Part shown: positions 1-64,000 of the stretch, piece by piece | Position numbering within the stretch: position 1 is the stretch's first letter | Layout of the letters: each line of letters begins with the position of its first letter | Assembly (NCBI GenBank): GCA_964569045.1 | Contig: CAZMSR010000001.1 | Coordinates: 2,593-66,592 of the forward strand | Source of the DNA: an uncultured Gammaproteobacteria bacterium | Lineage (GTDB): Bacteria; Patescibacteriota; Patescibacteriia; Patescibacteriales; BS150m-G62 | Reading direction: 5' to 3' | DNA: 64,000 nucleotides | Made by a program: the position numbers and the translations under genes | The notes under the pieces: generated by a model | The model's input: the letters and a program-made list of their open reading frames with translations, nothing else | Database searches by the model: none | Told to the model about the DNA's origin: nothing

Positions 1-137
1 GCAGATTTTTTTTATATAAAATGATCGTCAATGAGTTAGTCTTCTTCTTGAAATATTATAATTTTGTGTTAGACTGGATGGGTTGGTCATTGACAAATAA
101 TTTGAATATTAATAGCTAGCTCTGAAGGAGTTGTACC

Positions 138-2441
138 ATGGTGGAAGCAAAAAAATACGAAATTGTAAAAGAAGAGTTACCATCTCTTTATGGAGAGATT
201 GAAAAAAAATGGGATGATTTAAAAAAATTGCAATTAGATAATACAAAGCATCAGCAGGAGTCATTAAAAAAAACAGAAGCAGTCAGTCGTGTGTTAAAAG
301 AATGTATTTCAGAATTGCCTCTTAATGATATTCTAGATAATACTCTAAAAATAATACTTGCAGAAAATTGGTTAAAGCTAACTCATAAAGGAGCAATTTT
401 TCTTTTTGATCGTGAAAATGAAGTACTTCGTTTAGTTGCATGGACTGATTTAGATACTGAATTGGTTAAAGAGTGCGCAAGCATTAATATTGGTCAATGT
501 TTGTGTGGCAAGGCAGCTAAAAATCGTTCTAGTATATATAAAGATTCTATAGATCATGATCACTCAATTTTTTTTGATGGCATTGATGAGCATGGTCATT
601 ATTGTTTATCAATAGTATGTAATGATGAATTACTTGGAGTGCTTTGTTTATATTTAGATGCCGGTCATAAACAAAATGAAGAAGAAATGCAGTTTTTGTC
701 AGATATAGTAAATGTTTTAGCTAGCGTAATTGTTCGGAAGAGGGAAGAGGATAAAAGACTAGTGTATAAAGCTGTAATTGAAGGTAGTAGTGATGCAATT
801 ATTTTTACTTGTAAAAATTGGATTATTGAAGAGGTTAATGAGGCGTTTAAACATGTAACCGGATTTGAAGAAGGTGATGTTATTGGAAGAAGTTTTGCGA
901 TTCTTCAAAATGATATGTTTGATTGTTATGATGAGGAATTCTACAGAGGAATGCAGGTTGCTTTAAGTCAAGCCGGAGAATGGCGAGGAGATTTAAAAAT
1001 AAGAAGAAAAAACGGTGCATTTAGCATTGTTTATGTAAGTATTAAGCCAATTATTTCAAAAGATGAAAAAAATGGGTTAGCATGGTCACTACACGACATT
1101 AACATGGAGCGACAATATGCAGATCGGCTTCGTAAAGTAAGTATGCAGGATCCATTAACGCGTGCTCCTAACAGGTTAGTTTTAGAGCAGAATATGAGGC
1201 TTGTAATTTCTAATAATATTCGCGATAAGCAAATGCATGCACTTTTGTTGATAGATTTGGATAGATTTAATAAAGTAAATGACACTTTTGGTCATGCAGC
1301 TGGAGATGATTTGTTAAAGCAGGCTTTGGCACGTATTAATGGTTGTGTAAGAGATGGTGATACTGTTGCTCGCCTTGGAGGTGATGAATTTGCAGTTTTA
1401 TTAGTTAATATCGAGAGCAGAGATAATGCTGAGAGAATTGCATGCAATATAGTCCGGGTGATAAATAGGGAATTTAATATTAGGGAGTGCAAAGCAAATA
1501 TTGGTTCATCAATAGGTATAGCAATTTTCCCTGAGCATGGAAAAAGTGTTTCTGACTTATTAAATGCAGCAGACGTGGCATTGTATTATGTTAAAGAAAA
1601 TGGACGAAATGGTTGTTGTGTTAGTTCTGAGACATTAGTGCTTAGTTCGCGTGAAAAAAATACACTAGAGGCTGATTTACGAAAGGCTTTAAAAAACGGT
1701 AATCAATTTATTCTTGTTTATCAGCCAAAAGTAGACTTAGAAACCGGTCAATTTGTTGGCGTGGAAGCTCTTGTAAGATGGAGTCATCCGGAAAAGGGTC
1801 TAATATCGCCTAATGATTTTATTTCAGTTGCAGAAAATTCTGGTTTAATAGACGCTCTTGGTGAGTGGGTATTAACAGAAGCGTGCAGGCAAGGACATGA
1901 GTGGGCAAAAGCCGGTTTTAATGATATTGGCATTGCTGTTAATTTGTCATCGCGACAATTTAAAGAAAGTGATGATTTAGTTCATATAGTTAGTGGTGTG
2001 TTACGCAAAACCGGTTTTAATTCTAAAAACCTTGAACTTGAAATAACTGAAAGTGCAGCTGCGCGCAATATGGAAAGTGTAGTAAGACAAATGAGCCAAC
2101 TTTGTGCTCTTGGTGTATCATTTTCACTTGACGATTTTGGTACCGGCATGTCATCTTTGGGCTATCTTAGACAATTTCCAATCAAAGTTTTAAAAATTGA
2201 TCGTTCATTTGTTTTGTCAGATGATCAGTCGATTATTAGGGCAATAGTATTAATGGCTTATGAGCTTGGTTTAAAGGTGGTCGCTGAAGGCGTTGAAAAA
2301 GAAGAGCAAATAGTATGGTTAAAAGAAATTGGTTGCAATATGGCACAAGGTTATTATTGCTCGCGTCCGGTTTTACCTGAATTAATAATCAAATTACTAA
2401 AGAAAAAGCCAAGTCCTATGCAATGTACGTTAGGTTTATAA
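138..2441 (+). CDS. GAF-PAS-GGDEF-EAL c-di-GMP signalling protein (diguanylate cyclase/phosphodiesterase)
   Basis: 767-aa ORF with AAGGAG 7 nt upstream of ATG. RLGGDEF motif followed by EAL-domain motifs VEALVRW, ELEITES, DDFGTG, KIDRSF. N-terminal GAF-like and PAS-like sensory segments. Confidence 0.9.
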   Translation: MVEAKKYEIVKEELPSLYGEIEKKWDDLKKLQLDNTKHQQESLKKTEAVSRVLKECISELPLNDILDNTLKIILAENWLKLTHKGAIFLFDRENEVLRLVAWTDLDTELVKECASINIGQCLCGKAAKNRSSIYKDSIDHDHSIFFDGIDEHGHYCLSIVCNDELLGVLCLYLDAGHKQNEEEMQFLSDIVNVLASVIVRKREEDKRLVYKAVIEGSSDAIIFTCKNWIIEEVNEAFKHVTGFEEGDVIGRSFAILQNDMFDCYDEEFYRGMQVALSQAGEWRGDLKIRRKNGAFSIVYVSIKPIISKDEKNGLAWSLHDINMERQYADRLRKVSMQDPLTRAPNRLVLEQNMRLVISNNIRDKQMHALLLIDLDRFNKVNDTFGHAAGDDLLKQALARINGCVRDGDTVARLGGDEFAVLLVNIESRDNAERIACNIVRVINREFNIRECKANIGSSIGIAIFPEHGKSVSDLLNAADVALYYVKENGRNGCCVSSETLVLSSREKNTLEADLRKALKNGNQFILVYQPKVDLETGQFVGVEALVRWSHPEKGLISPNDFISVAENSGLIDALGEWVLTEACRQGHEWAKAGFNDIGIAVNLSSRQFKESDDLVHIVSGVLRKTGFNSKNLELEITESAAARNMESVVRQMSQLCALGVSFSLDDFGTGMSSLGYLRQFPIKVLKIDRSFVLSDDQSIIRAIVLMAYELGLKVVAEGVEKEEQIVWLKEIGCNMAQGYYCSRPVLPELIIKLLKKKPSPMQCTLGL

Positions 2442-2466
2442 AATTGTACTAGTTCTTTAATTTATT

Positions 2467-2490
2467 TCCTTCGTTATGAGGGATTTTTTT
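2467..2490 (+). terminator. candidate intrinsic terminator after the GGDEF-EAL gene
   Basis: 6-bp stem TCCTTC/GAGGGA (one G-U pair), 5-nt loop, then T7. Lies about 26 nt after the stop codon. Confidence 0.3.
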
Positions 2491-2501
2491 ATGCCAAATG
2501 G

Positions 2502-2546
2502 TTAATTGGGAATGGTATAATTTATGAATGAAACGAGTTTGGTAAT
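2502..2546 (+). repeat. composite intergenic repeat: TTAATTGGGAATGGTAT motif abutting a degenerate MITE-A end
   Basis: 2502..2518 matches 9611..9627 (reverse complement) and 9751..9767. 2518..2546 (AATTTATGAATGAAACGAGTTTGGTAA) resembles the subterminal plus TIR end AATTTATGAATTAAAGCGAGTTTGGCGA of the 160-bp MITE. Confidence 0.4.
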
Positions 2547-2631
2547 TTCTTAAAAGAAAAAAGTGAACATTTTTGGTATGTCCACTCTATGGTTAGTTTA
2601 TCTACTTGGTGTTTTTTTGTTTTTTAAAATT

Positions 2632-3771
2632 TTATCTATTTGCAATATAGCTTAAGCCAAGGATTTCTTCTTGAAACAATCCTCCGGCTAGCAATGCCAT
2701 TTTTCTTTTTCGTTCTTTTTTTTCTCTTATTTCTTTTGGAGTTCCATATCGTGCATAATCACCTTCTGTAAAGATAGAAAGTGCATAAGTTTTTCCATTG
2801 AATTTAAAAACTGTTGCATGATTAGTGTAGTTTTTTTTCCATTTTTTTCTTGAAAAAGTTCCGCTTTTCCCGGCTATTGCTACATTTGCCGGTAAGTAAT
2901 AATCAATCATTCCTTTGCCTGTGTTTATTGAATACATAAAAGTGCGGACAATTCTTGCTGCTCGATCTCTTCTGTAAAAAAGATCACTTAAAAAAAGATT
3001 TGTTCCGCGAACAGTAATGCCTTGACCACGATCTGTGATTTCATACCTACCATTGATTTTTTTCTTTCGTGATCTCGATTTTTGAATTGAATAGTCCTTT
3101 ATAGCTTTAAGACCCTTTGAATCGCTACCCCAAGTTAATTTAAAGTATTTCCAGGCTGCATTGTCTGATATTTTAAACATTAAATACATTTTTTGTAGAT
3201 TATGCCATGATAACATACCATTGTATTTGTCTGCAAAGGCTATAGCAAGAAAAAGCTTTAATACAGATGCTCCATAATATTCTTTTCCCGGATTTTTGCT
3301 TTGTCCGATAAGTTTGGGGCCGGTGATTCTTAGTTCAGACAATTGCCATTGAATTGGATAATTTCGTTTTTGCTCAGAGGCTCTTCTTATTGCTCGATAT
3401 TCGTTTATGTTAGAAAAAGGACATCCGAGACCGGTGTTAACAAAGCGTTGGAAAACATGAGTTTTTCCTTTTTTATCAAGTGCACTGATTTTTTCCGGCG
3501 AATAACTTCTTATTGATTCATTAGCCACTCTGTAACATTTATTTTTTATTGTGGGAGTATGATTGTTACTTATATTTTGGTATGTTATATTATCTCTGTT
3601 CTTTATTTCACCATAATTAACAACGTCAAGATTGGCTATGGCATTGCTTTTTTTTGGTATTCCAATAGAAAGTGTAATTATGAGTAATGTAATTCGTGAG
3701 ATGATTTTTAAGAAGTTTTTTGTGTGAATGGAATCAGAATTTTTTGGCATTGTAATAAACTCCCCGTGCAT
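2632..3771 (-). CDS. exported serine hydrolase, beta-lactamase/penicillin-binding-protein-like fold
   Basis: 379-aa ORF with an N-terminal hydrophobic signal/anchor. SVLK (SxxK), SDN and KSG motifs occur in the canonical order. SxxK-to-SDN spacing is shorter than in classical class A enzymes, so the substrate is uncertain. Alternative start at 3750. Confidence 0.5.
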   Translation of the reverse strand: MHGEFITMPKNSDSIHTKNFLKIISRITLLIITLSIGIPKKSNAIANLDVVNYGEIKNRDNITYQNISNNHTPTIKNKCYRVANESIRSYSPEKISALDKKGKTHVFQRFVNTGLGCPFSNINEYRAIRRASEQKRNYPIQWQLSELRITGPKLIGQSKNPGKEYYGASVLKLFLAIAFADKYNGMLSWHNLQKMYLMFKISDNAAWKYFKLTWGSDSKGLKAIKDYSIQKSRSRKKKINGRYEITDRGQGITVRGTNLFLSDLFYRRDRAARIVRTFMYSINTGKGMIDYYLPANVAIAGKSGTFSRKKWKKNYTNHATVFKFNGKTYALSIFTEGDYARYGTPKEIREKKERKRKMALLAGGLFQEEILGLSYIANR

Positions 3772-3940
3772 CAGTGAAAGGACGAATTAATAACACAAAA
3801 AATTGTACAATGAACATATTCAAAATAAAATATAGCTCTAAAAAATTTAAGCTAGTAAAGATTTACCATTAAAGCTTTTGATGTATGAATAATTGTATAT
3901 TTTATCACATAAAAATTTATTTGTCAAATTTTAGCTAAAT

Positions 3941-3990
3941 ACCTACTCACACAATATAATACATTTCTGAACGAATGTGCAACTGCAGTA
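3941..3990 (-). repeat. dispersed intergenic repeat family B, end fragment
   Basis: ACCTACTCACACAATATAATACATTTCTGAAC matches the reverse complement of 61711..61742 (GTTCAGAAATGCATTATATTGCGTGAGCAGGT). Confidence 0.5.
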
Positions 3991-4032
3991 TAATTTTGCT
4001 ATAATATAATGAATTAATATTTAAGTATTATA

Positions 4033-4476
4033 TTGTTTTTTATGTTACTTTATTTGCTTCAGCATGGCGAATCTGAAGAAAAAGAAAAAGACCCAAATAG
4101 ACCCTTAACTCAAAAAGGAAGAAATGATATCCAAAGTTTAAAAAAATATTTAGGCAGTTGGGAGATGCCTATAATATATCATTCCGGCAAATTAAGAGCA
4201 GAACAAACTGCTCAAATTATTGCTGGTTCTGATTCAATTTTAGCAAAAGAAAACTTAGCACCAAACGATTCCATTAACGCAATATTTAAAGAAATAGAGT
4301 ATTTTAAAAAAGATTTAATGATAGTTGGGCATTTGCCTTTTTTGTCCAGGCTAGTTTCATTTTTGTTAATAAAAGATGAAAGCCATGAGATTGTTAAATT
4401 TACTCCAGGCACTTTAGCCTGTTTGAAAAAGCAATCTAAAAATTGGGTTATTTTATTAGTAAAATCTCCTTTGTAA
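4033..4476 (+). CDS. sixA: SixA-like phosphohistidine phosphatase (histidine phosphatase superfamily)
   Basis: Collinear with SixA: LLQHGES (in place of RHG), RPLTQKG, KLRAEQT, VGHLPFL. Likely true start is ATG 4042. Confidence 0.65.
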   Translation: MFFMLLYLLQHGESEEKEKDPNRPLTQKGRNDIQSLKKYLGSWEMPIIYHSGKLRAEQTAQIIAGSDSILAKENLAPNDSINAIFKEIEYFKKDLMIVGHLPFLSRLVSFLLIKDESHEIVKFTPGTLACLKKQSKNWVILLVKSPL

Positions 4477-4478
4477 AT

Positions 4479-5417
4479 ATGACTGATTTTTTTTTACTGC
4501 TTTTAGGGTTAGGTGGACTAGTTATTGGAGCTCAATTGATTATTAAAGGTGCTTTAAATATTTCGCGTCATTACAAGATATCTGAATTTTTTATTGGACT
4601 GACTGTGCTTGCAATAGGGTCTGATTTACCAGAGCTTGTTGTTCATGTAACTGGAGCGATTCACAAATTAAACGGTGTAGATACAAGTGGTTTAATAATT
4701 GGCGAAACTATTGGCACGTGTATGTCACAAATTGCTCTTGCTCTTGGTATTATCGGTTTGTTTAGTAAGATAAAGTTAGGAAAAAAGGAATTGGTTAGAG
4801 ATGGATCTATGATGCTTGGTTCTGTAGCGTTGATTTTTTTTGTTGGTTTTGATGGTTTGATATCAAGAACAGATGGGGTAGTATTGATTACAATTTATAT
4901 TTTATATTTTATAAACCTATTTCGTGACGAAGGTGTGTTTGAAAAGTTTAAATGGGCAGGTAAAATCCAGTTTGGATGGTCGATTTTATCTTTAATGTCC
5001 GGTTTATTTATCTTAATATATTCTTCAAATTTAGTAATAGTAAACGCAGTTTCACTAGCTGAAGTATGGGGTGTGAGTCAGTCTTTGGTAGGAGCATTAA
5101 TATTAGGGTTTGGAACAAGTTTGCCAGAAATTACTCTAAGTATTGCCGGTCTAAGAAGCGGTGCGATTGGTCTGACAGTAGGAAACTTAATCGGTAGTAA
5201 TATTTATGATGCTATGTTTACCTTGGGTATCGGAGCAAGTATTGCTGAATTTAATTTTGAGAAAAATTTATTAATGAGAGATTTGCCAATTCTTTTTATT
5301 ACTTCTTTAATTGTGTTAATATTTTTCGCTTGGAAACGTAAACTAAAAAGGGTCGAAGCAGTAGCTTTAATTGCAATTTACATAGCCTATGTAGCTTTTA
5401 AATTAGGAATGATGTAG
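4479..5417 (+). CDS. Ca2+/cation antiporter (CaCA, YrbG-like sodium/calcium exchanger family)
   Basis: Polytopic membrane protein with the two alpha-repeat signatures GSDLPEL and GTSLPEI. ATG 4479 lies just after the sixA stop; the ORF-track start 4443 is an upstream TTG extension. Confidence 0.8.
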   Translation: MTDFFLLLLGLGGLVIGAQLIIKGALNISRHYKISEFFIGLTVLAIGSDLPELVVHVTGAIHKLNGVDTSGLIIGETIGTCMSQIALALGIIGLFSKIKLGKKELVRDGSMMLGSVALIFFVGFDGLISRTDGVVLITIYILYFINLFRDEGVFEKFKWAGKIQFGWSILSLMSGLFILIYSSNLVIVNAVSLAEVWGVSQSLVGALILGFGTSLPEITLSIAGLRSGAIGLTVGNLIGSNIYDAMFTLGIGASIAEFNFEKNLLMRDLPILFITSLIVLIFFAWKRKLKRVEAVALIAIYIAYVAFKLGMM

Positions 5418-5500
5418 TTGTAAAACTATAGCTTTAATTTAGCTTAAAAAAATTGCCAACATTGCACTGTGAAGAGATCGTATTATATTGTGTGAGCAGG
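5417..5500 (+). repeat. dispersed intergenic repeat family B, half element
   Basis: About 85% identical by eye to the reverse complement of 61550..61633 (GTTGTAA..ATAGCTTTAATTTAGCT..ATTGCCAA.ATTGCACT..GTGTGAGCAGG). Fills the gap between convergent genes. Confidence 0.6.
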
Positions 5501-5510
5501 TATATGCAGT

Positions 5511-6026
5511 TTATTTTACTAGTTTTAAATATTTTAATATTGCATATGCTATTAACCCTCCTGTCAGGGCTGTGAATAATTGAGGCCAGCTCATCATTGC
5601 TGCAATTTTTTTAGCAATTGCTTGTTTTGTTAAATGTTCTAAGATTTGCGTACTAGTTATCCATAAAAAAAGGAATTTTAAAATACTCGCACTAGCCATA
5701 GCTGTCCAAAAATTTTTTTTCCATAATTTTCCAAAAGTATACACAAGAATAATATTCCCAATCATTATAAATGGGATCATTGGTGCTAAAACTATTGGCA
5801 ATAATCCGGCTGCTAATGCAACAGGTGATGGTATTAAAGCTACAAGCACTCCATGACTAATTCCGAGAATAGCTGTTGCAATAAACAAAGCAGCATTAAT
5901 AACAGGACCAACAGCCGGTTGATAGTGAATAAGTGGAATAAATGTAGCTATACTTAATAGCGCAGCTAGTTGAGTTAGTGTTTTTGTATTTATTTTTGTT
6001 TGTGTAGTTGCTAGAATGTTTTGCAT
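5511..6026 (-). CDS. small polytopic membrane protein, ECF-transporter S-component-like (substrate unknown)
   Basis: 171 aa with 5-6 hydrophobic helices. Last gene of the minus-strand hydrogenase operon. Family assignment is by overall resemblance only. Confidence 0.4.
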   Translation of the reverse strand: MQNILATTQTKINTKTLTQLAALLSIATFIPLIHYQPAVGPVINAALFIATAILGISHGVLVALIPSPVALAAGLLPIVLAPMIPFIMIGNIILVYTFGKLWKKNFWTAMASASILKFLFLWITSTQILEHLTKQAIAKKIAAMMSWPQLFTALTGGLIAYAILKYLKLVK

Positions 6027-6064
6027 ATTTTTTTAAATTTAAAATAATATTTTTGTGTTTTTTA

Positions 6065-7780
6065 TTATTTTTTTATTATCTTAGTTTCGCGAACCTTTTT
6101 ATTGAAGCTTGTATGACATATTTTGTGAATTAAATGTTTGTTAGTTAAAAAAGAATCATACATTTTTTTTGTAATTTTATTGTCATGTGCTCTTCTTACT
6201 TTCTTTTTTGTATCAATACTGTAGAGTCCTTTTGCTCTAGCTTTTCTAATTGTACTGTTAACGGGCATGGGTTGACCTCCGCCTCCAATGCAACCGCCGG
6301 TACATGCCATAAATTCAATGTAATCATAAGCTTTTGGATGTTTTTTTAATTCTTCTAGTATTTTTTTAGCTTCAAACATCCCGCTAGTAACAGCTACTTT
6401 TAATGTTTTATTTTTTATCTTAATTTTTGCTGTTTTTAATCCTTGAAGACCCCTTACTTGAGTAAATTCAATTTTAGGTGCTTTGCATGAGCAAATTTTC
6501 GCATAAGCTGTTCGCAAAGCAGACTCCATAACTCCACCACTGGCACCGTAAATAACGCCTGCTCCTGAATACTCGCTAAATGGGTTATCAGCTTCTTTTC
6601 CTTTTATTTTTGCTAGATTGATATTTTTCTTTTTTAATAAATAAGCTAGTTCTCTTGTTGTTAGCACATGATCTACCGGCTTATATGTATTGATTTTTAC
6701 TTGTGGTCGTTCAATTTCATATTTTTTTGCAGTGCATGGCATTATAGATACTACGTATATATTTTTTGGGTTGATTTTTTCTTGATTTGCCAAGTATGTT
6801 TTAATTAATCCTCCGGATATTATATGTGGTGAACGCACTGTAGTAAGATTTGGAATAAATTCAGGGTAATAAAATTCAATATATTTTACCCAAGAAGGGC
6901 AACAAGAAGTAAACATTGGTAAATTTTTGTTTTCTGCTAGTCTTTCAATTAATTCATTAGCTTCTTCGATGGTTGTAAAATCAGCACCTAGACTAACATC
7001 AAAAACTTTGTCAGCGCCCAGCTCTTTAATTGCAGCTACTAATTGGTTTGTGACGATTTTTCCTGCCGGTAAGCCAAACTCTTCGCCTATACTAGCTCTA
7101 ATTGATGGCGCAAATTGGAATACTGTAATTTTTTTATTTTTAATAAGTGCTTTTTCTGAGTCCTCAAATTCACCAATAGCTTCTATGGCCCCTACAGGGC
7201 AGTGAGTAATGCACTGACCGCAATAAATGCAGTCAATATTTTTATTGCAAGTCGGCATTACCCTGCTTAAGTTATTTATTGTTTGTGTTTCATAGTAATT
7301 TACTTCTTGATCTTGGCAAACTTCAATGCAATTTTTACAATCAATGCATTTAGATGCATCAAATTCTATTGATGGACCAAATTTGTATTTTTTAAATTTT
7401 GCTTTTCGGTTTTTAAATTTATTAACGTCTACATTGTAAATTTTAGCAAGTCGCAACAATTCGCATTTATGCTCTAACACGCAATCAGTACACTCTACTC
7501 GGTGTTGACCAAATATTAACTCTAGATTTAAAGCTCTAGATTTGTTAATGTTTTTTGAATCGGTTTTAATACTCATTCCCGGCTCTGCCTTAATACTGCA
7601 GGCAGTATAAAGGCCATGCTTGCCTGTAATTTCAATTAAGCACATTCTGCAATTGCCTTTGATTTTTAAATCAGGATGATAACATAAAGCAGGTATATCA
7701 ATATTGTTCATGCGCGCTATTTCTAAAATAGTAGCACTCGGTATAGAATTAAATATTCTATTGTTTATGGTTATTTTCAC
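6065..7780 (-). CDS. [FeFe]-hydrogenase catalytic subunit (group A, HydA/HndD-like with N-terminal 2Fe-2S and 4Fe-4S domains)
   Basis: H-cluster motifs TSCCPSW, MPCTAKKYE and FMACTGGCIGGGGQP. N-terminal Cys patterns of 2Fe-2S and two CxxCxxCxxxCP ferredoxin motifs. GTG start overlaps the upstream stop (GTGA). Confidence 0.9.
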   Translation of the reverse strand: MKITINNRIFNSIPSATILEIARMNNIDIPALCYHPDLKIKGNCRMCLIEITGKHGLYTACSIKAEPGMSIKTDSKNINKSRALNLELIFGQHRVECTDCVLEHKCELLRLAKIYNVDVNKFKNRKAKFKKYKFGPSIEFDASKCIDCKNCIEVCQDQEVNYYETQTINNLSRVMPTCNKNIDCIYCGQCITHCPVGAIEAIGEFEDSEKALIKNKKITVFQFAPSIRASIGEEFGLPAGKIVTNQLVAAIKELGADKVFDVSLGADFTTIEEANELIERLAENKNLPMFTSCCPSWVKYIEFYYPEFIPNLTTVRSPHIISGGLIKTYLANQEKINPKNIYVVSIMPCTAKKYEIERPQVKINTYKPVDHVLTTRELAYLLKKKNINLAKIKGKEADNPFSEYSGAGVIYGASGGVMESALRTAYAKICSCKAPKIEFTQVRGLQGLKTAKIKIKNKTLKVAVTSGMFEAKKILEELKKHPKAYDYIEFMACTGGCIGGGGQPMPVNSTIRKARAKGLYSIDTKKKVRRAHDNKITKKMYDSFLTNKHLIHKICHTSFNKKVRETKIIKK

Positions 7781-8766
7781 TTAGATTTGGTATTTATTTT
7801 TAATAAACTTTTAATAGGCGATGAAACGCTTTTTCCAAGAGCGCAAAAGCTAGTGTTGTTCATGGTGAACATTAAATCATCTAATATTTGAGAATCAAGT
7901 TCATTATTTTTAATCATTTCATTAATTCTATACACGCCCTCTCTGCATGGAACACATTTATTACAGTTTTCTTTATGAAAATATCTAATGATATTTTTAA
8001 GTAATTTGGCTATGTTAGTAGTTTTTTTATTGAAAATAATAATTGAGCCGGTGTATTTAAGTTTTTGGTTTAATTGACTTTGGTCAATAAATTCACCGCT
8101 TGCTCCACCTCCTGCCTGTATAAAAAATTTTTGCTTAGGATAATTATTTGTTTTTTTAAGGATTTCTTTTATAGATAAATTATTAGAAATTTCAAATACT
8201 CCTTTGTTCTTAGTATTACCAAAAATAGACACAAACCTAGTATTGTTATATTCGTTTTTAGCAAGTTTAGATATATAATAAAAGGTTTCAGTATTATTAA
8301 CTAGTGTGGGATAATTCCATAATCCGGAGATTGTTGGGAATGGCGGCTTTAATCGTGGCTCTTTGGGTTTGCTTTCGATATCATTAATAAGTGTTGTTTC
8401 TTCTCCGCACAAATAACCTCCTGTTTTTTTAAAAATTTCAATAGGGAGTTTATTAATAGAGTTATTTAATTTTTTTTTATATTTTTTAAAGTATTCAGGT
8501 TTAAGGTAAATTATTGCTTGAGTATTTTTACCTAAATAATTAAGTGCAATATCAATTCCATTAATTACTATATCTGAATATTTATTTAAGATAAAGCCGT
8601 CTTTAAAGGTGTTTGGCTCGCTTTCTGCTGCATTGCATATAATATACTTTTTTTTGGCTTTGGCTTTTTTAACAGCACTCCATTTTGACCAAACTAAAAA
8701 ATTGGCCCCGCCTCGACCAGTTATTTTTGATTTTTTTAATCTAGATATAATATTTGCGTTATTCAT
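7777..8766 (-). CDS. NuoF/HydB-like NAD(P)H-binding FMN flavoprotein subunit
   Basis: GRGGANF, NAAESEPNTFKD, GGYLCGEETTLINDIE..PRLKPPFP, CNKCVPCREG and SFCALG motifs collinear with NuoF/HndC. Confidence 0.85.
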   Translation of the reverse strand: MNNANIISRLKKSKITGRGGANFLVWSKWSAVKKAKAKKKYIICNAAESEPNTFKDGFILNKYSDIVINGIDIALNYLGKNTQAIIYLKPEYFKKYKKKLNNSINKLPIEIFKKTGGYLCGEETTLINDIESKPKEPRLKPPFPTISGLWNYPTLVNNTETFYYISKLAKNEYNNTRFVSIFGNTKNKGVFEISNNLSIKEILKKTNNYPKQKFFIQAGGGASGEFIDQSQLNQKLKYTGSIIIFNKKTTNIAKLLKNIIRYFHKENCNKCVPCREGVYRINEMIKNNELDSQILDDLMFTMNNTSFCALGKSVSSPIKSLLKINTKSK

Positions 8767-8778
8767 GTGATAAGTGCT

Positions 8779-9048
8779 TCATTGCTTTTTCTTTTTAATT
8801 TGGTCTACGGCAATTGCGGCATCAGGGCAAATTCGTTCACATGTTTTGCAACTTATGCATTTTTTAATATCAATTTTAACACTAGCTAGGCCATGATAAG
8901 TTAAGCGTTTTTCATCCCAATATAAACATTTTTTTGGACAAACATAAATGCATAGCCCACAGCTTTTGCATAAATCAGACCAGTGGGTATATATTTTTTT
9001 ATTATCTTGAGTTATTTTTGGTTTAAATGAGGGCATGTTAATTTTCAA
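8779..9048 (-). CDS. 2-oxoacid:ferredoxin oxidoreductase delta subunit (2x[4Fe-4S] ferredoxin)
   Basis: Two CxxCxxCxxxCP motifs (CKSCGLCIYVCP, CISCKTCERICP). Alternative ATG start at 9036, one nt after the gamma-subunit stop. Confidence 0.75.
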   Translation of the reverse strand: MKINMPSFKPKITQDNKKIYTHWSDLCKSCGLCIYVCPKKCLYWDEKRLTYHGLASVKIDIKKCISCKTCERICPDAAIAVDQIKKKKQ

Positions 9049-9595
9049 AACCTACTTTTAATGCTTGATTATTTTGTGATTCTAATTCCGGGTTAGTTTT
9101 ATACTTGTATTCAAATATTTTTGTAACTTCTTTTTGTATATTGTGCAGGTCAAGCTCTTTTATTTCGTGTATTATTTTTCCTAACATTATCATATTAAAA
9201 GACCTTGGGCTGATTTTTTTAGCTAGATTAGTGGCTGGAATTGATTCTATTTTTTTGTATTTTATGTTTTTAAAGATTGATTTTTTTGAAAGTGTAGAGT
9301 TATGGATTATTTTTGTTTGCTTGGTAATTAATTTCTTAATATTTTCGAGCGAACGCCCGCTAAGAATAATTGCTATGGTTGCTTTTTTAAATTTTGGATA
9401 TATTATCGGTTTATTGCTAATTCTAACATAGGCAATAGACACTCCACCTCTTTGTTCAACAGTAAAATTTGGTATATAAGTAGCCTTTAGATCAGCACAA
9501 AAAGCAGTGCGTGCAATAATTTCGCCTATTTTTTGCACTCCGTGGCCACCTTCACCGGCAATTATGATATTTACTTGTTTGTTTTGATTTTTCAT
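9038..9595 (-). CDS. 2-oxoacid:ferredoxin oxidoreductase gamma subunit
   Basis: 185 aa. N-terminal IIIAGEGGHGVQ motif typical of POR/KOR gamma subunits. Operon context. Confidence 0.8.
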   Translation of the reverse strand: MKNQNKQVNIIIAGEGGHGVQKIGEIIARTAFCADLKATYIPNFTVEQRGGVSIAYVRISNKPIIYPKFKKATIAIILSGRSLENIKKLITKQTKIIHNSTLSKKSIFKNIKYKKIESIPATNLAKKISPRSFNMIMLGKIIHEIKELDLHNIQKEVTKIFEYKYKTNPELESQNNQALKVGFEN

Positions 9596-9610
9596 TACTA
9601 TTAATTATTA

Positions 9611-9767
9611 ATACCATTCCCAATTAAACATTTAGAAAACATTCCTGAATTTCGACTACAAAATTCGCTTCGCATTCAACATAACTCATTATGTCTTACG
9701 CTTTAGCTTGTTTTTCACTCAAAATTAAGAAATATTTTTATTCCGAAGTATTAACCGGGAATGGTAT
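9611..9767. repeat. 157-bp inverted-repeat (MITE/REP-like) element between the beta and gamma subunit genes
   Basis: ATACCATTCCCAATTAA (9611..9627) and TTAACCGGGAATGGTAT (9751..9767) are 17-nt inverted repeats with 2 transition mismatches. A third copy of the motif is at 2502..2518. Confidence 0.5.
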
Positions 9768-10496
9768 AACAGAATTTTTTGCAATGCATTCTACGTTTAT
9801 TTCTCCGATTTTATATTCTTTTTCTAAGTTTTTTTGATATTCCCAAGTACTTTTTGCTGTCATGGTCTTCCAATTTGTCGGACAAAAAGCAATGACTTCA
9901 ATAAAAGAAAATCCTTTGTTACTAAGTTGCCAATTAAGCGCTTTTTTTATTGTATCTTTTAAGTGAATCGGGTTGCTTGTTGTTGATCTGGCTATGTAGG
10001 CATCGTTGTTAATGCAGCGTACAGATTCCGGTCCTTTGTAGTAGTATTCATCGGCTCCCTTTGGTGTAGTAGCGGTTATTTGCCCGGGTAAGGTGGTGGG
10101 TGCTTCTTGCCCACCTGTCATGGCATAGGTTGTGTTATTAATTACTATTACTGTGATATTATCATCCCGAACCGCTGTGTTAACTAAATGTTGTGCTCCA
10201 ATCGCATATGCTCCACCATCGCCCAAGTAAGCAATTGATAGTGATTCCGGCTTTGCTCGTTTGTAGCCAACTATAGTTGGGATGGTTCTTCCATGATGAG
10301 TTTGTAAGCTATCAATATCAAAATAATTCCAAGCAAGCAATGAGCATCCAATATCAAGACCAAGTATAGTTTTATTTTGAGCTTTTAAGTCGTCTATTGC
10401 AAATCCGATATTTTTTAAAACAATCTGATGTCCGCAACCCGGGCAAAAAGTATTTGGTTTACTATTTAATTTTACACATTTAGGGAGTGGAGGCAT
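9738..10496 (-). CDS. 2-oxoacid:ferredoxin oxidoreductase beta subunit (TPP-binding)
   Basis: FCPGCGH and GDGGAYAIGAQHLVN motifs. The last ~10 codons (..NSVIPFPVNTSE) are encoded by the right inverted repeat of the 9611..9767 element. Confidence 0.85.
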   Translation of the reverse strand: MPPLPKCVKLNSKPNTFCPGCGHQIVLKNIGFAIDDLKAQNKTILGLDIGCSLLAWNYFDIDSLQTHHGRTIPTIVGYKRAKPESLSIAYLGDGGAYAIGAQHLVNTAVRDDNITVIVINNTTYAMTGGQEAPTTLPGQITATTPKGADEYYYKGPESVRCINNDAYIARSTTSNPIHLKDTIKKALNWQLSNKGFSFIEVIAFCPTNWKTMTAKSTWEYQKNLEKEYKIGEINVECIAKNSVIPFPVNTSE

Positions 10497-10591
10497 GTAT
10501 AGTATAAAATTTAATGCGTTATAATATCACTATAAGATTAAGGAGCCAGTTATTACTTTGAGACGTTCTTTAGATCTAACAGCCCATAATA

Positions 10592-12655
10592 TTATTTACT
10601 TAAATAACTATTTAAAGCTTTTCTTGTTTTTGGGCCGATAGAACCGATAGGACTTAAATTGTTGTTAGTTTGAAAATTCTTTACCGCTTTTACTGTAATC
10701 GGACCGTATACTGCTGTTGATTTTTGGGTTTGCGGAAAATAGCCCAAACATTTAAGTAATTTTTGTAGTCTTCTTACTTCATGGCCGATAGCTCCTGATT
10801 TTAGGCGTTTTGTGAACTTAGTTTTTGCGTTGCATGATTTATTCATTGCTGCTACGGTTGATGTTTTAATTGTATTGCTAACAGCTTTTTGTGCTTCGCG
10901 TGTTGCTCCTGAATATGCTATTGCTTTAACTATATCCCAATCGCGAGAGTTAGCCGGATTGTGATTATAAATATTTCTAAATGCATTTAGAGCACTAGAT
11001 TCAGCTTCTAAGTTTCTTTTAGGTGGACGTAATCCATAAGCAATCATTGTTACGGCAGCATTATCTTTAGGAATTTTTAAATCAGGATTTCTTAGGTATA
11101 TTTTTTTAAAATCATTTTTTGCTTTAGCTTCTAGTGTTAGAAGTCTTTTTGAAGGCCATATTCCATTTGCTATTCGCAAAACATCTTCCCACTCTCTTTG
11201 TGTTACCGGTACTTTTTTGTAATTGGATTTATATGTATGCACTAAACTTGCTCTTTCTCTGTCACCTAAAAAATTAGTGCTTCTAGTTCCGTATACTATA
11301 AAGTTATTAATAGAGTATATATTGTGGATTGTTAAATTTTTTTCATCACGAGTTAATGGTAGCGCATATTTATTAATGTTTCTTGTTTGGGCCTCAACAT
11401 CTTTGGTCGTATTATTGTGTTTAATAATTACATCAAGTTCATGTCCGCTTCTTATAATAACCTCAGCCGCTTCTTCAAGGATTTTTTTAAAGAAAGGTTT
11501 TTGATTTGATTCTATGCCGGTAACTAGAGGGTTAGGCACTGATTTTGTTTTAGTAACTTGAGAAATTTGAGTTGTTTGAGATAAAGGAGCTTCCGGTGTG
11601 GTTGTGCTAGGTACCGATATAGGTTTTATTTTTGTAGTATGTGGTGTTATTGGGGTGCTAGATGTTATATTGAATATTGCAAAAAGTGTTAAATGATCAA
11701 TGTTTACGGTTAAGTTATTTCCGGTAATTTGCCCACCATCTCCGGCTTGGATCCAAGTATTAGTTGATTCATTAAAATAATATAATTTTAAGTTTTCTTT
11801 GTTTTCTATATTGCTAATATCTAGAGTGATATCTAGCGGATTTGTAAAATTTGAGATTGTAGTTTCACCTGAATTAACATTAATATTTATTATGCTATTG
11901 TCGGCAAAAGTTGCACCAGAGGGAGTATTTTTAGTATACGCTTGCGTTGTAGGCTCTGAGTTAATATTAATAACTAATTCTTCGCTAGTTCCATGAGTAT
12001 CGGCAATGTTCTTTAATGTATTTTTGTTAATATTTACGCTAATATTTTTAATATTTGAATTTTTAATATTTGAAAGTTTGATAGATTGAGAGTCTGTTGG
12101 GTTATTAACTAAGTTGATTTTACTTTGAAATTTTGTTTTTGTGACTTTTCCTGCAGCGTCAGATGAAGTTAAAAGAGTGCTGTTTATTTTTGTCCCATCA
12201 TTTGATTGATAGGCTGTTTGGATTGCATTAGTTGGTTTGGCCTGAGTTTGATTGCTTATTTGTTGGATCATATGAATTGGCATTCCTCCACCGCAAATAC
12301 TTTTTGAAGGAAGTATTATATGACTGCCGGGTGAATTAATTTCAGCATATCCGACACTACTTTGAATGCTTATACATTTAACACCATTATTATACTTAAA
12401 GCTATTAATATCTTTATTTGATGAGTTAAGTTTAAATGAAGAACCTTGTTCAAGATTGATTCTTAGTTCGCCATTGTTCACTGTCCAACTACTAGCAGTT
12501 GATCCATTTTTAACAGTTACGTCTGTTACAACATTTTCTCCGTTTATATTTAATAGAGTAAAATCACCATTAGCTGTAAAAGCATTAAAAGCAGCTTTTG
12601 AAGAAGCTGGAGTAAGTAAAATTAACGCAGTGAATAATATTGTTTTTTTTATCAT
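10592..12655 (-). CDS. secreted protein with C-terminal peptidoglycan-binding domain (PG_binding_1-like) and a triple ~35-aa repeat module
   Basis: Signal peptide MIKKTILFTALILLTPASSKA. C-terminus GHEVRRLQKLLKCLGYF..VYGPITVKAVKNFQ..IGPKT. Residues ~390-586 are paralogous to the C-terminus of the 61756..63384 product. Confidence 0.7.
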   Translation of the reverse strand: MIKKTILFTALILLTPASSKAAFNAFTANGDFTLLNINGENVVTDVTVKNGSTASSWTVNNGELRINLEQGSSFKLNSSNKDINSFKYNNGVKCISIQSSVGYAEINSPGSHIILPSKSICGGGMPIHMIQQISNQTQAKPTNAIQTAYQSNDGTKINSTLLTSSDAAGKVTKTKFQSKINLVNNPTDSQSIKLSNIKNSNIKNISVNINKNTLKNIADTHGTSEELVININSEPTTQAYTKNTPSGATFADNSIININVNSGETTISNFTNPLDITLDISNIENKENLKLYYFNESTNTWIQAGDGGQITGNNLTVNIDHLTLFAIFNITSSTPITPHTTKIKPISVPSTTTPEAPLSQTTQISQVTKTKSVPNPLVTGIESNQKPFFKKILEEAAEVIIRSGHELDVIIKHNNTTKDVEAQTRNINKYALPLTRDEKNLTIHNIYSINNFIVYGTRSTNFLGDRERASLVHTYKSNYKKVPVTQREWEDVLRIANGIWPSKRLLTLEAKAKNDFKKIYLRNPDLKIPKDNAAVTMIAYGLRPPKRNLEAESSALNAFRNIYNHNPANSRDWDIVKAIAYSGATREAQKAVSNTIKTSTVAAMNKSCNAKTKFTKRLKSGAIGHEVRRLQKLLKCLGYFPQTQKSTAVYGPITVKAVKNFQTNNNLSPIGSIGPKTRKALNSYLSK

Positions 12656-12669
12656 ATGTTTAAAGTAAA

Positions 12670-13695
12670 TTATTTTAATTTTTTTAAAATTTCTTCAGGA
12701 TAAATCCCAACTCCGGCTTTTCCAATGTGAGTGATGGGTATATTAAATCCATATAGATTTTCTTTTACTAGTCTTAATAATTGATTTGTTGCCGACTCTA
12801 CTACTATTATTTTTTTAACTTGTTTTATTGTTTTTATTAGTTCTTTTTTTGGAAACGGTTGAAGTGTGATCGGTCTATATAGCGCTACCCTTTTTTTTGA
12901 TTTATTAATTGCAGCCTTGGCGGCGAGTCCTACAATTCCATGGGCTATTATTAAGTAATTCAAGTGTTTTGTTTTAGATTTAGAGTAGAATTCATATTCT
13001 TCAACTTTACTACTTGCACGTATAAAATCTTTCTTAAGTTCTTTGTTTAGTTTATAAATTTCCTCTTCATGTTCATAACAATTGCGATAGTTAATGTATT
13101 CATTTTTGTTACCAAATAATTCAGTTGTTTTAATTTTTAAAGAATTTTTTGTTGATAACTCAACTTCACTGCGTAATTTTGTAGTGTATCCGTCAGTTAA
13201 AACAAAAGTTGGGAATTTATATTTCCAAGCAGTGACAAAAGCTTTTTTTGTGAATTCATATAGCTCCTGCAATCCGGCCGGGGAATAGACTATTCTGTAG
13301 CCTTCTGAGTTTCCTCCGTATGCTGTTAGATTAACTTCTTGTTGAGAATAAACAACCGTGCCTGTTGAAGGTCCGCCACGTTGACCTATTACACATACTA
13401 TTGGTATGCGCATACTCTCTGCCATGGCTAATCCGTCTTGCATTAAGATATTTCCGGGACCGGCAGTTGCAGTAAAAGCAATTTTCCCTCCCATAATATT
13501 TCCAATGGTAGTAAACCCTGCTGATATTTCGTCTTCTGTTTGAAGAAAGTCAAGATTTTGGTTTTTTTCTTTTTCTTTTAACCAAAATTGCATTATTTCA
13601 GAAGCAGGAGTTATTGGGTAAGCAAAAAATCCGGTAGCCCCTACTTCGGCTGCGGCACGAGCTATAATTTCAGAACCCATCATAAATTGCTTCAT
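12670..13695 (-). CDS. 2-oxoacid:ferredoxin oxidoreductase alpha subunit
   Basis: FAYPITPASEI and TATAGPGNILMQDGLAMAE motifs collinear with PorA/KorA. First gene of the minus-strand operon. Confidence 0.85.
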   Translation of the reverse strand: MKQFMMGSEIIARAAAEVGATGFFAYPITPASEIMQFWLKEKEKNQNLDFLQTEDEISAGFTTIGNIMGGKIAFTATAGPGNILMQDGLAMAESMRIPIVCVIGQRGGPSTGTVVYSQQEVNLTAYGGNSEGYRIVYSPAGLQELYEFTKKAFVTAWKYKFPTFVLTDGYTTKLRSEVELSTKNSLKIKTTELFGNKNEYINYRNCYEHEEEIYKLNKELKKDFIRASSKVEEYEFYSKSKTKHLNYLIIAHGIVGLAAKAAINKSKKRVALYRPITLQPFPKKELIKTIKQVKKIIVVESATNQLLRLVKENLYGFNIPITHIGKAGVGIYPEEILKKLK

Positions 13696-13765
13696 AAATT
13701 AATTATATCACAAATTATTTAATTTAATTGTTGATAAATATTTATTAGTATACAGATTAATTTAA

Positions 13766-13824
13766 AAATGCATTATATTTTGTGTGAGTAGCAATTGAGT
13801 GTAGTGCCGTATTGGCGGCAAAAG
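13766..13824 (+). repeat. dispersed intergenic repeat family B, rearranged fragment
   Basis: AAATGCATTATATTTTGTGTGAGTAGC followed by GAGTGTAGTGCCGTATTGGCGGCAA. Both pieces match parts of the 61550..61742 element. Confidence 0.45.
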
Positions 13825-13931
13825 TTTAAATATGGGATACTAAAAGTAGCCACTTAATTGCGCAAACAAGTAAATGTTTGCACAAGTTCAAGTTATGGTT
13901 ACTAGAATTTAAAAAAAATATATAAAAAAAT

Positions 13932-15866
13932 ATGTCTAAAATAAAATCTGTAATATCTGATAATAAAGTATATAAGCCATTAAAAAAGTTTAGTGCTAAG
14001 GCGCATATTAAAAGCATAGAAGAATACAGAGCGCTCTATAGTCAAAGCATAAAAAAGCCGGAAATATTTTGGGCACGAGAAGCTGAGAATTTAGAATGGT
14101 TTAAAAAATGGGATAAGGTGCTTGAGTGGAAAACGCCATTTGCTAAATGGTTTTTAGGCGCTAAAATCAACTGTTCGTATAATTGTCTTGATAGGCATTT
14201 AAAAGATTATGGCAACAATGACGCAATAATTTGGGATGGAGAAAATGGAGATAGTAGAAAATTAACTTATAAAGAGTTACACAAAGAAGTATGTAAATTC
14301 GCAAATGTTTTAAAAAATTTTAAAGTTAAAAAAGGAGATAGGGTAGTAATCTACATGCCCATGATTCCGGAAGTGGTTGTTGTTATGCTTGCTTGTACTC
14401 GCATAGGAGCAATTCATTCGGTAGTGTTTGGCGGATATTCTAGCGAAGCTTTAAAAGTTCGAGTTAAAGATGCACGTGCAAAAATAGTGGTAAGTGTTGA
14501 TGGCGGTTTTAGAAAGGGAAGTTTTACGCGTATGAAAGAAAGTGTGGATATGGCACTTAGTGATATAAAATTTGTAAAAAATGTGATAATAGTAAAGCGA
14601 AATGGAATAAAAGTTAAAATGAAAAAAGGCCGTGATTTTTGGTATCATGCTGTAATGAAAAAGTCTAGTATTGATTGCGTTCCGGCTAAGATGGGGGCTG
14701 AGGATCCTTTGTTTATTTTATATACAAGCGGTACAACCGGTAAACCAAAAGGAGTTGTGCATACACATGGTGGATATTTAACCCAAGTTGCTATGAGCGC
14801 TAAATATATTTTTGATTTGCATGTAGGTGATAAGTTTTGGTGCACTGCTGACGTTGGTTGGATTACCGGTCATTCTTATGTTGTTTATGGACCGTTACTA
14901 AATGGAGTGACAACAATTATGGCAGAAGGCTTGCCAACTTATCCTAAGCCGGATAGACCTTGGAGATTAATTGAAAAACATGAAATTTCGCAATTCTATA
15001 CGGCTCCCACTGCAATTAGAATGTTAATGAAATTAGGTCGCGAGTGGCCAAGTAAATATAAAATGAAAAGCTTAAAAGTTATTGGTAGTGTTGGCGAGCC
15101 AATTAATCCTGAGGCTTGGAAATGGTATTACAATAATATTGGAAAAAGGCGTTGTCCCATTGTAGATACTTGGTGGCAAACTGAAACAGGTTCTATTTTA
15201 GTTACTCCGTTACCGGGTGCTACAACTTTAAAGCCCGGTTCAGCTACTTTGCCTTTTTTTGGCATTGATGCTGATGTTGTAAATTTAAAAGGAAGAAAAG
15301 CTCGGGTAGGGGAATCAGGTTATTTAGTTATTAAAAAACCATGGCCATCAATGTTGAGAACTGTTTATAAAAATGATGCTAGGTATAAAAAGACATATTG
15401 GGGTGAAATTAAAAACGTTTATTTTGCAGGTGATGGAGCACGCAGAGATAAAGATGGGTATATTTGGATTATGGGACGAACCGATGACATTATAAAAGTA
15501 GCCGGACATAGGTTGGGAACAATGGAAATAGAAAGTGCATTAGTGTCGCATAAGGCAGTAGCGGAAGCAGCGGTAGTAAGTAAACCGAGCGAAATAAAAG
15601 GAGAGGAAATTGTAGCTTTTGTTAGTCTAAACAACAATCATAGTGAGTCAGAAAAATTAATTAATGAGTTGCGTGCTCAAGTCGCAAAAGAAATTGGACC
15701 AATAGCTAAACCTGCTGAAATAATTATTGTCGATAATTTGCCAAAAACCAGAAGTGGTAAAATTATTAGGAGAATTTTGAAAAATATTGCTAGAGGAGAA
15801 GAAGTAAAAGGTGATATTTCAACAATGGCTGATATTAGTGTGTTGGAAAAATTAAGAAAAAATTAG
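13932..15866 (+). CDS. acs: acetyl-CoA synthetase (AMP-forming)
   Basis: 644 aa. YTSGTTGKPKGV AMP-binding motif, WWQTETG, and C-terminal PKTRSGKIIRR. Full-length collinearity with Acs. Confidence 0.92.
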   Translation: MSKIKSVISDNKVYKPLKKFSAKAHIKSIEEYRALYSQSIKKPEIFWAREAENLEWFKKWDKVLEWKTPFAKWFLGAKINCSYNCLDRHLKDYGNNDAIIWDGENGDSRKLTYKELHKEVCKFANVLKNFKVKKGDRVVIYMPMIPEVVVVMLACTRIGAIHSVVFGGYSSEALKVRVKDARAKIVVSVDGGFRKGSFTRMKESVDMALSDIKFVKNVIIVKRNGIKVKMKKGRDFWYHAVMKKSSIDCVPAKMGAEDPLFILYTSGTTGKPKGVVHTHGGYLTQVAMSAKYIFDLHVGDKFWCTADVGWITGHSYVVYGPLLNGVTTIMAEGLPTYPKPDRPWRLIEKHEISQFYTAPTAIRMLMKLGREWPSKYKMKSLKVIGSVGEPINPEAWKWYYNNIGKRRCPIVDTWWQTETGSILVTPLPGATTLKPGSATLPFFGIDADVVNLKGRKARVGESGYLVIKKPWPSMLRTVYKNDARYKKTYWGEIKNVYFAGDGARRDKDGYIWIMGRTDDIIKVAGHRLGTMEIESALVSHKAVAEAAVVSKPSEIKGEEIVAFVSLNNNHSESEKLINELRAQVAKEIGPIAKPAEIIIVDNLPKTRSGKIIRRILKNIARGEEVKGDISTMADISVLEKLRKN

Positions 15867-15982
15867 ATTATGAAATGTGATTGTTATGAATTTAGCATAT
15901 CTACTTATGCACATTATAAAAGCTAAAAAAATGTTATAATATATATTGTTAATATATTTAAATAATTTTTAATTATTTTATT

Positions 15983-16162
15983 ATGTCTAAAGGTATGAGG
16001 TATATTGCCGGTGTCCTTATTGGTATGGGCATTGGAGAGCTTTATGGATTATTTATTTTAGGACCTATGATGGAAAGCTTGGAGGCATCTCTTGCGATTG
16101 GCCTAGCAATTGGAATTGGTTTAGGAAATGGCCTTGGTATTTATATGAAAGAAAGTAATTAA
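15983..16162 (+). CDS. small glycine-zipper membrane protein (59 aa, below ORF-track cutoff)
   Basis: ATG..TAA ORF MSKGMRYIAGVLIGMGIGELYGLFILGPMMESLEASLAIGLAIGIGLGNGLGIYMKESN. Two hydrophobic GxxxG-rich helices. Sits in an otherwise empty 348-bp gap. Confidence 0.35.
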   Translation: MSKGMRYIAGVLIGMGIGELYGLFILGPMMESLEASLAIGLAIGIGLGNGLGIYMKESN

Positions 16163-16214
16163 GTTTTTTTAAATAAAAAAATCGTACTAATATTAGCACG
16201 AATTTAAATGAACA

Positions 16215-18296
16215 TTATTTATTGAGTAACCAGTCTTGATTTTTTAGTTTTTCTTCTACTATGGCTGCTGTTAATGGCTTTGAAAAATAATAACCTTGAA
16301 TTTCATTACAGTTGATTTTAAATAACCATTCTTTTATTATTTTTTTTTCTACGCCTTCTGCGACTGTTTTTAATCCTAAGGAACGACACATTGTTAAAAG
16401 CGCAACAACTAAAGCATAATTAGCTTTGTCGCTGGCTATGTCGTCTGGTAATTCGCGAATAAACGTCTGATCAATTTTAACACAATCCAGCACTTTTTCC
16501 CGCCACCAGTCTCTAATTCGCTGCAAGTTTGAATCATGTGTGCCAACATCATCAATTGAGATTGCAACACCTAGTCTTTTAATTTTTTTAAGTATTTGCA
16601 TTACTTCTTTATTATTCCAGTTTTGGTTTGATGATTCTGTAATTTCTATTTCCAGGTGTTTAGGTGCAATGCCGGCGTTTTTTAAGGCACTACTTATGTT
16701 CGTAATAATTTTTTTATTTTCTAACTGCCTTGGTGAAACATTCACTGCTATTCTGAATTTAGTAATATCTTTGTTAATCCAAGCTTTGGCTTGTGAGCAT
16801 GCTTCATGTAAGACCCATGCTCCAAGTGTGTGTATTAATCTTGATTCTTCTGCAATAGGTATGAATTCAGCCGGAGAAACAAAGCCCCATTTTGGCTCAA
16901 GCTCTCGTTCTTCCCATCTTAGTAAGGCCTCAAGTCCTGCGATGCGATAACAACCATTTTCTTTGCTAATTTTTGGTTGATAATAAAGTGAGAGCTGTTT
17001 TTTTTGTATAGCCTCCATTAATTTATTTCTGATTAAATTTTTTCGAGTAGCTTTGTCTTGTATTTGTTCATTGTAAAGCTTATAAACACCTCTTCCGTTT
17101 TCCTTTGCCTGATACATAGCAGCATCAGCTAGTCTTAATAAGTCTTCGCGATCTTTTGCGTCGTCAGGACAAATCGCGACTCCAATTGATGCGCTAAGTC
17201 CGCAAATTTCAATGTTATTAAATGTAAAAGGTTTTTTAAGTGCTTTAATCACCTTGTCTGCTACAATTCCGCTATCAACAGAGTTATTTACGGTGGCAGT
17301 GAGTGTAAATTCATCACCTCCAAGTCTGCAAAGTTTGTCATTTTCTCTTAAAACAGAGCTAATTCTTTTAGCTACTTCAATAAGAAATTTGTCACCAAAA
17401 GTGTGACCGTGAATATCGTTAATGTTCTTAAAGTAATCTAAATCAATAAAGAGTAAGCAAAGTTTTTTTTTATAGCGATTTGATTCTGCTATACTTATTT
17501 GTGTTAAGTCAAGAAAAGATCTTCTGTTGGGTAGTTTTGTTAGTGGATCAAATTGTGCGAGCTCTTGCCATTTTTTTGTTGCTTTTTCAATTATTTCGCC
17601 TTGAGTTTTTGCATGGCTAATTAGTTTGTTTTTTAGATTTTTTAGCTTGTACTTTAAATATCTTTCACGAGCAAAGAAGATGAACAATAAGATAATGATT
17701 GTTATTTGAGTATTCTTGCTTGTGTGTGCGCTTAACCTGTCAAGGTCGATTAATAGATTTCTTAAAACTTTGTTAAGATCGTTATTAAATCCACTAGAGA
17801 AAAAAGCTTTATATGTTATTAAGTCATTAATGTTCCTGGAAAAAGTTGAGCAAGCATGTGCCGGTGTGTGTTTTACAAATTTATCAATTAATCGTTTGTA
17901 AGGCTGTGAAATAGTTTCATGAGTTTGGTTGCTTATTAAGGTCTGATATCTGTCTAGTATTGTTAGTAGATATGGAATTTGTTTATTGTATAGTAATTTT
18001 AATACAATGTTTTTATTGCATTCTTCGATAATTGTGAACTCAGATGTTGATATTATATCTGAAGCTATTAAAAAGGCTGCTTCAACAGCCTCTTCTTTGC
18101 TGTTATGATCTAAATGACTTTTATTGAGAAAGGATTCTAGGTAGTATGACACATTTGACAATTTGGATTGTTCTTTTCCAATGGTTGCTGTAATTCTTCT
18201 TGTGATTTCAAGGTTATAAAAGAAATACAAGAAATTCAAGATAATTAAGAGCATAAGAAGTGTTGGAAACGAATTCTTTGTTATTTTTTTAAACAT
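16215..18296 (-). CDS. membrane-anchored GGDEF-EAL c-di-GMP signalling protein
   Basis: N-terminal TM helices. RLGGDEF motif. EAL-domain motifs LEALLRW, EIEITES and KIDQTF. The DDFGTG position is degenerate (DDVGTH). Confidence 0.88.
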   Translation of the reverse strand: MFKKITKNSFPTLLMLLIILNFLYFFYNLEITRRITATIGKEQSKLSNVSYYLESFLNKSHLDHNSKEEAVEAAFLIASDIISTSEFTIIEECNKNIVLKLLYNKQIPYLLTILDRYQTLISNQTHETISQPYKRLIDKFVKHTPAHACSTFSRNINDLITYKAFFSSGFNNDLNKVLRNLLIDLDRLSAHTSKNTQITIIILLFIFFARERYLKYKLKNLKNKLISHAKTQGEIIEKATKKWQELAQFDPLTKLPNRRSFLDLTQISIAESNRYKKKLCLLFIDLDYFKNINDIHGHTFGDKFLIEVAKRISSVLRENDKLCRLGGDEFTLTATVNNSVDSGIVADKVIKALKKPFTFNNIEICGLSASIGVAICPDDAKDREDLLRLADAAMYQAKENGRGVYKLYNEQIQDKATRKNLIRNKLMEAIQKKQLSLYYQPKISKENGCYRIAGLEALLRWEERELEPKWGFVSPAEFIPIAEESRLIHTLGAWVLHEACSQAKAWINKDITKFRIAVNVSPRQLENKKIITNISSALKNAGIAPKHLEIEITESSNQNWNNKEVMQILKKIKRLGVAISIDDVGTHDSNLQRIRDWWREKVLDCVKIDQTFIRELPDDIASDKANYALVVALLTMCRSLGLKTVAEGVEKKIIKEWLFKINCNEIQGYYFSKPLTAAIVEEKLKNQDWLLNK

Positions 18297-18483
18297 GCCT
18301 AATTCCTCAAGAAATTGATTGTAAAGAGCATTGTATGAGCTTAAAGCATATTTCTATAAAGTTCAATATTATGCGTTAGATCATCTTATTTTGAGCCTCT
18401 TAAATGAATTAATTAAAAAATTAGTTAGTTTAATGCTTATTAAGTATTTTAATAAATAGTATAAAATGTGGTAAGATATAATA

Positions 18484-20157
18484 ATGCAGAAAATACTATT
18501 AAATAAATTGTCAATTCTACTCGTTTGTGTTTTTTTTATAATTATTTTTTTTATTTTGGGTTTTTCTTATTCTTATTACAAGCAGGTTTATGATAATGAA
18601 TTTTCTTTAATAAAAACTAGGAGTTCTCAGCAAGTTACGCATGTAAAAAAGAAAATAATATCATCTCTTGATTCAATAATAACTGAAGTTTTAAGTGCCG
18701 GTGAGTATAGTAGTTTGGGTGATTATATATTAAATCAAAATAGTGCTACTCAAGAGAATTTATCAAGTGAATTTTTGGCTTTAACTAAATACAGAAAAAA
18801 GTATGATCAAATTAGATTTATTGGTATAGATGGCAAAGAAAAGGTGCGAGTTAATTATAATTATGGTAACCCTCAAATTGTTAGAAAAGATCTTTTGCAA
18901 GACATAAGCAGTCGATATTATTTTAATGATTTAATGGAGCTTGAAAAGGGTGAAATTTATATCTCGAAATTTGATTTAAATATTGAAAATGGAAGGATCG
19001 AACTTCCATACAAGTCGGTAATTAGGGTTGGAGTACCTATTTTTTTAAATGGTGAGAAAAAGGGAGCTTTAGTTTTTAATTATCTAGCTGAAGAGCTTTT
19101 GTATTCACTTTACGAGGTTGGGTTTCAAGATAGCATTAGTTATCTTTATAATTCTGATGGTTATTTGTTAAAAGGGTTAGACCCGGATGATGAATGGGGA
19201 TTTATGTTTAATGATAGAAAAGAAAAAACATTAGCACGTCAAAAACCGGATCTTTGGGAAAAAATAAATAGTATTCATGATGGTTTTATAGAAGATAAAA
19301 ATGGATTGTATGTAATTTCTACAATTCACCCTGAAGAAAATATTGTTAATAAGGGAGGGTGTGCTTGTAATTATTGGAAATTAGTTGTGCATACCTCAGG
19401 CAGTGTTTTAAGGGCTCAGTCTGGTGAGGTTATGTATTATTTGATACTCATTAATATATTTATAATATCAACATTGGCTGTGATTTTTTGGGTATTAATA
19501 CGTTTTTTATTCTACAAGCAAATATCAGAAGGGAAAATACTTGAATTAAACGATACCTTGCAGGTTATTAATAAAATTTTAAGGCATGACTTATCAAATG
19601 CATTTACTTCTATTAGTTTGAATTTAGATGTTTATGAAAAAGACTTAAATAATTCTGAATTTGTAAGCTCTATTCGGGAAGTGGTTTCAGGTGGAAAGAA
19701 TTTAATACATCATATGAAAGAGTTAGAGGGCATGGTTAGTCTTGGTGAAGATTTAAAGAGTAAAAAATTGCACGATATATTATTAAATATAATCAAAAAG
19801 TATAAGATAAAAATTGAGCTTAAAGGGCGCGCAAGAGCTCATTGTGACGATGCTATTGAGACGGTTTTTGAAAATATTATTTCTAATGCCTTAAGACATG
19901 GTAGAACCAAAAAAATGAAAATAAATTTAAAACGAGCAAAAAAAGGTGTTAAAATAGAATTTATTGATTATGGAAAAGGTATGCCACATGAAATACAGAA
20001 AAAAGTTTTTGATGAAGGTTTTAAATATGGAAAAGCTGCAAACACAGGGCTTGGCTTGTTTATAGTTAAAAAAACAATTAATCGATACGGTGGAACAGTA
20101 AGCGTTAAAGGTAATATTCCAAAAGGAGTAATATTTACGATATTTATTCCTAGATAG
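18484..20157 (+). CDS. sensor histidine kinase with extracytoplasmic sensor domain
   Basis: Two TM helices flank a ~290-aa outer domain. H-box LRHDLSN, N-box ENIISNALRHG, G1 IDYGKGM, G2 GLGLFIVKK. No response regulator adjacent. Confidence 0.8.
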   Translation: MQKILLNKLSILLVCVFFIIIFFILGFSYSYYKQVYDNEFSLIKTRSSQQVTHVKKKIISSLDSIITEVLSAGEYSSLGDYILNQNSATQENLSSEFLALTKYRKKYDQIRFIGIDGKEKVRVNYNYGNPQIVRKDLLQDISSRYYFNDLMELEKGEIYISKFDLNIENGRIELPYKSVIRVGVPIFLNGEKKGALVFNYLAEELLYSLYEVGFQDSISYLYNSDGYLLKGLDPDDEWGFMFNDRKEKTLARQKPDLWEKINSIHDGFIEDKNGLYVISTIHPEENIVNKGGCACNYWKLVVHTSGSVLRAQSGEVMYYLILINIFIISTLAVIFWVLIRFLFYKQISEGKILELNDTLQVINKILRHDLSNAFTSISLNLDVYEKDLNNSEFVSSIREVVSGGKNLIHHMKELEGMVSLGEDLKSKKLHDILLNIIKKYKIKIELKGRARAHCDDAIETVFENIISNALRHGRTKKMKINLKRAKKGVKIEFIDYGKGMPHEIQKKVFDEGFKYGKAANTGLGLFIVKKTINRYGGTVSVKGNIPKGVIFTIFIPR

Positions 20158-20205
20158 TGAGGTTATAAAGTTTTGATAATTAGTTATGGTTTATATTTTT
20201 ATGTT

Positions 20206-20436
20206 TTAATTATTGTTTAAGGCATCTTTAAGTCTTTGATTTATTTTTTTATTTTCAATTTTTAAATCTGAAATTTTTTCTTCTAGTAAGATATTTTTTC
20301 TCTCAAGTTCTGTCATTCTGTTAGTAATTTTAAACCAGGATGGTATAAATATGCTTAAAAAGATAAATATTGAAATTAATAATATTATTACTTCCCAAAA
20401 TATTTGAGAATTTTTAGATATTTTAAAATTTACCAT
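20206..20436 (-). CDS. small bitopic TM + coiled-coil protein (FtsB/DivIC-like architecture)
   Basis: 76 aa: one TM helix, then the heptad-like ELERKNILLEEKISDLKIENKKINQRL. Assignment by architecture only. Confidence 0.35.
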   Translation of the reverse strand: MVNFKISKNSQIFWEVIILLISIFIFLSIFIPSWFKITNRMTELERKNILLEEKISDLKIENKKINQRLKDALNNN

Positions 20437-20533
20437 AGAGTATTAAGTTTGATTTTTTTAGTAAATTGAGTAAAGTATTTACATTAGTTAATCTGATTGT
20501 ATTATACAAATTATAGTATAGCATAAATACTTA

Positions 20534-20693
20534 GGGACTGTCGCCAAACTCACTTTAATTCATAAATTTGGAAATTTTAAGATAAATTTTTTGAATAATT
20601 TTTGAGGCATACCCTAAGGTAAGCCAAAAAAATTTGAAAAAAATTTAGCCAAAATTAACAATTTATGGGTGAAGCGAGTTTGGCGACAGTCCC
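20534..20693 (+). mobile_element. MITE-A copy 1 (160 bp, non-autonomous)
   Basis: Perfect 18-bp terminal inverted repeats GGGACTGTCGCCAAACTC / GAGTTTGGCGACAGTCCC. Flanked by the direct duplication ACTTA. No coding capacity. Confidence 0.8.
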
Positions 20694-20902
20694 ACTTAGC
20701 AAAAACTGCATAGTTATTGCCTAGATCTTGGGTGTTTTTGTGTTAGTTGTATTTTTTGGATTTTTATAATGAAAATTAACCAAAAAATATATGTATTGCA
20801 TTGTGTTAACGGGTGTATGAGGGATTACATTTAAAGAAATTTCCCTATTTTTAAAAAAGTGTTATTATTTGTGTATAATTTAATAAATAATTATAAAAAA
20901 AT

Positions 20903-22195
20903 ATGAAAAAAAATAGTAAATATAATAATGTTTTTTTTGGATTTCTATGTTTTACCCTGGTGTTTGGGTTGAGTTTTGCACTGCAACCTGCTAATGCTGA
21001 AGACGTTAGTGTTGAAGCTGTGACAATTGAGCCTGTTTTGAGTGCAACAACTAATGAGGAAATTACTGAAGTGACTGACGAAGAGGTAGAGGATATTTTA
21101 GAAGTAGTGATTGAGGCTGAGTCGGACGAGGAAGAGGAAATCGATGTTGAGGAGTTTTCTGACGATGAATTAACTGAGGCTGAGCCGAGTGACTTACCGG
21201 AAGTTGAAGAAGATGAAGTTTTTACTGAGAAATTACATGGAAAAATGTTGCTTGATGTAGAGGGTAACGGTGAGGTGTATTATGTTGATCCCATAACTGG
21301 CGGTAAAGAGTATTTGGCAGATGGGTTTGCTGCTCATAAGTTATTGGAAAGAAGAGCTCTGGGAATCAATGAAGAGAATTTTTCTACATTGGTAATTGGT
21401 GGTGAAGATGTTGAGAGTGATGTATGTAATGAAAATAAGTTAGGAAAAAGATTAAAAGGAAGAATTGTTTTAAGGGTGGAAGAGAAGGGAAAAGCCTATT
21501 GGATTAATCCTGTAAATTGTTTAGCATATTATATGGGGACGCATGAGGCAGCGTATGGATTAATGAAACAAAAGAGCCTTGGAATTAAAAAAAATGATTT
21601 AGCTAGAGTTAAAAATAATAAAAGGCAAAAGATTAAGAGTTCTTATAGGTATTCGTTATTTGCATATGCGGAAGATAAGGATGTTGACTTAAAAGAGGCT
21701 AAGAGATTATTAAATCAGGATGTTAAAGAGATGATTGAATGCTTAAGGGGTAAAAAGGACTTGGACAAAAATGCTTTAAAAGTAGAAAAGAGAGAATATG
21801 CGAAAAATTGTGTAAAAAAATCAGATATTCCTAGAATTAATAAAGAAAGACGAAAGAATCTGAAGGGGATTATAGAGGAGGTAAAAAAAGAAAGGGAAGA
21901 AAATGAAGAAGGTGAAAGAGTGAGGAAGCAGTTGCATAAAATTGATTTTAAAAAGGCATTAAAGAAGGCAATAGAAAGAAAAAAGGAAATGCAAAAAAAG
22001 AAGAATGAGTTAAGGCGCGAAACTAAATTAAAGAAAAGAGAACTTGAACGAGAATATAAAAAGAAAATGGCAGAGCTAAAACGAGAAATTGAACAAAAAG
22101 AAAATAAAATGGAACGTGATGCTAGAAAAGAAATTGAAGAAATAAAAAAAGAAATGTTAAAGTTAGAAAATGAAATGGATGAACTTAAAGAATAA
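20903..22195 (+). CDS. secreted protein: acidic linker, two GE(V/A)(Y/W)Y(V/I)xP modules, K/E-rich coiled-coil tail
   Basis: Signal peptide ..ALQPANA. Modules LHGKMLLDVEGNGEVYYVDP.. and LKGRIVLRVEEKGKAYWINP.. are homologous to the two modules in the 33010..34056 product. Confidence 0.6.
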   Translation: MKKNSKYNNVFFGFLCFTLVFGLSFALQPANAEDVSVEAVTIEPVLSATTNEEITEVTDEEVEDILEVVIEAESDEEEEIDVEEFSDDELTEAEPSDLPEVEEDEVFTEKLHGKMLLDVEGNGEVYYVDPITGGKEYLADGFAAHKLLERRALGINEENFSTLVIGGEDVESDVCNENKLGKRLKGRIVLRVEEKGKAYWINPVNCLAYYMGTHEAAYGLMKQKSLGIKKNDLARVKNNKRQKIKSSYRYSLFAYAEDKDVDLKEAKRLLNQDVKEMIECLRGKKDLDKNALKVEKREYAKNCVKKSDIPRINKERRKNLKGIIEEVKKEREENEEGERVRKQLHKIDFKKALKKAIERKKEMQKKKNELRRETKLKKRELEREYKKKMAELKREIEQKENKMERDARKEIEEIKKEMLKLENEMDELKE

Positions 22196-22280
22196 AAGAT
22201 AAAATAAATTGAATAAAAAAAACCATATAATTAATTATTTGATTGTGTGGTTTTTTATTTTGTGCTAATAATGAAATATT

Positions 22281-24854
22281 ATGAAATACTTAATAATGGT
22301 AAAGGTGGTGTTTACCTTGGCGATTAGTTTTTCGCTTGGATTGAATGTGCTGGCTTTTGAGTCTAATGTGGTTATTTCCGAAATAGCTTGGATGGGTACA
22401 GAGATTTCTAGTAGTGACGAATGGATAGAATTAAAAAATAATACTAGTGATATTATTAATTTAGAAGGCTGGACTTTAAATGCTATTGATGGATCACCGG
22501 TAATAAATTTAACAGGAATAATGCCCGCAAATGGGTATTTTTTATTGGAACGCACCGATGACGATAGTGTTCCGGGCATTACGGCTGATTTAATATACAC
22601 CGGGTCGCTTGAGAATGGTGGTGAAAATTTAGAGTTACGTAATGACAATGGCGATTTAATAAATAGCATAGAATCTGATGGATCTTGGCTAGTTGGAGAT
22701 AATACCACTAAGCAAACAATGGAATGGAGTGGCAATGCTTGGCAAAGTAGTATAAACCCCGGTGGCACTCCAAAGGTTAGCAATAGTACCGGAGATATAG
22801 TTCAGGTCGAGCAAGCCGAAGATCAAGAAGCTACAAGTCAAGCTAGTAATACAAGTTCTACTTCCGGCTCAAGTGATTCTTCTTTCGGTTCTTCTGATCC
22901 GGAGCCGGATAGTACCAAAGAGGATGAAATAGATTTAAATTATAAGAATCTTAAGATATCAGAAATATATCCAAACCCTTCCGGATCAGATTTAGAGCTT
23001 GAGTTTATTGAGTTATACAATGTGGGTACAAGTGCTATTAATTTATCCGGTTTTAAAATAGGGGATAGTTCAAAAAGGGTATATAAAATAAAAGAAAAAA
23101 TTCTGGGACCAAAGCAATACTGGATTTTATATCGCGCAATAACTAAGATTGCATTAAATAACACTAAGGACTCTGTTAAATTATATTTACCGGGTAAAAC
23201 CGAGTCCTTTTTAAGTGTGGATTATAATAATGCTAAAGAAGGATTAAGTTATTCTCTTGATCAAGATATTAAAGCTGAAGTTTATACTTGGTCCAAAATA
23301 ATAACTCCCGGAAAGTTTAATGAAATTAAAGAAGAAAATTTAGCGCCTATTGCCTTTTTCACTATTTCTAACAATATCAAACTAGCGCAACCGTTATTAT
23401 TTGATGCCACTGATAGCTATGACCCTAACGGAGATGACCTTACTTATTTTTGGGATTTTGGTGATGGATTTGTCTCAAGGCTTGATTTAACTGAGCATAC
23501 TTTTTTTAAAGCAGGTGAATATAATGTTTTATTAATTGTTAGTGATGGAGAATATGAAAATAAAATTACTCAAAAATTAATAATAAAAGATAGTAAAGAA
23601 AATATTTTACCGGATAAAAAAGTATTAGAGGATAATAAAAAAGACTTAGATATAAAAGAAAGCGTAGAATCCAATTATGATCTAATAATTTCAGAAATTA
23701 TGCCAAATCCCGAAGGCAATGATAGTGAGGAGTGGATAGAAATATATAATAATGAAGAGATAGACGTTAATTTAAAAAATTGGACCATAGATGATAAAGA
23801 TGGTGGCAGCAAGGCGTACAAGTTTACAGATGATTTTTACATTAAAGCGCAAGATTTTTTAATACTAGGCAAGGAAGATACCAAGTTATCTTTGAATAAT
23901 TCATTTGATCAAGTTCGAATTTTTAATCCAAGCGGAGAATTAGTTGACAAAGTAGAATATTCTAAAGCCAAGGAAGCTCAAGTATATTCATTTATTCAAG
24001 GCGCTTGGCATTGGACAAGCGAAGATACTCCCGGCAGAGATAATTTTCTTGAATATTATAATTATGAATTTCTAAATGATTACGAAGAAATAGATCAGGT
24101 TAAAGATAATAAAAAGAATGGAGTAGAAGAATACATTGAATTGCCATTAAGTGAAGTTAAAAATTATGAAATCAACAGTAAAATTCGCACTGCCGGGATT
24201 GTTACAGCTAAGCCAGGAGTCTTGGGTGCGCAGATTTTTTACATTGCAACTAATAATGCAGGTTTGCAGATATATAATAACAAGAAAGATTTCCCGGAAT
24301 TAAGCTTAGGGGATTATTTGGTTGTGCAAGGTGTGTTGGCTAGTACAAATAGTGAATTAAGATTAAAGACAAAGATAGCAAGTGATATGAAGGTCATTGA
24401 TAATCATTCACCTTTTAAACCTAAAATTGTTAATCTTAGTGATGTTGATAATAGTTTAATAGCGCGATTTGTAAAAGTTAGCGGAACAGTGACTGAGCGA
24501 AAAGCAAATATTATATATTTGGATGATAATAAAAATGAAATTGAAATTTATTTAAAAAGTAGTACCGGTATTAAAAGTAAAGAAATAGAAGAAGGAATGG
24601 AGTATGAAGTAATGGGCATTGTTAGTAAAATTAAAAGTGGTGTAAAGTTAATTCCTCGAAGTATTAATGATTTTGTACTACTTGATAATAATCAGATTGA
24701 AGAAGGTTTAATATTTAATATAGCACAAGATCAACAAGACTGGGCATTGCCAATACGTGACAAAAAACAAGAATTTTTTAATTATTTATTAATCATTAGC
24801 ATTAGCACTTGCGCAGGATTATTTTTTTTGTTGTATAAATTAGATAAAAATTAA
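22281..24854 (+). CDS. surface protein with three lamin-tail-like domains, a PKD domain, two OB-fold-like segments and a C-terminal TM anchor
   Basis: Signal peptide. LTD signatures VVISEIAWMGT..DEWIELKN, ISEIYPNPSGSD..FIELYN and IISEIMPNPEGNDSEEWIEIYN. PKD motif DPNGDDLTYFWDFGDG. C-terminal hydrophobic helix LLIISISTCAGLFFLLY. Confidence 0.75.
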   Translation: MKYLIMVKVVFTLAISFSLGLNVLAFESNVVISEIAWMGTEISSSDEWIELKNNTSDIINLEGWTLNAIDGSPVINLTGIMPANGYFLLERTDDDSVPGITADLIYTGSLENGGENLELRNDNGDLINSIESDGSWLVGDNTTKQTMEWSGNAWQSSINPGGTPKVSNSTGDIVQVEQAEDQEATSQASNTSSTSGSSDSSFGSSDPEPDSTKEDEIDLNYKNLKISEIYPNPSGSDLELEFIELYNVGTSAINLSGFKIGDSSKRVYKIKEKILGPKQYWILYRAITKIALNNTKDSVKLYLPGKTESFLSVDYNNAKEGLSYSLDQDIKAEVYTWSKIITPGKFNEIKEENLAPIAFFTISNNIKLAQPLLFDATDSYDPNGDDLTYFWDFGDGFVSRLDLTEHTFFKAGEYNVLLIVSDGEYENKITQKLIIKDSKENILPDKKVLEDNKKDLDIKESVESNYDLIISEIMPNPEGNDSEEWIEIYNNEEIDVNLKNWTIDDKDGGSKAYKFTDDFYIKAQDFLILGKEDTKLSLNNSFDQVRIFNPSGELVDKVEYSKAKEAQVYSFIQGAWHWTSEDTPGRDNFLEYYNYEFLNDYEEIDQVKDNKKNGVEEYIELPLSEVKNYEINSKIRTAGIVTAKPGVLGAQIFYIATNNAGLQIYNNKKDFPELSLGDYLVVQGVLASTNSELRLKTKIASDMKVIDNHSPFKPKIVNLSDVDNSLIARFVKVSGTVTERKANIIYLDDNKNEIEIYLKSSTGIKSKEIEEGMEYEVMGIVSKIKSGVKLIPRSINDFVLLDNNQIEEGLIFNIAQDQQDWALPIRDKKQEFFNYLLIISISTCAGLFFLLYKLDKN

Positions 24855-24873
24855 AGTTGGTAGTATAAGTAGG

Positions 24874-24900
24874 AAAATTGCCAGCATTGCACTTGGTGAA
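24874..24900 (+). repeat. dispersed intergenic repeat family B, short fragment
   Basis: AAAATTGCCAGCATTGCACTTGGTGAA matches AAAATTGCCAACATTGCACTGTGAAG at 5448..5473. Confidence 0.35.
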
Positions 24901-24980
24901 ACAATAAATTAAGAGTCGGTAAGTAGTTATATTATGTTAATTTGCCAACCTTTTTAATATGGATTATAATATAATAAACT

Positions 24981-25748
24981 ATGGGAAAAATTATTTCGGT
25001 TGTTAATCAAAAAGGTGGAGTTGGTAAAACTACTACTTCTGTTAATTTAAGTGCGTATCTTTCAGATTTAGGCAAGCATGTCTTGCTTGCTGACTTGGAT
25101 CCTCAAGGAAACGCAACTTCCGGTATTGGTATTAACCAAGATGAGTTAGATCTTGGTGTGTATGATGCATTAATAGGTGCCAAAAAACCCGGGTGTTGCT
25201 TAAAAAAGACTAGTCTTGATCGCTTGCATATTTTTCCGGCTACTCAAGCTTTAGCCGGTGCCGGCGTTGAAATGGTGAATATGGAAAATAGGGAATTTAG
25301 GCTTGGAAATCTTTTGAATTTATTAAAAGATGAGTATGACTATCTTATAGTAGATGCGCCGCCATCACTTGGCTTATTAACAATTAATGTATTAGTAGCT
25401 GCTGATGAAGTGCTGATTCCGGTGCAGAGTGAATATTTTGCGCTTGAAGGTTTAGGTCAGTTACTTGAAACAATAGGTTTAATTCAAGGTAACTTAAAGG
25501 CAGATTTGGGTGTCCTAGGAGCTGTAATTACAATGTTTGATAACAGAAATAAGCTTTCTACTTCTGTTATGGAGGAGTTGTATCAGCATTTTCCTAATAA
25601 AGTATTTCGTTCAATTATCCCCAGGTCGGTTCGGTTGGCAGAGGCTCCAAGCTATGGGCAGTCTATATTGTCATATGATCCAAAAAGCAAAGGTGGTAAA
25701 GCATATGAAAGATTAGCTAGAGAGATATTGGATACTGCAAATGAATAA
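24981..25748 (+). CDS. parA: chromosome partitioning ATPase ParA/Soj
   Basis: Deviant Walker A NQKGGVGKTTT. Full-length collinearity with Soj. Followed by parB. Confidence 0.92.
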   Translation: MGKIISVVNQKGGVGKTTTSVNLSAYLSDLGKHVLLADLDPQGNATSGIGINQDELDLGVYDALIGAKKPGCCLKKTSLDRLHIFPATQALAGAGVEMVNMENREFRLGNLLNLLKDEYDYLIVDAPPSLGLLTINVLVAADEVLIPVQSEYFALEGLGQLLETIGLIQGNLKADLGVLGAVITMFDNRNKLSTSVMEELYQHFPNKVFRSIIPRSVRLAEAPSYGQSILSYDPKSKGGKAYERLAREILDTANE

Positions 25749-25793
25749 GATTGTGATAAATTTTTATAAAAAAACTATTTTTAAATTATAAAT

Positions 25794-26672
25794 ATGGCTG
25801 GATTAGGAAGAGGATTAGATAGTCTAATCCCAAAAAAAGTCAATAAAATAACAACAACACCGCGAGGTGAGGCGCTTGTTGAAATTACTTCAGAAGATGA
25901 TTTGCAAAGAGTTTTAAAAATCAACCCTAATGAAGTACGCGTTAATCCATATCAGCCAAGAAGAAGATTTAAACAAGAGCAGCTCGAAGAATTAATGGAT
26001 TCAATCCAGCAGCATGGCATTATTCAACCATTGGTTGTAACAGAGGTTGAAGATGGTGTATATGAATTAATTGCCGGAGAACGAAGATTAAGAGCTTCGC
26101 AGAATCTTGGTTTAGATTTTGTTCCGGCAGTTTTGCGTGATGCTGATAGTCAGCAAAAATTAGAAATGGCATTAGTGGAAAATATTCAAAGAGAAAATCT
26201 TAACCCGATTGAAACTGCCCTTGCATACAGAAAGCTACTAGACGAATTTAATATTAAGCAAGATGAATTAGCAAGAAGAGTTGGTAAAGCTCGACCAACC
26301 GTTGCTAATACGCTTAGAATGCTAAATTTGCCCACTGATATTCAAGATGGATTAATTGATGGCGCTATAACGGAAGGACACGCTAAATTAATAGCAGGAT
26401 TAGAAGAGGAAATAAAACAAAAGCAACTTTATGATCAAATTGTAAATAACAAGATGTCGGTAGGCGCTACTCTTAAGGAAACAAGACGCTTAGGAGGCAC
26501 TAAAGAGGCCAGAGTAAAGATAAGCGCAGAAGACAAAGAAAAAGAATATTTACTAAGAGAATGGCTAGAAACTAAAGTTGAAATTATGAGAAATTCTAAA
26601 GGTGGTGGAAGAATTGCAATAGATTTTTATTCTGATAAAGATTTAGATAAGATTTTAAAAAAAATGAGTTAA
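25794..26672 (+). CDS. parB: chromosome partitioning protein ParB/Spo0J
   Basis: ParB-box IAGERRLRAS, HTH QDELARRVGKARPTVANTLRML, and the NPYQPRR N-terminal motif. Confidence 0.92.
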   Translation: MAGLGRGLDSLIPKKVNKITTTPRGEALVEITSEDDLQRVLKINPNEVRVNPYQPRRRFKQEQLEELMDSIQQHGIIQPLVVTEVEDGVYELIAGERRLRASQNLGLDFVPAVLRDADSQQKLEMALVENIQRENLNPIETALAYRKLLDEFNIKQDELARRVGKARPTVANTLRMLNLPTDIQDGLIDGAITEGHAKLIAGLEEEIKQKQLYDQIVNNKMSVGATLKETRRLGGTKEARVKISAEDKEKEYLLREWLETKVEIMRNSKGGGRIAIDFYSDKDLDKILKKMS

Positions 26673-26697
26673 GTTAATTTTTCAATGCATAAAAAAG

Positions 26698-26722
26698 GCG
26701 TGGCTAAAAGCTGCGTTTTTTT
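26698..26722 (+). terminator. candidate intrinsic terminator after parB
   Basis: 8-bp stem GCGTGGCT/AGCTGCGT (three G-U pairs), then T6. Lies 26 nt after the stop. Confidence 0.35.
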
Positions 26723-26744
26723 AATAAAAAATACTTGTTCATGT

Positions 26745-26789
26745 AAAATTTCCAAATTTATAAATTAAAGCGAGTTTGGCGACAGTCCC
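26745..26789 (+). mobile_element. MITE-A remnant (one end only)
   Basis: AAAATTTCCAAATTTATAAATTAAAGCGAGTTTGGCGACAGTCCC matches the right 45 bp of the copy at 56693..56852. No left TIR is present. Confidence 0.6.
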
Positions 26790-26825
26790 TAGTGAAGAAA
26801 TGGTATTATGTTGTGTGAATAACTG
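26790..26825 (+). repeat. dispersed intergenic repeat family B, fragment directly abutting the MITE-A remnant
   Basis: TAGTGAAGAAATGGTATTATGTTGTGTGAATAAC aligns with CTGTGAAGAGATCGTATTATATTGTGTGAGCAGG at 5467..5500. Confidence 0.45.
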
Positions 26826-26826
26826 C

Positions 26827-26866
26827 AAAAAAAACACCCCTCGAAAAGTGATTCTTTCGAGGGGGG
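26827..26866 (-). terminator. strong intrinsic terminator oriented on the minus strand with no annotated upstream gene
   Basis: On the minus strand: CCCCTCGAAA - 8-nt loop - TTTCGAGGGG (10-bp perfect stem), then TG + T8. On the plus strand the hairpin lacks a T-run. Confidence 0.55.
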
Positions 26867-27065
26867 ATTGATGAGACGTTTTTGAGCGTCAGATCTCTTG
26901 GTAGTTACGAGGTACAAAGCATGCATGTTTTTGTTTGTAAGCATTTTTCCTGTCAAGCATGGCCCTTAATTCTGCAAGTTGCCACGTGACTTTAGGAGAG
27001 TTGTTTACAAACTTCCCAGAAATAAGAGTTGAGTTATATATTAATACTATCATATATTGCTTAAA

Positions 27066-28682
27066 ATGTCAATAGATTGTGTGGCTAAAATTCAAAATTT
27101 ACCAAAATCAAGGATTTTTTTTGTGTGCCTTATTATTTTTATAATCAGTATTGCTATAGCGTCTTATTTGCCATTTAAAATAAAAAGTTATTCTATTCAA
27201 TTATTTTTCATAATCAGTATATTAACATTTTTTTCATTTTTTATAAAAAAGCCAAAAATTTTTCGTATAATATTAATCTGGTTAACATTTTTATCTCTGG
27301 CTTTTTGTCGTTTAGCTCTAAGTGCGCCAAGTCTTAACAATAGTATTCAAAATTATAATAATTCTAAAATTAATTTTGTTGGATTAATTTTACTTTATCC
27401 GGAAAAAAGAATCAATAATCAAAAATTAGTAATCAAAGTAGAAAAAGTTCATAAAGTAAACAAAGCAAAAAATGCTGCTAGCTTAAATAAAGTTACAGGC
27501 AAAGTTCTGATATTAACTAATTTGTATCCTTCATATAAATATGGCGATAAGCTGCAGATTATATGCAATTTAAAAGCTCCAAAGCAGTTTCGTGACTTTG
27601 AGTATGATCGTTTTTTAGCAAAGTCCGGCATATACTCACTTTGTTATTATCCTCAAATTAAACTAATTAGCAAAAACAATGGCAGTTCATTTTATACTTT
27701 TTTATACACTGTAAAATCAAAGTTGCAAAAAACAATAAATTCAAAAATTAATGAGCCTTATGCCGGATTAGCGCGAGCTATAATTCTTGGAGATAAAAGC
27801 GGCATAACCAGCAATATGCGTGATAGTTTTTCAAAATCCGGTATTAGTCATGTTGTAGCTATTTCCGGAATGCATATTAGCATAATTTCTACTTTATTAA
27901 TGAGTATTTTAATATATATCGGGCTAAAGCGAAAGGTAGCTTTTATTTTTGCAAGTATATTTTTAGTATTCTATATATTATTAATCGGAGCTCCACCTTC
28001 TGCGGTAAGAGCGGGGTTTATGGGAATTATTGTTTTAATTGCTCTTTATATTGGTCGTTTAAATAAAATTTCTAATGCATTAGCTTTAGCTGCGGCAATG
28101 TTATTAATAATTAATCCCTTGTTATTAAGAGACGACATTGGCTTTCAATTATCATTCTTGGCTGTTATTGGGATAGTTATATTTTATCCAATTTTTAATA
28201 ATTTATTTTTAGAAAAAATAAAAAAATCGAGTGTTGTAAATAGATTACCTTTTATTTTAAATAGACTAATGATTATTTCTATGCAAATAGTTTTTGTTAC
28301 TCTTGCCGCTCAATCATTAGTACTTCCGATTATTATTAATAATTTTAAAGTTTTTTCTTTAATTTCTCCTTTAACTAATCTATTAGTTCTTTGGCTTTTA
28401 CCATTTTTAATGGTTTTAATAATTTTTGCTTTGATTATTAGTTTTTTTATACCAATAGTTAGCACTCTAATTTTTACTGTTGTAGAGTTAATGCTAAAAT
28501 ATATTGTTTGGGTTTCAAATTCTTTAACAAAATTTTCATTTTCTTTTTTAGAAGTAAATTACTTAAGTAATTTTTGGTACTTAACTTATTACACCATGCT
28601 AGTCGGAGTATGTTATATGTATTGCCTTTATGAGAAAAAAACAAAAAAAACGTGTCATAATAGCATTGATTTTAATAATTAA
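27066..28682 (+). CDS. comEC: ComEC/Rec2 competence channel, membrane (DUF4131 + Competence) part
   Basis: Polytopic protein with the GISHVVAISGMHISII signature. Ends 53 nt inside the next ORF after an A7-C-A8 tract. The ORF-track start 27057 is a TTG; ATG is at 27066. Confidence 0.8.
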   Translation: MSIDCVAKIQNLPKSRIFFVCLIIFIISIAIASYLPFKIKSYSIQLFFIISILTFFSFFIKKPKIFRIILIWLTFLSLAFCRLALSAPSLNNSIQNYNNSKINFVGLILLYPEKRINNQKLVIKVEKVHKVNKAKNAASLNKVTGKVLILTNLYPSYKYGDKLQIICNLKAPKQFRDFEYDRFLAKSGIYSLCYYPQIKLISKNNGSSFYTFLYTVKSKLQKTINSKINEPYAGLARAIILGDKSGITSNMRDSFSKSGISHVVAISGMHISIISTLLMSILIYIGLKRKVAFIFASIFLVFYILLIGAPPSAVRAGFMGIIVLIALYIGRLNKISNALALAAAMLLIINPLLLRDDIGFQLSFLAVIGIVIFYPIFNNLFLEKIKKSSVVNRLPFILNRLMIISMQIVFVTLAAQSLVLPIIINNFKVFSLISPLTNLLVLWLLPFLMVLIIFALIISFFIPIVSTLIFTVVELMLKYIVWVSNSLTKFSFSFLEVNYLSNFWYLTYYTMLVGVCYMYCLYEKKTKKTCHNSIDFNN

Positions 28683-29490
28683 TTTAGTATTAATATGTTT
28701 TTGGCTTTTTATAGATATAAAAAGGCAGTTAGAGGTGATTTTTTTAGATATCGGGCAAGGAGATTCTGTTTTAATTAAAGCACCGCACGGGCAAAATATA
28801 TTAATTGACGGAGGACCTGATAATAGTGTTGTAAAAGCTTTAGGCAAAGAATTAAAGTGGTGGGACAGAACAATAGATTTACTTATAGTATCGCATCCCG
28901 ATAATGATCACATAGGCGGTACAATTCCTGTTTTAGAAAGATATAAAGTTTTAAAAGTCCTTCATACAGGCATTAAACATAGCACTCCGGTGTATGAAGA
29001 ATGGAAAGTAATTGTTCAAGATAAAAAAATTAAAAATTTAATTGCTAAAAATGAGCAAATAATTAATCTAAGCAAAGCTTGTCACCTTAATATAATATAT
29101 CCGGATAAAAGCATTTATGAAAGTGAGTTTAAAGTAGTTAATAATTCTTCAATAGTTACTAAATTAACTTGCAAAAATAAAAAGTTTCTCTTTGCCGGAG
29201 ATATTGAAGAAGAAACAGAGAAATATTTAATTAATAAAAAGATTAATCTTAAGGCTGATGTTTTTAAAGCCTCTCATCATGGGTCTGACACTTCTAATGC
29301 AGAAGATTTTTTAAATTTAGTAAAACCGGAAATTGTAGTTATTCAAGTGGGGCATGAAAACAATTTTGGTCATCCTAGTTTGCGAGTTTTAAAGCGGTTA
29401 GAACGTTTAGGCGCTAAAGTCTATAGGAATGATCAAGATGGAGTAATAAAACTCCAGGTTATTAACGGTAAGGTCTTAAAAGTAAATTAG
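28630..29490 (+). CDS. comEC: ComEC C-terminal metallo-beta-lactamase-fold domain protein (separate or frameshifted)
   Basis: FLDIGQGDSVLI, SHPDNDHIGG and ASHHGS motifs of the ComEC Lactamase_B domain, preceded by one TM helix. Frame is +1 relative to the upstream comEC ORF. Confidence 0.8.
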   Translation: MRKKQKKRVIIALILIINLVLICFWLFIDIKRQLEVIFLDIGQGDSVLIKAPHGQNILIDGGPDNSVVKALGKELKWWDRTIDLLIVSHPDNDHIGGTIPVLERYKVLKVLHTGIKHSTPVYEEWKVIVQDKKIKNLIAKNEQIINLSKACHLNIIYPDKSIYESEFKVVNNSSIVTKLTCKNKKFLFAGDIEEETEKYLINKKINLKADVFKASHHGSDTSNAEDFLNLVKPEIVVIQVGHENNFGHPSLRVLKRLERLGAKVYRNDQDGVIKLQVINGKVLKVN

Positions 29491-29586
29491 TAACGCATTT
29501 GGGGAAAACTATAAGTAAATTATTTTTTGTAATTATGATATACTTATTACAAGGAATTTTTTAAATTTTAAATTTTAGTTTTTATA

Positions 29587-30615
29587 ATGAATATAGCAAT
29601 TAATGGTTTTGGTCGTATTGGCAGAGCCGTTTTAAAAATACTTTTAGAAAAAAAGAATATGAATATTGTTGCTATTAATGATTTAAACCCAATAGCAACA
29701 CTTGTTCATTTATTAAAATTTGATAGCGTTTACGGAGTTTTTCATGAAAATATAAAATTTAACAATTCTAGCTTGATAATAAAAGGGAAAAGAATAAAAG
29801 TAACTGCTAAAAAAAATCCTTTAGAATTACCATGGAAGGAATTAAAAGTAGATTTAGTTATAGAATCAACAGGAGTATTTAGAACACATGCGCAATCAAT
29901 AAAGCATATTGCTGCAGGTGCCAGAAAAGTTATTATTTCAGCGCCACCAAAAGATTGTAACTGTAAAGACAAAAATTGCCAAGTAAAAATAATTGTACCG
30001 GGAGTAAACGAGAAGATTTTAAGAAAAAGCGATAAAGTATTATCAATGGCTTCGTGTACTACTAATTGCCTGGCTCCTGTTACTAATGTAATTAAAAAAG
30101 CTTTTGGTGTTAAAAAAGCAATAATGACAACTGTGCATTCTTATACTGCCGGTCAAAATTTAGTTGACGGGGCAAATAATGACCTTCGTAGGGCTAGAGC
30201 GGCTGCTGTAAATATTGTTCCCACAACCACCGGAGCCGCTAAAGCAACTTGCATTACTTTGCCGGACTTAGTTGGAAAATTTGACGGAATAGCAATAAGA
30301 GTCCCTACCCCCACTGTATCACTTTGCGATATCGTGTATGTGACAAGTAAAAAAACAACAAAAGAAAAGATTAACAAGGCTTTTATTAAAGCTTCAAAAA
30401 GCACAGGCCTAAAGAACATATTAAGTGTATCTAGCTTGCCTTTAGTATCTTCGGACTATATTGGTGACTCTTCAAGCGCTATTGTTGACTTAGCCTTAAC
30501 AAATGTTATTGACGGCGATTTGTTAAAGGTTTTGGCTTGGTATGATAATGAATGGGGATATTCAGCTAGGCTAGCAGATACTTGCGAATATATAAAAATA
30601 AAAAAATTAATTTAA
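29587..30615 (+). CDS. gap: glyceraldehyde-3-phosphate dehydrogenase, type I
   Basis: INGFGRIGR, active-site ASCTTNCLAP and WYDNEWGYS. Confidence 0.92.
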   Translation: MNIAINGFGRIGRAVLKILLEKKNMNIVAINDLNPIATLVHLLKFDSVYGVFHENIKFNNSSLIIKGKRIKVTAKKNPLELPWKELKVDLVIESTGVFRTHAQSIKHIAAGARKVIISAPPKDCNCKDKNCQVKIIVPGVNEKILRKSDKVLSMASCTTNCLAPVTNVIKKAFGVKKAIMTTVHSYTAGQNLVDGANNDLRRARAAAVNIVPTTTGAAKATCITLPDLVGKFDGIAIRVPTPTVSLCDIVYVTSKKTTKEKINKAFIKASKSTGLKNILSVSSLPLVSSDYIGDSSSAIVDLALTNVIDGDLLKVLAWYDNEWGYSARLADTCEYIKIKKLI

Positions 30616-30629
30616 TAAAATAATAGTTT

Positions 30630-31145
30630 ATGTCAAAGATAAATAAAACAGAAATAAAACCAACAAAAAATACAGAAAAAAGTGAAGAAAATTGTGATGT
30701 TTTGCTTGATGATTGTTCGTTTGGAAATAGCACTGTTACTATTATTGCTGCAATAATACTAACAATGGCAACAATTGGCGGTGTTGGTTATTGGTTTCAT
30801 ATAAAAGCAATAGATGAGCATAGCCAATTCTTCGAAGAAAAAATAAATGGTCTTGAATCTAGAGTGCTAGCCGAAATTAGAATAGAAAATACCGGTGCAA
30901 GAGAAATTAGTATTTTGCAAGATAAGCTAAAAGAATCAGAAAAGTATACTAAAGAGCTTGAGAGTCAAAAAGAAGAGTTAGTTAAAAAATTAGACCAAAA
31001 ATCTCAAGAGCTTAAATTAAAAAAGAGCGACGAGTCTGAAAAAGTAACAGAGTTAAATACTCAAATTGTTGGTTATGAAGAGCAAATTTCAACTTTAAAT
31101 AAGCAAATTTCTGAATTGCAAAAGAAAACAAAAGGTATTTATTAA
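30630..31145 (+). CDS. bitopic membrane protein with C-terminal coiled coil
   Basis: 171 aa. One TM helix (VTIIAAIILTMATIGGVGYWF), then K/E/Q-rich heptad sequence. No recognisable family. Confidence 0.5.
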   Translation: MSKINKTEIKPTKNTEKSEENCDVLLDDCSFGNSTVTIIAAIILTMATIGGVGYWFHIKAIDEHSQFFEEKINGLESRVLAEIRIENTGAREISILQDKLKESEKYTKELESQKEELVKKLDQKSQELKLKKSDESEKVTELNTQIVGYEEQISTLNKQISELQKKTKGIY

Positions 31146-31152
31146 AAAAGTA

Positions 31153-32310
31153 ATGAAAATTAACTCTAGGCCAATTAATATAAATATTTCTACTTTCACA
31201 ATATTAAAGATTTTAATTGTGGCTGTAATTATTTATTTTCTTTTTTTAATTAAAGATATTCTAGCTGTGCTTTTTGTTTCATTAATTATAGCAAGCGCGG
31301 TTGATCCTTTAGTTGATTATTTTCAAAAAAAGCAAATTAGCAGAGGGGTAAGTATTATTTTAATTTATTTTATTGCTATTTTTACAATTTTTGTGGTTGT
31401 AACCTCTATTGTGCCACCAATTGTTAAGGAGTTTGACGATTTGCTTAATAAATCTCCGGACTATATAAGCAGAATGGCTGATGAGTACCAGGTAGTAAAG
31501 GATTATGTAGTAAAGCACGGAGTGTTAGATAAATTTAAAGAAAATTTAGGTTCATTTAGTAATGGTATTCAGGGAGCAGCAAGTGGGTTGTTTTCTACTG
31601 TTGGTAGTATTTTTGGTGGTATATTTTCGTTTATTTTGATTTTAGTAATAACTTTTTACATGGTTGTAGAGGAAAATGCGATTAAGAAGTTGATTTGGCA
31701 AGTAACACCAAGGCAGTATCAAACCTACATTATGGGCTTGATCCATCGCATGCAGCGAAAAATCGGCTTATGGTTGCGCGGTCAATTCATTTTGAGTTTA
31801 ACAATTTTTCTTTTAACCTATATAGGATTATCAGCTCCGTCATTTTTAGAATATGTGTTGCCGGGGTATTTTGCAGCATTTAATATGGAATACGCTTTAG
31901 TACTTTCTATTATTGCCGGTTTAGCTGAATTTGTACCATACATGGGGCCAATGCTTGCTGCTATACCGGCTGTGTTTTTAGCTTTTTCTCAATCTCCAAC
32001 TCTTGCAATAATGGTTATAATTCTTTATTCTGTTATTCAATGGGTAGAAAACAATATCTTGGTTCCTAAAATTATGCAAAAGACGGTAGGTTTAAACCCC
32101 ATAGTAAGTATATCTGTTTTAATGATAGGATTTCAACTGGGTGGTGTAATGGGCGCAGTACTTGCAATCCCGGTAGCTACAGCAGTTCAGGAAATTATTT
32201 TAGATGTATTTGAATACAAAGAAAAAGGCTTTGTTGGTGAAGACAAGCCAAAAATAAAAATTAAAAAATTAAAATTATTAAAAAAAAGAAAAGCTGGTAA
32301 TATAATCTAA
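31153..32310 (+). CDS. AI-2E family transporter (PerM/YhhT, UPF0118)
   Basis: 8 predicted TM helices. EFVPYMGPMLAAIPA and ENNILVPKIM motifs typical of the family. Confidence 0.8.
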   Translation: MKINSRPININISTFTILKILIVAVIIYFLFLIKDILAVLFVSLIIASAVDPLVDYFQKKQISRGVSIILIYFIAIFTIFVVVTSIVPPIVKEFDDLLNKSPDYISRMADEYQVVKDYVVKHGVLDKFKENLGSFSNGIQGAASGLFSTVGSIFGGIFSFILILVITFYMVVEENAIKKLIWQVTPRQYQTYIMGLIHRMQRKIGLWLRGQFILSLTIFLLTYIGLSAPSFLEYVLPGYFAAFNMEYALVLSIIAGLAEFVPYMGPMLAAIPAVFLAFSQSPTLAIMVIILYSVIQWVENNILVPKIMQKTVGLNPIVSISVLMIGFQLGGVMGAVLAIPVATAVQEIILDVFEYKEKGFVGEDKPKIKIKKLKLLKKRKAGNII

Positions 32311-32350
32311 GTAAAATTTTATTTTATTTATTAGCTTTAAGCTAAAAGAT

Positions 32351-32965
32351 ATGGAAAATTGTTGTGACCCAATGGAATATGAGTCATGTTGCAGTTCCGG
32401 CGAGGTAAAAATAGGAGCAAATGTGCCTAATTATGAAATCGAGGCATTAGTTAATGGTGAATCTAAGCGAATAAAATTAAGTGATTATAAAGGTAAATGG
32501 CTAATTTTGTTTTTTTATCCGGCTGATTTTACTTTTATATGCCCAACCGAGCTAGTAGAAATGGCTAATACTTATGAATCTTTTAAAAATGAAAATGCCG
32601 AAGTAATAAGTATAAGTACAGACACTGTATTTGCACATAAAGCTTGGCAAGATACTTCAGAAAGTATTAAAAAAGTTAAGTTCCCAATGGGAGCAGATAC
32701 TACTAATAAAATTTGCAGAGCTTTTGGCACCTTAATAGAAGACCAAGGTTTAAGCCTTCGCGGTACATTTATAATTGACCCTGATGGAGTTCTAAGAGCA
32801 CAAGAAATTCACGACAATAGTATTGGTAGAAGTGCCGGTGAGTTACTTAGAAAATTAAAAGCTGCTATATTTGTCCGTGCTCACGGCGACGAAGTATGCC
32901 CGGCTAGCTGGCAACCCGGAAGTGATACTCTAAGGCCCGGCATGGATTTAGTGGGGAAGATTTAG
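32351..32965 (+). CDS. 2-Cys peroxiredoxin (AhpC/Prx1 family)
   Basis: Peroxidatic Cys motif FFYPADFTFICPTE and resolving Cys EVCPASW. Confidence 0.9.
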   Translation: MENCCDPMEYESCCSSGEVKIGANVPNYEIEALVNGESKRIKLSDYKGKWLILFFYPADFTFICPTELVEMANTYESFKNENAEVISISTDTVFAHKAWQDTSESIKKVKFPMGADTTNKICRAFGTLIEDQGLSLRGTFIIDPDGVLRAQEIHDNSIGRSAGELLRKLKAAIFVRAHGDEVCPASWQPGSDTLRPGMDLVGKI

Positions 32966-32977
32966 TGAGTGGGTACA

Positions 32978-33004
32978 AAATCACTCTATAATAGTGATTT
33001 TTTT
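32978..33004. terminator. bidirectional hairpin terminator between convergent genes
   Basis: AAATCACT - 7-nt loop - AGTGATTT followed by a T-run on the plus strand. A-run/T-run symmetry allows function on both strands. Confidence 0.5.
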
Positions 33005-33009
33005 AATAT

Positions 33010-34056
33010 CTACAAGCTTACTATTAGCCATTCTTCGTTTTCTTGTTTTTCTAAAGTAACTTTGTACTTTACATTTTTGCCTCCTAGGCTAAAATACACA
33101 TCAGTTTCGTATATTTTTTTGTTTCCTATTTGTTTTTTAAATTTTAAATCACTTAGTAAATTAGAAAAAAGTAAAATTCCGTCTTTATTAAGAAAATCAA
33201 TGGTATGGTCTATTGCTCTTTTTAAACCCGGTGAAAAGTAAGCGCTAGCACTTTGTTTGTTTTTAGCACGAATAGCAGTTGCAGCACCGGTGAGCGTACT
33301 ATCTGCTGAGCGGGATTGATTATTCTTAGGAGAGTTGTAATAGGCTGGCTTTGTTGGAGTAGTATAGCTTATAGGCCTTTGGTGTCTTTCTTTTTTTAAT
33401 AAATTGTCTTGTGGTTTGTTGATTTGTTTATTAGGTGATTTTTGCAAAACAATTGAGTTGCTTACAATTTTATTTATATTTTTATTACTAATTCCTAGCC
33501 CTAAATTACGCATTAAGTTAAAGGCATCACTTGGTTTTCCTAAATAATAGCGTTTATAATTACTTGGATTAACATACCAAGCTTCGCCGCGTGACTCGGT
33601 TTGGATAAATATTTTACCTGCATTAATCCGGCTAAAATTATAATCCGGATTTAATTTTTTTTTGCTAAGCGGATCATAGTTATTAGCTAGCTCATTAGCA
33701 TCACTGTATCCGTCATTGTCACTGTCAATCTCTAATGGATTTGTGCCAATTGCTATTTCAAGATTATCACTAAGTCCGTCTTTGTCTTTGTCCGGCCCTT
33801 TGGTTATTGCAATAGGAATTTTTGCTAAATCAATGTTTGTTATTCCAATACCCAAATGTTTCATTATTTCAAAAGCGTCTTTTGGTTTTCCTAAATAATA
33901 TTTTTTTAGATCAGTTGGGTTTACATACCAAGCTTCGCCATTGCTTTCTATTTGTAAGAGAATTCTGCCATTTAGTCGCTCTATTAAGGATTCTCCGGCA
34001 AGGCTTTTAAGTGGTAATAAAAATAAACTTAAAATAATAAAAATGCATTTTTTCAT
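33010..34056 (-). CDS. secreted protein with two GEAWYVNP modules and thrombospondin-type-3-like Ca-binding repeats
   Basis: Likely start M11 (MKKCIFIILSLFLLPLKSLA signal peptide). LNGRILLQIESNGEAWYVNP.. and AGKIFIQTESRGEAWYVNP.. modules. DKDKDGLSDNLE..DSDNDGYSDANE repeats. Confidence 0.6.
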   Translation of the reverse strand: MKKCIFIILSLFLLPLKSLAGESLIERLNGRILLQIESNGEAWYVNPTDLKKYYLGKPKDAFEIMKHLGIGITNIDLAKIPIAITKGPDKDKDGLSDNLEIAIGTNPLEIDSDNDGYSDANELANNYDPLSKKKLNPDYNFSRINAGKIFIQTESRGEAWYVNPSNYKRYYLGKPSDAFNLMRNLGLGISNKNINKIVSNSIVLQKSPNKQINKPQDNLLKKERHQRPISYTTPTKPAYYNSPKNNQSRSADSTLTGAATAIRAKNKQSASAYFSPGLKRAIDHTIDFLNKDGILLFSNLLSDLKFKKQIGNKKIYETDVYFSLGGKNVKYKVTLEKQENEEWLIVSL

Positions 34057-34077
34057 TAGTTTTGCTATATTAAAAGT

Positions 34078-34587
34078 ATGAGTCAAAAAAATAAAATAAC
34101 TCTATTTATTATAGCACTATTTTTTATAGTCGGGTATTTTAGCACGCCTGCTATAAAGCAAAAGTACGCCATTATAAAAGCCACAAACGCTGCCGGCGGG
34201 TTTCCATATCAAATTGGATTAACTAATGTAATTGTTGCTCCTTGTGTATTTATACCAGAGCCACCAAAATGCGTAGTTGGTCCACTGTGTATGACGTTAT
34301 CAGATCCTGCAATTTGTAATATGCATGCTGAGGTGTTTGGCACTCCGGCCGGTGGGATGGGTAATAACGCACTTTTTTTAAAAACTTCGCTTGCAACTGC
34401 CGGTGTAACTTCCGGTGGTCAGTTAATTGCCGGTGGTATCTCTAACGTATTAATGAGTAGTGGAGTGCTAGGTGGCCCTACCGGGTGTGTTGGGTGTGTA
34501 GCTACTAAAGAAAGTGAGCGTAATTTTGTATTACTCGAAATATTTAATAATTTAAAAACATATTTTATTGCTAGTTACTTAAAATAA
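34078..34587 (+). CDS. hypothetical N-terminally anchored Gly/Cys-rich protein
   Basis: 169-aa ORF with one TM helix and 5-bp spacing to rsmA. No recognisable motif. Confidence 0.4.
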   Translation: MSQKNKITLFIIALFFIVGYFSTPAIKQKYAIIKATNAAGGFPYQIGLTNVIVAPCVFIPEPPKCVVGPLCMTLSDPAICNMHAEVFGTPAGGMGNNALFLKTSLATAGVTSGGQLIAGGISNVLMSSGVLGGPTGCVGCVATKESERNFVLLEIFNNLKTYFIASYLK

Positions 34588-34592
34588 CATAA

Positions 34593-35501
34593 ATGCCGGA
34601 TACTGATTGTTCACATTTTGATTTATTAAGCCAAACAAAACAAATTTGTGCTAATAATAATATTAAACCAACTCGTTCACGTGGGCAGAATTTTTTAATT
34701 AACAAAGAAATATACAGTGATATTCTAGAAGCGGCAAGCTTAGAAAAAACCGACATAGTTCTTGAAATTGGTCCGGGGCTTGGTTTTTTAACAGAAAAGT
34801 TGGCTAGTAAAGTAAAAAAAGTTATTGCAATTGAATTAGATGATAAATTAGCCAAAGTTTTAACTCAAAGATTAAAAGATCTTTCTATTAAAAATGTAAC
34901 AATAATTAATAAAAATGTTTTAGATATTAGCGCGCGTGATCTAAAAGAAGATTTAGGCTTAGTTAATTATAAAATAGTGGCTAATTTGCCATATAATATT
35001 ACTTCTATTTTTTTACGCAAATTTTTAAGTGAAGTAACTTTAAAACCCTCTTCTTTAACACTTATGCTTCAAAAAGAAGTAGTTGAGCGAATATGCGCTA
35101 AGCCATCTAACATGAGCATTTTAGCAATTTCCGTACAGTATTATGCAAAAGTTCAAATTATTAAAAACGTGCCAAAAGAATACTTTTGGCCATTACCGGA
35201 AGTTGATTCAGCAATTATAAGGTTAGATTTAAAAAAGCAATTCACTTGCCATCTTAAAAGTAAAACTTGTACAAAGCTTGCACTATGCAGTCATCAAAAA
35301 GAATTTTTTAGATTAATAAAAATCGGCTTTGCCGCCAAACGTAAAATGCTTAAGAATAATTTAGCTAACGGATTTCATATTAACACCTCCAAAGCAGAAG
35401 ATTGTTTGATAAAAGCGGGGTTAAGTAATAAAGCACGAGCTCAAGATCTTAGTCTTAAAGATTGGGAAAAGCTATCTATTTATACACAATTATTCCACTA
35501 G
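34593..35501 (+). CDS. rsmA: 16S rRNA (adenine1518/1519-N6)-dimethyltransferase
   Basis: RGQNFLI, SAM-binding EIGPGLGFLT and NLPYNITS motifs. Confidence 0.88.
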   Translation: MPDTDCSHFDLLSQTKQICANNNIKPTRSRGQNFLINKEIYSDILEAASLEKTDIVLEIGPGLGFLTEKLASKVKKVIAIELDDKLAKVLTQRLKDLSIKNVTIINKNVLDISARDLKEDLGLVNYKIVANLPYNITSIFLRKFLSEVTLKPSSLTLMLQKEVVERICAKPSNMSILAISVQYYAKVQIIKNVPKEYFWPLPEVDSAIIRLDLKKQFTCHLKSKTCTKLALCSHQKEFFRLIKIGFAAKRKMLKNNLANGFHINTSKAEDCLIKAGLSNKARAQDLSLKDWEKLSIYTQLFH

Positions 35502-35550
35502 AGTATGTGCTAAAATAATAATAAATATATTGGTTTTTTATTTTTTTTAA

Positions 35551-36198
35551 ATGAACCTAGATATTAAGCAAAAGATTGCACTCGCAGGGCTGTTTGTAGT
35601 AGCTATGTTTGTTGTAATTATAGGAATAAGAGGCATAAGAAGCACTATTTATGGCGCAGACTATAAGGAAAAAAAGGCCGGAAAAAGTATTGATTACTCA
35701 AATTTAGAGCAAGACTATAAGGCTAATGCAAACATAGAAATTAAATTAACCGATACTGACGGCGACGAATTAACTGATTGGGACGAGCTTAATGTTTATA
35801 ATACTTCGCCATATATTCCGGATTCAGACTCAGACGGGATTCTTGATGGTGTTGAAGTTCAAAATAACTTAGACCCAACTTGTCACAATCAAAAAGTCTG
35901 CGATGGATTAGATCAAGTTCAAGAAAGCACTGTAACTTCTGAAGATGCTTTAAGTAATGAAGTAGACGCTGCAACTCAAGCTAAAATTCAGGCAGTAGTT
36001 AAACAGTTTGATAAAGGTTTTGGTAGTGCAAACAATATAAAAATAGATGTTAATAATCTACCAAGCGAAGTTAAGAATATAACAAACCCGGATGATTTGC
36101 GCAGAATTTTAGAAAAACAAGGCATGAGCAAAGCTATACTAGAAATGCTAAGCAACGAAGACTTAATGAAAACATATAATTCTTTGATTAATAAATAA
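35551..36198 (+). CDS. N-terminally anchored protein with thrombospondin-type-3-like repeats (anchor 1)
   Basis: One TM helix. DTDGDELTDWDELNVYNTSPYIPDSDSDGILDGVEV. Ends 6 nt before the giant gene. Confidence 0.6.
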   Translation: MNLDIKQKIALAGLFVVAMFVVIIGIRGIRSTIYGADYKEKKAGKSIDYSNLEQDYKANANIEIKLTDTDGDELTDWDELNVYNTSPYIPDSDSDGILDGVEVQNNLDPTCHNQKVCDGLDQVQESTVTSEDALSNEVDAATQAKIQAVVKQFDKGFGSANNIKIDVNNLPSEVKNITNPDDLRRILEKQGMSKAILEMLSNEDLMKTYNSLINK

Positions 36199-36204
36199 AG
36201 GGTT

Positions 36205-39200
36205 GTGCATAGGAAAAATTTTTTTCTAAAAACAAAAATTTTCAAACAAAAGGCAATAAGTGCCTTGATTTTTGTTTTTATATTTGTGCAAGTGGGTGTG
36301 CCGATAGTGGAGGCTCAGTCAAGACCTAGTAATTTGGCGCTAGCTTCTGCAGAAATAAAAACTAAAGCATATGGAACCGAGCAAGTAATTAAAAAACAAA
36401 CTAGGACTGACAAGGATCGTACTGCTGAGCAGATTCGTCAAGAAAGGTTAAAACAGCTTAATGATAAAGCAAAAAAAAGTACTTTTAGAAGTGTTGTTAG
36501 TAGTGTGCTTAATACTATAGCCTATGACACTGCTTCTTGGCTTGGGGCTGGAGGAAAAGGTCAAAAACCATTGTTTATTCGCGAAGGTTGGGGTGAATAT
36601 TTATCTAATATTGGTGATCAAGCTCTTGGGCAGTTTATTGAAGAGTTTGCTAAAGATTTTGTAGGAGACGCTTGTAACCCGGAAGTTGGTTTAAAAATAT
36701 CACTTGGGATGAAAGGTCAGCAACGACCAACTTTTGGAAAGTGTAGTTTTACTCAGATGGTTGATAACTGGGAACAAGCAATTGAAAGCACTGACTTTTT
36801 AAATAATTTTCAAAGTGTATTTGATCTGAATAATAGCACAACAGATATAAGCATGGCATTAAACGCAAATATTGGATTGCTTGAGTTTCAATTAAGTGAG
36901 CAAGAAAAAGGAAAAAGAACAAGAGGTAATACAGATGAAAATCTTCCACGTGACCCTGCCGGTCGTGCCACAGCACCGCCAGGAATGGCATCGGTTTTAA
37001 CCGAAGAGCCTCTTGAATGGTTTAGACAAAACTGCGCTAATCCTTCCGGAGATACTGTTTTGGTAGAAGCTATGACAGTATTTGTTTGTCAATTGTCTTA
37101 TACTGCTTTTGTGACTTTGCTTATGGATTTACTGGCTGATAAGCCAACAGTAACCGAGCCATATAGTGGTTCGTATAGTTTTGAGTCCGGTCCTAGAGCT
37201 GATGGAATATCAGGAACTAATGAATATATGCGTAGTATTCTTCAGCCTAATTTTGATATTCGCGGTGATTATGAAATTTTATCTGAATTAGTAAACTGCC
37301 CTAATCCTAATAAAGCCGGGCCAACAAACTGCGTAATAACTGAAAATTTTCGTAAGGCAATTTCAGAACGTAAAACAGTTAAAGAGGCTTTAAATGGATA
37401 TTTAAATCCGCAAGGAATATTTGGTTTTGTTTCTGAGGATCTAGAGCCATTGTATAATGAAGGTTATCCGTATAGATCAATGATTATTTTGCGTAAATTT
37501 AGAATTTTGCCTGTTGGGTGGGAATTAGCTGCTGAATATATAAGAAATAACCCAAGCGTTGGTACATTTAATTTGCAAGATCTTGTTGATTGTTATGATT
37601 CGACAGATAGTAATATGGCATGGTGCAGTGGCTTAGTTGACCCTGATTGGGTATTAAAAGCGCCGCTTAATAGCTGTAAATTAGAAGGACCAGGCCCGGA
37701 GATTATGCGCGAAAGTGTTGTGGGGCAAGGTGTTAATTCAAGAAGATCAGTTCAGCGTAATACTACATATTGTGCTGATGAGCAAAGTTGCATTAAAGAG
37801 CGAGATGATGGGTCATGCGATGCACACGGATATTGCACGGAAGAAAAACGTACTTGGAATTTTGCTGCTGAATCATGCAACCCTATTTTTAATACTTGCG
37901 ACACTTTTACTAGAGTAGATAATGATTCTTTTACTGTTAGTTATTTGCAAAATACTTTAGACACATGTGGTCAAAATGAAATTGGTTGCAAAGAATATTC
38001 AACTAAAGTTGAAACAGATGAATACGAGCCAATAACAGATGTTGTTAGTGAGTGGAGTGGTAGTCAAACTGATTCTATATTTTTTAATTCAAATGCAGCA
38101 GAGTGCACTGTAGACGAAGAAGGTTGCCATATGTTTTTAAGAGAAGCTACTAATAATACACCTACTTATTTAAAATTGCTTCCTGATTACTTGGGTCAAG
38201 TTTGCTATAATTTAGGCACAGATACAAGCGAATACTATAATTACAAAGAAGATCTAACGCCTGAAGTTAAAGCGCGTTGCGAACAATTTGTAAGGCGTTG
38301 TAATGCTAGCGAAGTAGGTTGCGAGCTATATACTGACATAGTACGCGGTGATAAGATCCCGGCTAAAATAACAACTTTAAACCAATGCCCAAATGAATGT
38401 GTTGGCTTTGATGAGTATCAAAAACGCGAAACTATTTTTGAAAGTAGTGAGAGCGCCTATTTTATCCCAAGATACGCTGATACTTGCCGCCTGGACATGG
38501 TTGGTTGCGATGAATTTACAAACTTAGACGAAGTAGCCCGCGGCGGTGAGGGTCGCGAATACTATGTTGATTTAAAACAATGCGTTGACCCGGACGAACC
38601 GGAAGGCGAAGCTTGCTCTAACTTTTACATTTGGGAGCAGCTTAACACCGGCCCGCAGTTAAACGTATTAAATTTAAAGGCAGATGCAAAAAATGGTGGC
38701 GCACCCGTAGTTACAAACAGCAATGAAGATTGCACAGAACAAACTTTTAACAATCCGGAGCATCCTAACTACAACCCTGATTGCCAAGAATTTTTAGACG
38801 AAAACGGTGAAAAGCACTACAAGCTTTACTCTAAAACAATTACCTGTTCCCAAGATTGCCATACCTACAGAAGAGCCGGGCAGAATATTGATTATAGTAT
38901 TGCAAAAAATAGTTGCAATAACGGAAGCAACGGTGATGAAAAAGGCTGGAGTTCAACACATAACGCTTGCGTGGTTTGTAAAAACGGTGGTAAATGGAAT
39001 TCAAGCCAAGGCGCTTGCCTCTATAGCGCTATACCCGGCGAAGGGCGTTTATGCTCCCAAGAATTTGCCGGTTGTCGCGAATACTCAGGCCCACAAGCTG
39101 CTAATGTTCGCGAAATCGCGCGCTATGATTTTGAAGGGGTTCATCCTTCTTTAGCTGATTGGAGTAATGCTGAAATAGCTAACGAAGCTTTGTTAATAAA

Positions 39201-42200
39201 CGGGCAGTCAATAACAAATACTTCAAGTCAAAGCTCAGTCTCACTTAATTTGGGCGGTAGATTAAGACCCGGTAGCACATATATACTTTCTTTTTACGTA
39301 AAGCCCGGTAATACTGCTAATTTTAAAGTGAAAATTGATGATACTAATGGTTCTGAGATTAAAGGACTAAAGCAAGACAAATGGCAAAGAGTTGAAGAAT
39401 TAATAACTTTAACCAATAGCGTTGCTAATCAAACAATGTCTATTGGATATGATAATGGAAGCACAAAATTCTACATTGATGACTTTAGGTTAATAGAGGT
39501 GATTGACAGATATTATTTTATGAAAGATTCTTTTGAGATTCCATCAATGTGTCATCAAGAATATTGGAAGCTTCTTAGTCCGGAAAATTATCCGATTCCT
39601 TTTAATGAAGGTGGTTATCCTTTTCCAAATTATTCGCTTGGATGCCGCGAATATCAAGATAGAGAAAGCGCTTCACATTTTTTAAAAGATTTTACAGAAC
39701 TATGCCAAGAAACAGCAGTCGGCTGCGAACGCATGATAGATACCCATAATTATACAGGTGAGGGAGCTGAAGCATGGAATGAAAGTAATCCGAATGAAGG
39801 CGATGATGCCTGCGATTCCGGAGAACAAAGCTGCGTTTCTGTTCTGGCTAATAACTTAGTGTATGTAGTATATGATACTGAAAAGCAGTGTAATGCAGAT
39901 GATAAAGGTTGCTCAAGATTTGGCGAGAAAAAGTCTGTTGCAGGTACTCCGTATTACGAAGATGCTTATATTAAAAATAATCCGGATCATTATAGTACTT
40001 CAGTAGATTCTGATGCTATTTTATGCACTCAAGATGGTATTAGTTGTAAAGCTTGGATTTCGGAAATTAATGGTACGCGCTATTTTAAAGATCCGGAAGG
40101 CAAGGAGTGTGAATGGCGAGCTAATAGTGATGGAATAGAAAATTGGTATCAAAAAAAAGCGAATCGTTGTGATACAGATAGCAACGGAGTAATTAATGAT
40201 AGTGAAAATCTTCCAGCTAATAGTGGAGCGAATGGTGCATTAAGCCCGGCTTGCGCAAGCGCTCGTTCTTGCAGTGTAATCACTGATCCGTCTGATAGCT
40301 GCCAAAAAGACAGTGATTGTGGTAATAATACTTGCATTGATTCGCAGTGTCGTTATTCTTGTATTCGTGATAATCGAGATCATGTGTGCGGTAATCAAAA
40401 TGCTTTAAAAACAATTGGCTCAAATGGTGTTAATTCTCACATTAGTCAGCCAAGTGGCAGTGATGGTTGGGTTGGGGTTTGCCCAATTCGTGAATCCGGA
40501 TGCACAGAATATATTGATCCAATTGCAGAATTTAGCACAAATTTAGTATTTAACCCAAGCGGTGAAGAAATTGCCGGAGTTAATAATGCAGGTTGGGAAA
40601 ATCATACTCCAAACGGATTTAAGCAGGAGATCGAAGTCGAACCGGCTACGCTTTATACAATTAAAGGCGCAACTAAGTTTCAGTGTGATAATGCTATAGA
40701 TAAAATGAATTCAGATAATGTTTTGGTAAATGTGGCATTAACTACAGATATTACTTTGACAAATGGAGAAAGTATTTTATTTAAAACAAATAATAATGCT
40801 AATAAATGTACTGTTTTTAGGGATGGTGATGTAACGGAAGTTATCTTACGCAAAGCAGAGGCGAATTATAGGTTATTAAAAGATATTGACAGAAGTTCTT
40901 GCCATGAACCTGATTTTGATAGTGGCTGTATTTTGTTTAATGAAAGAACTCAGTTTGGCTATAGCGAGAATATGAGTAGTCTTTCTTATAATGCTGACAA
41001 TTTAGAGGCTTTGAATAATTGTACAAATGGAGCTAATTGTGACTCAAACCAAATTTTAAAAGTTGAACCTAATAGAGTTTGCGCTGAATGGCTTGCGTGC
41101 AGGTCAATGGTTAAGGTTAGGGATGAAGATGGTCAAGAATCAAGTGTTTGCCTAGGTGTTGGAGCATGTAATGGTCTTGATAGTAATGATGAATGTAGTA
41201 GTTTTGTAAGAAAAGAAAGAATAAATAATGACTATACAAAAGATAGCGTAACAGCGGCAAGTGTTAGTAATTTATCCGGATATTCTAAGATTGGGTACTC
41301 AAAATATAAAAACAATGCTCAATTGCCATCATTTGAACGAAATGATTTATTTTCATTAAGTGCTATGAGTCAGGTTGGTGAAATTGCAGTAGTGCCAAAT
41401 GGTAGCTTTGAATTTTCAGGTGAGAATGGATACCCGATTGGTTGGAGTTGGGATAATCAAGAAGAAGTTGATAAGGTTTGGACACCAAATGTTTTTAAAG
41501 TAATTAATAGTCCTTATGAGGTAAAAGAAGTTGAAGTTATTAATTTTTCACCTGCCGGAGAGGGATTTATTAAAATTGGTTCATCTCATGTAGTAATTTC
41601 AGAAGAAATAGATGTTGAGCCTCAAAGAGATTATATTTTTACTGCCTATATTAATACTCAAAATTTACAGGTTGGTAACGGTGTGATTGATATTGTATCA
41701 GCCGGAGAATCTATTACTAGCACAACAGAAGATCAAGGAGGTGAGGGTTGGATATTTAAAATAAAGAAATTTAGATCAAATTCAAATCAAATTAATATTA
41801 AACTATATAATGATGACAACGATTCTTCAGGAGTTTTTTATGTAGATGGAATAAAATTAAGACCGGCTTTACATACTAGAATTGAATCTACTGAAACTGA
41901 AGACCAAACTAGTTCTGACAATTGGTATGTGCCGCAATCATGCAAACTTTATCCTGAGCCAAGTTCCTTAGCTTGCGAGTATATTGATGACTCCGGTGTT
42001 AATCAAAGGGGGTTGTATGGATATTGCTTAGAATATGATAGATATCCGGGTGATGAAAACACATGTTTGCTTTGGTATCCGGTTAATAGAGTTAAAGGCG
42101 ATTGGATAGAAGAAGGTGCGGGCTATAGTGATAGGTTTCCTCTTTATTATTGCCTTGAAGCAGTTGGATACTGCTCTGGAACAGAAGGTGAGATACCGGC

Positions 42201-44076
42201 ATTGTATTGTAATAAGTTAGTTAAGGTTGTAACAGAAACAGGTAAAAGTAAGTTTTGGTATTCAAGGGTTAGGGAAGGCAGTGATCATAGTATTGAATTT
42301 AGTAATGCAAGTGAAAATAAGCATATTTATTGGGGGGCAATTAATCCAATGGGGCACGAGATTGTTAATTTAGGTTATTCGCGTGATTCTAGTCCGTATG
42401 GTAGTATTGTAGCTCCTGCGCCAACTCATAATCCTTTTGAGTGGGATGGGTTAAAGCGACGAGGCAAAGAAGTTTTAAAAGAACCATTACAGATTTATGA
42501 TGCAATATCAGGAGAGGGATTAATTAGAGCCGGTACCCCGTATTATGGCAATGGAATTACTTGTCGAAAAGTATTTGAGCGTGAGCGATACGGAAGTTGT
42601 GGGACTCGTCATGAAGTAAATAGAGGAATTTGGGATTCATGTACAATGAAGTCATATAATGATGATTGTAACACAGCTACACCTTTTGCCTCCACAACCA
42701 ATGAATTAGGAGAAGTTATAACTACTCATGTTGATTGTTGCGGTGGTCGTGGTAGAAAATTAACAGTAACAACACAGTGTTTTAGTGATTTAAAATATAA
42801 TATAGCTGAAAATGAGGTGCAGGCAGTTAGTGGGTTAAAATCAATTTTTGCTCAAAGTTATGGTACTTGGGTATGGAATGGTAATGATGAAAGTGGTTTT
42901 TATGAAAAAGTGCCAGATGATATGGATATTACAACTAAACAGCAATGTGTTTCAGATGATCCAGGAACTGTAGGCGTAGAATGCGCAATGAATAATTCTA
43001 ATGACTGCCCATATGGTTATTGCCCTAAAAGTAATAATGTGCAAGAAGGGGACAGTTTAGGCTATTATCAGTGCGGTGTCTTGAATATATCTTGTTGTCC
43101 GGAAAATAAAAAAGTTTTAATTGATTCATGTAAAAGTATTGATGGAGATTTTAATTGCGTTGAGGGTTTTTGTGATAAGCTTCCAAGCCAAGCATGTACT
43201 ATAGAATATAGATGTAATTTAACAGACACAACTCAGGTAATAGTTGATACTCATGATTGCAGTCAATATAATAATGCAATATGTAAAGAAGTTACTACTC
43301 TTAATGCTTCAAAAACTTGTATAGGTGGCGAGAATCATGGGCATGTGTGTCAGGCGCATGCATGTATAAATGGAGTTTGTGATCTTGTTTCAACTTATGA
43401 GTCTAGCAATAGTAGTTCAGGAAGTCATAGCTGGGAACCTCCGAATAGTATTTGTGAGAATAATACACGCCCTGATTACCATAATGATTCTTCTAAAAAT
43501 GGTAATGGTAATAATAGTTATTGCGCAGTAACGCCAAGTATTACAAATATTCGTATTGATAATCCAAATATAGTTAAAACAGGTTTTGTTAATTTAACTT
43601 TTAATTCAGATGTTAATGAAGATCAATTACCATTAACAATGGTTTCAGTTGATTGGGGTGATGGAAAGGAAACAACAATTACTGGTGCTGACATGCTTGA
43701 TAGGTCAAATAATAAATACCCTCACTCATTCTATCATTTATACGACTACTGGGATTTAAAAAGAAGTGATGCAGACAATGATGGCATCATCTGTGAAACA
43801 GAGAGTACTCCAAGTAACCGCAATTATTGCAAAATTAAACCAAAAGTAAAAATTCGTGATAACTGGGGGTGGTGTAATGCTACTGATACTGCTACTGATA
43901 CTACTACTGATACTACTACTGATACTACTACTGCTACTGATACTACTACTGATACTACTACTGCTACTGATGCTACTACTACTGATACTGATACTGATAC
44001 TGATGCTACTACTACTGCTACTAATTGCAATTATTGGGAGGAATATAACGATGATATTAAAGTTTATGAAAAATAG
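36205..44076 (+). CDS. giant (2623 aa) Cys-rich exported surface protein with CBM4_9-like, PKD-like and Thr/Asp-repeat regions
   Basis: Uninterrupted ORF from GTG 36205. Signal peptide ..VPIVEAQS. About ten GCxE(Y/F)-type motifs. Two jelly-roll-like segments ending FYIDDFRLIEV and FYVDGIKLRPA. VDWGDGKE near the C-terminus. Confidence 0.8.
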   Translation: MHRKNFFLKTKIFKQKAISALIFVFIFVQVGVPIVEAQSRPSNLALASAEIKTKAYGTEQVIKKQTRTDKDRTAEQIRQERLKQLNDKAKKSTFRSVVSSVLNTIAYDTASWLGAGGKGQKPLFIREGWGEYLSNIGDQALGQFIEEFAKDFVGDACNPEVGLKISLGMKGQQRPTFGKCSFTQMVDNWEQAIESTDFLNNFQSVFDLNNSTTDISMALNANIGLLEFQLSEQEKGKRTRGNTDENLPRDPAGRATAPPGMASVLTEEPLEWFRQNCANPSGDTVLVEAMTVFVCQLSYTAFVTLLMDLLADKPTVTEPYSGSYSFESGPRADGISGTNEYMRSILQPNFDIRGDYEILSELVNCPNPNKAGPTNCVITENFRKAISERKTVKEALNGYLNPQGIFGFVSEDLEPLYNEGYPYRSMIILRKFRILPVGWELAAEYIRNNPSVGTFNLQDLVDCYDSTDSNMAWCSGLVDPDWVLKAPLNSCKLEGPGPEIMRESVVGQGVNSRRSVQRNTTYCADEQSCIKERDDGSCDAHGYCTEEKRTWNFAAESCNPIFNTCDTFTRVDNDSFTVSYLQNTLDTCGQNEIGCKEYSTKVETDEYEPITDVVSEWSGSQTDSIFFNSNAAECTVDEEGCHMFLREATNNTPTYLKLLPDYLGQVCYNLGTDTSEYYNYKEDLTPEVKARCEQFVRRCNASEVGCELYTDIVRGDKIPAKITTLNQCPNECVGFDEYQKRETIFESSESAYFIPRYADTCRLDMVGCDEFTNLDEVARGGEGREYYVDLKQCVDPDEPEGEACSNFYIWEQLNTGPQLNVLNLKADAKNGGAPVVTNSNEDCTEQTFNNPEHPNYNPDCQEFLDENGEKHYKLYSKTITCSQDCHTYRRAGQNIDYSIAKNSCNNGSNGDEKGWSSTHNACVVCKNGGKWNSSQGACLYSAIPGEGRLCSQEFAGCREYSGPQAANVREIARYDFEGVHPSLADWSNAEIANEALLINGQSITNTSSQSSVSLNLGGRLRPGSTYILSFYVKPGNTANFKVKIDDTNGSEIKGLKQDKWQRVEELITLTNSVANQTMSIGYDNGSTKFYIDDFRLIEVIDRYYFMKDSFEIPSMCHQEYWKLLSPENYPIPFNEGGYPFPNYSLGCREYQDRESASHFLKDFTELCQETAVGCERMIDTHNYTGEGAEAWNESNPNEGDDACDSGEQSCVSVLANNLVYVVYDTEKQCNADDKGCSRFGEKKSVAGTPYYEDAYIKNNPDHYSTSVDSDAILCTQDGISCKAWISEINGTRYFKDPEGKECEWRANSDGIENWYQKKANRCDTDSNGVINDSENLPANSGANGALSPACASARSCSVITDPSDSCQKDSDCGNNTCIDSQCRYSCIRDNRDHVCGNQNALKTIGSNGVNSHISQPSGSDGWVGVCPIRESGCTEYIDPIAEFSTNLVFNPSGEEIAGVNNAGWENHTPNGFKQEIEVEPATLYTIKGATKFQCDNAIDKMNSDNVLVNVALTTDITLTNGESILFKTNNNANKCTVFRDGDVTEVILRKAEANYRLLKDIDRSSCHEPDFDSGCILFNERTQFGYSENMSSLSYNADNLEALNNCTNGANCDSNQILKVEPNRVCAEWLACRSMVKVRDEDGQESSVCLGVGACNGLDSNDECSSFVRKERINNDYTKDSVTAASVSNLSGYSKIGYSKYKNNAQLPSFERNDLFSLSAMSQVGEIAVVPNGSFEFSGENGYPIGWSWDNQEEVDKVWTPNVFKVINSPYEVKEVEVINFSPAGEGFIKIGSSHVVISEEIDVEPQRDYIFTAYINTQNLQVGNGVIDIVSAGESITSTTEDQGGEGWIFKIKKFRSNSNQINIKLYNDDNDSSGVFYVDGIKLRPALHTRIESTETEDQTSSDNWYVPQSCKLYPEPSSLACEYIDDSGVNQRGLYGYCLEYDRYPGDENTCLLWYPVNRVKGDWIEEGAGYSDRFPLYYCLEAVGYCSGTEGEIPALYCNKLVKVVTETGKSKFWYSRVREGSDHSIEFSNASENKHIYWGAINPMGHEIVNLGYSRDSSPYGSIVAPAPTHNPFEWDGLKRRGKEVLKEPLQIYDAISGEGLIRAGTPYYGNGITCRKVFERERYGSCGTRHEVNRGIWDSCTMKSYNDDCNTATPFASTTNELGEVITTHVDCCGGRGRKLTVTTQCFSDLKYNIAENEVQAVSGLKSIFAQSYGTWVWNGNDESGFYEKVPDDMDITTKQQCVSDDPGTVGVECAMNNSNDCPYGYCPKSNNVQEGDSLGYYQCGVLNISCCPENKKVLIDSCKSIDGDFNCVEGFCDKLPSQACTIEYRCNLTDTTQVIVDTHDCSQYNNAICKEVTTLNASKTCIGGENHGHVCQAHACINGVCDLVSTYESSNSSSGSHSWEPPNSICENNTRPDYHNDSSKNGNGNNSYCAVTPSITNIRIDNPNIVKTGFVNLTFNSDVNEDQLPLTMVSVDWGDGKETTITGADMLDRSNNKYPHSFYHLYDYWDLKRSDADNDGIICETESTPSNRNYCKIKPKVKIRDNWGWCNATDTATDTTTDTTTDTTTATDTTTDTTTATDATTTDTDTDTDATTTATNCNYWEEYNDDIKVYEK
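43879..44022 (+). repeat. in-frame ACT/GAT/GCT trinucleotide tandem repeat (48 codons of T/D/A)
   Basis: Encodes ATDTATDTTTDTTTDTTTATDTTTDTTTATDATTTDTDTDTDATTTAT near the C-terminus of the giant protein. Generates spurious ORFs in other frames. Confidence 0.9.
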
Positions 44077-44098
44077 TTTTAAGTGAATTGAGTTAATT

Positions 44099-44135
44099 AA
44101 AAAATTCGAGCTTTATGCAGATACTCGAATTTTTT
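44099..44135. terminator. intrinsic terminator after the giant gene
   Basis: AAAAAATTCGAG - 13-nt loop - CTCGAATTTTTT. 12-bp perfect palindromic arms with a T-run. Lies 23 nt after the stop. Confidence 0.6.
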
Positions 44136-44194
44136 AATCCCAAAAAAATATGCTACAATAATTATAATAAGATAAATATATTTTTTATATTAAA

Positions 44195-45280
44195 ATGGTT
44201 AATTCAAAGCTTTTGTTTAAATATTTTAGTTTTGTTATTGCAGTTTTCGCGCTTGGATTTTTTGTTTTGCCTAAAACTTCTTTTTCGCGCGACGTTTCTC
44301 CGGACGCAATAGCCGTAAGGGTTATTCCAAACCCTAATCATTATTCAGTAACCCGCTGGTATAAAGAACAAGGATTTCGCGGCAACCCTCAGCAATTTAA
44401 AGTAGACGAATACCGGGCCCTGCGAGACGGCTCAACAGTCTATGTTAATGCAGCAAATATTACCGGAGAGTGTGTTAATGGAAATGGAACAGTGGTAACA
44501 AATTCTATAGTCTGCTCAACCGATGATGAATGCGTAGCAGAATATGAAATTGATACTCCTCCATACACTTGTAACTTAACTAACTTTTACACCAACATCT
44601 ACGTAATAGCTAAAAATAGAGGCGCGGATGCTTTAACCGAAAATATTTTTACGCAAGTTTTGAATTCTTTTAAATTAAACGCAAACTTACCGGAACCCGG
44701 TATTTGCCAAAATTTGGCAGATACAGATTGTGCTAATGATAACGATTGCGAAGCAGGTGAAGAATGTGATACTGCAAATGGTCAAAATCCGGGAGTTTGC
44801 CAATTAAAATGCGACTACGACTATGACTGCCCTAGTGAATCCTATTGCTCATCTGACAAAGCCGAAGTAATTCGCGATGTTAAGCGTTTGGCCGATCTAA
44901 CTGACATTAAAATAGCTCTTAACAATTACAGAGGTATTCATGGCCATTACCCTAAGCTTGAGTCCGGCACATATGTACCCCACATGACCCTTTCCACCTG
45001 GCCTAGTTGGCAGAAAACCTTAGCTCGTGAGTTAGGCTTACCAAGCTTGCCAACTGATCCTATTAATAGGTTAGGTGAGTGTGTTTCTGCTTATAATCCT
45101 AATGGCGACGATAATGGATCTTCGATTCAAATTTCCCCGGACCCAATAACCTGCTGGGATGAAGTTAATAAGATTTTTGCAGATACAGATCCTAATGATT
45201 CAGGCCCGAATTTACCCTCAAATAGCCATGTATACTTATATATAACCGATCCTGAAGGATTAGGCTATGGAATTGAATAA
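44195..45280 (+). CDS. anchored/secreted Cys-rich protein with a pilin-head-like segment
   Basis: N-terminal hydrophobic helix. KRLADLTDIKIALNNYRGIHGHYP...LPTDPIN resembles the globular-domain motif of type IV pilins/pseudopilins, but there is no class III (G/FTLIE) leader. Confidence 0.55.
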   Translation: MVNSKLLFKYFSFVIAVFALGFFVLPKTSFSRDVSPDAIAVRVIPNPNHYSVTRWYKEQGFRGNPQQFKVDEYRALRDGSTVYVNAANITGECVNGNGTVVTNSIVCSTDDECVAEYEIDTPPYTCNLTNFYTNIYVIAKNRGADALTENIFTQVLNSFKLNANLPEPGICQNLADTDCANDNDCEAGEECDTANGQNPGVCQLKCDYDYDCPSESYCSSDKAEVIRDVKRLADLTDIKIALNNYRGIHGHYPKLESGTYVPHMTLSTWPSWQKTLARELGLPSLPTDPINRLGECVSAYNPNGDDNGSSIQISPDPITCWDEVNKIFADTDPNDSGPNLPSNSHVYLYITDPEGLGYGIE

Positions 45281-45338
45281 ATGCTTAATAATTATGATTG
45301 TAGTATTTATTAATATTTATAAGTTTTTTAATATTAGA

Positions 45339-46223
45339 ATGAAATATTTATTTACAATTTGTTTGCTATTTTTTGGTTGCGCAATGCAGGCTAAGGCCTT
45401 TAATATATGTGCAGTAATGGAGTCTGGGTTTGTAACCGAATTAAGTGGCGGAGCATGCCCCGGTAGTGCATCCGGTGCTTCAGCGGAGGTGTCTTATGAA
45501 TTTAAATTAGGAGCATCTTGTGGTGATGGTGTAGTTGGGCTAGCAAGTTCAGAGGAATGCGATTGTGGAAAAGATTCTAATGGAAAGCGAATATTAAGAT
45601 GCTTGGGAGGAGGCACAGGCCATAATGACCAGTATATTTGCACTGATTGTAGATGGAATAATAGTGGTTGGCTAGGAGATGGAATAACAAATGGAAGCGA
45701 AGTGTGTGATCCGGTAGTAAATTTAATTGACGGCACAAAACCTCGAATTAAGCCATGCACTGTTCAAACAAATTTTCCAAATTATTGCGCTCAAGAGTTA
45801 TCAGGTAATCAAAAATGCGCATCTAACGGTAAATCATGGGAAGAGTGCGATGCATTAAGGCCAGTGCCTTCTGAAGATGAGTTTTCGCAGTGCAAAGCTA
45901 TTGGTAATACATTAAGTGATTATGTATGTTGTGTTTTAATAGGGTGTGATCAGGATGGATGCGCTTGTTGTGGTAGAGGCAAAGCCGAGACTCCGGAAGG
46001 TTATGATACTGTTGGATCAATGGATGCCACATGGAATCCTGACAAGTCGCTTAAGGATGATTTTCGAAGTAATAACCAAAATATATATAATAGCTGTGGG
46101 GAGTATTCTGAAGCCGGGAATGATCCAGAAAATGCATGTAAGTTAGTTAGATCAAATGATAATCCACGGAATTGGAAAACAGTAGTAAATAATGCTACCG
46201 CTCGTCATAAATGTTGGAAGTAA
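45339..46223 (+). CDS. secreted Cys-rich protein (CGDG..EECD repeat type)
   Basis: Start moved to ATG 45339 (signal peptide MKYLFTICLLFFGCAMQAKA). The mature N-terminus FNICAVMES is shared with the 47225 product. SCGDGVVGLASSEECDCG motif. Confidence 0.6.
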   Translation: MKYLFTICLLFFGCAMQAKAFNICAVMESGFVTELSGGACPGSASGASAEVSYEFKLGASCGDGVVGLASSEECDCGKDSNGKRILRCLGGGTGHNDQYICTDCRWNNSGWLGDGITNGSEVCDPVVNLIDGTKPRIKPCTVQTNFPNYCAQELSGNQKCASNGKSWEECDALRPVPSEDEFSQCKAIGNTLSDYVCCVLIGCDQDGCACCGRGKAETPEGYDTVGSMDATWNPDKSLKDDFRSNNQNIYNSCGEYSEAGNDPENACKLVRSNDNPRNWKTVVNNATARHKCWK

Positions 46224-46236
46224 TTAATATATTAAT

Positions 46237-47088
46237 ATGAAAAATATTATACTTTTTGTGTCCATAATTACGTTTGTTGTGTTTGTATTTTTGATTAGCG
46301 GAGTTATATATATTAATAGTCTTAAAGATGAATCTTTAAAAGATATTGATTATTCGGATGATAAAATAAAAAAAACTATAATTAATAAAGAAAAAAAAGA
46401 TAATAACAAAAAATATAAAAAAACAATTATTGAAAATGCCTCTTTACTTCAGCAGCACAAACCAAGTATTTCTAGTGGTCAGTTAAATGAATATATGAAT
46501 ATAATTCAAGAAGATAAAAGCATTAAACATTGCCTTGAGTTTGAGGATAGGGAGTTATGCCAATCTTCTGTAGCATTTATTGCCGGTGATATGGATTATT
46601 GCCATTATTTTGAAGGAAGTTTTAAAAGCAAAAAAGAAGCAAATTTATTTACTAATAATTGTGAAAAATTAATAGTTGTTGAGCAAGGTGCTAAAAATGT
46701 AGAAGCTTGTCAGAAATTAACAGGTGATAAGTACTATGATTGTTTAAGAGGTATTTTTCATATTTTTTTAAATAAAAAGGATTGCGCTACAATAAAACAT
46801 GCCCAAGCTAGGAGTTTGTGCATGGATATTATTACTTACAAAAATGCATATATAAAATACAATCAAGAATTATGCAAGGATGTTAAAGATAAAAAATTAA
46901 ACAATTATTGTAAAAGTAATATTTTAAGTAAAACGCAAGACACTGATAATGATGGGTTACCGGATCTAGACGAAATAAGAATTCATCAAACAGACCCCAA
47001 AAACCCCGACACCGACGGCGATGGCTACACAGATGGCGAAGAAGTGCAGGCCGGGTATAATCCATTGGGAAAAGGTAAGCTTAAATAA
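46237..47088 (+). CDS. N-terminally anchored Cys-containing protein with C-terminal thrombospondin-type-3-like repeats (anchor 2)
   Basis: One TM helix. C-terminus DTDNDGLPDLDEIRIHQTDPKNPDTDGDGYTDGEEVQAGYNPLG. Paralog of 49867..50643. Confidence 0.6.
   Translation: MKNIILFVSIITFVVFVFLISGVIYINSLKDESLKDIDYSDDKIKKTIINKEKKDNNKKYKKTIIENASLLQQHKPSISSGQLNEYMNIIQEDKSIKHCLEFEDRELCQSSVAFIAGDMDYCHYFEGSFKSKKEANLFTNNCEKLIVVEQGAKNVEACQKLTGDKYYDCLRGIFHIFLNKKDCATIKHAQARSLCMDIITYKNAYIKYNQELCKDVKDKKLNNYCKSNILSKTQDTDNDGLPDLDEIRIHQTDPKNPDTDGDGYTDGEEVQAGYNPLGKGKLK
46939..47063 (+). repeat. 125-bp near-identical segment, copy 1 (pairs with 50494..50618)
   Basis: 4 mismatches in 125 bp by eye against 50494..50618, while the rest of the two genes is strongly diverged. 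Confidence 0.85.
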
Positions 47089-47104
47089 AATTATTATAAA
47101 AAAA

Positions 47105-47127
47105 ATGACTTATAAAATATAAGTCAT
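47105..47127. terminator. perfect 10-bp hairpin after anchor-2 gene (weak terminator candidate)
   Basis: ATGACTTATA - AAA - TATAAGTCAT, preceded by an A-run. Only a short T-rich tail follows. Confidence 0.3.
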
Positions 47128-47224
47128 ATTGTAAATTATTTATTTCAGAAGATTTAAAATTCTTGGAAGCATTAGTATACCGACAAAGAGTGCTCCAAAT
47201 AATGTGGCAATAATTTTTTAACAA

Positions 47225-49858
47225 ATGCTAAAAAATTTACTCTTAATAATAGTACCGGTTTTTATATTTTTACTATCATTTAATAGCGCTAAAGCTTTTA
47301 CTGTTTGCGCAGTAATGGAGTCTGAATACACGCTTAGTAGTGGAGCAAGTGGAAATTGCGGTAGCACCATAACAGGTATAAACACTGTTGAGGTTCAACA
47401 ATTTTTAGTTAATAACCCACCTATCTTTACAGGCTGGAATTTTTCAAGAGCAAATACCGGTAGTAACTATTCAGCTCACATACAAGCCAAAGACCCTGAT
47501 GGGAACGAAGTCTTCTGGGAAGTTAATGCGGACAGTGATAGATGTACTAATAATATGGAATGCACAACTCAGGGTGATGAGGATTGTGGTAATACTTGGG
47601 ATGATAATAAACATTTTTGGACAACTTGGGTTGATGATAAAATTGAATGGGGCGCAGATGCTATGGATAATTTAAAAGCCGAGAGAACTTTTATTAGAAA
47701 CCAAAAAAAATTTGACTTTGGAATTGCCGGCAATACTAGTAAATGTTTTTTTGATGTGACTATAAGAGATCGATTTAATGAAAGTGAAGGGCTAGCAACA
47801 ACAAAAACTTTTTGGGTAGAAACAAACCCTTTGCCGGAGATTATAATTAATAGTTATTCTAATCCATTTGAACCTACTGAAGATAATTATCAATTCACAT
47901 TCTCATTTGAAGCAAAAAGTGTTTATACCGACAATTATCCTCTAGAATTAGAAATTACTGTAGAACCTAGTGAATATACTTCAATAGAAGATTGGTTTAA
48001 TTCTTTTGGAATTGATGATTTTAAGGTGGTCCAAGCTTTAGGTGAAAACGAAGAAAGATTTAAGCAAGTTGAAGATGGAACTAAATATGAATACAATATA
48101 ATCGGCAATTTTAAACCACATCAAGTAGTGATTCAAGGCAAGCATTCTTATTCTATAGATGTAAAAATTAAAGTAACAGACGTTAATGATAATGTTTCAG
48201 AAGAAAATGCAACACTAACAATAAAAAATAATGCGCCGACTATAACTCCTGATTGTGAAGATTTTTCTGACTTAAGCAATATTAATATAGAAACAGATGA
48301 ACAATTTATTTGCGATATTTCTATGGTTGATACCGCTGGCCAACATTTGAATTTTTATTACAAATTACCGGAAGGCCTTAGAAGCAATCAACACACAACA
48401 TCATTAGGTTATCCTTATTTGATTATTGGGGATAGGCCAATTGAATGCGCTCCAAATTGCCCTGAATTTTATGTAAAAGCCATTGACCAATTTGGCGCAG
48501 AAACAAAAGTAGATTTAAATTTTAATATAACAACAGTCTGTGGCGATGGGCGAGTGCAGTCACCGAATGATAGTGGCGATAACGAGGTTTGTGATCGATA
48601 TGAAAGTGATCCTATTACTGGATTAAATGGTTGGAGTTGCTTTAATGCTTATGGAACAATTGGTTGTAGTAGTGATTGCAAGAGTAGGACATGTAGTGGT
48701 GGGGGTGGTGGTACTCCGGGGCAGTTGTATGAAGGTATTTGTGGAGATAGTGATACACAAGGCCCGGAAGAATGTGATGCTATCTCTGCATGTTGCATTG
48801 AGCGAAATACTACAACTGGCATTGGGTGTAAATTTGAATGCACCTCAAGTAATTATTCCGAAGCTAATATTGGCTTCGGTTCGCTACCTATTGATTCAAT
48901 TGAATTAGCAAATAATGAAACTACGCAAATGAAAATCCCAGCATGCCGGGTGCATTATGATTTGAATATGAGACTTGAAAGTATTGGAGATCTTGCACCT
49001 TTACCAAATTTAGCAATTATTTTTATAACCGATACTTCCGGGAGCATGAAATACAGTCAGCCAACAAATGGTAGAGAATCAGATGGTAATATGCCGGCTA
49101 TAAAAACAGCTTTAGATAATGTTTTGGATTCTTTGCATGATAAAGCAAAAGAAAGTCCGGGCTCTACTATAAAAGTTGCTTTGCTAGAGTCGAATAATGG
49201 ATTTACCGATTATGATAGCTATGATGAGCAAACAGTTTTTCGTGATATTTCTAATTTAATAAATAATGATTATCTGAAAAATGTTGTGGCACTATATGAT
49301 TATGGTTCTGCAAGTTCCGGTGGGGGAGGTGGCGATAATAATAATAGAGTGATAGATATTGCAGATCAGATGTTTAACGATTCCTCTTTAAGCGGATATA
49401 GTAAAATTATTGTAGCTTTAGCTGATAATAGAAATTATAATAGGGACCATCTTCATTCGGTAAAAAGGTATGGTGAAGTTTATACAATTTCTTATGAAAG
49501 AGATTATGATTATGAGATTTGTGATATGTCTAGTGGAACTAGGTGTGATATTTCTATGGATGCAAGTATAGATAATTATACAAATGATTATGCTTATTTA
49601 GGTGGACCTAATATTTCCGGTGTGTATAGAAAGATTATCGAACAGGCTACTGTGGCCCCTGCAGGTGAAGTAACTATTATTTTTGGCAACTCAACAAGTC
49701 ATACTGTATCTACTAATGATTTTGGAAATAAAATTTTTCAATTAGATAATATTTGTTCCGACTCACCACGTTCTATACCACTTAGTGTAGAATTTAATGG
49801 TGGTGGTAAAGTAAAATTTAGCGAGGCAAAGTTTGAGTACTGCGAAGTTTGTAATTAA
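47225..49858 (+). CDS. secreted Cys-rich multidomain protein with Ig/cadherin-like repeats and C-terminal vWA domain
   Basis: Signal peptide ..SFNSAKA. Mature N-terminus FTVCAVMES. VCGDGRVQ..EVCD and ICGDSDTQGPEECD motifs. vWA MIDAS IFITDTSGSMKY. Confidence 0.7.
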   Translation: MLKNLLLIIVPVFIFLLSFNSAKAFTVCAVMESEYTLSSGASGNCGSTITGINTVEVQQFLVNNPPIFTGWNFSRANTGSNYSAHIQAKDPDGNEVFWEVNADSDRCTNNMECTTQGDEDCGNTWDDNKHFWTTWVDDKIEWGADAMDNLKAERTFIRNQKKFDFGIAGNTSKCFFDVTIRDRFNESEGLATTKTFWVETNPLPEIIINSYSNPFEPTEDNYQFTFSFEAKSVYTDNYPLELEITVEPSEYTSIEDWFNSFGIDDFKVVQALGENEERFKQVEDGTKYEYNIIGNFKPHQVVIQGKHSYSIDVKIKVTDVNDNVSEENATLTIKNNAPTITPDCEDFSDLSNINIETDEQFICDISMVDTAGQHLNFYYKLPEGLRSNQHTTSLGYPYLIIGDRPIECAPNCPEFYVKAIDQFGAETKVDLNFNITTVCGDGRVQSPNDSGDNEVCDRYESDPITGLNGWSCFNAYGTIGCSSDCKSRTCSGGGGGTPGQLYEGICGDSDTQGPEECDAISACCIERNTTTGIGCKFECTSSNYSEANIGFGSLPIDSIELANNETTQMKIPACRVHYDLNMRLESIGDLAPLPNLAIIFITDTSGSMKYSQPTNGRESDGNMPAIKTALDNVLDSLHDKAKESPGSTIKVALLESNNGFTDYDSYDEQTVFRDISNLINNDYLKNVVALYDYGSASSGGGGGDNNNRVIDIADQMFNDSSLSGYSKIIVALADNRNYNRDHLHSVKRYGEVYTISYERDYDYEICDMSSGTRCDISMDASIDNYTNDYAYLGGPNISGVYRKIIEQATVAPAGEVTIIFGNSTSHTVSTNDFGNKIFQLDNICSDSPRSIPLSVEFNGGGKVKFSEAKFEYCEVCN

Positions 49859-49866
49859 ATTTTTTT

Positions 49867-50643
49867 ATGAATAAACAAGTAAAAATTTTTCTATTTTCTA
49901 TTTTATTTTTAATTGTTTTTTTTACTATCACTATATTTGCATTAAGAAAAATAGTTAATCAGAAAGAAATTAATATTCAACAAAACCAAATTAAAGACAA
50001 TAGTAAAAATACTGAAGAATTAATGCAAGAGAAAAGTGATGAAAAAGAAAATGACAATAAAATATATAGTGAAATAAAAATATCAAAAGATTACACTAAA
50101 TGCCAAAATATTAGCAATGATTCTAAAAGAGATTTGTGTTACTTTTTATTAGGGCTTGAATCAAAAGACAAGGAGGTATGTAAATTTATTCAAAAAGAAA
50201 GTCAAAAAGAAGAGTGTGAAAACAAGGTTATGTATAATTTTGCATTAGACTCTGATGACATAGAATTATGCAATTCTGTGAAGAATAAAAGATTGCTTGA
50301 TTCGTGCATAGTACGAATAATATCAGATAAAGCTTTTTCTAAAAGTGACTGTCAAAAATTAAATACTCTTCAACAAGAGATTTGTTTATCATATATACAA
50401 TTTAATGACATTATTAAAAAGAGTGATATAAATAAATGCGATTCATTAAATAAAGCTGACCAAAGTGAATGTCAAGACATATTAAATAGTAAAGACACTG
50501 ATAATGATGGGTTACCGGATCTAGACGAAATAAGAATTCATCAAACAGACCCCAAAAATCTCGACACCGACGGCGATGGCTACACAGATGGCGAAGAAGT
50601 CCGGGCCGGGTATAATCCTTTGGGAGCAAGCAATCTTAAGTAA
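49867..50643 (+). CDS. N-terminally anchored Cys-containing protein with C-terminal thrombospondin-type-3-like repeats (anchor 3)
   Basis: One TM helix. C-terminus DTDNDGLPDLDEIRIHQTDPKNLDTDGDGYTDGEEVRAGYNPLG. Starts 8 nt after the vWA gene. Confidence 0.6.
   Translation: MNKQVKIFLFSILFLIVFFTITIFALRKIVNQKEINIQQNQIKDNSKNTEELMQEKSDEKENDNKIYSEIKISKDYTKCQNISNDSKRDLCYFLLGLESKDKEVCKFIQKESQKEECENKVMYNFALDSDDIELCNSVKNKRLLDSCIVRIISDKAFSKSDCQKLNTLQQEICLSYIQFNDIIKKSDINKCDSLNKADQSECQDILNSKDTDNDGLPDLDEIRIHQTDPKNLDTDGDGYTDGEEVRAGYNPLGASNLK
50494..50618 (+). repeat. 125-bp near-identical segment, copy 2 (pairs with 46939..47063)
   Basis: See copy 1. Differences are two C/T changes and a GTGCAGG/GTCCGGG patch. 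Confidence 0.85.
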
Positions 50644-50664
50644 AATTGATATTATTGTAGGTTT

Positions 50665-50693
50665 TTGTGCATCTTTAATTTTTTTAGTATAAT
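50665..50693 (+). promoter_or_regulatory. candidate sigma70-type promoter for the T4SS-like sub-block
   Basis: TTGTGC - 17 nt - TATAAT, 67 nt upstream of ATG 50760. Such matches are frequent by chance in AT-rich DNA. Confidence 0.25.
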
Positions 50694-50759
50694 ATATGTA
50701 TAAGAAAAAAATGCATAGATTTTGTTATTAAAATAAAGCAATATTAGAGTATTTTTATT

Positions 50760-52199
50760 ATGCTCGAAATTTTGAAAAAGTATAATGAATTACCTCGAGA
50801 GCTCCGGGCTAAATTAGCTGCACCGGAGGTTTTAGCTATGGTAGAGAAATTAGAAAATATTTACGAACGAAAGCTTTCTCAGATTATTATGCGGGTTATG
50901 ATTAAAGAGCTAGAGGTTGCAGAATTAGTTGAGCAGTTTGTATATATTTACAAGTTAGAACGAAGTAAAGCTGAAGAGCTTGTGGAAAAATTAAAAAAGA
51001 ATATTTTTTGTCAAGTGAGTGATTACTTAAAATTTGAAGATACTGTTTGTGCAGTTGACTTTAAAGATAGCATGAAGCAAGTAAAAATTAGTGTAAACGT
51101 AAAAGAGCAAGTAGAAAGAGTTATAGATAAAGCCGAATTTAGTTTTGCCTCAGAAATGCTTGCAAATAGATTTAAAGACATTATAAAAACTAATATAGTA
51201 GGAGTAAGAGATTGTTTAAGCGTTAAAGAAACTTTAGCTAAGCCTGTGAATAAAGGAGGGGTAGGGCTTAATGAGGAAGAAATAAATAAGGTTATTAAAA
51301 TATTAAAATGTAAAGGCGATTTATTAAAAGAATTAGAAAAAAAAGAAGCTAAAAAAGAAGCGCCGGCTATAGGGTTAGACGTAGCTAGCTTGCGAGATGT
51401 ACCTTATGATTTAAATAAACTAAGGGAAATGAGTAAAAAAGGAGCAGAGCCAACACCTAAAAAACCACTAGAAATGACAAAAGAAGAGTTAAGTGCAGTG
51501 CCGGTAGAATCAGTTAAGCCGGAATCTCAAATTAAAAAAGAAATATCTAGCGCGGTTCCAAATGCACAAGAAGTTAAACCTTTAGAAAAAGTATTAAAAA
51601 TTGACCCTGCACCACAAAAAGAATTAGCAAAAGAAGTATTAGATACCACGCCAGAAGCGGTAGTTAAGAAGCCTTTGAAGAAAAAGTCTAGGTTTTTAGA
51701 TAATTTAAAAGCAATTTTACCGGAGCTTTCAAAACCTAAAGAAACAGTAGAAAACGGAATAAAAATTGTTACTAAGCCAAGTTTGCCAAAAGAAAAGTTA
51801 CAAAAACCAATTGTGAATCATGTAGTAGAAAACGGCAAGGTAAAAATGGAAGATATTCGCTATGTTAAGCGAACAATGGGTCCGATTGATGAGTTAGCTT
51901 ATTTGAGTTTAATGGATTTTCGGCGTTTGCACCAAAACCCGGCTGGAGCTATAATTAAAATAAAGGAAAAAATCGACTTACTTGGGGAATATTCATATGA
52001 ACGTAAGCAGCGCGGTATAAAAGCCTGGAGACAAAATCCGGTTAATAGGCTTTATTTAAAAATAGGAGAACTTAGTATGGCAAAATCAAAGCCCATTAAA
52101 GATATTGCAGAAGATTTAAAGCAAGATCAAAAAGACTACTTAAATGAAGATGAATTTAATGCCATTGGTGAACTAAATAACGAATTAAAATATTTTTAA
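50760..52199 (+). CDS. hypothetical K/E/P-rich protein with structured N- and C-terminal domains, first gene of the T4SS-like sub-block
   Basis: 479-aa ORF with 12-nt spacing to the PrgI-like gene. No catalytic motif recognised. Confidence 0.5.
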   Translation: MLEILKKYNELPRELRAKLAAPEVLAMVEKLENIYERKLSQIIMRVMIKELEVAELVEQFVYIYKLERSKAEELVEKLKKNIFCQVSDYLKFEDTVCAVDFKDSMKQVKISVNVKEQVERVIDKAEFSFASEMLANRFKDIIKTNIVGVRDCLSVKETLAKPVNKGGVGLNEEEINKVIKILKCKGDLLKELEKKEAKKEAPAIGLDVASLRDVPYDLNKLREMSKKGAEPTPKKPLEMTKEELSAVPVESVKPESQIKKEISSAVPNAQEVKPLEKVLKIDPAPQKELAKEVLDTTPEAVVKKPLKKKSRFLDNLKAILPELSKPKETVENGIKIVTKPSLPKEKLQKPIVNHVVENGKVKMEDIRYVKRTMGPIDELAYLSLMDFRRLHQNPAGAIIKIKEKIDLLGEYSYERKQRGIKAWRQNPVNRLYLKIGELSMAKSKPIKDIAEDLKQDQKDYLNEDEFNAIGELNNELKYF

Positions 52200-52211
52200 A
52201 AGCTAGCTTAC

Positions 52212-52631
52212 ATGAAACAGTTTACAATACCTCAGTTTATAGATGTTGAAGATAAAATTTTAGGGCCTTTAACGGTGCGTCAGTTTTTAATAATGCTTGT
52301 ATGCTCAATGATACTATTTGTGTATTACAAGGTTTTTGATTTTACTTTGTTTGTGGTTGCAGGATTAATAACTTTTGGAGTATTCGGAATACTGGCTTTT
52401 GCGCGAATTAATGGCAGACCATTTCATTTTTTTATACTAAATATAATCCAGACTCTAAAAAAACCGGGTTTAAGAGTTTGGAATAATACTGATGTATCTA
52501 AAATGACTGATGAAATTAAAGAGGAAGAAAAAGTCGACTACATTGCCGTTGCACCAAAGCCAATAACAAGTTCGCGCTTAACAGAATTATCTTTAACAGT
52601 AGATACATCAGGAACATACAAAACAAAATAA
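52212..52631 (+). CDS. PrgI/VirB3-like small membrane protein
   Basis: N-terminal FTIPQFIDVEDKILGPLTVRQF followed by two TM helices. Immediately upstream of the VirB4-like ATPase. Confidence 0.65.
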   Translation: MKQFTIPQFIDVEDKILGPLTVRQFLIMLVCSMILFVYYKVFDFTLFVVAGLITFGVFGILAFARINGRPFHFFILNIIQTLKKPGLRVWNNTDVSKMTDEIKEEEKVDYIAVAPKPITSSRLTELSLTVDTSGTYKTK

Positions 52632-52647
52632 AAAATAAAAATTATAA

Positions 52648-53343
52648 GTGGCAAAAAAACAAAAATCAAGAGACAGTTTAGCATCTAATAAAATTAGAGT
52701 ATCAACCCAAAAATATTTAGACATAGCTGAAATTAAAGAAGACACGGTAATTTTAAAAGATGGAGGGATGAGAGCTATTTTAATGGTTTCTAGTATTAAT
52801 TTTGCTTTAAAAAGCGAAGATGAACAGAACGCACTAGTAGCAGCTTATGTGAGTTTTATAAATAGTCTTGACTTTCCATTTCAGATTGTGATTCAATCGC
52901 GCGAATTAGATATGGAAAACTACATAAAAGACCTAAAGCAAAAAGAACGAGAACAAACAAACGAGCTATTAAAAATACAAATGGCAGAACATACTCAGTA
53001 TATTGAAGAATTAATTTCTATTGGGCGAATTATGAATAAGCGTTTTTACGCTGTTGTGCCATATAGCCCCGGGTCAGACAAGCACAAAAGTTTTTTTGAT
53101 TCATTATCCGATGCTTTTAAGCCGGCTGTATTAATACGTATAAAAGAAAAAATATTTTGGGATAGACGTGATCAATTAACAAAAAGAGTAGATAGAGTAA
53201 AAGCAGGGTTAGCATCTATGGGGCTTGTTGCTATTGATCTAGACACTCAAGCACTAATAGAACTTTTTTATAACACTTATAACCCTGTAACATCATCTCG
53301 TGAAAAACTTGCAAAAACAGAAGATTTAAGAGTTGTGAATTAA
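52648..53343 (+). CDS. hypothetical soluble protein of the T4SS-like module (resembles VirB4/TrbE N-terminal region)
   Basis: GTG start. YLDIAEIKEDTVILKDGGMRAILMVSSINFALKSEDEQ..FINSLDFPFQIVIQS pattern. Assignment is inference only. Confidence 0.4.
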   Translation: MAKKQKSRDSLASNKIRVSTQKYLDIAEIKEDTVILKDGGMRAILMVSSINFALKSEDEQNALVAAYVSFINSLDFPFQIVIQSRELDMENYIKDLKQKEREQTNELLKIQMAEHTQYIEELISIGRIMNKRFYAVVPYSPGSDKHKSFFDSLSDAFKPAVLIRIKEKIFWDRRDQLTKRVDRVKAGLASMGLVAIDLDTQALIELFYNTYNPVTSSREKLAKTEDLRVVN

Positions 53344-53351
53344 AATTAAAT

Positions 53352-55289
53352 ATGATTAATCCATTTAAAGTAAAAAAACAAGAAAAAGAAAAAAAGCAAG
53401 AAGAAGAGCTAATAGAAAAAAAGGAAACAGAAGAAATAGCTAAATCAGTAGAAAAAACAGAAGAGCTGGTTGAGGAGGAAAAAACTTTTAGAAGAGGAAT
53501 AATTTCAATAAGAGATATTATTGCGCCGGCAAGTATTAAAGTTTTACCTAATTTTTTACGTTTAGGTTCTAAATTTGTAAGGACAATTTTTGTAATAAAT
53601 TACCCTAGATATATTAGTGTTGGGTGGTTTACGCCTGTAGTTAACTTAAATCATACATTTGATATTGCTATGTACTTTTACCCGATTAAAAGCGCAATTA
53701 TACTTAAGCAATTAAAAAAGAAAGCCGGTGCTATGGAAGCACAAATAGTATCAGATGCTGAAAAAGGAGCAGCCAGAGACCCGTTGCGAGAAACAGCTTT
53801 GCGTGATATTGAAGACCTGAGAGATAAATTAACTCAAGGCACTGAAAAGTTTTTTCAATTTGGTTTATATGTAACACTTTACACTGAAACAAAGGATGAG
53901 CTAGACAAATTATCAGATGAGGTAGAAAGCATATTAGGGTCTCGTTTAATATATTCTAAAAAAGTTTTTTACCAATCAGAGCAGGGTTTTAATTCTACAT
54001 TACCACTTGATAATGACGAGCTTTATATAGTTTTTAATATGAATTCTTCTCCGGTGGCTTCGTCTTTTCCGTTTATGTCTAGCGAGCTAACTAGTGACAA
54101 AGGAATACTTTATGGAATAAATAGGCATAATAATAGTTTGATTATTTTTGATCGATTTAGTTTACAAAATGCCAATACGGTTGTATTTGCTACTTCAGGT
54201 GCCGGAAAGAGTTATGCTATTAAGCTTGAAATTTTAAGAACCTTGATGATGGGTACCGATGTAATTATTATTGATCCTGAATACGAGTACAAGCATTTAT
54301 CAGACGCTGTAGGCGGAACATATATTAATATATCATTAGCTAGTGAAAGTAAAATTAATCCCTTTGATTTGCCAAGAGCTATAGGAGATGAATCAAAGCC
54401 TGAGGATATTATTAGATCTGCTGTAATTACTACAAAAGGTTTAGTAAAACTAATGGTAGGTAAATTAACTTATGAAGAAGATTCAATAGTTGATCGGGCA
54501 CTACTTGAGACTTATGCTAAAAAAGATATTACTCCTGAAAGCGATTTATCAAAAGTAGAAGTGCCAATTATGCAAGATTTTTACGATGTTTTAGAAGGTA
54601 TGGAGGGTGGCTCTGATATTGCTCTTAGATTATTAAAATACACTAAAGGAACTTTTGCCGGACTATTAAACAATCCTACAAATGTTGAAATGGATAATCA
54701 GTTAGTTTGTTTTTCAGTTAGAGATTTAGAAGATGAGTTAAGACCAATAGGTATTTATACTATTGTAAATTATATATGGAATATTGTTCGATCTCAAATG
54801 AAAAAAAGAATTTTAGTTATTGATGAAGCTTGGTGGCTAATGCAAAGCGAAGATTCAGCCAAGTTTGTATTTGCTTTAGTAAAAAGATGCAGAAAATATT
54901 TTTTGGGAGTTACAACCATAACTCAAGATGTGAATGACTTTTTAACTTCTGTTTATGGAAAAGCTATTGTAACAAATTCTAGTTTGCAGATTCTTTTAAA
55001 ACAATCCCCGGCTGCAATTGACTTGGTGCAAAAAACTTTTATTTTAACTGAGGGAGAGAAATATTTACTATTAGAATGCGGAGTAGGTGAAGGAATATTT
55101 TTTGCCGGTAATAAGCATGCTGCAATTAAAATCGTTGCTTCATATACTGAGGATCAGCTAATAACTTCAGATCCAAGGCAGTTGCTTGAGATTGAAGAAT
55201 CAAAAAAAGAATTTGAAGAACAAAGAAAAAAAGCCTTAGGTGAGGCAGAAGAAGTTTCTCGAGAAGGAGTTGAGGAATTAGATATATAA
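53352..55289 (+). CDS. VirB4/TraC-family type IV secretion ATPase
   Basis: Walker A FATSGAGKSYAIK and Walker B RILVIDEAWWLM. N-terminal VRTIFVINYPRYISVGWF segment typical of Gram-positive-type VirB4. Confidence 0.85.
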   Translation: MINPFKVKKQEKEKKQEEELIEKKETEEIAKSVEKTEELVEEEKTFRRGIISIRDIIAPASIKVLPNFLRLGSKFVRTIFVINYPRYISVGWFTPVVNLNHTFDIAMYFYPIKSAIILKQLKKKAGAMEAQIVSDAEKGAARDPLRETALRDIEDLRDKLTQGTEKFFQFGLYVTLYTETKDELDKLSDEVESILGSRLIYSKKVFYQSEQGFNSTLPLDNDELYIVFNMNSSPVASSFPFMSSELTSDKGILYGINRHNNSLIIFDRFSLQNANTVVFATSGAGKSYAIKLEILRTLMMGTDVIIIDPEYEYKHLSDAVGGTYINISLASESKINPFDLPRAIGDESKPEDIIRSAVITTKGLVKLMVGKLTYEEDSIVDRALLETYAKKDITPESDLSKVEVPIMQDFYDVLEGMEGGSDIALRLLKYTKGTFAGLLNNPTNVEMDNQLVCFSVRDLEDELRPIGIYTIVNYIWNIVRSQMKKRILVIDEAWWLMQSEDSAKFVFALVKRCRKYFLGVTTITQDVNDFLTSVYGKAIVTNSSLQILLKQSPAAIDLVQKTFILTEGEKYLLLECGVGEGIFFAGNKHAAIKIVASYTEDQLITSDPRQLLEIEESKKEFEEQRKKALGEAEEVSREGVEELDI

Positions 55290-55307
55290 TAATTTATTTT
55301 AAAGAAT

Positions 55308-55943
55308 ATGCCTAGAAATTTAATTGGTGCAATAGTTATTATTATAGGTTTAGTTAGTCTTTTATTTTTTGGGTATGTAGTGTTTTTTAATAAAGAACAA
55401 TCAGTGGAGCATGTAATCACGGAAGAAGCCGCAATTTGGAAAAAAGAGCCGGAAAAAACAGAAAAACAAGAATTTCAAAAAAAAGATTTGCCAAAAAAAC
55501 AGAAAAGAACAATAGTAATAGAGTCAAGCGAGAAAGCTGAATCAATAGAAGAAGTTTTTTTAAATAAAATTGAGGTTGAGCGACTAGCCGGGAATTTTAT
55601 AGAGCGATATGGAAGTTACTCAAGTCAAGCAAATTATGCTAATTTACACGATTCAATGCTCTATATGACTGACGCTATGAAAGAACGAGTTTTAAGAAGC
55701 ATAAAAGCAAGCAAAGCTAGAAAAGAAGTTGATAGAACTGTTTATAAAAGTGTTGCAATACGTGCTGTTGCTCGCAAATTAATTAATTATAACAAAGGTG
55801 ATATTCGTGCGCGAGTGCTAGTTGGGGCGATTCAATCTGAGGTTTTGGGTGACAAGGAAGTAGCATCAAGAAATAGAAATGTTGAGGTACATTTAGTAAA
55901 AGTTGGAAAAACATGGAAAGTAGAAAATGTTATTTGGCAGTAG
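55308..55943 (+). CDS. bitopic membrane protein, possible VirB8/TcpC-like (NTF2-like) component
   Basis: N-terminal TM helix, charged linker, then a ~130-aa C-terminal domain ending VHLVKVGKTWKVENVIWQ. Fold assignment is inferred from layout only. Confidence 0.35.
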   Translation: MPRNLIGAIVIIIGLVSLLFFGYVVFFNKEQSVEHVITEEAAIWKKEPEKTEKQEFQKKDLPKKQKRTIVIESSEKAESIEEVFLNKIEVERLAGNFIERYGSYSSQANYANLHDSMLYMTDAMKERVLRSIKASKARKEVDRTVYKSVAIRAVARKLINYNKGDIRARVLVGAIQSEVLGDKEVASRNRNVEVHLVKVGKTWKVENVIWQ

Positions 55944-56670
55944 TTTAAAAAAAATAATAGAAAATATACGCGATATAGTATTTCCTATTGAATGTTTAGG
56001 ATGTAATTTTGAAGGGTTGTGGATTTGTAAGAGTTGCTTAAGACAAATAAAATTAAATAATACGCAAGTATGTATTTTTTGTAAAAAGGAAAATAAAGGC
56101 GAGGTTTGTAAAGAATGCAAACAGAATTATTTTGTTGATGGATGTGTTTCATTTGGACTATATAGTAATAAATTGTTAAGTAAAATAATTAGAGCTTTAA
56201 AATATAATTTGGCAAAAGAGTTGGCAGAAATACTAGCCAATTTTTTATTTATTTTGTGGAAAAATGAATTATCAAAAAGCTATATTTCAGATAATTATAG
56301 TGGTAATGAATTTATAAATACAGAATGGTTAGTTATTCCGGTGCCACTGCATAAAAGACGCGAAAGATGGAGAGGTTTTAATCAATCAGAGCTCCTAGCT
56401 AAAGCTTTTGCCGCGCGTACTAATTTAGTAACCGATGTAATAAATTTAAAACGAATAAATCAAAGCAAGGCTCAGGCAAAATCAAAATCTGTAAAAAGAC
56501 AACAAAACATTAAAAATGCATTTTCTTGGCAAGGCGTAAATTTAAAAGGACGTGCTGTTTTATTAATTGATGATGTAGTTACAACTGGCGCAACAATAAA
56601 CGAATGCGCCCGTGTTTTAAAGCAAAACGGAGCAACTAGAGTATATGGGTTGACTATTGCAAGAGGATAG
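55927..56670 (+). CDS. comFC: ComF-family phosphoribosyltransferase-domain competence protein (ComFC)
   Basis: N-terminal Cys4 pattern (CLGCN..CKSC, CIFC..CKEC) and PRTase motif LLIDDVVTTGATINEC. Overlaps the upstream gene by 17 nt. Confidence 0.85.
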   Translation: MLFGSSLKKIIENIRDIVFPIECLGCNFEGLWICKSCLRQIKLNNTQVCIFCKKENKGEVCKECKQNYFVDGCVSFGLYSNKLLSKIIRALKYNLAKELAEILANFLFILWKNELSKSYISDNYSGNEFINTEWLVIPVPLHKRRERWRGFNQSELLAKAFAARTNLVTDVINLKRINQSKAQAKSKSVKRQQNIKNAFSWQGVNLKGRAVLLIDDVVTTGATINECARVLKQNGATRVYGLTIARG

Positions 56671-56692
56671 CAAAATAAACCTTTATTATATT

Positions 56693-56852
56693 GGGACTGT
56701 CGCCAAACTCTCCTCACCCATAAATTGTTAATTTTGGCTAAATTTTTTTCAAATTTTTTTGGCTTACCTTAGGGTAGGCCTCAAAAATTATTCAAAAAAT
56801 TTATCTTAAAATTTCCAAATTTATGAATTAAAGCGAGTTTGGCGACAGTCCC
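56693..56852 (-). mobile_element. MITE-A copy 2 (160 bp, inverted relative to copy 1)
   Basis: Same 18-bp TIRs GGGACTGTCGCCAAACTC. The interior is the reverse complement of copy 1 with a few mismatches. Flanked by the direct duplication ATATT. Confidence 0.8.
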
Positions 56853-56911
56853 ATATTGTTTAAATATTTTTTTGTCTTGCGTTTGATTATTAAATAAGTT
56901 TAAATAATAAT

Positions 56912-58003
56912 ATGGAAAATTTAATTAAAAATATTGAAGAGTTAAGAGAAAAGGTTATTAAAACTCAAAAAGCATTAGATGTAGAAGCAAAAAAATCAGA
57001 AGTGCGAGATTTAAAGCGTAAAATGAGCAAGCCGGGATTTTGGGATAACAGGGCAGAGGCAGTACAAATTTCTAAAAAAGCAGAAGTTTTAGAAAGTGAA
57101 GTAGATACTTGGGAAAAGTTAAGATTAGAGATTAGATCACTTGAAGAATATGTTGCTCTGGCAAGTAAAGAAGGTGATGAAACAGTATATGATGAGTGTG
57201 AAAAAAGTTATCTAGACTTAAATAAAAAGTTTAAAGACCTTGAGTTTGCTGTGCTTTTTTCTGAAAAATATGATGAACTTGACGCAATTTTATCAATTCA
57301 TGCCGGATCTGGCGGGGTTGATGCTCAGGATTTTGCTTTAATGCTAGAAAGAATGTATTTGCGTTTTAGTGAAAAAAATAAACTAAAAGTAACACAGGTA
57401 GATAGAATTGTAGCTAATGAAGCTGGTATTAAAAGCGTAACTTATGAAATTAAAGGTAAGTTTGTTTATGGCAATTTAAAAAGTGAAGCCGGAGTACATC
57501 GGTTAGTGCGAATTTCTCCGTTTGATGCTGAATCAATGAGGCACACTTCTTTTGCGCTTGTAGACGTTGTACCGGTAATAGAAGAGGTCGAAAGCATAAT
57601 TATTAATGAAGGTGATTTAAGAATTGATGCCTATAAATCTAGTGGACCCGGTGGGCAAGGCGTTAATACAACTGATTCAGCTATTCGGATTGTTCATATT
57701 CCAACAAATATTACTGTGTCATGTCAAACAGAGCGCTCACAGCATCAAAACAAAGAAACAGCTTTAAAAATTTTAAAATCAAAATTGCATAAAATAGAAC
57801 TAGATAAGCGAGAAGCTAAAGAAGCAGAGTTAAGAGGTGAAATAGAAAAAGCTGAATGGGGAAAACAGATTAGGTCATATGTAATGCAGCCTTATAAAAT
57901 GGTAAAAGATCATCGCACAAAACATGAAACAAGCGATGTTGATGGTGTGTTTAACGGCAATATTAAAGATTTTATTAAAGCTTATTTAAAACATAAATTA
58001 TAG
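56912..58003 (+). CDS. prfB: peptide chain release factor 2
   Basis: SPF tripeptide (RISPFD) and GGQ motif (SGPGGQGVNTTDSA). A single uninterrupted ORF with no internal frameshift site. Confidence 0.92.
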   Translation: MENLIKNIEELREKVIKTQKALDVEAKKSEVRDLKRKMSKPGFWDNRAEAVQISKKAEVLESEVDTWEKLRLEIRSLEEYVALASKEGDETVYDECEKSYLDLNKKFKDLEFAVLFSEKYDELDAILSIHAGSGGVDAQDFALMLERMYLRFSEKNKLKVTQVDRIVANEAGIKSVTYEIKGKFVYGNLKSEAGVHRLVRISPFDAESMRHTSFALVDVVPVIEEVESIIINEGDLRIDAYKSSGPGGQGVNTTDSAIRIVHIPTNITVSCQTERSQHQNKETALKILKSKLHKIELDKREAKEAELRGEIEKAEWGKQIRSYVMQPYKMVKDHRTKHETSDVDGVFNGNIKDFIKAYLKHKL

Positions 58004-58008
58004 ACTCT

Positions 58009-61000
58009 ATGTCATTTATACATTTGCATGTTCATTCTCACTATTCCCTTTTGGATGGATTATCTAGATTTGATGAATTGGTTGAGCTTGTAAAAGCAGA
58101 TGGAGCTAATGCTGTCGCATTAACTGATCATGGTGTAATGTATGGTATTATTGAATTTTATCAAGTTTGTAAAAAAGCAGGTATAAAGCCAATAGTTGGT
58201 GTTGAGGCATATGTGGCTAAAGGCTCGCGCCATGAAAAAATAACCAAACAAGATGAAAAAAGAAACTATCATCTATTGCTCTTAGCTAAGAATAATCAAG
58301 GTTATAAGAATTTAATAAAATTAACCTCTATTGCTCATTTGGAGGGTTTTTACTATAAGCCGAGAATTGATTGGGAGGCTTTAACCGAGCATGCTGAAGG
58401 AGTTATTGCCTGCTCTGCATGTCTTGGTGGAGAAATTCCTCAGTTAATTTTGTCAGGTAATATTGACAAGGCTAAAAAAAGAGCTCTTGAGCACGAAGCT
58501 CTTTTTGGTAAAGGTAACTATTACCTTGAAATACAACCCCATACTGCAATTCCGGAACAAGATAAAGTAAATAAAACAATTGTTCAAATTGCTAAAGAAA
58601 TTAATATTCCGCTTGTGGCAACCAATGATTTGCATTATTTAAAATCCGATGATCATGAAGCGCAAGATATAATGCTTTGCCTTCAAACTAAGCAGAAAAA
58701 AAACAATACTGATCGTTTTAGCATGCATGGTAAAGATTTTTATTATAAAACTGAAAAAGAAATGGAAGAGGCATTTTCAGATTATCCTGAAGCATTAGCC
58801 AATACTCAGAAAATTGCTAATATGTGCAATGTAGAAATTGAACTTGGTAATGTACAATTGCCTTCTTTTGAAGTCCCTTCCGGTTATGACGATTTTACAT
58901 ATTTGGTTAAGATTTGTCATGACGGTTTAGTTACAAGATATGGGAAAAAATACAAGGAAATAACCGGAGAAATAAAAGAAAGGCTTGATTATGAGCTTTC
59001 TGTTATTGAAAAAATGGGTTGGCCATCTTATTTTTCTATTGTTGCTGATTTTGTAGTATGGGCCAAGAACGAAGGTATTGCTGTTGGGCCGGGAAGAGGT
59101 TCTGCTGCCGGTTCTTTGGTTTGTTATTTAACAGGCATTACTAATCTTGATCCAATTAAATATGAGCTTCTTTTTGAAAGATTTTTAAATCCGGAACGTG
59201 TGTCCATGCCTGATATTGACATGGATTTTTCTGATACTCGAAGAGAAGAGGTATTGCGTTATGTTGAAGAAAAATATGGTAAAGACCATGTGGCACAAAT
59301 TATTACTTTTGGTACAATGGCGGCAAGGGCGGCAATTCGCGATGTTGGGCGCGTATTAGATGTTCCGTATGATTTTTGCGATAAATTAGCTAAGCTAGTG
59401 CCTATGTTTTCAAATTTAGATGATGCGCTTGAAAATGCTGTTGAATTCAAAGAGATGTATGAACGTGATGCCATGGCTAAGCAGGTTATTGATTTTTCAA
59501 GAAAGTTAGAAGGAGTATCACGTCACGCTTCTACTCATGCTTGCGGAGTTCTTATTACAAAAAACCCTTTAACAGATTATACTCCGCTTCAATATGGATC
59601 ACAAGAAGGTAGTGATGGGAAAAAAGGCATTGTTTCACAATATTCGCTTCATCCGGTAGAAGATCTTGGACTACTTAAAATGGATTTTTTAGGTTTAAAG
59701 AATTTGACTATTATCGAATCTGCTATACGCATTATTAAAGAATCAACCGGTAGTGAAATAGATATAGAAAAAATTCCACTTGATGATAAAAAATCATACA
59801 AATTATTTCAAGATGGTGAGACAATAGGTGTTTTTCAATTTGAATCATCAGGAATGAAACGTTATTTAAAAGAGTTAAAACCGACTGAATTAGAGGATAT
59901 TATAGCCATGGTCGCGCTTTATCGTCCGGGCCCAATGGAGTGGATACCTGAGTTTATTAGTGGAAAACATGGCACAAAACGAATTTCATACTTGCATCCA
60001 AAATTAGAACCAATTTTAAAAAATACGTATGGGGTGGCAATATATCAAGAGCAGGTTATGCGCATGGCCAGAGATTTGGCTGGTTTTAGTATGGGGCAAG
60101 CAGATGTGCTTCGTAAGGCAATGGGAAAAAAGATTGTAAAGTTACTAGCCGAACAAAAAGAAAAATTTTTACAAGGATGTGTAGAAAATAAGATTCAAAA
60201 AACATTAGCAGAGAAAATATTTTCATTTATTGAGCCTTTTGCCGGTTATGGTTTTAATAGAAGTCATGCAGCCTGTTATGCTTTAATTGGGTACCAAACT
60301 GCTTATCTAAAAGCACATTACCCTCAAGAGTTTATGGCTGCATTATTAACGGCTGATCAGCAAAATATTGAAAGAATTGCCATAGAGATTGAAGAATGTC
60401 GTGAAATGGGTATTGAAGTTTTACAACCTGATATCAATGAATCATTTGAATCTTTTACCGTGGTTCCTAATAGCAATGAAGATGCTAAAGATATTAGATT
60501 TGGCTTAAAGGCTATAAAAAATGTAGGTGAAAACATATCTGAAGTAATAATTCGTGAGCGTAAAGAAAATGGTAAATATAAGGATATTAGTGATTTGCTT
60601 GAAAGGATTATTGATAGAGATATGAATAAAAAGTCATTAGAGAGTTTGATAAAGTGCGGAGCACTTGATTGCTTTGGTGAAAGAGGTGAGCTTTTAGCTA
60701 ATATGGAGAATTTATTAGAATTTAGCAAAGAAGTCGCTAAAATGAATTCTACTAATCAAAATAGTCTTTTTGGTGATGTTTTAAGCACAGGAAGTATAAA
60801 TAAAGTAAGAATAGACAAAGCCCCGGAAGCTATTAAACAAGAAAAATTAAAATGGGAAAAAGAATTATTAGGATTATACATAACCGAACATCCTTTTAAA
60901 GAGTATCAAAAGCATTTAGAAGAGTATTTTATAAATTTGAGTGATTTGCCAAATTGTGTGAATGAAACAGAAGTTACTATTGCCGGTATAGTTAGTGCAA

Positions 61001-61527
61001 TTAAAAAAATAACAACTAAGGCCGGTGATCCAATGCTTTTTGTGCGCCTTGAAGATCATATGGGTAGCACTGAGATATTGGTTTTCCCCAGGGTTTATGC
61101 AGAAACCATGAGCATTTGGCAAGAAGGTAGAGTTGTGGCATGTTTTGGTAAAGTATCAGACAAAGACAATGAAAGAAAAGTGCTTGCCAGTAAAGTTATT
61201 TGGCTTGAGCTTGATGCTATTGAAGGTCAAATGCAGCGTTTTAAAACTGAAATTCCTCAAAAAGGTGCAAAGCCGGCTTATAAAGCAAATTTTATTAAAA
61301 AATCAAATCCTTTAAAATTAGTATTTGTTCAAAAATGTACACCAGATCTTCTTTTAAAATTAAAAAGCATCCTAGATAATTCAAAAGGTAATGACAAGGT
61401 TTATTTAAAAGTCGAAAATAATGGGTCTTATAAGATAATTGAAACAAATTTTATGGTTAACAACACTGAAAAATTAGCAGAATCTATAAACTCTGACATG
61501 AAAGAATATGTTAAGGTTGTTGCCTAG
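58009..61527 (+). CDS. dnaE: DNA polymerase III alpha subunit
   Basis: N-terminal PHP motif FIHLHVHSHYSLLDG. 1172 aa collinear with DnaE (palm/fingers GFNRSHAACYA, OB fold near the C-terminus). Confidence 0.95.
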   Translation: MSFIHLHVHSHYSLLDGLSRFDELVELVKADGANAVALTDHGVMYGIIEFYQVCKKAGIKPIVGVEAYVAKGSRHEKITKQDEKRNYHLLLLAKNNQGYKNLIKLTSIAHLEGFYYKPRIDWEALTEHAEGVIACSACLGGEIPQLILSGNIDKAKKRALEHEALFGKGNYYLEIQPHTAIPEQDKVNKTIVQIAKEINIPLVATNDLHYLKSDDHEAQDIMLCLQTKQKKNNTDRFSMHGKDFYYKTEKEMEEAFSDYPEALANTQKIANMCNVEIELGNVQLPSFEVPSGYDDFTYLVKICHDGLVTRYGKKYKEITGEIKERLDYELSVIEKMGWPSYFSIVADFVVWAKNEGIAVGPGRGSAAGSLVCYLTGITNLDPIKYELLFERFLNPERVSMPDIDMDFSDTRREEVLRYVEEKYGKDHVAQIITFGTMAARAAIRDVGRVLDVPYDFCDKLAKLVPMFSNLDDALENAVEFKEMYERDAMAKQVIDFSRKLEGVSRHASTHACGVLITKNPLTDYTPLQYGSQEGSDGKKGIVSQYSLHPVEDLGLLKMDFLGLKNLTIIESAIRIIKESTGSEIDIEKIPLDDKKSYKLFQDGETIGVFQFESSGMKRYLKELKPTELEDIIAMVALYRPGPMEWIPEFISGKHGTKRISYLHPKLEPILKNTYGVAIYQEQVMRMARDLAGFSMGQADVLRKAMGKKIVKLLAEQKEKFLQGCVENKIQKTLAEKIFSFIEPFAGYGFNRSHAACYALIGYQTAYLKAHYPQEFMAALLTADQQNIERIAIEIEECREMGIEVLQPDINESFESFTVVPNSNEDAKDIRFGLKAIKNVGENISEVIIRERKENGKYKDISDLLERIIDRDMNKKSLESLIKCGALDCFGERGELLANMENLLEFSKEVAKMNSTNQNSLFGDVLSTGSINKVRIDKAPEAIKQEKLKWEKELLGLYITEHPFKEYQKHLEEYFINLSDLPNCVNETEVTIAGIVSAIKKITTKAGDPMLFVRLEDHMGSTEILVFPRVYAETMSIWQEGRVVACFGKVSDKDNERKVLASKVIWLELDAIEGQMQRFKTEIPQKGAKPAYKANFIKKSNPLKLVFVQKCTPDLLLKLKSILDNSKGNDKVYLKVENNGSYKIIETNFMVNNTEKLAESINSDMKEYVKVVA

Positions 61528-61549
61528 GCGAGCACTTATTGCTTACGAT

Positions 61550-61742
61550 CCTGCTCACACAACATATGCATTCCTTCACTGAGTGCAATATTGGCAATTT
61601 TTTTTTAGCTAAATTAAAGCTATGTCTTACAACTCTTTTAGTCGGTCTTAACGGACAAGTAAGACTATTATCGCTTTGTTTAACTAAAAAATTGAAACAT
61701 ATCGCATATTAGTTCAGAAATGCATTATATTGCGTGAGCAGG
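61550..61742. repeat. repeat family B, full-length 193-bp element with terminal inverted repeats
   Basis: CCTGCTCACACAACATATGCATT (left) versus AATGCATTATATTGCGTGAGCAGG (right). TATTGCTTA occurs at 61537..61545 and 61743..61751. Fragments of the element occur at five other intergenic sites. Confidence 0.55.
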
Positions 61743-61755
61743 TATTGCTTATGTT

Positions 61756-63384
61756 CTATCGACTTGCTCCTGAATATGCTATTGCACGTACAATATCCCA
61801 GGCAATAGTTGTTGTTGGAGAATCTTTATATATGTGCTTAAAGCTTTTTATGGCAGCTTTTTCAGAGTCTAAATTTCTATCTCGTGGTCTTAATCCATAA
61901 GCTATTACAGTTATTACAGCATCGTCATTGGGATTGTTTCTACTTGGCTCACGTTTGTATATATTTTTAAATTCTTCTGTGGCTCTTTTTTCTGAGGCTG
62001 TATTTTTTTGTGTGGGCCACCTACCATTAGCAATTTTTATTACATCTTCCCAGTCTTCTTTGGAGTCGGGTAGCTTTTGAAAAGCTGATTTAAAGCTATT
62101 GATTGATCCGGCTCTTTCACCTGCTCCCAATTTGATTGTAGTAAAGGTACCGTAAGTAATGAAATTATTTATGGATTTTCGATTTTTAGAGCTTAACTCA
62201 TTTTTGATATCAATTTTTTTTATGTATTTTTTAAATGTTGCATCTTCACTTGATTTATTTCTTTTTGTGTTAAATTTGACAACAAAAGTATCTGCATCAG
62301 CAGCATTAACCATTTCAGCCTCAGAAATAATTGAATTTATTAAACTTTCAGCTTTGTACTGCTTGTTATTATATTTTGTTTTGCTTAAGTTTGCATCAGC
62401 TTTTTCTGCTTTAAGTCCTGCTAATTTATTTGCCATATCAACTATTACTTGCCACTCCGGTGTGATTGTAGTTTTTTTAGTTGAATTTACATTATTATCT
62501 GTAAAATGAACTTGATGTGATTGAGGAGTTGATGTTAAGTGGCCTCCGTTGTTTCCAGCATTATTAGTGGTGGCAACGCAATTTGTTCCGGATAATTCAT
62601 AATCATTGTTGCAAGTGATTACGCAGTTATTGTCTATGTTTCCGTTTAATACATTAGTAGTTGAGCAAATCTGAATTTCAGAAGATGCGCTAGATTCATT
62701 TCCGCTATCATCAACAGCAGAAACAATATAGTAGTAAACATTAAATTCTTCTGTGGTTGTGTCTGTATAGCTTGAGCTTGTTATTGAAGTAGTATTAATT
62801 TGATTTGCTTGGCTAATGTTTACTCCTGTGGATGTGGCTCTGTATATTTCATATTCAAGTAAGTCTGTTTCAGTATTATCTAACCAGTTAATTAAAACTG
62901 ATGTTCCTGTGCCAGATGTCTGTGTTAGTTCGGTTGGAGCATTTGGCGCAGTTGAGTCTGTGGGAATTGTTGCTCCAAAAATTGTTAAATGATCTGTGTT
63001 TGAATTAAGTTCGATTTTGTAATCGGCATATGCCTCTGAATTGTTAATTAAAGTACTAACAAAAGCATTATAATCTGTTATAATTGTCCAGTCGGTGTCA
63101 CTAGAGCTTGCTTTAATGTATGCTGTTTTTGTTGTTGAAAGTGTAACCCAATTGCTTAGCGAAGTGTCCCAATACGAGTTAGTAAGAGCTCTAAGCTTAG
63201 AATAGTCTGTTAAAGAAGAGCTAATGTCATCTTTATAGTATACTAATTTAATTTCAATATCATCACTTAGGTTGGTTATTGTTGCTCCGGAGCTGTCTGT
63301 AGCTGTGATTTCTTTGCCAATGCTGCCTAAGAGAATATTCACCATTTGAATTAGTAGTAGTTGAAAATCCAGTTCCTTTAGCAA
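61756..63384 (-). CDS. C-terminal part of a large surface protein (FN3 domain + triple-repeat module), separated from its N-terminal part by a frameshift
   Basis: FN3-like APNAPTELTQTSGTGTSVLINW..YEIYR..YYYIVSAVDDSGNES. The C-terminal ~200 aa are paralogous to 10592..12655. The upstream reading frame continues in 63263..64000. Confidence 0.6.
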   Translation of the reverse strand: MLKELDFQLLLIQMVNILLGSIGKEITATDSSGATITNLSDDIEIKLVYYKDDISSSLTDYSKLRALTNSYWDTSLSNWVTLSTTKTAYIKASSSDTDWTIITDYNAFVSTLINNSEAYADYKIELNSNTDHLTIFGATIPTDSTAPNAPTELTQTSGTGTSVLINWLDNTETDLLEYEIYRATSTGVNISQANQINTTSITSSSYTDTTTEEFNVYYYIVSAVDDSGNESSASSEIQICSTTNVLNGNIDNNCVITCNNDYELSGTNCVATTNNAGNNGGHLTSTPQSHQVHFTDNNVNSTKKTTITPEWQVIVDMANKLAGLKAEKADANLSKTKYNNKQYKAESLINSIISEAEMVNAADADTFVVKFNTKRNKSSEDATFKKYIKKIDIKNELSSKNRKSINNFITYGTFTTIKLGAGERAGSINSFKSAFQKLPDSKEDWEDVIKIANGRWPTQKNTASEKRATEEFKNIYKREPSRNNPNDDAVITVIAYGLRPRDRNLDSEKAAIKSFKHIYKDSPTTTIAWDIVRAIAYSGASR

Positions 63385-64000
63385 AAACTAGAGCGTCTTC
63401 TATTCCACTAGCTTGATCATTAGTTATTGTTCCTGATATTTGATAAGTTGTCCAGGTGCTTGAATCTTCCGGTTTTAGAACAAATGGGGATTGTCTTGCC
63501 TCTTCGTGTGTAATGGCTAGCGGATTGGAGGATAATTGTGATGCACCATTATTAGTAAGTATTTGTAAATGATACAAGATACCGTGAGTAAGAGCATTGC
63601 TGTTGCTAATTTGTGATTGTGGAATTGTAAATTTAAAATATCCATTAGAGATAGGTGTACCGATTAGGTGATAGTGTCTTGGCTCATTGTGTGAGATATA
63701 GTTGTTTTCGCTACCTATTGAATAATGTATTTCAGTGCTTATATTTTGAGTAGCGGTTCTTGGGTCTCCGGCTTGAACAAATATATTTAGATCTGAATTA
63801 ATCGGCACTATATTTAGTGGTACGTGATTTATTGTTGGTCCCTTTGCAGCTGTACCGGGGTAATTTGTGAGACTAGGTTGTTCATTGCCGGAATTTGAAT
63901 TTTGAGGATCTATTACTTTTCTTTTTATAAAATCAAGGTAATTATTGTCAGAATCCCAACTATTACCCATTGAGCGATCTTTGCCATCGGTCATATCTAA
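63263..64000 (-). CDS. N-proximal part of the same surface protein (5' end outside window)
   Basis: Open to the window edge. Ends in a CarboxypepD_reg-like strand ..GTGFSTTTNSNGEYSL, then runs out of frame (RQHWQRNHSYRQ..stop). Confidence 0.55.
   Translation of the reverse strand, partial: LDMTDGKDRSMGNSWDSDNNYLDFIKRKVIDPQNSNSGNEQPSLTNYPGTAAKGPTINHVPLNIVPINSDLNIFVQAGDPRTATQNISTEIHYSIGSENNYISHNEPRHYHLIGTPISNGYFKFTIPQSQISNSNALTHGILYHLQILTNNGASQLSSNPLAITHEEARQSPFVLKPEDSSTWTTYQISGTITNDQASGIEDALVFAKGTGFSTTTNSNGEYSLRQHWQRNHSYRQLRSNNNQPK

Follow-up and report, generated by a model that had tools for sequence, protein, structure and literature searches.

The 160-bp repeats at 20534..20693 and 56693..56852 of the window, by which we mean the whole 64-kb stretch of DNA analysed here, are very likely copies of a non-autonomous MITE derived from an IS5-family insertion sequence (IS) of 1.25-1.26 kb that is common in Patescibacteria. 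The ends of the 160-bp element were found to be shared with ISs of 1248-1259 bp that encode a 333-aa transposase on other contigs, and the length of the target-site duplication (TSD), 5 bp, is common to the MITE and the IS. Since the window holds no transposase and the same terminus bounds an autonomous IS, the repeats are described as a non-autonomous MITE that was presumably moved in trans.

A TIR search with the 18-mer GGGACTGTCGCCAAACTC located five occurrences in the 64-kb window, all with 0 mismatches, at 20534(+), 20693(-), 26789(-), 56693(+) and 56852(-). The expected count in the window, estimated from 100 dinucleotide-preserving shuffles, was 0. Four of the five sites bound the two 160-bp units and the fifth forms the end of a fragment at 26744..26789. 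In copy 1 (20534..20693, + strand), delineated by TIR search, self-alignment and RNA folding, the left TIR occupies 20534..20551 and the right TIR, at 20676..20693 on the - strand, is its perfect reverse complement. Copy 2 (56693..56852, - strand), delineated by TIR search and alignment, is inverted relative to copy 1, and the alignment of the two spanned 160/160 nt with 4 mismatches (97.5% identity, E=2e-75). Direct reading of the flanks gave ACTTA-GGG...CCC-ACTTA for copy 1, with the duplicated pentamer at 20529..20533 and 20694..20698, and ATATT-GGG...CCC-ATATT on the + strand for copy 2, with the pentamer at 56688..56692 and 56853..56857. The two TSDs differ from one another, and the chance of a 5/5 flank match is by our estimate ~0.002 per site at ~32% GC. 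No ORF of >=20 aa was found within either copy. The preliminary description of this DNA is thereby upheld in its account of two inverted copies with few differences, of exact 18-bp TIRs with a separate 5-bp duplication for each copy, and of a lack of coding capacity.

Both full copies are intergenic. Copy 1 lies between a 76-aa ORF and a histidine kinase gene on one side and a 430-aa ORF that starts at 20903 on the other, while copy 2 lies 22 nt behind the stop codon of a gene for a ComF-like phosphoribosyltransferase (55927..56670), with its other end 59 nt upstream of prfB (56912..58003). Along with these two full copies, the 64-kb window contains one 46-nt fragment, located between parB (25794..26672) and comEC (27057..28682) on the - strand. 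This fragment (26744..26789) corresponds to the left end of the element including a perfect TIR and shows 95.7% identity to the left end of copy 1 and 98% to copy 2 (E=3e-16). Only one end is represented, and the match breaks off sharply past nt 46. This solo end is a decayed copy of the 160-bp element, and the remnant previously placed at 26745..26789 is accordingly real, with its boundary shifted by one position. The second, more degenerate remnant that had been proposed, at 2518..2546, is unconvincing: a segment of 24 nt at 2519..2542 (+) matches the sub-terminal part of the element at 87.5% identity, the outer 10 nt of the TIR are missing, and the E-value of 0.012 barely clears the AT-rich background, which leaves it a borderline candidate for a degenerate relic that may be chance. 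The blastn search of the 160-bp unit returned no match among plasmids or phages, and its internal sequence was unmatched both in the collections searched and in the loci fetched.

Further features were observed in the neighbourhood of these sites. The proposed remnant at 2518..2546 directly adjoins one of three intergenic sites, at 2483-2530 (+), 9600-9633 (-) and 9732-9769 (+), that have in common the motif TTAAYYGGGAATGGTATAA(T). The motif includes the extended -10-like sequence TGGTATAAT and has the appearance of a promoter or operator conserved in this organism. Beside the 46-nt fragment, at 26827-26870, a GC-rich hairpin (CCCCTCGAAAG…CTTTCGAGGGG) is followed by a T run on the minus strand and is terminator-like. 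It is adjoined by ~180 nt of unusually GC-rich non-coding sequence (26870-27050), located in the interval from the MITE fragment to comEC, that could represent a minus-strand small RNA; only sub-threshold Rfam matches were obtained for the region 26827-27050.

The host is an uncultured CPR/Patescibacteria bacterium, judging from the sequence of its RF2, for which the best named matches fall in a Patescibacteria group bacterium (72% identity), Parcubacteria and Falkowbacteria. Patescibacteria are also the group in which ISs with these ends abound. The GC content of the window is ~32% and its genes are chromosomal, comprising parA, parB, comEC, GAPDH, the ComF-like phosphoribosyltransferase, prfB, dnaE and a PrgI/TraC/TraG-like cluster. 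The window was located in the JGI contig Ga0115649_1001039 (84,405 bp), from record position 2657. Both insertions recur in independent JGI and ENA assemblies, and Logan short-read contigs stop 26-29 nt inside the element at both copies, as expected of a repeat. The two 160-bp copies are not an assembly artefact.

Additional observations concern the remainder of the contig. The cluster of PrgI-like, TraC-like and TraG P-loop ATPase genes lies upstream of comF at approximately 50000-55300 of the window (L093 2752-7281). Its synteny is kept in the two nearest relatives, and it corresponds to an apparatus, of a kind typical of CPR genomes, that resembles type IV secretion or competence systems. 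Units similar to ACTACTGATACT form a tandem array with periods of 9 and 12 nt at 43853-44053, at the 3' end of a 2623-aa ORF (36205..44076) that is without a Pfam domain. A 161-nt direct repeat (46937-47097 and 50492-50652; 92% identity, 3.5 kb apart) falls within or beside ORFs with bacterial TSP3 repeats, which are probably paralogous surface-protein genes. Approximately 2.6 kb upstream of the window start, the start of contig Ga0115649_1001039 (L079 1-115) is common to three assemblies and reads …GAGCCGTATGCGGGAAATCCGCACGTACGGTTC…, resembling what we take to be domain V (the 3' end) of a group II intron. If it is the end of such an intron, assemblies would break at a second repeat here.

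No transposase was detected in the window by tblastn with the cognate 333-aa transposase (best E=0.07), nor were transposase domains present in the Pfam tables of the genes of the window, as the preliminary description had stated of the window at large. Neither a further copy of the element nor a transposase was found in the 2.6 kb upstream on the source contig or in the ~10 kb downstream on a strain-level contig. A parent IS in the same genome was likewise not recovered from the window or from these upstream and downstream stretches.

Scans with the 18-mer of one representative genome per species yielded 24 loci and scans of a metagenome collection yielded 18, the source genome being in neither; most matches in high-GC contigs were single chance or coding matches. 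A link to phages was considered and rejected, the 16-mer scan of viral contigs having given 17 matches that were all apparently chance or coding. A search for an autonomous parent had been proposed along with the preliminary description, and an IS with the same ends was indeed found in other metagenome contigs. A complete IS of 1258 bp occupies positions 2..1259 of one of these (L058) and holds a single ORF of 333 aa; this IS terminates on the right in the identical 18-mer and on the left in GGGACTGTCGCCAAAT. The product of the ORF matched Pfam DUF772 (5e-20) and DDE_Tnp_1 (7e-14). Fragments of homologous transposases were also found immediately internal to this terminus in L006, a Saccharibacteria contig, and in the metagenome contig L059. 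Complete IS copies with both flanks measured 1248-1259 bp, with the end consensus GG[G/C][A/C]CTGTCGCCAAA, and in 5/5 of these a 5-bp TSD was present (CTTAA in L083, TTAAT in L084, ATGAA in L090, TTCAA in L091 and TATAT in L098). The core within the 18-nt ends is GGGACTGTCGCC.

More than 2300 homologues of the 333-aa transposase were retrieved at E<=1e-20. The best 120 of these showed 68-100% identity at lengths of 320-348 aa, and most were on contigs of ~1.25 kb, which represent the IS as a collapsed repeat that was assembled by itself. Those homologues that bore a name were annotated as 'IS5 family transposase' or as a transposase from Magasanikbacteria, Parcubacteria or the Patescibacteria group. 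In a separate set of metagenome contigs carrying transposase P0173 (L085-L088), the left flank of one IS site was joined to the right flank belonging to a different site. Such contigs are chimeras assembled across the 1259-bp IS and call for caution in the binning of CPR genomes.

The parent IS is best placed in the IS5 family, and it resembles the IS5 group, which includes IS5/InsH of E. coli and ISAba23, in domain architecture, size and C-terminal motif. Like members of that group it is ~1.2 kb long, has short TIRs beginning with GG and carries one ORF of ~330 aa with DUF772 and DDE_Tnp_1. The C-terminal region of its transposase (…FESTFSKQSKRARYRGQTK…) resembles what is presumably the IS5-group signature. 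The NCBIfam model NF033581 IS5_4 covers the transposase end to end (positions 10-284 of 285), although the score of 139.5 bits falls 0.5 bit under the cut-off of 140. The NCBIfam IS1182 model scored 151 bits against a cut-off of 270 and matched the N-terminal part only. The parent IS differs from the IS5 group in the length of its TSD, which is 5 bp in 5/5 copies and in most MITEs whereas 4 bp is typical of the group in ISfinder, and in being a lineage largely limited to Patescibacteria contigs. It is also distant from the nearest annotated plasmid relatives, with 28% identity to the named IS5-like transposase (IS5-like element ISAba23 family transposase) and 43% to an unnamed one of Ca. Bandiella. 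A similar end, GGGAGTGTTGCAAGA, is present on the Ca. Bandiella element, which shows no clean TSD, and the ends of ISAba23 differ from the 18-nt terminus.

The same TIR, together with a 5-bp TSD, was found on short non-coding elements (98-163 bp) of further CPR contigs and of a Bradymonadales MAG. These elements comprise a 98-bp element in Kaiserbacteria (L012, flanking repeat ACGAA), elements of 99 bp (L059, ATTAA), 98 bp (L062, ATCTT) and 160 bp (L060, CTGAG; interior different) in metagenome contigs, and elements of 104 bp (L008, GCAAT) and 163 bp (L020, TTTGT) in the Bradymonadales MAG. The elements of L059 and L062 represent one family at two separate sites. In L052, a 499-bp element with these ends (646-1144) retains part of the transposase N-terminus in decayed form (24% identity) and has the flanks AAAAT and CAAAT, which agree at 4/5 positions. 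Its structure suggests an intermediate form, an internally deleted IS en route to a MITE. The earlier assertion that the 160-bp copies bear the footprint of real transposition is strengthened by these data, as the terminus bounds autonomous ISs with a 5-bp TSD in 5/5 cases as well as short elements with 5-bp TSDs in unrelated genomes. The claim of a new family can be upheld in a narrow sense only. The interior of the element is unmatched in the collections searched, whereas the lineage defined by its TIR and transposase is abundant in Patescibacteria.

The Bradymonadales MAG, REDG01, is not a CPR genome and has a GC content of ~50%. Eight of its loci (L001, L008-L011, L014, L020 and L021) contain short repeats beginning with the identical 18-mer, and the opposite end of these repeats, where found, is GGGAGTGTCGCTAAAG. 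Three elements could be delimited, of which two have the 5-bp TSD and the third (L014, 181 bp) has a flanking repeat of 7 bp, not 5 bp. As the identical 18-mer bounds repeats in this MAG, the data suggest that the IS lineage crosses phyla.

Alignment of the 160-bp element to its own reverse complement gave 78% identity over 164 columns (E=2e-25), showing it to be a nearly perfect palindrome of 80+80 nt. Both MITE ends continue …CAAACTC[G/A]CTT…, much as the IS does at its right end (…CAAACTCGTTT / …CAAACTAACTTT), whereas the left end of the IS instead reads …CAAATACCC and is unlike either MITE end. Past ~20 nt, the interior of the MITE had no match to any IS copy recovered. Because the element is a near-palindrome and both of its ends resemble the right end of the IS, it probably arose by fold-back duplication of one IS end and not by simple internal deletion. 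This sets it apart from the IS-derived bacterial MITEs of the IS5, IS630 and IS1 families, which are internally deleted ISs and not near full-length palindromes of two right-end-like arms; a CPR bacterium as host is a further difference. In other respects the likeness is close: the element is short, non-coding and intergenic, has strong hairpin potential, and shares with an autonomous IS identical TIRs and the length of the TSD. Full-text literature searches found no description of MITEs in CPR/Patescibacteria.

By analogy with the MITEs of other IS families, we infer that mobilisation takes place in trans through the 333-aa DDE transposase. The transposase, produced from an autonomous copy that is or was formerly located elsewhere in the genome, would bind both 18-nt ends. 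It would then excise or copy the element and join it to a target cut with a 5-nt stagger, the repair of which would give rise to the 5-bp duplication.

Whether the element still moves in this genome is a question of current activity. It may be that the MITE entered the genome or was amplified there long ago and is now immobile for want of a matching transposase, a possibility that we hold to be real if somewhat less than even. This is a variant of the MITE explanation, with the same nature and another current activity, and is no true alternative to it. It is consistent with the lack of a transposase in the 64-kb window and in the ~2.6 kb upstream and ~10 kb downstream, with the existence of one truncated copy, and with the lack of insertion polymorphism among strain-level assemblies. 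The copies have, however, kept 97.5% identity, perfect TIRs and intact TSDs, which argues for fairly recent movement, and the absence of a transposase covers only the small visible part of the genome. As regards the insertion sites, the comparison with empty sites that had been suggested previously yielded filled sites only, in that every strain-level contig found by exact-protein look-ups of the flanking genes carries both insertions. In the nearest relatives, in which RF2 is 71-72% identical, the comF-prfB-dnaE synteny is kept and the comF-prfB intergenic region consists of an unrelated 670-709 bp with a small ORF and no TIR, too diverged to compare. Both full copies are probably old or neutral insertions. 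A candidate new insertion splitting dnaE in one assembly (L067) was rejected, as no TIR or inserted element is present at the break and the flanks are continuous dnaE coding sequence; a point frameshift or stop in the L067 assembly seems to be the cause.

The palindromic MITE would, if transcribed, form a long hairpin according to RNA folding. The predicted fold of copy 1 is one long hairpin of -71.7 kcal/mol (z=-14), and copy 2 gave z=-11.6. Stability of this order, over the full length of the element, invites the explanation that the repeats are structural ones selected by the host, such as a regulatory RNA hairpin, a terminator or an mRNA stabiliser, or that they are a MITE since domesticated for such a role. 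Both copies occupy short intergenic spaces, copy 2 tightly between comF and prfB, and both are fixed in all strains seen, which speaks for such a role. We nevertheless regard this explanation as improbable. The TSDs and the terminus shared with an autonomous IS account for the origin of the repeats with no appeal to function, the two copies are oppositely oriented relative to their neighbour genes, and the four differences between them are not compensatory. Furthermore, no such element occurs at the syntenic comF-prfB site in relatives. Rfam searches of the element at gathering and E-value thresholds returned no family at threshold, only sub-threshold generic hairpins of plant miRNA precursors. 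Consensus scans of the element for outward promoters and terminators located no terminator-like site, and the promoter-like matches did not exceed shuffled expectation; a check for outward promoters had been proposed along with the preliminary description.

Derivation from an IS5-family IS also bears on the Tn3-family link that had earlier been drawn from the 5-bp TSD and the GGG-initial TIR, both features of Tn3-family ends too. That the repeats are miniature elements derived from the Tn3 family (TIME-like) and mobilised by a Tn3-type transposase is scarcely credible, since the same 18-nt end bounds 1.25-kb elements whose sole gene encodes the 333-aa DUF772 and DDE_Tnp_1 transposase, all autonomous elements recovered with this terminus have a transposase of IS5 type, neither in the window nor next to the terminus, in those loci for which genes were examined, did a Tn3-type transposase or resolvase turn up, and the perfect TIR, of 18 nt and starting GGGACTG, is unlike the ~38-nt terminus starting GGGG of Tn3 elements. 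The 5-bp TSD does not discriminate between the two origins because the IS5-like parent has it too. TIMEs, the Tn3-derived inverted-repeat miniature elements, thus resemble the 160-bp element in their 5-bp TSD and in a TIR starting with G's, and differ from it in TIR length and sequence and in the transposase partner, which here is of IS5 type.

The 160-bp element works like any IS-derived bacterial MITE and involves no new mechanism. Descriptions of mobile elements from the tiny CPR/Patescibacteria genomes are few, and in this case a MITE is tied to an abundant IS of IS5 type, by which a lineage with a 5-bp TSD is added to the IS5 family. The defined ends and the 5-bp TSD provide a signature for annotation, and the element accounts for contig breaks in these assemblies. 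It may also serve as a marker in studies of CPR strain dynamics and of horizontal transfer between CPR bacteria. A broader proposal, which we consider rather doubtful when taken as a whole, is that the 1.26-kb IS and its MITEs constitute an undescribed subgroup of the IS5 family (5-bp TSD, terminus GGGACTGTCGCCAAA) that has spread across many lineages of Patescibacteria and into Bradymonadales, and that palindromic MITEs may be retained in streamlined genomes of ~1 Mb as their hairpins act on neighbour genes, for instance by ending or stabilising transcripts in the comF-prfB interval. If this were true, the identical 18-nt end in Bradymonadales would mean that ultra-small episymbionts and other bacteria have recently exchanged DNA horizontally.

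Follow-up and report, generated by a model that had tools for sequence, protein, structure and literature searches.

The comEC locus in the window, by which we mean the whole 64,000-nt stretch of DNA that was analysed, is best explained as a two-gene ComEC that is stable and typical of its lineage, the ultra-small Patescibacteria (CPR), a reading to which we assign a probability of about 87%; the taxonomic placement of the locus is taken from the names of database matches only. On the + strand, ORF1 (comEC-N, 27066..28682) encodes an OB-fold (DUF4131) and a competence transmembrane channel in 538 aa, counted from the ATG at 27066 (with TTG at 27057 as an alternative start) to the stop at 28682. 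ORF2 (comEC-C, 28630..29490, + strand) runs from its own ATG at 28630 to a stop at 29490 and encodes a stand-alone, predicted membrane-anchored ComEC-type metallo-beta-lactamase (MBL) nuclease of 286 aa. The two genes share 53 nt from the ORF2 start to the ORF1 stop (28630..28682, + strand), with ORF2 in the +1 frame relative to ORF1, and this overlap exists because the ORF1 frame continues until it meets a stop. Within it lies an A7-C-A8 tract (28635..28650, + strand; A7 at 28635..28641, C at 28642 and A8 at 28643..28650), which makes up codons 2-7 of ORF2 (R-K-K-Q-K-K) and is read as E-K-K-T-K-K in the frame of ORF1. The two ORFs, their overlap and offset and the position of the tract are all as described in an earlier note on this DNA, and its expectation that deletion of one A would create a single polypeptide of approximately 800 aa was also borne out: with one A fewer in either run, or with two more, the sequence is open as one ORF of 807-808 aa, in which the artificial fusion reads ..CLYEKK(T/Q)KKRVIIALILI.. 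across the junction (junction peptide of the hypothetical product of about 807 aa, ..YEKKTKKRVIIA.., also written ..YEKKTKKRVIIALILI..). As encoded, ORF1 ends in a short Lys-rich tail (..CLYEKKTKK), predicted to be cytoplasmic, followed by 10 unconserved residues specified by the overlap (C-terminal peptide ..KKTCHNSIDFNN).

A scan of 26500..29800 revealed no + strand terminator between or after ORF1 and ORF2, and promoter-like matches in this interval were not in excess (24 versus 18.4 ± 4.0 in shuffled sequences). Rfam and tRNA scans of the 64-kb window gave no matches. The window also contains a ComF-family gene (55927..56670), and another candidate split gene (4033..4476 / 4443..5417) was rejected, as it consists of a complete SixA phosphatase and a Na/Ca exchanger that are unrelated.

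The domain content of the two proteins was identified by profile matches. ORF1 matches DUF4131 (PF13567, the N-terminal OB-fold) at residues 46-199 (E 9e-11; 42.2 bits, cut-off 31.6) and Competence (PF03772) at residues 239-517 (E 7e-55; 186.6 bits, cut-off 23), while ORF2 matches Lactamase_B (E 1e-18). On the ComEC_Rec2 profile TIGR00361 (663 positions), ORF1 covers positions 74-363 with 82.2 bits and ORF2 positions 412-663 with 131.7 bits, both scores being below the equivalog cut-off of 190.05. No single polypeptide encoded here carries the three domains above that cut-off, and the artificial fusion alone reaches it, with 225.4 bits in one stretch over positions 73-663. The halves are furthermore colinear with 30bt_A, the 801-aa cryo-EM chain of a full-length ComEC, ORF1 aligning with its residues 26-450 and residues 11-276 of ORF2 with its residues 511-785 (E 2e-34). 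Since the matches to solved ComEC structures reach E-values of 2e-34 and 1e-30, the fold and the colinearity of the halves can be regarded as settled.

Following the basic sequence MRKKQKKR, ORF2 has a predicted signal-anchor transmembrane helix (28654..28713, + strand; residues 9-28, VIIALILIINLVLICFWLFI) that corresponds to the last transmembrane helix of full-length ComEC (30bt_A from residue 511). The catalytic motifs of ORF2 are all intact. The first MBL motif, D-I-G-Q-G-D (28747..28764, + strand; residues 40-45), is present in 114 of its 120 best homologues, and the ComEC-type H-H-G-S motif lies at residues 216-219 (29275..29286, + strand), with HHG found in 117/120. The ComEC-type N-N-F-G-H-P motif (29359..29376, + strand; residues 244-249) is identical in 30bt_A. 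The metal-binding motif is H-P-D-N-D-H (28894..28911, + strand; residues 89-94), unlike the H-x-H-x-D-H of 118/120 homologues, and the H-x-D-x-D-H described for the ComEC of Moorella has the same form as that of ORF2 (PMC12455585).

Channel and nuclease are, as a rule, encoded separately in the closest relatives. When the repaired fusion was used as query, 109 of the best 120 matches were ComECs lacking the MBL domain (443-573 aa, DUF4131 and Competence only), and these showed 38-53% identity to the query as compared to 31-35% for the 11 fused proteins (709-809 aa). Likewise, the best 120 homologues of ORF2 were stand-alone proteins without exception (267-311 aa), of which 112 have a hydrophobic N-terminal 19-mer with a KD value above 1.6 and 110 a net positive charge ahead of the hydrophobic segment. 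The best homologues of comEC-N carry the names Patescibacteria, Falkowbacteria or Parcubacteria, and comEC was unfused in all Patescibacteria-labelled loci examined. The MBL gene of 22 related genomes begins with a start codon of its own, ATG in nearly all cases, and encodes a basic N-terminus followed by a transmembrane segment. It overlaps comEC-N by 53, 25, 20, 17, 17 or 7 nt in six of them, or follows it after a gap (3, 10, 10, 65, 73, 74, 85, 145, 165, 230, 252, 431 or 653 nt), or is more distant, at 2.3 kb, at 3.5 kb with three genes between (L003) or on the opposite strand (L034). Of the relatives found, L001 is the closest; it is also split, with 53% identity in the channel part and 62-63% over the full length of ORF2, and its junction matches that of the window in the 53-nt overlap, the +1 offset and the position of an A8 run. 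Across the 22 orthologues, junction sequences, offsets and gaps differ and no slippery motif is shared; the A-tract is not conserved, and the overlaps of 25 and 17 nt have no homopolymer. The comparison with close relatives proposed in the earlier note thus supported one of its three explanations, a genuinely split gene whose second part has its own ATG and a basic-plus-transmembrane N-terminus. In contrast, its assumption that ComEC usually measures about 800 aa does not apply to this lineage, where the protein is about 500 aa long; in CPR bacteria, a fusion to the MBL is reported to be essentially missing (PMC6744442).

The junction was found unchanged in independent data. An identical 141-nt junction is present in the consensus sequences of five independent assemblies (JGI 3300009008, JGI 3300007759, ENA ERZ23499124, Logan SRR9166047 and Logan SRR8062320), which derive from different samples or runs and from different pipelines (JGI, ENA submitter, Logan). 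No tract-length difference was seen among these five consensus assemblies, and a single SNP, located outside the junction, distinguishes two of them from the window. The exact 538-aa ORF1 protein was called in NCBI, JGI, Logan and ENA assemblies, and the exact ORF2 protein (P0121) occurs on 15 contigs. The exact ORF1 and ORF2 proteins are part of the collection, yet the homologue search with the repaired fusion missed them. The absence of a fused allele was therefore judged by exact look-up, which found the 538-aa and 286-aa proteins among 15 billion proteins but no match to any of the three fused variants that could arise.

That the frame switch coincides with the A7-C-A8 tract, as had been pointed out before, is correct, but no special meaning needs to be attached to it: the switch meets the tract because the N-terminus of ORF2 has AAA Lys codons, which represent 81% of Lys codons in this genome of 32% GC. 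The tract is statistically ordinary for this DNA. The 64-kb window has 161 A/T runs of at least 7 nt, 47 of them of at least 8 nt and none above 9 nt; 131 of the runs are inside the 43 ORFs examined (comEC pair included), and compound tracts of the N6+ x N6+ type occur four times in 64 kb. Inspection of the region before ATG 28630 for a Shine-Dalgarno (SD) sequence, another suggestion of the earlier note, revealed no SD core, the sole GGAG near the start being 21 nt upstream, and this absence is uninformative because an SD core at -16..-7 precedes only 3/43 window genes. Around ATG 28630, the fold energy is -3.7 kcal/mol, compared to means of -4.3 for starts and -7.1 for internal windows, meaning that structure at this position is weaker than in 80% of internal windows and typical of starts.

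These observations bear on four other explanations of the junction. Indel errors typically occur at homopolymers, and a one-base deletion gives one ORF here. A sequencing or assembly indel, one of the explanations listed in the earlier note, would hide a single comEC of about 807 aa. However, the tract is exactly reproduced in five contigs assembled independently by different pipelines, a relative of 53% identity shows the same architecture with different nucleotides, and no other window gene examined appears broken despite 131 in-ORF homopolymers, making such an error extremely unlikely. We find it just as hard to accept a recent pseudogenisation, by which comEC would have been frameshifted and the MBL part left as a decaying, unexpressed remnant. 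Overlapping ORFs in different frames do resemble a fresh frameshift, but ORF2 has kept every catalytic motif, 62-63% identity to its L001 orthologue, and a conserved start and signal anchor; the arrangement is moreover common to more than 100 homologue clusters, and the presence of the ComF-family gene suggests an intact uptake pathway.

Slippage on the tract could act either at replication or during expression. Competence is phase-varied or inactivated in some bacteria, and the position of a compound tract exactly at the frame junction would suit a phase-variable contingency switch, as the earlier note had considered, in which replication slippage would toggle comEC within the population between a split (OFF or altered) and a fused (ON) state. 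Against this stand the invariant tract in five independent assemblies from different samples, the lack of any fused allele among 15 billion proteins and the occurrence of runs of 7-8 A everywhere in the genome, as well as a split state that is ancestral, clade-wide and present without homopolymers. Orthologues with gaps of 3-653 nt or with three inserted genes cannot slip ON either. The switch is unsupported, and we consider it very unlikely. Known homopolymer contingency loci, and genes of AT-rich endosymbionts rescued by poly(A) slippage, similarly combine a poly(A) at a frame junction with a small AT-rich genome, but the present locus shows no length polymorphism (among consensus assemblies), no fused allele and no conservation of the tract, and its downstream ORF is independent. 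Poly(A) runs of such length permit some transcriptional slippage, and RNA-polymerase slippage or a ribosomal +1 frameshift on the tract could produce a functionally relevant fused fraction of about 807 aa besides the two proteins. The frames would join cleanly after loss of one A from either run, and L001, at 53% and 62-63% identity, retains the overlap, the offset and the A8 run. A low level of fused protein is therefore conceivable, because both the window and L001 keep A8 in the overlap and a -1 slip fuses the frames. Nevertheless, the tract is not conserved, other overlaps do without a homopolymer, and fusion is impossible in orthologues with stop-containing gaps or intervening genes. The ATG, positive N-terminus and signal anchor of ORF2 are features of an independently inserted protein, the Lys codons fully account for the A-run, and signs of recoding are absent from the 129 other A/T runs of at least 7 nt in the ORFs examined. 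We thus regard recoding as unlikely, and the same low expectation applies to the A-run in the shared 53-nt overlap being a recoding site from which a minor fused fraction would give ComEC in two stoichiometric forms. As a further argument against phase variation, the fused state is reported to be essentially absent from CPR bacteria (PMC6744442).

Under the preferred two-gene reading, a single transcript would yield two polypeptides. The product of comEC-N would contribute the OB-fold, on the extracytoplasmic side, and the DNA channel through the membrane, and it would end in the cytoplasmic loop lying ahead of the last transmembrane helix in fused ComECs. The product of comEC-C would begin in the same loop, at its own predicted ATG and with a short Lys/Arg-rich cytoplasmic N-terminus, and its helix, equivalent to the last one of fused ComECs, would act as an N-in/C-out signal anchor placing the MBL nuclease at the outer face of the membrane. 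The two polypeptides could rejoin in the membrane to form the equivalent of a three-domain ComEC, where the nuclease would degrade the non-transported DNA strand and the channel would import the other. The A7-C-A8 tract would then be no switch but a by-product of the AAA-coded, positive-inside MRKKQKKR at 32% GC, and it may in addition keep the SD-less start of ORF2 unstructured. About half of the related loci lack an MBL gene closer than 6 kb to comEC; the nuclease may therefore be dispensable or encoded elsewhere, and a tight complex of the two proteins is no more than a possibility. In a cultured Saccharibacterium, transformation has been reported to need comEC (PMC10633639).

Compared to canonical ComEC/Rec2 (B. 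subtilis; Moorella 30bt and 9ic4; TIGR00361), the locus has the same OB-fold, channel, and last transmembrane helix with MBL, and shares the catalytic motifs DxGQGD, HxDxDH, HHGS and NNFGHP, but it is made of two polypeptides, with the break located in the cytoplasmic loop ahead of the last transmembrane helix. ORF1 on its own resembles the CPR-type ComEC without a fused MBL, which also ends after the competence domain. CPR bacteria are already reported to have essentially no ComEC-MBL fusion (Meheust et al. 2019, PMC6744442), and ComECs without MBL are represented by the 'DC' domain profile of Pimentel & Zhang 2018 (PMC6299819). Whereas such surveys based on domain profiles score the MBL nuclease as absent or lost, the window and at least 22 related genomes encode it as a separate, signal-anchored protein, usually from a gene beside that of the channel, and this is the small addition made here. 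Keyword searches of ComEC papers and a phrase search returned no description of a separate membrane-anchored MBL beside CPR comEC in the text they covered, and literature searches on 'split comEC' and on comEC frameshifts or homopolymers gave nothing relevant. According to Silale et al. (PMC8579336), the fate of the non-transforming strand in ComECs lacking the MBL is an open question. The separate membrane-anchored MBL may be the nuclease that 'CTD-less' ComECs throughout the Patescibacteria seem to lack, which, if true, would partly answer how this strand is degraded. In Streptococcus pneumoniae, the non-transforming strand is degraded by EndA, a separate nuclease bound to the membrane (PMC8579336), and ORF2 could be the functional analogue of EndA, as a nuclease polypeptide apart from the channel, anchored at the outer face and acting in uptake. 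EndA differs, however, in having an unrelated fold that is not an MBL, while ORF2 is an orthologue of the C-terminal domain of ComEC and not a recruited nuclease. For annotation, this means that the junction should not be 'repaired', nor be called a pseudogene or phase-variable, and that poly(A) runs at gene boundaries of AT-rich Patescibacteria routinely come from lysine-rich protein ends.

A similar break was observed outside this lineage. Within a Chloroflexota-labelled pair, the fused L036 and the split L035 are 73% identical in the N part and 80% in the C part, and they differ by a stop-AGGAGG-ATG in the same cytoplasmic loop. According to an unbootstrapped NJ tree of the MBL domain, the state changed between split and fused at least twice. 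The cytoplasmic loop before the last transmembrane helix is thus a naturally tolerated break point, which could serve the separate expression of ComEC halves for biochemistry.

The comEC locus of the window comprises two forward-strand ORFs: ORF1 (comEC-N, 27066..28682, 538 aa), with the Pfam domains DUF4131 and Competence, and ORF2 (28630..29490, 286 aa), with Lactamase_B, the metallo-beta-lactamase (MBL) part. As described in the earlier note, the two overlap by 53 nt with a +1 offset, and an A7-C-A8 tract lies within the overlap at 28635..28650. Deletion of a single A from either run, like insertion of two A, yields one ORF of 807-808 aa. ORF1 matched positions 74-363 and ORF2 positions 412-663 of the 663-position ComEC_Rec2 profile (NCBIfam TIGR00361), and in alignment to the solved structure of a full-length ComEC chain (30bt_A, 801 aa) they corresponded to residues 26-450 and 511-785, respectively. 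The ORFs are therefore colinear halves of a ComEC, with the break in the loop preceding the last transmembrane helix. ORF2 retains the motifs DIGQGD, HPDNDH, HHGS and NNFGHP. Its HPDNDH (28894..28911, residues 89-94) has the H-x-D-x-D-H form with Asp at the third position, like Moorella ComEC; among the best 120 stand-alone homologues, this form is confined to the window protein and the homologue closest to it, and the remaining 118 carry H-x-H-x-D-H.

For this arrangement the earlier note had left a phase-variable switch, a sequencing or assembly indel and a genuinely split gene as explanations, and only the last of these stands. Among the best 120 matches to the repaired fusion, in which an A-tract indel joins both ORFs, 109 were 443-573 aa long and had DUF4131 and Competence as their only domains (38-53% identity); where a name was given, it was Patescibacteria, Falkowbacteria or Parcubacteria. 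The remaining 11 matches (709-809 aa) were fused and reached only 31-35% identity. The best 120 matches to ORF2 were all 267-311 aa long, 112 having an N-terminal hydrophobic segment and 110 a net positive charge ahead of it. In a neighbourhood scan of one genome per species (80 loci, MBL sought within 6 kb), comEC was unfused in every Patescibacteria-labelled locus, and fused genes were found at loci labelled as other phyla, e.g., Dehalococcoidia and Desulfobacteria. A separate MBL ORF lay within 6 kb of comEC at 22 loci, with overlaps of 53, 25, 20, 17, 17 and 7 nt, gaps of 3, 10, 10, 65, 73, 74, 85, 145, 165, 230, 252, 431 and 653 nt, one placement 2.3 kb away and one on the opposite strand. 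Each of these ORFs opens with a start codon of its own (ATG in nearly all), followed by a few basic residues, a hydrophobic helix and L-x-V-x-F-L-D-V-G-Q-G-D. Such a start and basic, membrane-spanning N-terminus had already been pointed out for ORF2 and, together with the two-gene arrangement in relatives, support a genuine split.

The related locus L001 (53% identity to ORF1, 62-63% to ORF2) shares the gene order LTD/PKD protein-parA-parB-comEC-N-MBL and the 53-nt overlap with the window, with different nucleotides at the junction (ATG-A8-G-AT-A5). At L005 (46% and 53% identity) the halves are 165 nt apart, and at L003 and L004 (47-48% and, over a partial alignment, 46%) three genes lie between them (5615..9015), encoding proteins of 718, 169 and 171 aa without a Pfam match. 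A split comEC is ordinary for its clade, and the window pair is one more case of a known, lineage-typical arrangement that adds a small incremental insight. Two Chloroflexota-labelled loci, one fused (L036) and one split (L035), with 73% identity in the N part and 80% in the C part, are a clear natural case of gene fission or fusion. In L036 (about 7290..7470) the parts are joined by a linker of ~24 residues, and L035 (7250..7360) has a stop, AGGAGG and ATG in the same loop, where a break is thus tolerated. According to an NJ tree, rough and unbootstrapped, the split/fused state may have switched at least twice.

The ComEC-MBL fusion is already described as essentially absent from CPR bacteria (Meheust et al. 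2019; PMC6744442). ComECs of this type are treated as a 'DC' profile that has lost the Lactamase_B domain (Pimentel & Zhang 2018; PMC6299819), and strand degradation in ComECs devoid of the CTD is called an open question (Silale et al. 2021; PMC8579336). Neither keyword searches within a set of ComEC papers nor a phrase search turned up an account of an MBL encoded by its own gene, anchored and usually next to comEC. In public annotation such proteins already carry the labels 'MBL fold metallo-hydrolase' or 'ComEC/Rec2 family'.

An assembly indel would make the split an artefact of the homopolymer. The exact ORF2 protein (P0121) is present on 15 contigs across NCBI, JGI, Logan and ENA data. 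At the junction we compared five of them, all assembly consensus sequences (JGI 3300009008, JGI 3300007759, ENA ERZ23499124, Logan SRR9166047 and Logan SRR8062320), and the 141 nt including A7-C-A8 were identical to the window in all five; two differ from it by a single SNP away from the junction, and thus the contigs are not copies of one record. Exact-sequence look-up in a collection of 15 billion proteins recovered both the 538-aa ORF1 and the 286-aa ORF2; the fused proteins, of which three are possible, were all absent. When the 807-aa repaired fusion served as query, a word-indexed homologue search missed P0121 and the exact-ORF1 cluster (represented by a 386-aa fragment), both in the collection, so its negatives are not readable as absence. 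The 43 ORFs examined in the window contain 131 A/T runs of at least 7, comEC pair included, and the sole other suspicious overlapping pair (4033..4476 and 4443..5417) consists of two unrelated complete genes. Given the identical junctions, the absence of fused proteins from the look-up and the intactness of that pair, an assembly indel is very unlikely.

A phase-variable switch would predict tract-length variants. The uniform tract in the five consensus contigs compared, the failure of the look-up to find any fused protein and the homopolymer-free overlaps of some relatives speak against it. An A8 run is kept inside the overlap in both the window and L001; a low level of fused product may arise from it, although this is improbable. 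The tract encodes ORF2 codons 2-7 (R-K-K-Q-K-K) and, in the ORF1 frame, the tail E-K-K-T-K-K; under the positive-inside rule, basic cytoplasmic residues are expected on both sides when a cytoplasmic loop is broken. AAA makes up 81% of Lys codons in the window (32% GC), A-runs of at least 7 occur at or just before the MBL N-terminus at three loci (L009, L028 and L049) whose genes are 230-653 nt apart and where a frame switch is meaningless, and two overlapping junctions (L013 and L057) are entirely free of homopolymers. That the tract coincides with the frame junction therefore has a trivial cause.

The search for an SD sequence before ATG 28630 found none; an SD core (GGAG, GAGG or AGGA at -16..-7) was present in only 3 of the 43 genes examined in the window, and the organism therefore hardly relies on SD pairing. 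Annotated starts were less structured than internal sequence (mean fold energy in 60-nt windows -4.3 vs -7.1 kcal/mol), and the ORF2 start, at -3.7 kcal/mol, is start-like, its fold being weaker than in 80% of internal windows. The second codon is most often AAA (7 of 42 genes in the window), and the position of ATG 28630 is conserved in the closest homologue (MKKKIKTRAVVF..).

The pair is probably best read as a two-subunit ComEC. ORF1 would provide the OB-fold and channel, and ORF2 would act as the nuclease, held by a type-II (N-in, C-out) signal anchor whose helix would stand in for the last TM helix of a fused ComEC; we infer that both halves are co-transcribed and then assembled. The fused and split pair L036 and L035 and a ComF-family gene in the window are both in keeping with this reading. 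The ComEC MBL domain is described as a nuclease that depends on Mn and matters for transformation (PMC8579336; PMC12455585; PMC13539106). Some lineages may encode the nuclease partner at a distance or be able to dispense with it, since no MBL gene was found within 6 kb at about half of the related loci in the 80-locus scan.

Some 25 kb downstream of comEC are components for DNA uptake and type IV secretion. One is a phosphoribosyltransferase-domain protein of the ComF family (ComFC/GntX-like, 55927..56670; E 1e-31, below the family cut-off), which fits an active uptake pathway, and near it is a CD1110-family, VirB4-like ATPase for conjugal transfer (53352..55289; 355.5 bits vs a cut-off of 325). 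The parB-comEC spacer (26673..27065) is unusually long at 393 nt, where L001 has 68 nt and L003 has 30 nt. Its minus strand carries a sigma-70-like promoter match (27072..27044; TTGACA-17-TAGTAT with a TG extension) and a strong terminator-like hairpin (26864..26827; CCCCTCGAAAG...CTTTTCGAGGGG, then a T-rich tail of TG and T8). The 221-nt minus-strand RNA (about 27040..26827) folds at -57.4 kcal/mol (z = -4.1 vs shuffles) and matched no Rfam family; a small RNA or a small minus-strand ORF (54 aa, 26889..27053) is a candidate here.

A giant ORF (36205..44076, 2623 aa) had no significant Pfam domain, its one weak match being to CBM_4_9 (E 8e-4, below cut-off). Several ORFs lacking a family match come after it (44195..46223, 47225..49858 and 50760..52199), and bacterial TSP3 repeats occur in proteins at 46237..47088 and, on the minus strand, at 33010..34086. 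This group may represent episymbiont-type cell-surface proteins. The prfB gene (release factor 2, 56912..58003; 464.7 bits vs a cut-off of 370) is one uninterrupted ORF, unlike in other bacteria, where a programmed +1 frameshift is common, and its presence fits UGA as a stop codon (genetic code 11). Signalling and fermentative genes are plentiful for a presumed small-genome Patescibacterium (138..2441, 6065..8766, 12670..15866 and 16215..18296), comprising two GGDEF-EAL proteins (GAF and PAS domains in one of them), a [FeFe]-hydrogenase large subunit adjoining a NuoF-like subunit, a PFOR-type subunit and an acetyl-CoA synthetase.

Follow-up and report, generated by a model that had tools for sequence, protein, structure and literature searches.

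The window analyzed here, a 64-kb stretch of DNA, contains at positions 35551–56670 a run of 13 plus-strand genes, whose ORF coordinates, strand, and spacing all match those given in an earlier note on this DNA. According to the ORF coordinates, the gaps inside the sub-blocks are 6, 13, 8, 12, 16, 8, and 18 nt, and the two ORFs meeting at 55927/55943 share 17 nt. The earlier note had described a co-directional island. The genes do lie on the same strand, but this does not mark them as an island, since the plus strand carries almost every gene between 18.5 and 61.5 kb. The GC skew is positive over the entire window and, together with this plus-strand rule, means that strand and tight spacing alone are not beyond expectation for a compact genome. 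The first 15 kb of the block encodes exported proteins, as had been claimed: each of the seven proteins of 35551–50643 has a single hydrophobic segment at its start, and the Cys content is 3.2–8.2% in six of them. The TSP3 repeats reported in the small anchored proteins were also recovered, with TSP3_bac matches around 1e-13 in the 283-aa and 258-aa proteins and the motif DSDSDGILD in the 215-aa protein. Four proteins of the window carry TSP3 motifs, all encoded inside 33.0–50.6 kb. The label "pilin-head-like" that had been given to one Cys-rich protein was not supported by Pfam or NCBIfam searches.

Upstream of the block, the gene at 34593–35501 (plus strand) encodes the rRNA dimethyltransferase KsgA/RsmA (Pfam RrnaAD, 2.9e-54), which serves as a housekeeping landmark and not as a functional part of the locus; the housekeeping flanks KsgA, PrfB, and DnaE are kept across species. 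It is preceded by the gene for a small secreted protein of 169 aa (34078–34587, plus strand), which has a hydrophobic N-terminus and six Cys residues (3.6%) and belongs to no Pfam family; orthologues were found in seven loci, and in some relatives they also lie beside KsgA. On the minus strand, at 33010–34086, is the gene for a 358-aa N-terminally anchored TSP3-repeat protein (TSP3_bac, 7.4e-10; one N-terminal hydrophobic segment). Its orthologues occupy the same position and orientation in 12 loci, and this conserved upstream neighbor is possibly a member of the surface module discussed below. The description of the organism as a reduced anaerobe held up: genes for an FeFe hydrogenase and PFOR are present in the window, and relatives carry Falkowbacteria labels. 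On these grounds, the organism is judged to be a reduced, fermentative member of the ultra-small Patescibacteria, Falkowbacteria-like (class ABY1).

The block opens with a gene for a 215-aa membrane-anchored protein with TSP3 (Ca-binding) repeats and an N-terminal TM segment (35551–36198, plus strand), which NCBIfam relates weakly to MtsD and CglD through their TSP3 regions. After a 6-nt gap follows the gene for a Cys-rich exoprotein of 2623 aa, hereafter the giant (36205–44076, plus strand), with 110 Cys residues and an N-terminal export signal. From its start, the giant consists of a signal or anchor peptide, a conserved N-terminal domain (approximately residues 90–650), Cys-knot-like repeats, two CBM4/9-like lectin modules (approximately 1000–1100 and 1730–1890), a hypervariable Cys-rich insert (2100–2400), and a conserved C-terminal module with a Thr/Asp tandem repeat, encoded at 43878–44022. 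The motif C-x6-GC-xx-[YF] occurs 10 times in the giant (1.3 expected), and in a PDB profile search only CBM modules were matched. A motif scan of the protein found neither an LPXTG motif nor a C-terminal anchor. The N-terminal domain represents an unannotated family of 1,254 clusters at 50% identity and was placed at the protein N-terminus in the 150 best-scoring matches listed of these 1,254 clusters. Homologues of the giant (n = 627) are all 2.0–3.1 thousand aa long, and the family spans 199 GTDB species. Giants from different loci share just 30–45% identity, and no other conserved gene of the locus evolves faster: identity to the nearest relative is 45%, compared with 89% for VirB4. The 215-aa anchor lies immediately 5′ of the giant in 59 of 63 loci, and KsgA is upstream of the anchor–giant pair in 48 of 57.

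Between the giant and position 50643 lie Cys-rich and anchor genes that, in an orthologue search across loci, were confined to the small clade of the window's organism. All are on the plus strand. The 361-aa secreted protein encoded at 44195–45280 has a hydrophobic N-terminus and 14 Cys residues and matched no Pfam or NCBIfam family; its only orthologues are in the nearest relative (L001, 57%), in L004 (51%), and in L029 (34%, elsewhere in the locus). It is followed by a 318-aa secreted protein with 8.2% Cys (45267–46223) and by a 283-aa N-terminally anchored protein with a TM segment, 10 Cys residues, and two C-terminal TSP3 repeats (46237–47088; TSP3_bac, 1.1e-13). The latter is a paralogue (39% identity over 183 aa) of the 258-aa N-terminally anchored protein at 49867–50643, which likewise has 10 Cys residues and two TSP3 repeats (TSP3_bac, 6.7e-13). 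The 877-aa secreted protein between them (47225–49858) contains 28 Cys residues and has no sequence relative in the PDB. The vWA domain attributed to it is plausible but not established: the motif DTSGS is present at residue 603, whereas the Pfam VWA score (18.1 bits) is below the cut-off (23.8). Its L001 orthologue shares 31% identity across the N-terminal 380 aa, and there a single 851-aa protein fuses residues 2–379 of the 877-aa protein with residues 85–318 of the 318-aa protein.

Both hairpins proposed in the earlier note, near 44099 and 47105, were confirmed by folding against shuffled sequences, and both had been overlooked by a terminator scan demanding G+C. The first (44096–44138, plus strand), after the giant gene, is a terminator-like AT-rich hairpin between an A run and a U run (dG −14.6 kcal/mol; z −4.95), and an equally good fold was obtained in none of 200 shuffles. 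The second is a perfect 10-bp AT-rich hairpin between sub-blocks (47105–47127, plus strand; dG −9.1 kcal/mol, z −3.1). Since these two terminator-like hairpins divide the block, a single transcription unit is unlikely. In the window, both lie between the giant and the T4SS core. At the right end of the block is a 160-nt palindromic repeat element with a terminator-like central hairpin (56693–56852). Its 18-nt arms, GGGACTGTCGCCAAACTC, occur as an inverted pair here and at 20534–20693 and as a half copy at 26772, giving five arm matches where none is expected.

The genes at 50760–55943, all on the plus strand, are recognizable by homology as a cytoplasmic-membrane T4SS core of the Patescibacteria type. 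Its invariant first gene (50760–52199) encodes a 479-aa cytoplasmic protein of unknown fold (p479), which has no hydrophobic or TM segment, is not exported, and gave no match in Pfam, NCBIfam, or a PDB profile search; it is conserved at both ends, with a variable Lys/Pro-rich linker in the middle, and lies directly 5′ of PrgI wherever a locus is long enough to tell. The proposed identities of the next proteins were upheld. The small VirB3-like membrane protein PrgI (52212–52631) has two hydrophobic segments and scored 29.5 bits against Pfam PrgI (cut-off, 27). The ATPase at 53352–55289 matched the Pfam TraG P-loop family (1.7e-27) as well as AAA_10 and DUF87, and belongs to the Gram-positive CD1110 type of the VirB4 family (NCBIfam conju_CD1110, 355.5 bits; cut-off, 325); the match covers model positions 167–730 of 752, so that the N-terminal domain is missing. 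This domain is encoded separately at 52648–53343 as a TrsD-like protein, which in NCBIfam matched VirB4 models over their N-terminal portions (1e-10) as well as TrsD (2.4e-7) and whose orthologues (63–65% identity) bear PF26593 (TraC-like). VirB4 has >8,000 homologues, and identity is 76% or higher for each of the 120 listed. The invariant last core gene (55308–55943), which comes after VirB4 in nearly all loci, encodes a 211-aa N-terminally anchored protein (p211) with one TM segment. Solely on its size, topology, and position, p211 is a VirB8/PrgL-like candidate; alignment with PrgL of pCF10 by hhalign gave E = 0.019 at 2.4% probability, and the AlphaFold2 model had a pLDDT of 41.8, too low to be of use. 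The last gene of the block (55927–56670) starts 17 nt inside the p211 gene and encodes the expected ComFC-type competence protein, with a double zinc ribbon and a phosphoribosyltransferase fold (Pfam Pribosyltran, 30.7 bits, cut-off 26.3; DZR_2, 20.8 bits).

The order p479–PrgI–TrsD–VirB4–p211 was identical in all of the approximately 120 loci that extended far enough to show it. For class ABY1, the PrgI/TrsD/VirB4 module has already been published along with its links to comF and KsgA, as has the frequent occurrence of KsgA near virB4 (PMC12102498). In most relatives, small VirB2-like, VirB6-like, and p244 genes lie between the giant and the core; these are absent here, their slot is occupied by the clade-specific genes at 44195–50643, and no VirB6-like membrane channel candidate was found anywhere in the 64-kb window. 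In this respect, the T4SS locus is atypical in the window's clade.

The earlier note had tied its reading to whether homologues of the surface proteins and of VirB4 co-occur in other genomes, and they do: dozens of species have both on one contig, with order and orientation retained. Among loci seeded with the giant in GTDB species genomes and extending at least 9.5 kb downstream, 29 of 35 had T4SS genes downstream in the same orientation; in the other six, housekeeping genes followed the giant. Independent seeding with VirB4 in metagenomes, restricted to loci with a full 10 kb upstream, showed the giant as the immediate predecessor of the VirB6-like gene in 14 of 38 loci, with six undecidable, two containing apparent divergent giants, and at least 16 without a giant within 10 kb. 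In 23 of 66 loci, no more than 100 nt separated the giant from the T4SS gene that followed it, and several of these gene pairs overlapped or were 0–11 nt apart. Among the surface-protein genes, wide conservation together with the T4SS is seen only for those of the 215-aa anchor and the giant, and this order persists despite the low identity among giants. The giant/TSP3-anchor pair is thus a conserved neighbor of the T4SS, and the linkage is frequent, not obligatory. As a separate observation, the KsgA–anchor–giant arrangement is tighter than the giant–T4SS arrangement, and the giant may thus be a surface protein of a general kind that often lies beside a T4SS by chance. The statement that no annotation explains the arrangement applies to one half of it: the T4SS–comF half was already described, but the surface half is unannotated, and no description of the surface-protein part left of the core was found in the published accounts of Patescibacterial T4SSs that were consulted.

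We consider it probable (about 0.6) that, in this Falkowbacteria-like (ABY1) Patescibacterium, the block combines a chromosomal, non-conjugative T4SS locus with a surface module. Conserved gene order suggests that the genes at 35551–44076 form this module, in which the giant and its TSP3 anchor would be the candidate host-touching part of the T4SS; the functional tie between giant and T4SS is likewise read from gene order. The giant would be exported by Sec and stiffened by disulfides and, having neither a sortase signal nor a C-terminal anchor, would depend on the small Ca-binding TSP3 membrane anchor to stay attached to the cell surface. Its two CBM4/9-like lectin modules and hypervariable Cys-rich insert may bind glycans of the host envelope, and this contact would bring the T4SS up to the host cell. 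Both the anchor–giant interaction and the glycan binding are predictions. The motor would consist of p479, PrgI/VirB3, the split VirB4 ATPase (TrsD and VirB4), and p211, with ComFC translationally overlapped at the end, and the fact that ComFC, or in relatives RadA and RecG, repeatedly lies next to the core hints at nucleic acid as the cargo. The proposed role of the giant resembles that of the adhesins PrgA, PrgB, and PrgC, which are encoded ahead of the T4SS genes in pCF10. The original proposal of a cell-contact or uptake apparatus is therefore reasonable, given the co-occurrence across dozens of species, the reduced nature of the organism, and the fact that the T4SS is essential to epibiotic growth in Southlakia, a cultivated relative (PMC10633639), although a single transcription unit is unlikely.

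A different view of the substrate, which is compatible with the surface module and which we hold as a tentative possibility, is that the T4SS core is an inward DNA (or nucleotide) uptake machine like Helicobacter ComB or archaeal Ced. The giant would dock the cell to a host or debris, and DNA would pass through ComEC and ComFC to RadA and RecG, supplying a cell unable to make nucleotides. ComEC is encoded 8 kb upstream of the block, the ComFC gene overlaps that of p211, and in L086, a VirB4 locus without a giant, RadA takes the ComFC position with RecG next; in class ABY1, relaxase-free T4SSs have been reported often to lie beside comF, recG, and radA (PMC12102498). Furthermore, the relaxase and coupling protein needed for DNA export were not found among the scanned ORFs. 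However, ComFC adjoins the core in 34 of 58 loci and not in the other 24, weak CedB/CedD matches merely reflect the common VirB4-type ATPase fold, and the direction of transport is unreadable from sequence. In Southlakia, deletion of comEC ends competence but leaves the cells viable, and the T4SS is still essential (PMC12857230), so its essentiality there is not explained by ComEC-dependent uptake.

It is unlikely, though worth weighing, that the giant and anchor are instead a general envelope or adhesion layer that merely shares with the T4SS a conserved, origin-proximal, highly expressed housekeeping neighborhood (ParAB, KsgA, PrfB, DnaE). KsgA, anchor, and giant stay together also at loci lacking downstream T4SS genes, a giant is missing from many T4SS loci, the hairpins insulate the sub-blocks, the co-directionality of the entire 43-kb region makes strand uninformative, and large Cys-rich exoproteins unlinked to T4SSs are known in other CPR groups (PMC4736985). 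Yet gene order is otherwise poorly kept and giants may be only 30% identical, while the giant stands immediately 5′ of T4SS membrane genes in most loci, and the short or overlapping junctions suggest co-translation. The T4SS core also occurs in other contexts, such as beside genes for PEP-utilizing enzymes, which indicates that the locus is not frozen and that inertia alone is unlikely to account for the recurring giant–T4SS junction. An integrated conjugative element with its own mating adhesins and T4SS is very improbable: the VirB4 belongs to a family of Gram-positive conjugative elements, the layout resembles the adhesin-plus-T4SS order of pCF10, and the G+C of the giant gene is slightly raised (0.36–0.39 compared with about 0.32), but such a mobile island is contradicted by the lack of a relaxase, coupling protein, or integrase among the ORFs scanned, of a flanking tRNA, and of direct repeats at the block borders, by the same chromosomal flanks in many species, and by a VirB4 that is approximately 80% identical among the matches listed, which fits vertical inheritance, and a relaxase is missing from most Patescibacterial T4SSs in any case (PMC12102498).

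If the surface-module reading is true, this huge unannotated Cys-rich family would be the host-contact part of this T4SS.

The thirteen plus-strand ORFs at 35551–56670 were recovered with exactly the spacing that the earlier note had described. Their shared strand was also confirmed, but it does not set the block apart as a co-directional island, because nearly all of the genes between 18.5 and 61.5 kb are on the plus strand. The block is flanked by housekeeping genes, with KsgA upstream and PrfB and DnaE downstream, and the window has a G+C content of ~32% and a positive GC skew throughout. The two hairpins proposed within the block (44096–44138 and 47105–47127) are real, folding far better than shuffled sequences. 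A consensus promoter and terminator scan of the window gave counts no higher than those in shuffled sequences, its terminator part having missed these AT-rich hairpins, and Rfam and tRNA scans of the window matched nothing. An intergenic palindromic element of ~160 nt was present in two full copies (20534–20693 and 56693–56852), one of them directly after ComFC, and in one half copy (26772–26789). Its arms are perfect 18-nt inverted sequences (GGGACTGTCGCCAAACTC; five arm matches in the window, with none expected), and its centre is a G+C-rich hairpin between A and T runs. The element matched no Rfam family; a terminator cassette of the MITE or REP kind is one possibility.

Elsewhere in the window are genes for an FeFe hydrogenase, PFOR subunits, acetyl-CoA synthetase, ParA/ParB, and ComEC. 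The VirB4 protein of the block has more than 8,000 homologues; the 120 matches listed were all at least 76% identical to it and, where names were given, belonged to Falkowbacteria or the "Patescibacteria group." This gene content and these VirB4 relatives fit what is presumably a reduced, fermentative Patescibacterium. Among the GTDB loci carrying the block's Patescibacteria-specific giant protein, many bear the title "uncultured Gammaproteobacteria bacterium," and one is called "Bacillota bacterium"; evidently, these third-party assemblies have been mislabelled. The signalling complement of the window is rich for a reduced genome, with two GGDEF-EAL proteins, one of which also contains GAF and PAS domains, and a sensor histidine kinase (138–2441, 16215–18296, and 18484–20157).

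In the right part of the block, profile scores in Pfam and NCBIfam bore out all three members of the proposed PrgI(VirB3)/VirB4/comFC module. VirB4 (53352–55289) matched NCBIfam conju_CD1110 with 355.5 bits (cut-off, 325) and the Pfam TraG P-loop domain (1.7e-27), which assigns it to the monoderm (CD1110/PrgJ) type, although the first ~166 positions of the conju_CD1110 model are missing from it. A 231-aa protein matched exactly this missing N-terminus (VirB4 models, 1e-10) as well as the TrsD family (NF041427, 2.4e-7, under the model's full cut-off), and its orthologues carry PF26593. PrgI, which adjoins virB4 and has two hydrophobic segments, scored 29.5 bits with PF12666 (cut-off, 27), and ComFC (55927–56670) scored 30.7 bits with Pribosyltran (cut-off, 26.3) and 20.8 bits with DZR_2, under the cut-off of 27. 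The two other core proteins, p479 (50760–52199) and p211 (55308–55943), matched no profile in Pfam, NCBIfam, or PDB sequences; PDB profile searches with both families also found no match, and Pfam scans across all of their members found nothing consistent. No relatives of known function were detected for p479, and its alignment contained no conserved stretch usable as a metagenome search seed. The p211 protein has the size, topology, and position of a VirB8/PrgL-like bitopic protein. Its hhalign comparisons with PrgL of pCF10 (E = 0.019, probability 2.4%) and with the 299-aa hypothetical protein just downstream of prgC on pCF10 (E = 0.16) were not significant, a homologue search with it gave only two matches, and its AlphaFold2 model, built from two sequences, had a pLDDT of 41.8.

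Most Patescibacteria possess a chromosomal type IV secretion system (T4SS) derived from the monoderm MPF-FATA class, in which VirB4, TrsD, and PrgI are the commonest parts, relaxases are almost absent, and KsgA is frequent nearby; comF, recG, and radA are common members of the locus in the class ABY1 (Quinonero-Coronel et al. 2025, PMC12102498). The block shares with these systems the monoderm VirB4, TrsD, and PrgI/VirB3, a chromosomal context flanked by KsgA and ComFC as published for ABY1, and the lack of a relaxase or coupling protein nearby, neither of which was found in Pfam scans of the window ORFs. Judged from sequence, the right third of the block is an already known, Patescibacteria-type T4SS. 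It differs from the published systems in its conserved upstream neighbour, a giant Cys-rich protein with putative lectin domains accompanied by a TSP3 anchor, and in that the window is without the VirB6-like and VirB2-like genes usual beside virB4. The phylum-wide catalogue detected no adhesins and left unmatched neighbours unannotated (PMC12102498), and the accessible part of its supplementary tables contains no mention of CBM_4_9 or TSP3.

The first 15 kb of the block had been described as encoding only exported proteins, and all seven proteins at 35551–50643 indeed start with one hydrophobic segment. Six of them are Cys-rich, the 2623-aa giant (36205–44076) containing 110 Cys residues and the 318-aa protein 8.2% Cys. 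Among the three small TSP3-repeat anchors proposed, Pfam confirmed the 283- and 258-aa proteins, which scored above the PF18884 cut-off, as did a 358-aa protein upstream of the block (33010–34086, minus strand). The third, the 215-aa membrane protein at 35551–36198, was recognized by a D-x-D-x-D-G-x-x-D-type motif and by matches to the NCBIfam MtsD/CglD TSP3 models. All four TSP3-motif proteins of the window are thus within 33.0–50.6 kb, and in one relative a fifth is encoded between p211 and ComFC. The vWA domain of the 877-aa protein is a candidate: the DTSGS (MIDAS) motif was found, but PF00092 scored 18.1 bits, under the cut-off of 23.8, and no PDB relative was found. The "pilin-head-like" label given to one Cys-rich protein gained no support, and the possibility that the Cys-rich proteins are type IV pilins was rejected, as their hydrophobic stretch precedes an AxA-type cleavage site, indicating ordinary Sec signals. 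A peroxiredoxin gene located just upstream of the surface module (32351–32965) is kept in the nearest relative (L001), and in another relative (L002, 28379–28799) a DsbA/thioredoxin-like gene comes after the T4SS core; either gene might be relevant to how an anaerobe forms disulfides in its many Cys-rich exoproteins.

Homologues of the giant number 627, with lengths of 2.0–3.1 thousand aa, and relatives occur in 199 GTDB species; the N-terminal domain of the giant (residues 90–720) was found in 1,254 clusters at 50% identity among 1.84 billion representatives. In the best 150 matches listed, this domain forms the protein N-terminus, mostly of proteins of ~2.4–3.0 thousand aa; those of lesser length appear to be truncated. 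The domain is covered by no family in Pfam or NCBIfam, and no adhesin family in these databases matched. When the family profile was compared with solved structures, only CBM4/9-type lectin modules were matched, at two positions (xylanase and laminarinase CBMs; best E = 3.7e-7); many homologues carry PF02018, which in the window's giant scored 20.2 bits, under the cut-off of 25.9. The motif C-x6-GC-xx-[YF] occurs 10 times in the giant (1.3 expected). Conservation is highest at residues 400–600 and 1900–2000 and collapses at residues 2100–2400, a Cys-dense region that is mostly gaps in relatives, and the C-terminus carries a Thr/Asp tandem repeat. No LPXTG-like motif was found in any block protein, nor a sortase signal in the giant. 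Between the window and its nearest relative, the giant is 45% identical, whereas VirB4 is 89% identical, a contrast that would be expected of a host-facing protein. An AlphaFold2 model of residues 1–720 from a 29-row alignment (mean pLDDT 51.7, pTM 0.28) was too poor for a fold search. Kinship with the FhaB-type giant proteins of Patescibacterium danicum was rejected, these being a different family. Two edge-cut ORFs upstream of the VirB6-like gene (L116, 3–2162; L117, 1–2370) carry the motif ACLTWLPIDSVNGE, which resembles the giant's conserved ACLLWYPVDKVKGD; both were missed by the giant HMM, and the family probably extends beyond its counted members.

The association of the giant with the VirB4 module, which the earlier note had proposed from this genome, recurs elsewhere: the two lie together, in the same orientation, in many loci. 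T4SS genes were downstream in all three contigs fetched via giant homologues. A giant-seeded sample of 80 GTDB loci was scored by tblastn and subsequently by family HMMs derived from these loci. The gene immediately before the giant was the 215-aa anchor in 59 of 63 loci, and KsgA was upstream in 48 of 57; of the 35 loci that extended at least 9.5 kb beyond the giant, 29 had T4SS genes there in the same orientation. The usual order was KsgA, anchor, giant, VirB2-like candidate, VirB6-like candidate, p244 (a 244-aa gene of the relatives), p479, PrgI, TrsD, VirB4, and p211. The VirB6-like candidate is a polytopic protein of ~800 aa with weak TrbL_3 matches; "VirB6-like" and "VirB2-like" are labels from topology, position, and weak precomputed matches, a direct Pfam scan having given nothing. 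In the six exceptions, housekeeping genes came after the giant, in five of them behind the gene for a secreted protein of ~400 aa. In a VirB4-seeded sample of 80 metagenome loci (VirB4 66–82% identical; near-duplicates such as L116/L117 and L144/L147 included), the order p479–PrgI–TrsD–VirB4–p211 was invariant, and ComFC adjoined the core in 34 of the 58 loci with room. Where the full 10 kb upstream was available (38 loci), the giant was directly before the VirB6-like gene in 14; 11 had a VirB6-like gene without a giant match, two of which look like divergent giants, 7 had neither, and 6 were undecidable. In 23 of 66 loci, the giant was separated by ≤100 nt from the T4SS gene that came next, with overlaps or gaps of 0–11 nt in several loci. 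The anchor–giant pair is conserved and is frequently and tightly placed upstream of T4SS membrane genes, and these counts and spacings indicate that the giant–T4SS linkage is frequent, old, often operon-like, and not obligatory. In T4SS loci with neither a giant nor a VirB6-like gene (L088, L091, L113, L128, and L086 at 256–7344), a PPDK_N-like gene precedes p479, an odd recurring alternative neighbourhood; in L086, it is itself preceded by four tandem PEP-utilizers-domain genes of ~480 aa each.

The window departs from the usual order in the slot between the giant and the core (44195–50643). The VirB2-like, VirB6-like, and p244 genes are missing from this slot in the window, in its nearest relative (L001/L084), and in a Black Sea genome (L004/L085), and no trace of them was detected anywhere in the window's 64 kb. 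No VirB6/PrgH-like polytopic channel gene was found there by tblastn, family HMM, or Pfam, although most relatives have one, and the small, C-terminally hydrophobic VirB2-like candidate that follows the giant in relatives has no counterpart. The slot instead holds three Cys-rich exoproteins (361, 318, and 877 aa) and two paralogous TSP3 anchors (283 and 258 aa), with orthologues solely in the window's small clade. These genes are modular, an 851-aa protein of L001 combining the N-terminal half of the 877-aa protein with the body of the 318-aa protein. In L001 (18228–20966; also L084, 1–2565), three extra genes, encoding a 540-aa six-TM spermine-synthase-like protein, a DUF2617 protein, and a four-TM protein, lie between the giant and the 361-aa orthologue; none of them is in the window, indicating that the slot turns over quickly. 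This apparent replacement of channel and pilin genes by Cys-rich/anchor genes seems to be new.

The reading of the block as a cell-contact or uptake apparatus is partly supported: the T4SS half was already known, and the giant/TSP3 surface module conserved with it would be the new part. In the prgQ operon of pCF10 (Enterococcus faecalis), large surface adhesins are likewise upstream of, and co-directional with, a Gram-positive-type T4SS: the PrgA, PrgB, and PrgC genes precede the PrgD–PrgL/PcfC T4SS genes, which include PrgI and a CD1110-type VirB4 as here, and the adhesin makes the cell–cell contact that the channel needs, a role to which that of the giant may be likened. The likeness is functional only. 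PrgB and the giant have no sequence relationship and the giant has no LPXTG sortase anchoring; the C-terminal LPXTG and the polymer-adhesin or Ig-like domains of PrgB-type adhesins were not matched in the block; and the block, in which neither a relaxase or coupling protein nor a PrgK-type hydrolase is encoded, belongs to the chromosome and is inherited vertically rather than on a plasmid. The large Cys-rich extracellular proteins of other CPR lineages such as Peribacteria, which contain 7% Cys, are encoded by a cluster of 14 genes, and have not been reported to be linked to a T4SS, resemble the giant in being big, Cys-rich, and fast-evolving, with a signal peptide and a proposed role in attachment (Anantharaman et al. 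2016, PMC4736985). Compared by description, the giant family differs in its fixed 2.4–3.0 thousand-aa architecture and dedicated TSP3 partner.

By analogy with PrgA, PrgB, and PrgC of pCF10, the giant would act as the contact module of the T4SS; it would be held at the cell surface by the TSP3 anchor and may bind host glycans. We tentatively propose, with a probability of about 0.3, that the giant family and the TSP3 anchor are the missing extracellular part of the ABY1 T4SS, a host-recognition or docking structure coupled directly to the VirB6-like channel, whose hypervariable insert would set host range, and that further Cys-rich/anchor pairs replace the pilin/VirB6 part in the window's clade. 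The case for coupling rests on gene order. The main rival explanation, under which the giant would be a general envelope protein whose gene lies in a conserved neighbourhood near the origin, keeps an appreciable, if lower, probability.

The gene neighbourhood favours nucleic acid as the T4SS substrate: ComFC, or RadA and RecG in relatives, adjoin the core, and ComEC (27057–28682; Competence and DUF4131 domains) lies 8 kb before the block. Epibiotic growth of Southlakia epibionticum requires the T4SS (Wang et al. 2023, PMC10633639), but a 2025 review notes that this requirement is not mediated by ComEC (PMC12857230), which argues against a simple ComEC-dependent explanation. The DNA import systems ComB (Helicobacter) and Ced (Crenarchaeota) likewise combine a VirB4-family ATPase with adjoining competence or recombination genes and no relaxase, but the block contains no homologues of ComB/VirB7–10 or CedA, and its NCBIfam scores for CedB and CedD were far under the cut-offs. 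A mobile or conjugative element (ICE or plasmid) was rejected, as no relaxase, coupling protein, integrase, or attachment site was detected and the housekeeping flanks are conserved across species; the core is a chromosomal, non-mobile T4SS. A few kilobases before ComEC, an 857-aa protein (22281–24854) contains three lamin-tail domains, a PKD domain, and an OB fold; with ComEC and ComFC, it makes the surroundings of the T4SS notably rich in DNA-uptake-type genes. In the nearest relative (L084), a 2888-aa LTD/Big_5 protein is encoded shortly after DnaE.

A large part of uncultivated bacterial diversity falls within the Patescibacteria, most of which appear to be attached to other cells, and the T4SS of the phylum proved essential in the only system in which this was testable. 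The giant family, with >1,000 clusters and a place immediately ahead of the T4SS genes in a major class, is a concrete candidate for the contact part. Its locus order explains the recurrent occurrence of KsgA near virB4, and its fast-evolving region may track host specificity. The layout of the window, in which Cys-rich/anchor genes replace the VirB6-like and pilin-like genes, suggests that the conserved ATPase core is separable from its usual membrane partners. If the docking-structure proposal is true, this core can drive a differently built surface apparatus, and the uptake of host nucleic acid through ComEC and ComFC would be possible.

Follow-up and report, generated by a model that had tools for sequence, protein, structure and literature searches.

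What does a cysteine-rich protein of more than 2,600 residues do outside the cell of an anaerobic, ultrasmall bacterium, and what does its place beside type IV secretion system (T4SS) genes say about its function? The question is posed by a 64-kb stretch of DNA, referred to below as the window, whose source organism is a Falkowbacteria/ABY1-type Patescibacterium. The gene for the protein (the giant) occupies 36205..44076 on the (+) strand and encodes 2,623 residues without interruption, which upholds the single 7.9-kb reading frame of the original prediction made from this sequence. We assign a probability of about 0.45 to the reading that the giant is a Sec-exported, disulfide-stapled, glycan-binding surface fiber that makes contact with a host alongside the T4SS.

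Export of the giant and extent of its family

The giant starts at a GTG codon 7 nt past the upstream stop codon, and AGGG lies 4–7 nt before the start. Its N terminus was judged by simple criteria, the n-h-c pattern and Kyte-Doolittle hydropathy. A basic n-region precedes a 19-residue hydrophobic core (Kyte-Doolittle maximum 2.55, residues 17–35) and a predicted cleavage site between VEA and QS. These features mark residues 1–38 (36205..36318, +) as a Sec-type signal peptide, as had been predicted, and the hydrophobic segment aligns among homologues. A candidate transmembrane helix at residues 284–311 was rejected because it is amphipathic and non-hydrophobic in the family consensus. The signal peptide and the lack of any other conserved transmembrane segment suggest that the giant is Sec-exported. 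The LPXTG anchor pattern LP.[TSA]G is absent from the whole protein, which ends in the hydrophilic sequence DDIKVYEK.

A phmmer search with residues 95–560 retrieved at least 1,195 representatives of the family at 50% identity, and the family is present in 416 species genomes. The best 150 of the 1,195 matches belong to the family or are fragments of its members, nearly all of them N-terminal parts of proteins longer than 2,000 residues. Full-length homologues have 2,300–3,300 residues and the same architecture. Judged by sequence, the family is limited to one class of ultrasmall Patescibacteria among the matches listed. This class now holds the type genus of the phylum, and the family extends over hundreds of its species; no description of it was found in the literature. 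The giant is 33–47% identical among relatives, whereas VirB4 from the same contig set is 77–89% identical, and in one contig pair the values are 45% and 89%. Such fast evolution relative to VirB4 is typical of surface proteins.

A repeat of predicted cysteine hairpins

The giant has 110 cysteines. The original prediction described ten copies of a GCxE(Y/F) motif, and all ten are found in the protein. The recurrence stands, and the motif is part of a fuller unit, C-x5-G-C-x-x-(Y/F/L/M). This unit is C-x6-C with glycine before the second cysteine (position +6) and an aromatic or hydrophobic residue three positions past it (+10). The motif copies are at residues 594, 640, 705, 767, 956, 1146, 1173, 1235, 1432, and 1574. 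Chance occurrence was estimated from 2,000 shuffles inside 100-residue blocks, which keep the local cysteine density. C-x6-C occurs 14 times compared to 5.8 expected (z 3.7), Cx6Cxx[YFM] nine times compared to 0.44 (maximum of four in the 2,000 shuffles), and GCx[ERD][YFM] seven times compared to 0.15.

Conservation of the repeat was scored at nine repeat positions in 29 sequences, with homologues of 39–47% identity. This comparison of cysteine spacing, proposed as a check on the motif, finds its positions conserved: 260 of the 261 instances preserve C-x6-C, 91% have glycine at +6, and 92% have Y/F/L/M at +10. In the family alignment, 67 of the 110 cysteines are at least 90% conserved, and cysteine fills 56, an even number, of the 207 invariant columns. 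Cys-rich beta region I (residues 466–962; 37600..39090, +) contains the predicted hairpins C588/595, C634/641, C699/706, C761/768, and C950/957, and their cysteines are invariant in the family alignment. Cys-rich region II (residues 1101–1450; 39505..40554, +) contains (G)C1147, C1167/1174, C1229/1236, C1274/1281, and C1426/1433.

The C-x6-C repeat lies outside every family of Pfam, NCBIfam, and the PDB, and no characterized Cys-rich family in these collections matches the region. The repeat, which the original prediction could not assign, belongs to no named family. Pfam searches of the giant (E ≤ 1) and of 18 + 15 homologous tiles (E ≤ 0.05) matched CBM_4_9 alone. HpsJ matches in the tile scans were rejected as noise over a low-complexity linker, and a Pfam scan of 19 further homologous tiles added no other family. 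We propose that the C-x6-C unit defines a new short disulfide-hairpin repeat.

Cysteine chemistry

Metal coordination had been suggested as one use of these cysteines, and the composition of the giant speaks against it. CxxC is found once compared to 5.9 expected in the block shuffles, CxC is absent compared to 5.9 expected, there is no CxxCH, and the histidine content is 1.2%. Metal sites are unlikely because CxxC is depleted. The idea that the cysteines bind metals or carry out redox chemistry outside the cell draws on the finding of a Cys-rich protein in an anaerobe and on a window that has no Dsb gene. However, the cysteines of the giant are isolated pairs seven apart rather than clusters of four, and haem binding through CxxCH is impossible with a single CxxC. 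We regard this idea as extremely unlikely. Disulfides appear to be the better reading, given the motif counts, the low histidine content, the almost unbroken C-x6-C spacing with glycine at +6, the even number of invariant cysteines, the strands that flank cysteine pairs in low-confidence AlphaFold2 models, and the DsbA-like genes close to the locus in relatives.

Genes for DsbA, DsbB, or VKOR were not found within the 64-kb window, which counts against the disulfide-stapled fiber. DsbA-like genes are close to the locus in ∼29 of 83 related loci, and a specific tie between them and the giant was rejected because these copies adjoin POR genes or follow the T4SS cluster. High cysteine content is limited to the exported proteins of the giant/T4SS block, and the other exported proteins in the window are Cys-poor. 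The concentration of Cys-rich exoproteins at one locus in an anaerobe raises the question of how extracellular cysteines are oxidized.

Domain organization of the giant

AlphaFold2 models were computed for two tiles, residues 95–1110 from an 18-sequence alignment (tile A; mean pLDDT 49.8) and residues 1111–2105 from a 15-sequence alignment (tile B; mean pLDDT 42.1). Both tiles are of low confidence, and the jelly rolls alone are usable. Foldseek searches of the PDB with both models returned CBM-type jelly rolls or proteins containing them and nothing else, and these matches stem from the jelly-roll segments, where alone the models reach moderate confidence. The matches have probability 1.0 and target-normalized TM scores of 0.55–0.74 to CBM16, CBM22, and CBM4 structures, which identifies a beta-jelly-roll fold. 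A family-profile search of PDB sequences likewise found jelly rolls only.

Jelly-roll 1 (residues ∼965–1100; 39097..39504, +) is CBM4_9/CBM16/CBM22-like. It matches PF02018 at E 9.7e-5 with 23.2 bits; the scores of the giant, 20.2–23.2 bits, are under the gathering score of 25.9, which counts against the lectin assignment. Of 18 homologues, 14 match PF02018 in the equivalent segment, the strongest at E 9.6e-10. Its family profile matches the CBM22 structure 4xup at E 2.3e-7, and the model (pLDDT 60–85) gives Foldseek matches with probability 1.0 and TM 0.55–0.64. Jelly-roll 3 (residues ∼1725–1892; 41377..41880, +) is CBM4-like. Its family profile matches CBM4-2 xylanase modules in the PDB at E 0.005–0.01, some homologues match PF22637/PF02018, and Foldseek pairs it with CBM4/16 structures at TM 0.58–0.74. 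Both profile and fold agree with the two CBM4_9-like segments noticed earlier. A third beta-sandwich is predicted between them (beta-sandwich 2; residues ∼1451–1560; 40555..40884, +) from strands in tile B (pLDDT 55–68), and the weak evidence for it includes Foldseek matches to multi-jelly-roll proteins such as Cry protoxin and Vip3. By their similarity in profile and predicted fold, the jelly rolls may bind glycans.

The N-terminal domain (residues ∼95–465; 36487..37599, +) is predicted to be alpha-helical from the helices in its low-confidence model. It is among the best conserved parts of the giant, with a column identity of 0.44–0.77 per 50-residue block. It has no match in Pfam, NCBIfam, or the PDB, the family profile included, and we propose it as a new, large domain family. 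The combination of this domain with CBM-like modules raises the possibility of a carbohydrate-active or cell wall–degrading enzyme, in which a new catalytic domain opens the envelope of the host or of the cell itself as an analogue of VirB1 and the CBM-like modules target the polysaccharide. Glycoside hydrolases typically carry CBM4/16/22 modules as appendages, the N-terminal domain includes some of the best conserved stretches, and the invariant acidic and basic residues D138, E440, D525, E526, E532, R424, R430, K431, and R433 are credited to it. VirB1 homologues are also rarely found beside virB4 in most Patescibacterial classes (PMC12102498). The Pfam, NCBIfam, and PDB searches, the family profile included, returned no hydrolase, lyase, or transglycosylase family, however, and the long helices of the low-confidence model are more in keeping with a bundle than with a known glycosidase fold. 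A stalk of ∼2,000 residues is also hard to explain in an enzyme. An enzymatic role is improbable on this evidence.

A conserved Cys-containing domain of no known family follows the last jelly roll (residues ∼1900–2100; 41902..42504, +). Its column identity is 0.59–0.69, and C1913, C1924, C1941, and C1954 are invariant. The next region (residues 2101–2400; 42505..43404, +) is Cys-rich, hypervariable, and indel-rich, with a gap fraction of 0.4–0.8. Column identity is ∼0.7 at residues 101–150 and 351–600 compared to 0.09–0.33 at residues 2101–2400, and this difference suggests that the N-terminal part forms the base of the protein and the variable region lies toward its tip.

Beyond the variable region is a conserved beta domain with the pattern WGDG...H.Y...DNWGW (residues 2401–2558; 43405..43878, +). 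The VDWGDG segment that had been called PKD-like is present here, but neither the whole giant nor the C-terminal domains of 19 family members have a PKD match (PF00801 or PF18911) at E ≤ 1. A PKD domain in the window's open reading frame at 22281–24854 served as the positive control and scores 3.4e-16; because this true PKD domain is detected, the method would detect one in the giant. The profile of the C-terminal domain matches only de novo Ig designs in the PDB (E 0.0018). The domain shares W-G-D-G ... H-x-Y ... D-N-W and a likely beta-sandwich with PKD and Ig-like domains, and it is Ig-like at best. The predicted terminal Thr/Asp repeat is there at residues 2559–2606 (43879..44022, +), within a tandem repeat at 43878–44022 (TRF period 6/30). 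It is missing from the 18 other aligned homologues, which indicates a lineage-specific insertion.

The T4SS neighborhood

U1 is a 215-residue membrane-anchored protein with TSP3-like acidic repeats and a transmembrane segment at residues 8–26 (35551..36198, +). In 64 of the 68 loci with enough upstream sequence, its gene is the immediate upstream neighbor of the giant. ksgA is a neighbor of the giant in 51 of 62 loci, in the order KsgA, U1, giant, and ParAB is ∼10 kb upstream. Downstream are five exported Cys-rich proteins, D1–D5 (44195..50643, +; 3.2–8.2% Cys), two of them with TSP3_bac and one with a weak VWA/MIDAS match. The T4SS core (50760..55943, +) consists of D6 (479 residues), PrgI/VirB3-like and TraC/TrsD-like proteins, a VirB4-like ATPase, and D10 (211 residues, transmembrane). 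It has Pfam matches to PF12666, PF19044, and PF12846, with PF26593 matching on orthologues. In 26 of the 39 loci with more than 9.5 kb of flank, the D6-VirB3-TrsD-VirB4 set follows the giant on the same strand and in the same order, 4–11 kb downstream, and the linkage persists down to 30% identity. The family as a whole keeps a place 4–12 kb upstream of these secretion genes. In one apparently unlinked locus, the T4SS core is 12.3 kb downstream, and a VirB6-like gene still adjoins the giant. In many related loci, the giant is followed directly by genes for a ∼165-residue protein that has two C-terminal transmembrane segments and for a VirB6-like protein; neither gene was found in the window.

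The giant is a candidate for the missing host-contact adhesin of the T4SS because it adjoins type IV secretion genes. Synteny, within one class, is the one line of evidence that suggests functional coupling of the two. ksgA is almost as constant a neighbor, and the giant could therefore owe its place to nothing more than conserved gene order. A terminator-like hairpin with A-run and T-run flanks lies past the stop codon of the giant (44096..44138, +), with a core stem AATTCGAG/CTCGAATT at 44103–44131. Its minimum free energy is −14.6 kcal/mol (z −5.8), and none of 200 shuffles is as stable. A promoter-like site precedes the next gene downstream. Given the hairpin and this site, the giant and the T4SS core may be transcribed separately.

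These observations bear on whether the giant is a general surface or envelope protein, such as an adhesin, a sheath, or an S-layer-associated protein, that has no functional tie to the T4SS and owes its position to ABY1 gene order near the replication origin. ksgA and the genes for GAPDH, AI-2E, and AhpC likewise keep their places, and the proximity of ParAB fits such an arrangement. The hairpin parts the giant from the downstream genes, and housekeeping genes can come to lie between the VirB4 block and the block of the giant and VirB6. Other Patescibacterial classes have a T4SS and no report of the giant. On the other hand, the linkage survives at 30% identity, where much of the surroundings varies, and the VirB6-like gene remains beside the giant in the split cluster. 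The block of Cys-rich exoproteins is continuous with the T4SS core, in contrast to the Cys-poor exported proteins elsewhere in the window. We consider a general surface role somewhat unlikely.

The opposite view makes the giant an integral extracellular part of the T4SS, either at the pilus tip (VirB5-like) or spanning the wall, with the N-terminal domain assembling with VirB2-like pilins or VirB6. VirB5 is helical, as is the N-terminal domain in its low-confidence model. Patescibacterial T4SSs have VirB2-like pilins and no reported VirB5, and the two-transmembrane and VirB6-like proteins directly after the giant in many loci would suit such an assembly. However, the giant has no sequence similarity to VirB5, the cluster in the window has the giant while lacking the small two-transmembrane protein and the VirB6-like gene, and the T4SS occurs across the phylum, unlike the family, which is confined to a single class. 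An integral T4SS part is quite improbable. The giant has no Pfam, NCBIfam, or PDB match to any T4SS family and is homologous to no T4SS component or adhesin known; this and the missing LPXTG motif count against the surface-fiber reading.

A possible role in host contact

In the surface-fiber reading that we prefer, the helical N-terminal domain would be the proximal base that docks on the envelope, U1, or the T4SS. The long stalk would string together nine or more short beta-hairpin modules, with a C-x5-G-C disulfide as the staple of each, and further conserved cysteine pairs, and the three lectin-type beta-sandwich modules (CBM4/16/22-like) would be interspersed in it. The distal end would be formed by the fast-evolving, indel-rich, Cys-rich region and then the conserved Ig-like domain. 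The giant may bind glycans on the host surface and keep the epibiont with its T4SS in contact with the host, and it would then fill the role of LPXTG adhesins such as PrgB in the T4SSs by which Gram-positive bacteria conjugate. No PrgB-type adhesin turned up in a phylum-wide 2025 survey of the T4SSs of Patescibacteria (PMC12102498). In Saccharibacteria, epibiotic growth requires the T4SS as well as several adhesins (PMC10633639). One species has been tested, and there the Patescibacterial T4SS proved indispensable to growth as an epibiont; the giant offers a concrete, testable candidate for the contact function.

A stronger version of the proposal is that the giant is the extracellular contact organelle of a repurposed Patescibacterial T4SS, a new class of component that replaces VirB5/PrgB-type adhesins. 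The helical base would be seated on the T4SS or U1, and selection of the host would fall to the stapled stalk and the variable tip. We consider this version unlikely. If it is true, at least ∼28 conserved disulfides need an oxidative-folding route in a strict, quinone-less anaerobe.

Comparison with known systems

The nearest functional parallels to the proposed fiber are PrgB/aggregation substance and the other MPF-FATA adhesins. Like the giant, they are large exported proteins encoded upstream of a monoderm T4SS of the VirB3/VirB4/VirB6 type, and holding the partner cell is the presumed common role. By phylogeny, the class nearest to the Patescibacterial T4SS is MPF-FATA (PMC12102498). The giant differs from PrgB in that it has no sequence similarity to it, no LPXTG sortase signal, twice the size, 110 cysteines, and another set of domains. 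The CBM4_9/CBM16/CBM22 modules of glycoside hydrolases share the jelly-roll fold and a weak, consistent profile similarity with two, probably three, segments of the giant, whose modules are instead embedded in what appears to be a non-enzymatic Cys-rich scaffold.

Giant proteins of other ultrasmall symbionts are the remaining comparison. Those of the Omnitrophota reportedly have thousands of residues and a proposed role in host contact. The Patescibacterium danicum giants also have thousands of residues, a reduced genome, and proposed host contact (PMC11809585). Identity of our protein with the P. danicum giants was rejected because those are FhaB-type and unrelated (PMC11809585). Its domain content is unrelated to that of the ultrasmall-symbiont giants, with no FhaB or DUF2341. 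The P. danicum giants lack full-length homologues (PMC11809585), whereas the family described here keeps both its full length and a fixed locus across hundreds of species.

Gene and predicted export signal

The 2,623-residue exported protein (hereafter the giant) is encoded on the + strand by an open reading frame that runs from 36205 to 44076 without interruption. Its GTG start lies 7 nt past the stop codon of the upstream gene, with AGGG a few bases 5′ of the start. The N terminus opens with a basic n-region, followed by a hydrophobic core of 19 residues and then VEA|QS, as in a Sec signal peptide. These features bear out the original prediction of an uninterrupted frame with a signal peptide. 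Residues 284–311 form the sole other hydrophobic stretch, and a conserved membrane segment here was ruled out because the family consensus is amphipathic. The giant has 110 cysteines (4.2%), is acidic (382 Asp + Glu vs 233 Lys + Arg), and is poor in His (1.2%).

The cysteine repeat

All ten motif instances listed in the original prediction were located in the giant, and the unit is better written as C-x5-G-C-x-x-(Y/F/L/M). The repeat is well above chance, judged against 2,000 shuffles inside 100-residue blocks that kept the local Cys density. There are 14 Cys pairs 7 apart against 5.8 expected (z = 3.7), nine Cx6Cxx[YFM] matches against 0.44 (shuffle maximum 4), and seven GCx[ERD][YFM] matches against 0.15. 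By the same shuffles, CxxC is depleted (1 vs 5.9 expected) and CxC is absent (0 vs 5.9). The cysteines had been proposed to signify disulfide or metal chemistry; disulfides are the better reading, and the CxxC and CxC counts speak against metal. The pattern points to putative disulfides rather than metal sites, and metal or redox chemistry at these residues is scarcely credible.

Repeat units were compared profile to profile (hhalign) using sub-alignments around each unit. The units at C588, C634, C699, C761, C950, C1167, C1274, and C1426 mutually align in register with probabilities of 45–95%, and the C1229 unit matches the others more weakly. Three control segments gave no hhalign alignment with the units. 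Across nine unit positions in 29 homologs, the exact C-x6-C spacing is kept in 260 of 261 instances, position +6 is Gly in 91%, and position +10 is Y/F/L/M in 92%. The Cys pairs are flanked by strands in low-confidence AF2 models, matching the expectation for a stapled β-hairpin.

The predicted POR and [FeFe]-hydrogenase were both confirmed in the window. It is established that Patescibacteria are without respiratory quinones (PMC10633639). No DsbA-like gene was found in the 64-kb window. About 29 of 83 related loci do encode a membrane-anchored DsbA-like protein no more than about 5–8 kb from the giant, either next to POR genes or beyond the T4SS cluster; these proteins have a thioredoxin fold with an F.C.(F/Y)C motif (related loci L001, 28379–28799, and L061, 5073–5849).

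Domains and predicted structure

The only Pfam match to the giant is CBM_4_9, with a score below threshold, and the equivalent segment matches CBM_4_9 in 14 of 18 homologs. The family profile matched CBM22, CBM4, and CBM16 structures in the PDB at two places, and Foldseek with AF2 tiles A (residues 95–1110) and B (1111–2105) recovered the same jelly rolls, in agreement with the two CBM4_9-like segments first noticed. Multi-jelly-roll proteins among the tile B matches suggest a possible third β-sandwich at residues ~1451–1560. The AF2 models are otherwise poor, with mean pLDDT values of 49.8 (18-sequence alignment) and 42.1 (15-sequence alignment). The supposed PKD-like segment is a motif resemblance only, since none of 19 family members match PKD models; a genuine PKD domain in another window protein, the positive control, scores 3.4e-16. 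Pfam, NCBIfam, and the family-profile PDB search gave no family match for the predicted helical N-terminal domain, the hairpin region, the conserved segment at residues 1900–2100, or the C-terminal domain.

Family and conservation

In 5.8 billion proteins searched, 627 relatives were found. The best 120 are 2,008–3,149 residues long; their named sources are Falkowbacteria, Parcubacteria, or Patescibacteria group, and named entries are all "hypothetical" or "carbohydrate binding domain-containing". Many related MAGs are deposited as "uncultured Gammaproteobacteria bacterium" despite a Patescibacteria-specific locus, probably through bulk mislabelling. No description of the family was found in the literature searched. 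The giants of Patescibacterium danicum were considered as family members and rejected; they are FhaB-type and unrelated.

In an alignment with 28 relatives (39–47% identity), 67 of the 110 cysteines are at least 90% conserved, and Cys accounts for 56 of 207 invariant columns. Conservation is uneven along the chain. Column identity per 50-residue block is 0.44–0.77 in the N-terminal part, reaching ~0.7 at residues 101–150 and 351–600, falls to 0.09–0.33 in the indel-rich residues 2101–2400, and is higher again in the conserved C-terminal domain (~2400–2560). The Thr/Asp repeat, encoded by tandemly repeated DNA (43878–44022), occurs only in the window sequence among those aligned. Residues 95–560 alone match 1,195 representatives (50% clustering), 531 with E ≤ 1e-30, and among the 150 matches listed this segment is always N-terminal in giants or giant fragments. 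That the giant is an enzyme with a new catalytic N-domain is improbable. VirB4 shares 77–89% identity across the same set of organisms, against 33–47% for the giant; where the two genes were compared on one shared contig, the figures are 89% and 45%, respectively.

Genomic neighborhood

The setting is chromosomal, as the window encodes ParAB, ComEC, GAPDH, RF-1, and DnaE. ComEC is seemingly two overlapping ORFs, 27057–28682 (DUF4131 + Competence) and 28630–29490 (metallo-β-lactamase), which may be a real split or the result of a frameshift, whether programmed or not. An exported protein of 857 residues (22281–24854; 0.12% Cys) contains an OB fold, a true PKD domain, and three lamin-tail domains, and may bind DNA outside the cell in connection with competence. 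Two GGDEF-EAL proteins (138–2441 and 16215–18296; one with GAF + PAS sensors) represent c-di-GMP signaling in a reduced genome, and a sensor histidine kinase lies at 18484–20157.

Same-strand genes 3′ of the giant encode PrgI/VirB3-like and TraC/TrsD-like proteins and a VirB4-type ATPase (52212–55289), followed by ComF. They fit the Patescibacterial MPF-FATA-like T4SS, whose ABY1-class loci include comF, recG, and radA (PMC12102498). RecG and a DnaB_C/ChlI-domain protein, read as RadA, adjoin virB4 in related loci. One genome per GTDB species was scanned, giving 416 loci with a relative of the giant, 80 of which were analyzed. The gene for U1 (35551–36198), a 215-residue membrane-anchored TSP3-repeat protein, is directly 5′ of the giant in 64 of 68 of these, and ksgA precedes it in 51 of 62. 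The block encoding D6 (479 residues), VirB3, TrsD, and VirB4 is on the same strand 4–11 kb 3′ of the giant in 26 of the 39 loci whose flanks are long enough. In one apparent negative (L086; CAZHZE010000002.1) the core lies 12.3 kb 3′, with AdoHcyase, SAM synthetase, riboflavin genes, and PfkB intervening; the VirB6-like TrbL_3 gene still adjoins the giant.

In many relatives the giant is followed by a ~165-residue protein, with two C-terminal TM segments in the Falkowbacteria locus L001 (18824–22523), and a ~800-residue TrbL_3 protein. No VirB6-like (TrbL_3) polytopic protein was found anywhere in the window, and no small two-TM protein in its T4SS cluster. The window and its closest relative, L084, have other exported proteins in their place; in the window these are five exported Cys-rich proteins, D1–D5 (44195–50643; compared loci included L003 and L086). 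High Cys (3.2–8.2%) is restricted to exported proteins of the block 34078–50643; other exported window proteins, such as an LTD/PKD protein, a PG-binding protein, and one TSP3 protein, have 0.1–1.2%. D4 (877 residues; 47225–49858) combines a MIDAS-like DTSGSM with a weak match to VWA (E = 0.0033) and repeats of the form CGDG...C, and shares an N-terminal F(N/T)(I/V)CAVMES motif with D2 (318 residues, 8.2% Cys; 45267–46223). VWA domains are a usual feature of adhesins at pilus tips. The last ~45 residues of D3 and D5 are nearly identical. Four membrane-anchored TSP3-type proteins surround the giant (33010–34086 on the − strand, 35551–36198, 46237–47088, and 49867–50643), and their acidic repeats look Ca-binding-like.

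Immediately past the giant's stop codon is a stable hairpin (44096–44138, core stem 44103–44131; −14.6 kcal/mol, z = −5.8) bordered by an A-run and a T-run. It looks like an intrinsic terminator of the bidirectional type, and a TATAAT-like box precedes the next gene. This separation, together with ksgA being nearly as faithful a neighbor, speaks for a surface protein without functional tie to the T4SS, a reading that we consider unlikely but of appreciable weight.

Proposed role

The giant would best fit a disulfide-stabilized surface fiber that binds host glycans. In this picture the giant, with its predicted Sec export, would have a conserved base, a rigid stalk built of the repeats and carrying lectin-type modules, and a hypervariable part at the distal end; its sequence has diverged rapidly around frozen cysteines. 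No PrgB-type adhesin has been reported in Patescibacterial T4SSs (PMC12102498), and this gap and the fixed place beside the T4SS make the giant a candidate for the contact function. We tentatively put the probability of a T4SS-linked adhesin at slightly under one half (about 0.45). Pfam, NCBIfam, and PDB searches found no homology to T4SS parts, which argues against coupling, and an integral T4SS appendage is quite improbable. Giant surface proteins that bind glycans are already known, as are adhesins associated with T4SSs; what is new in the giant is the repeat, the N-terminal domain, and the conserved T4SS-adjacent locus.
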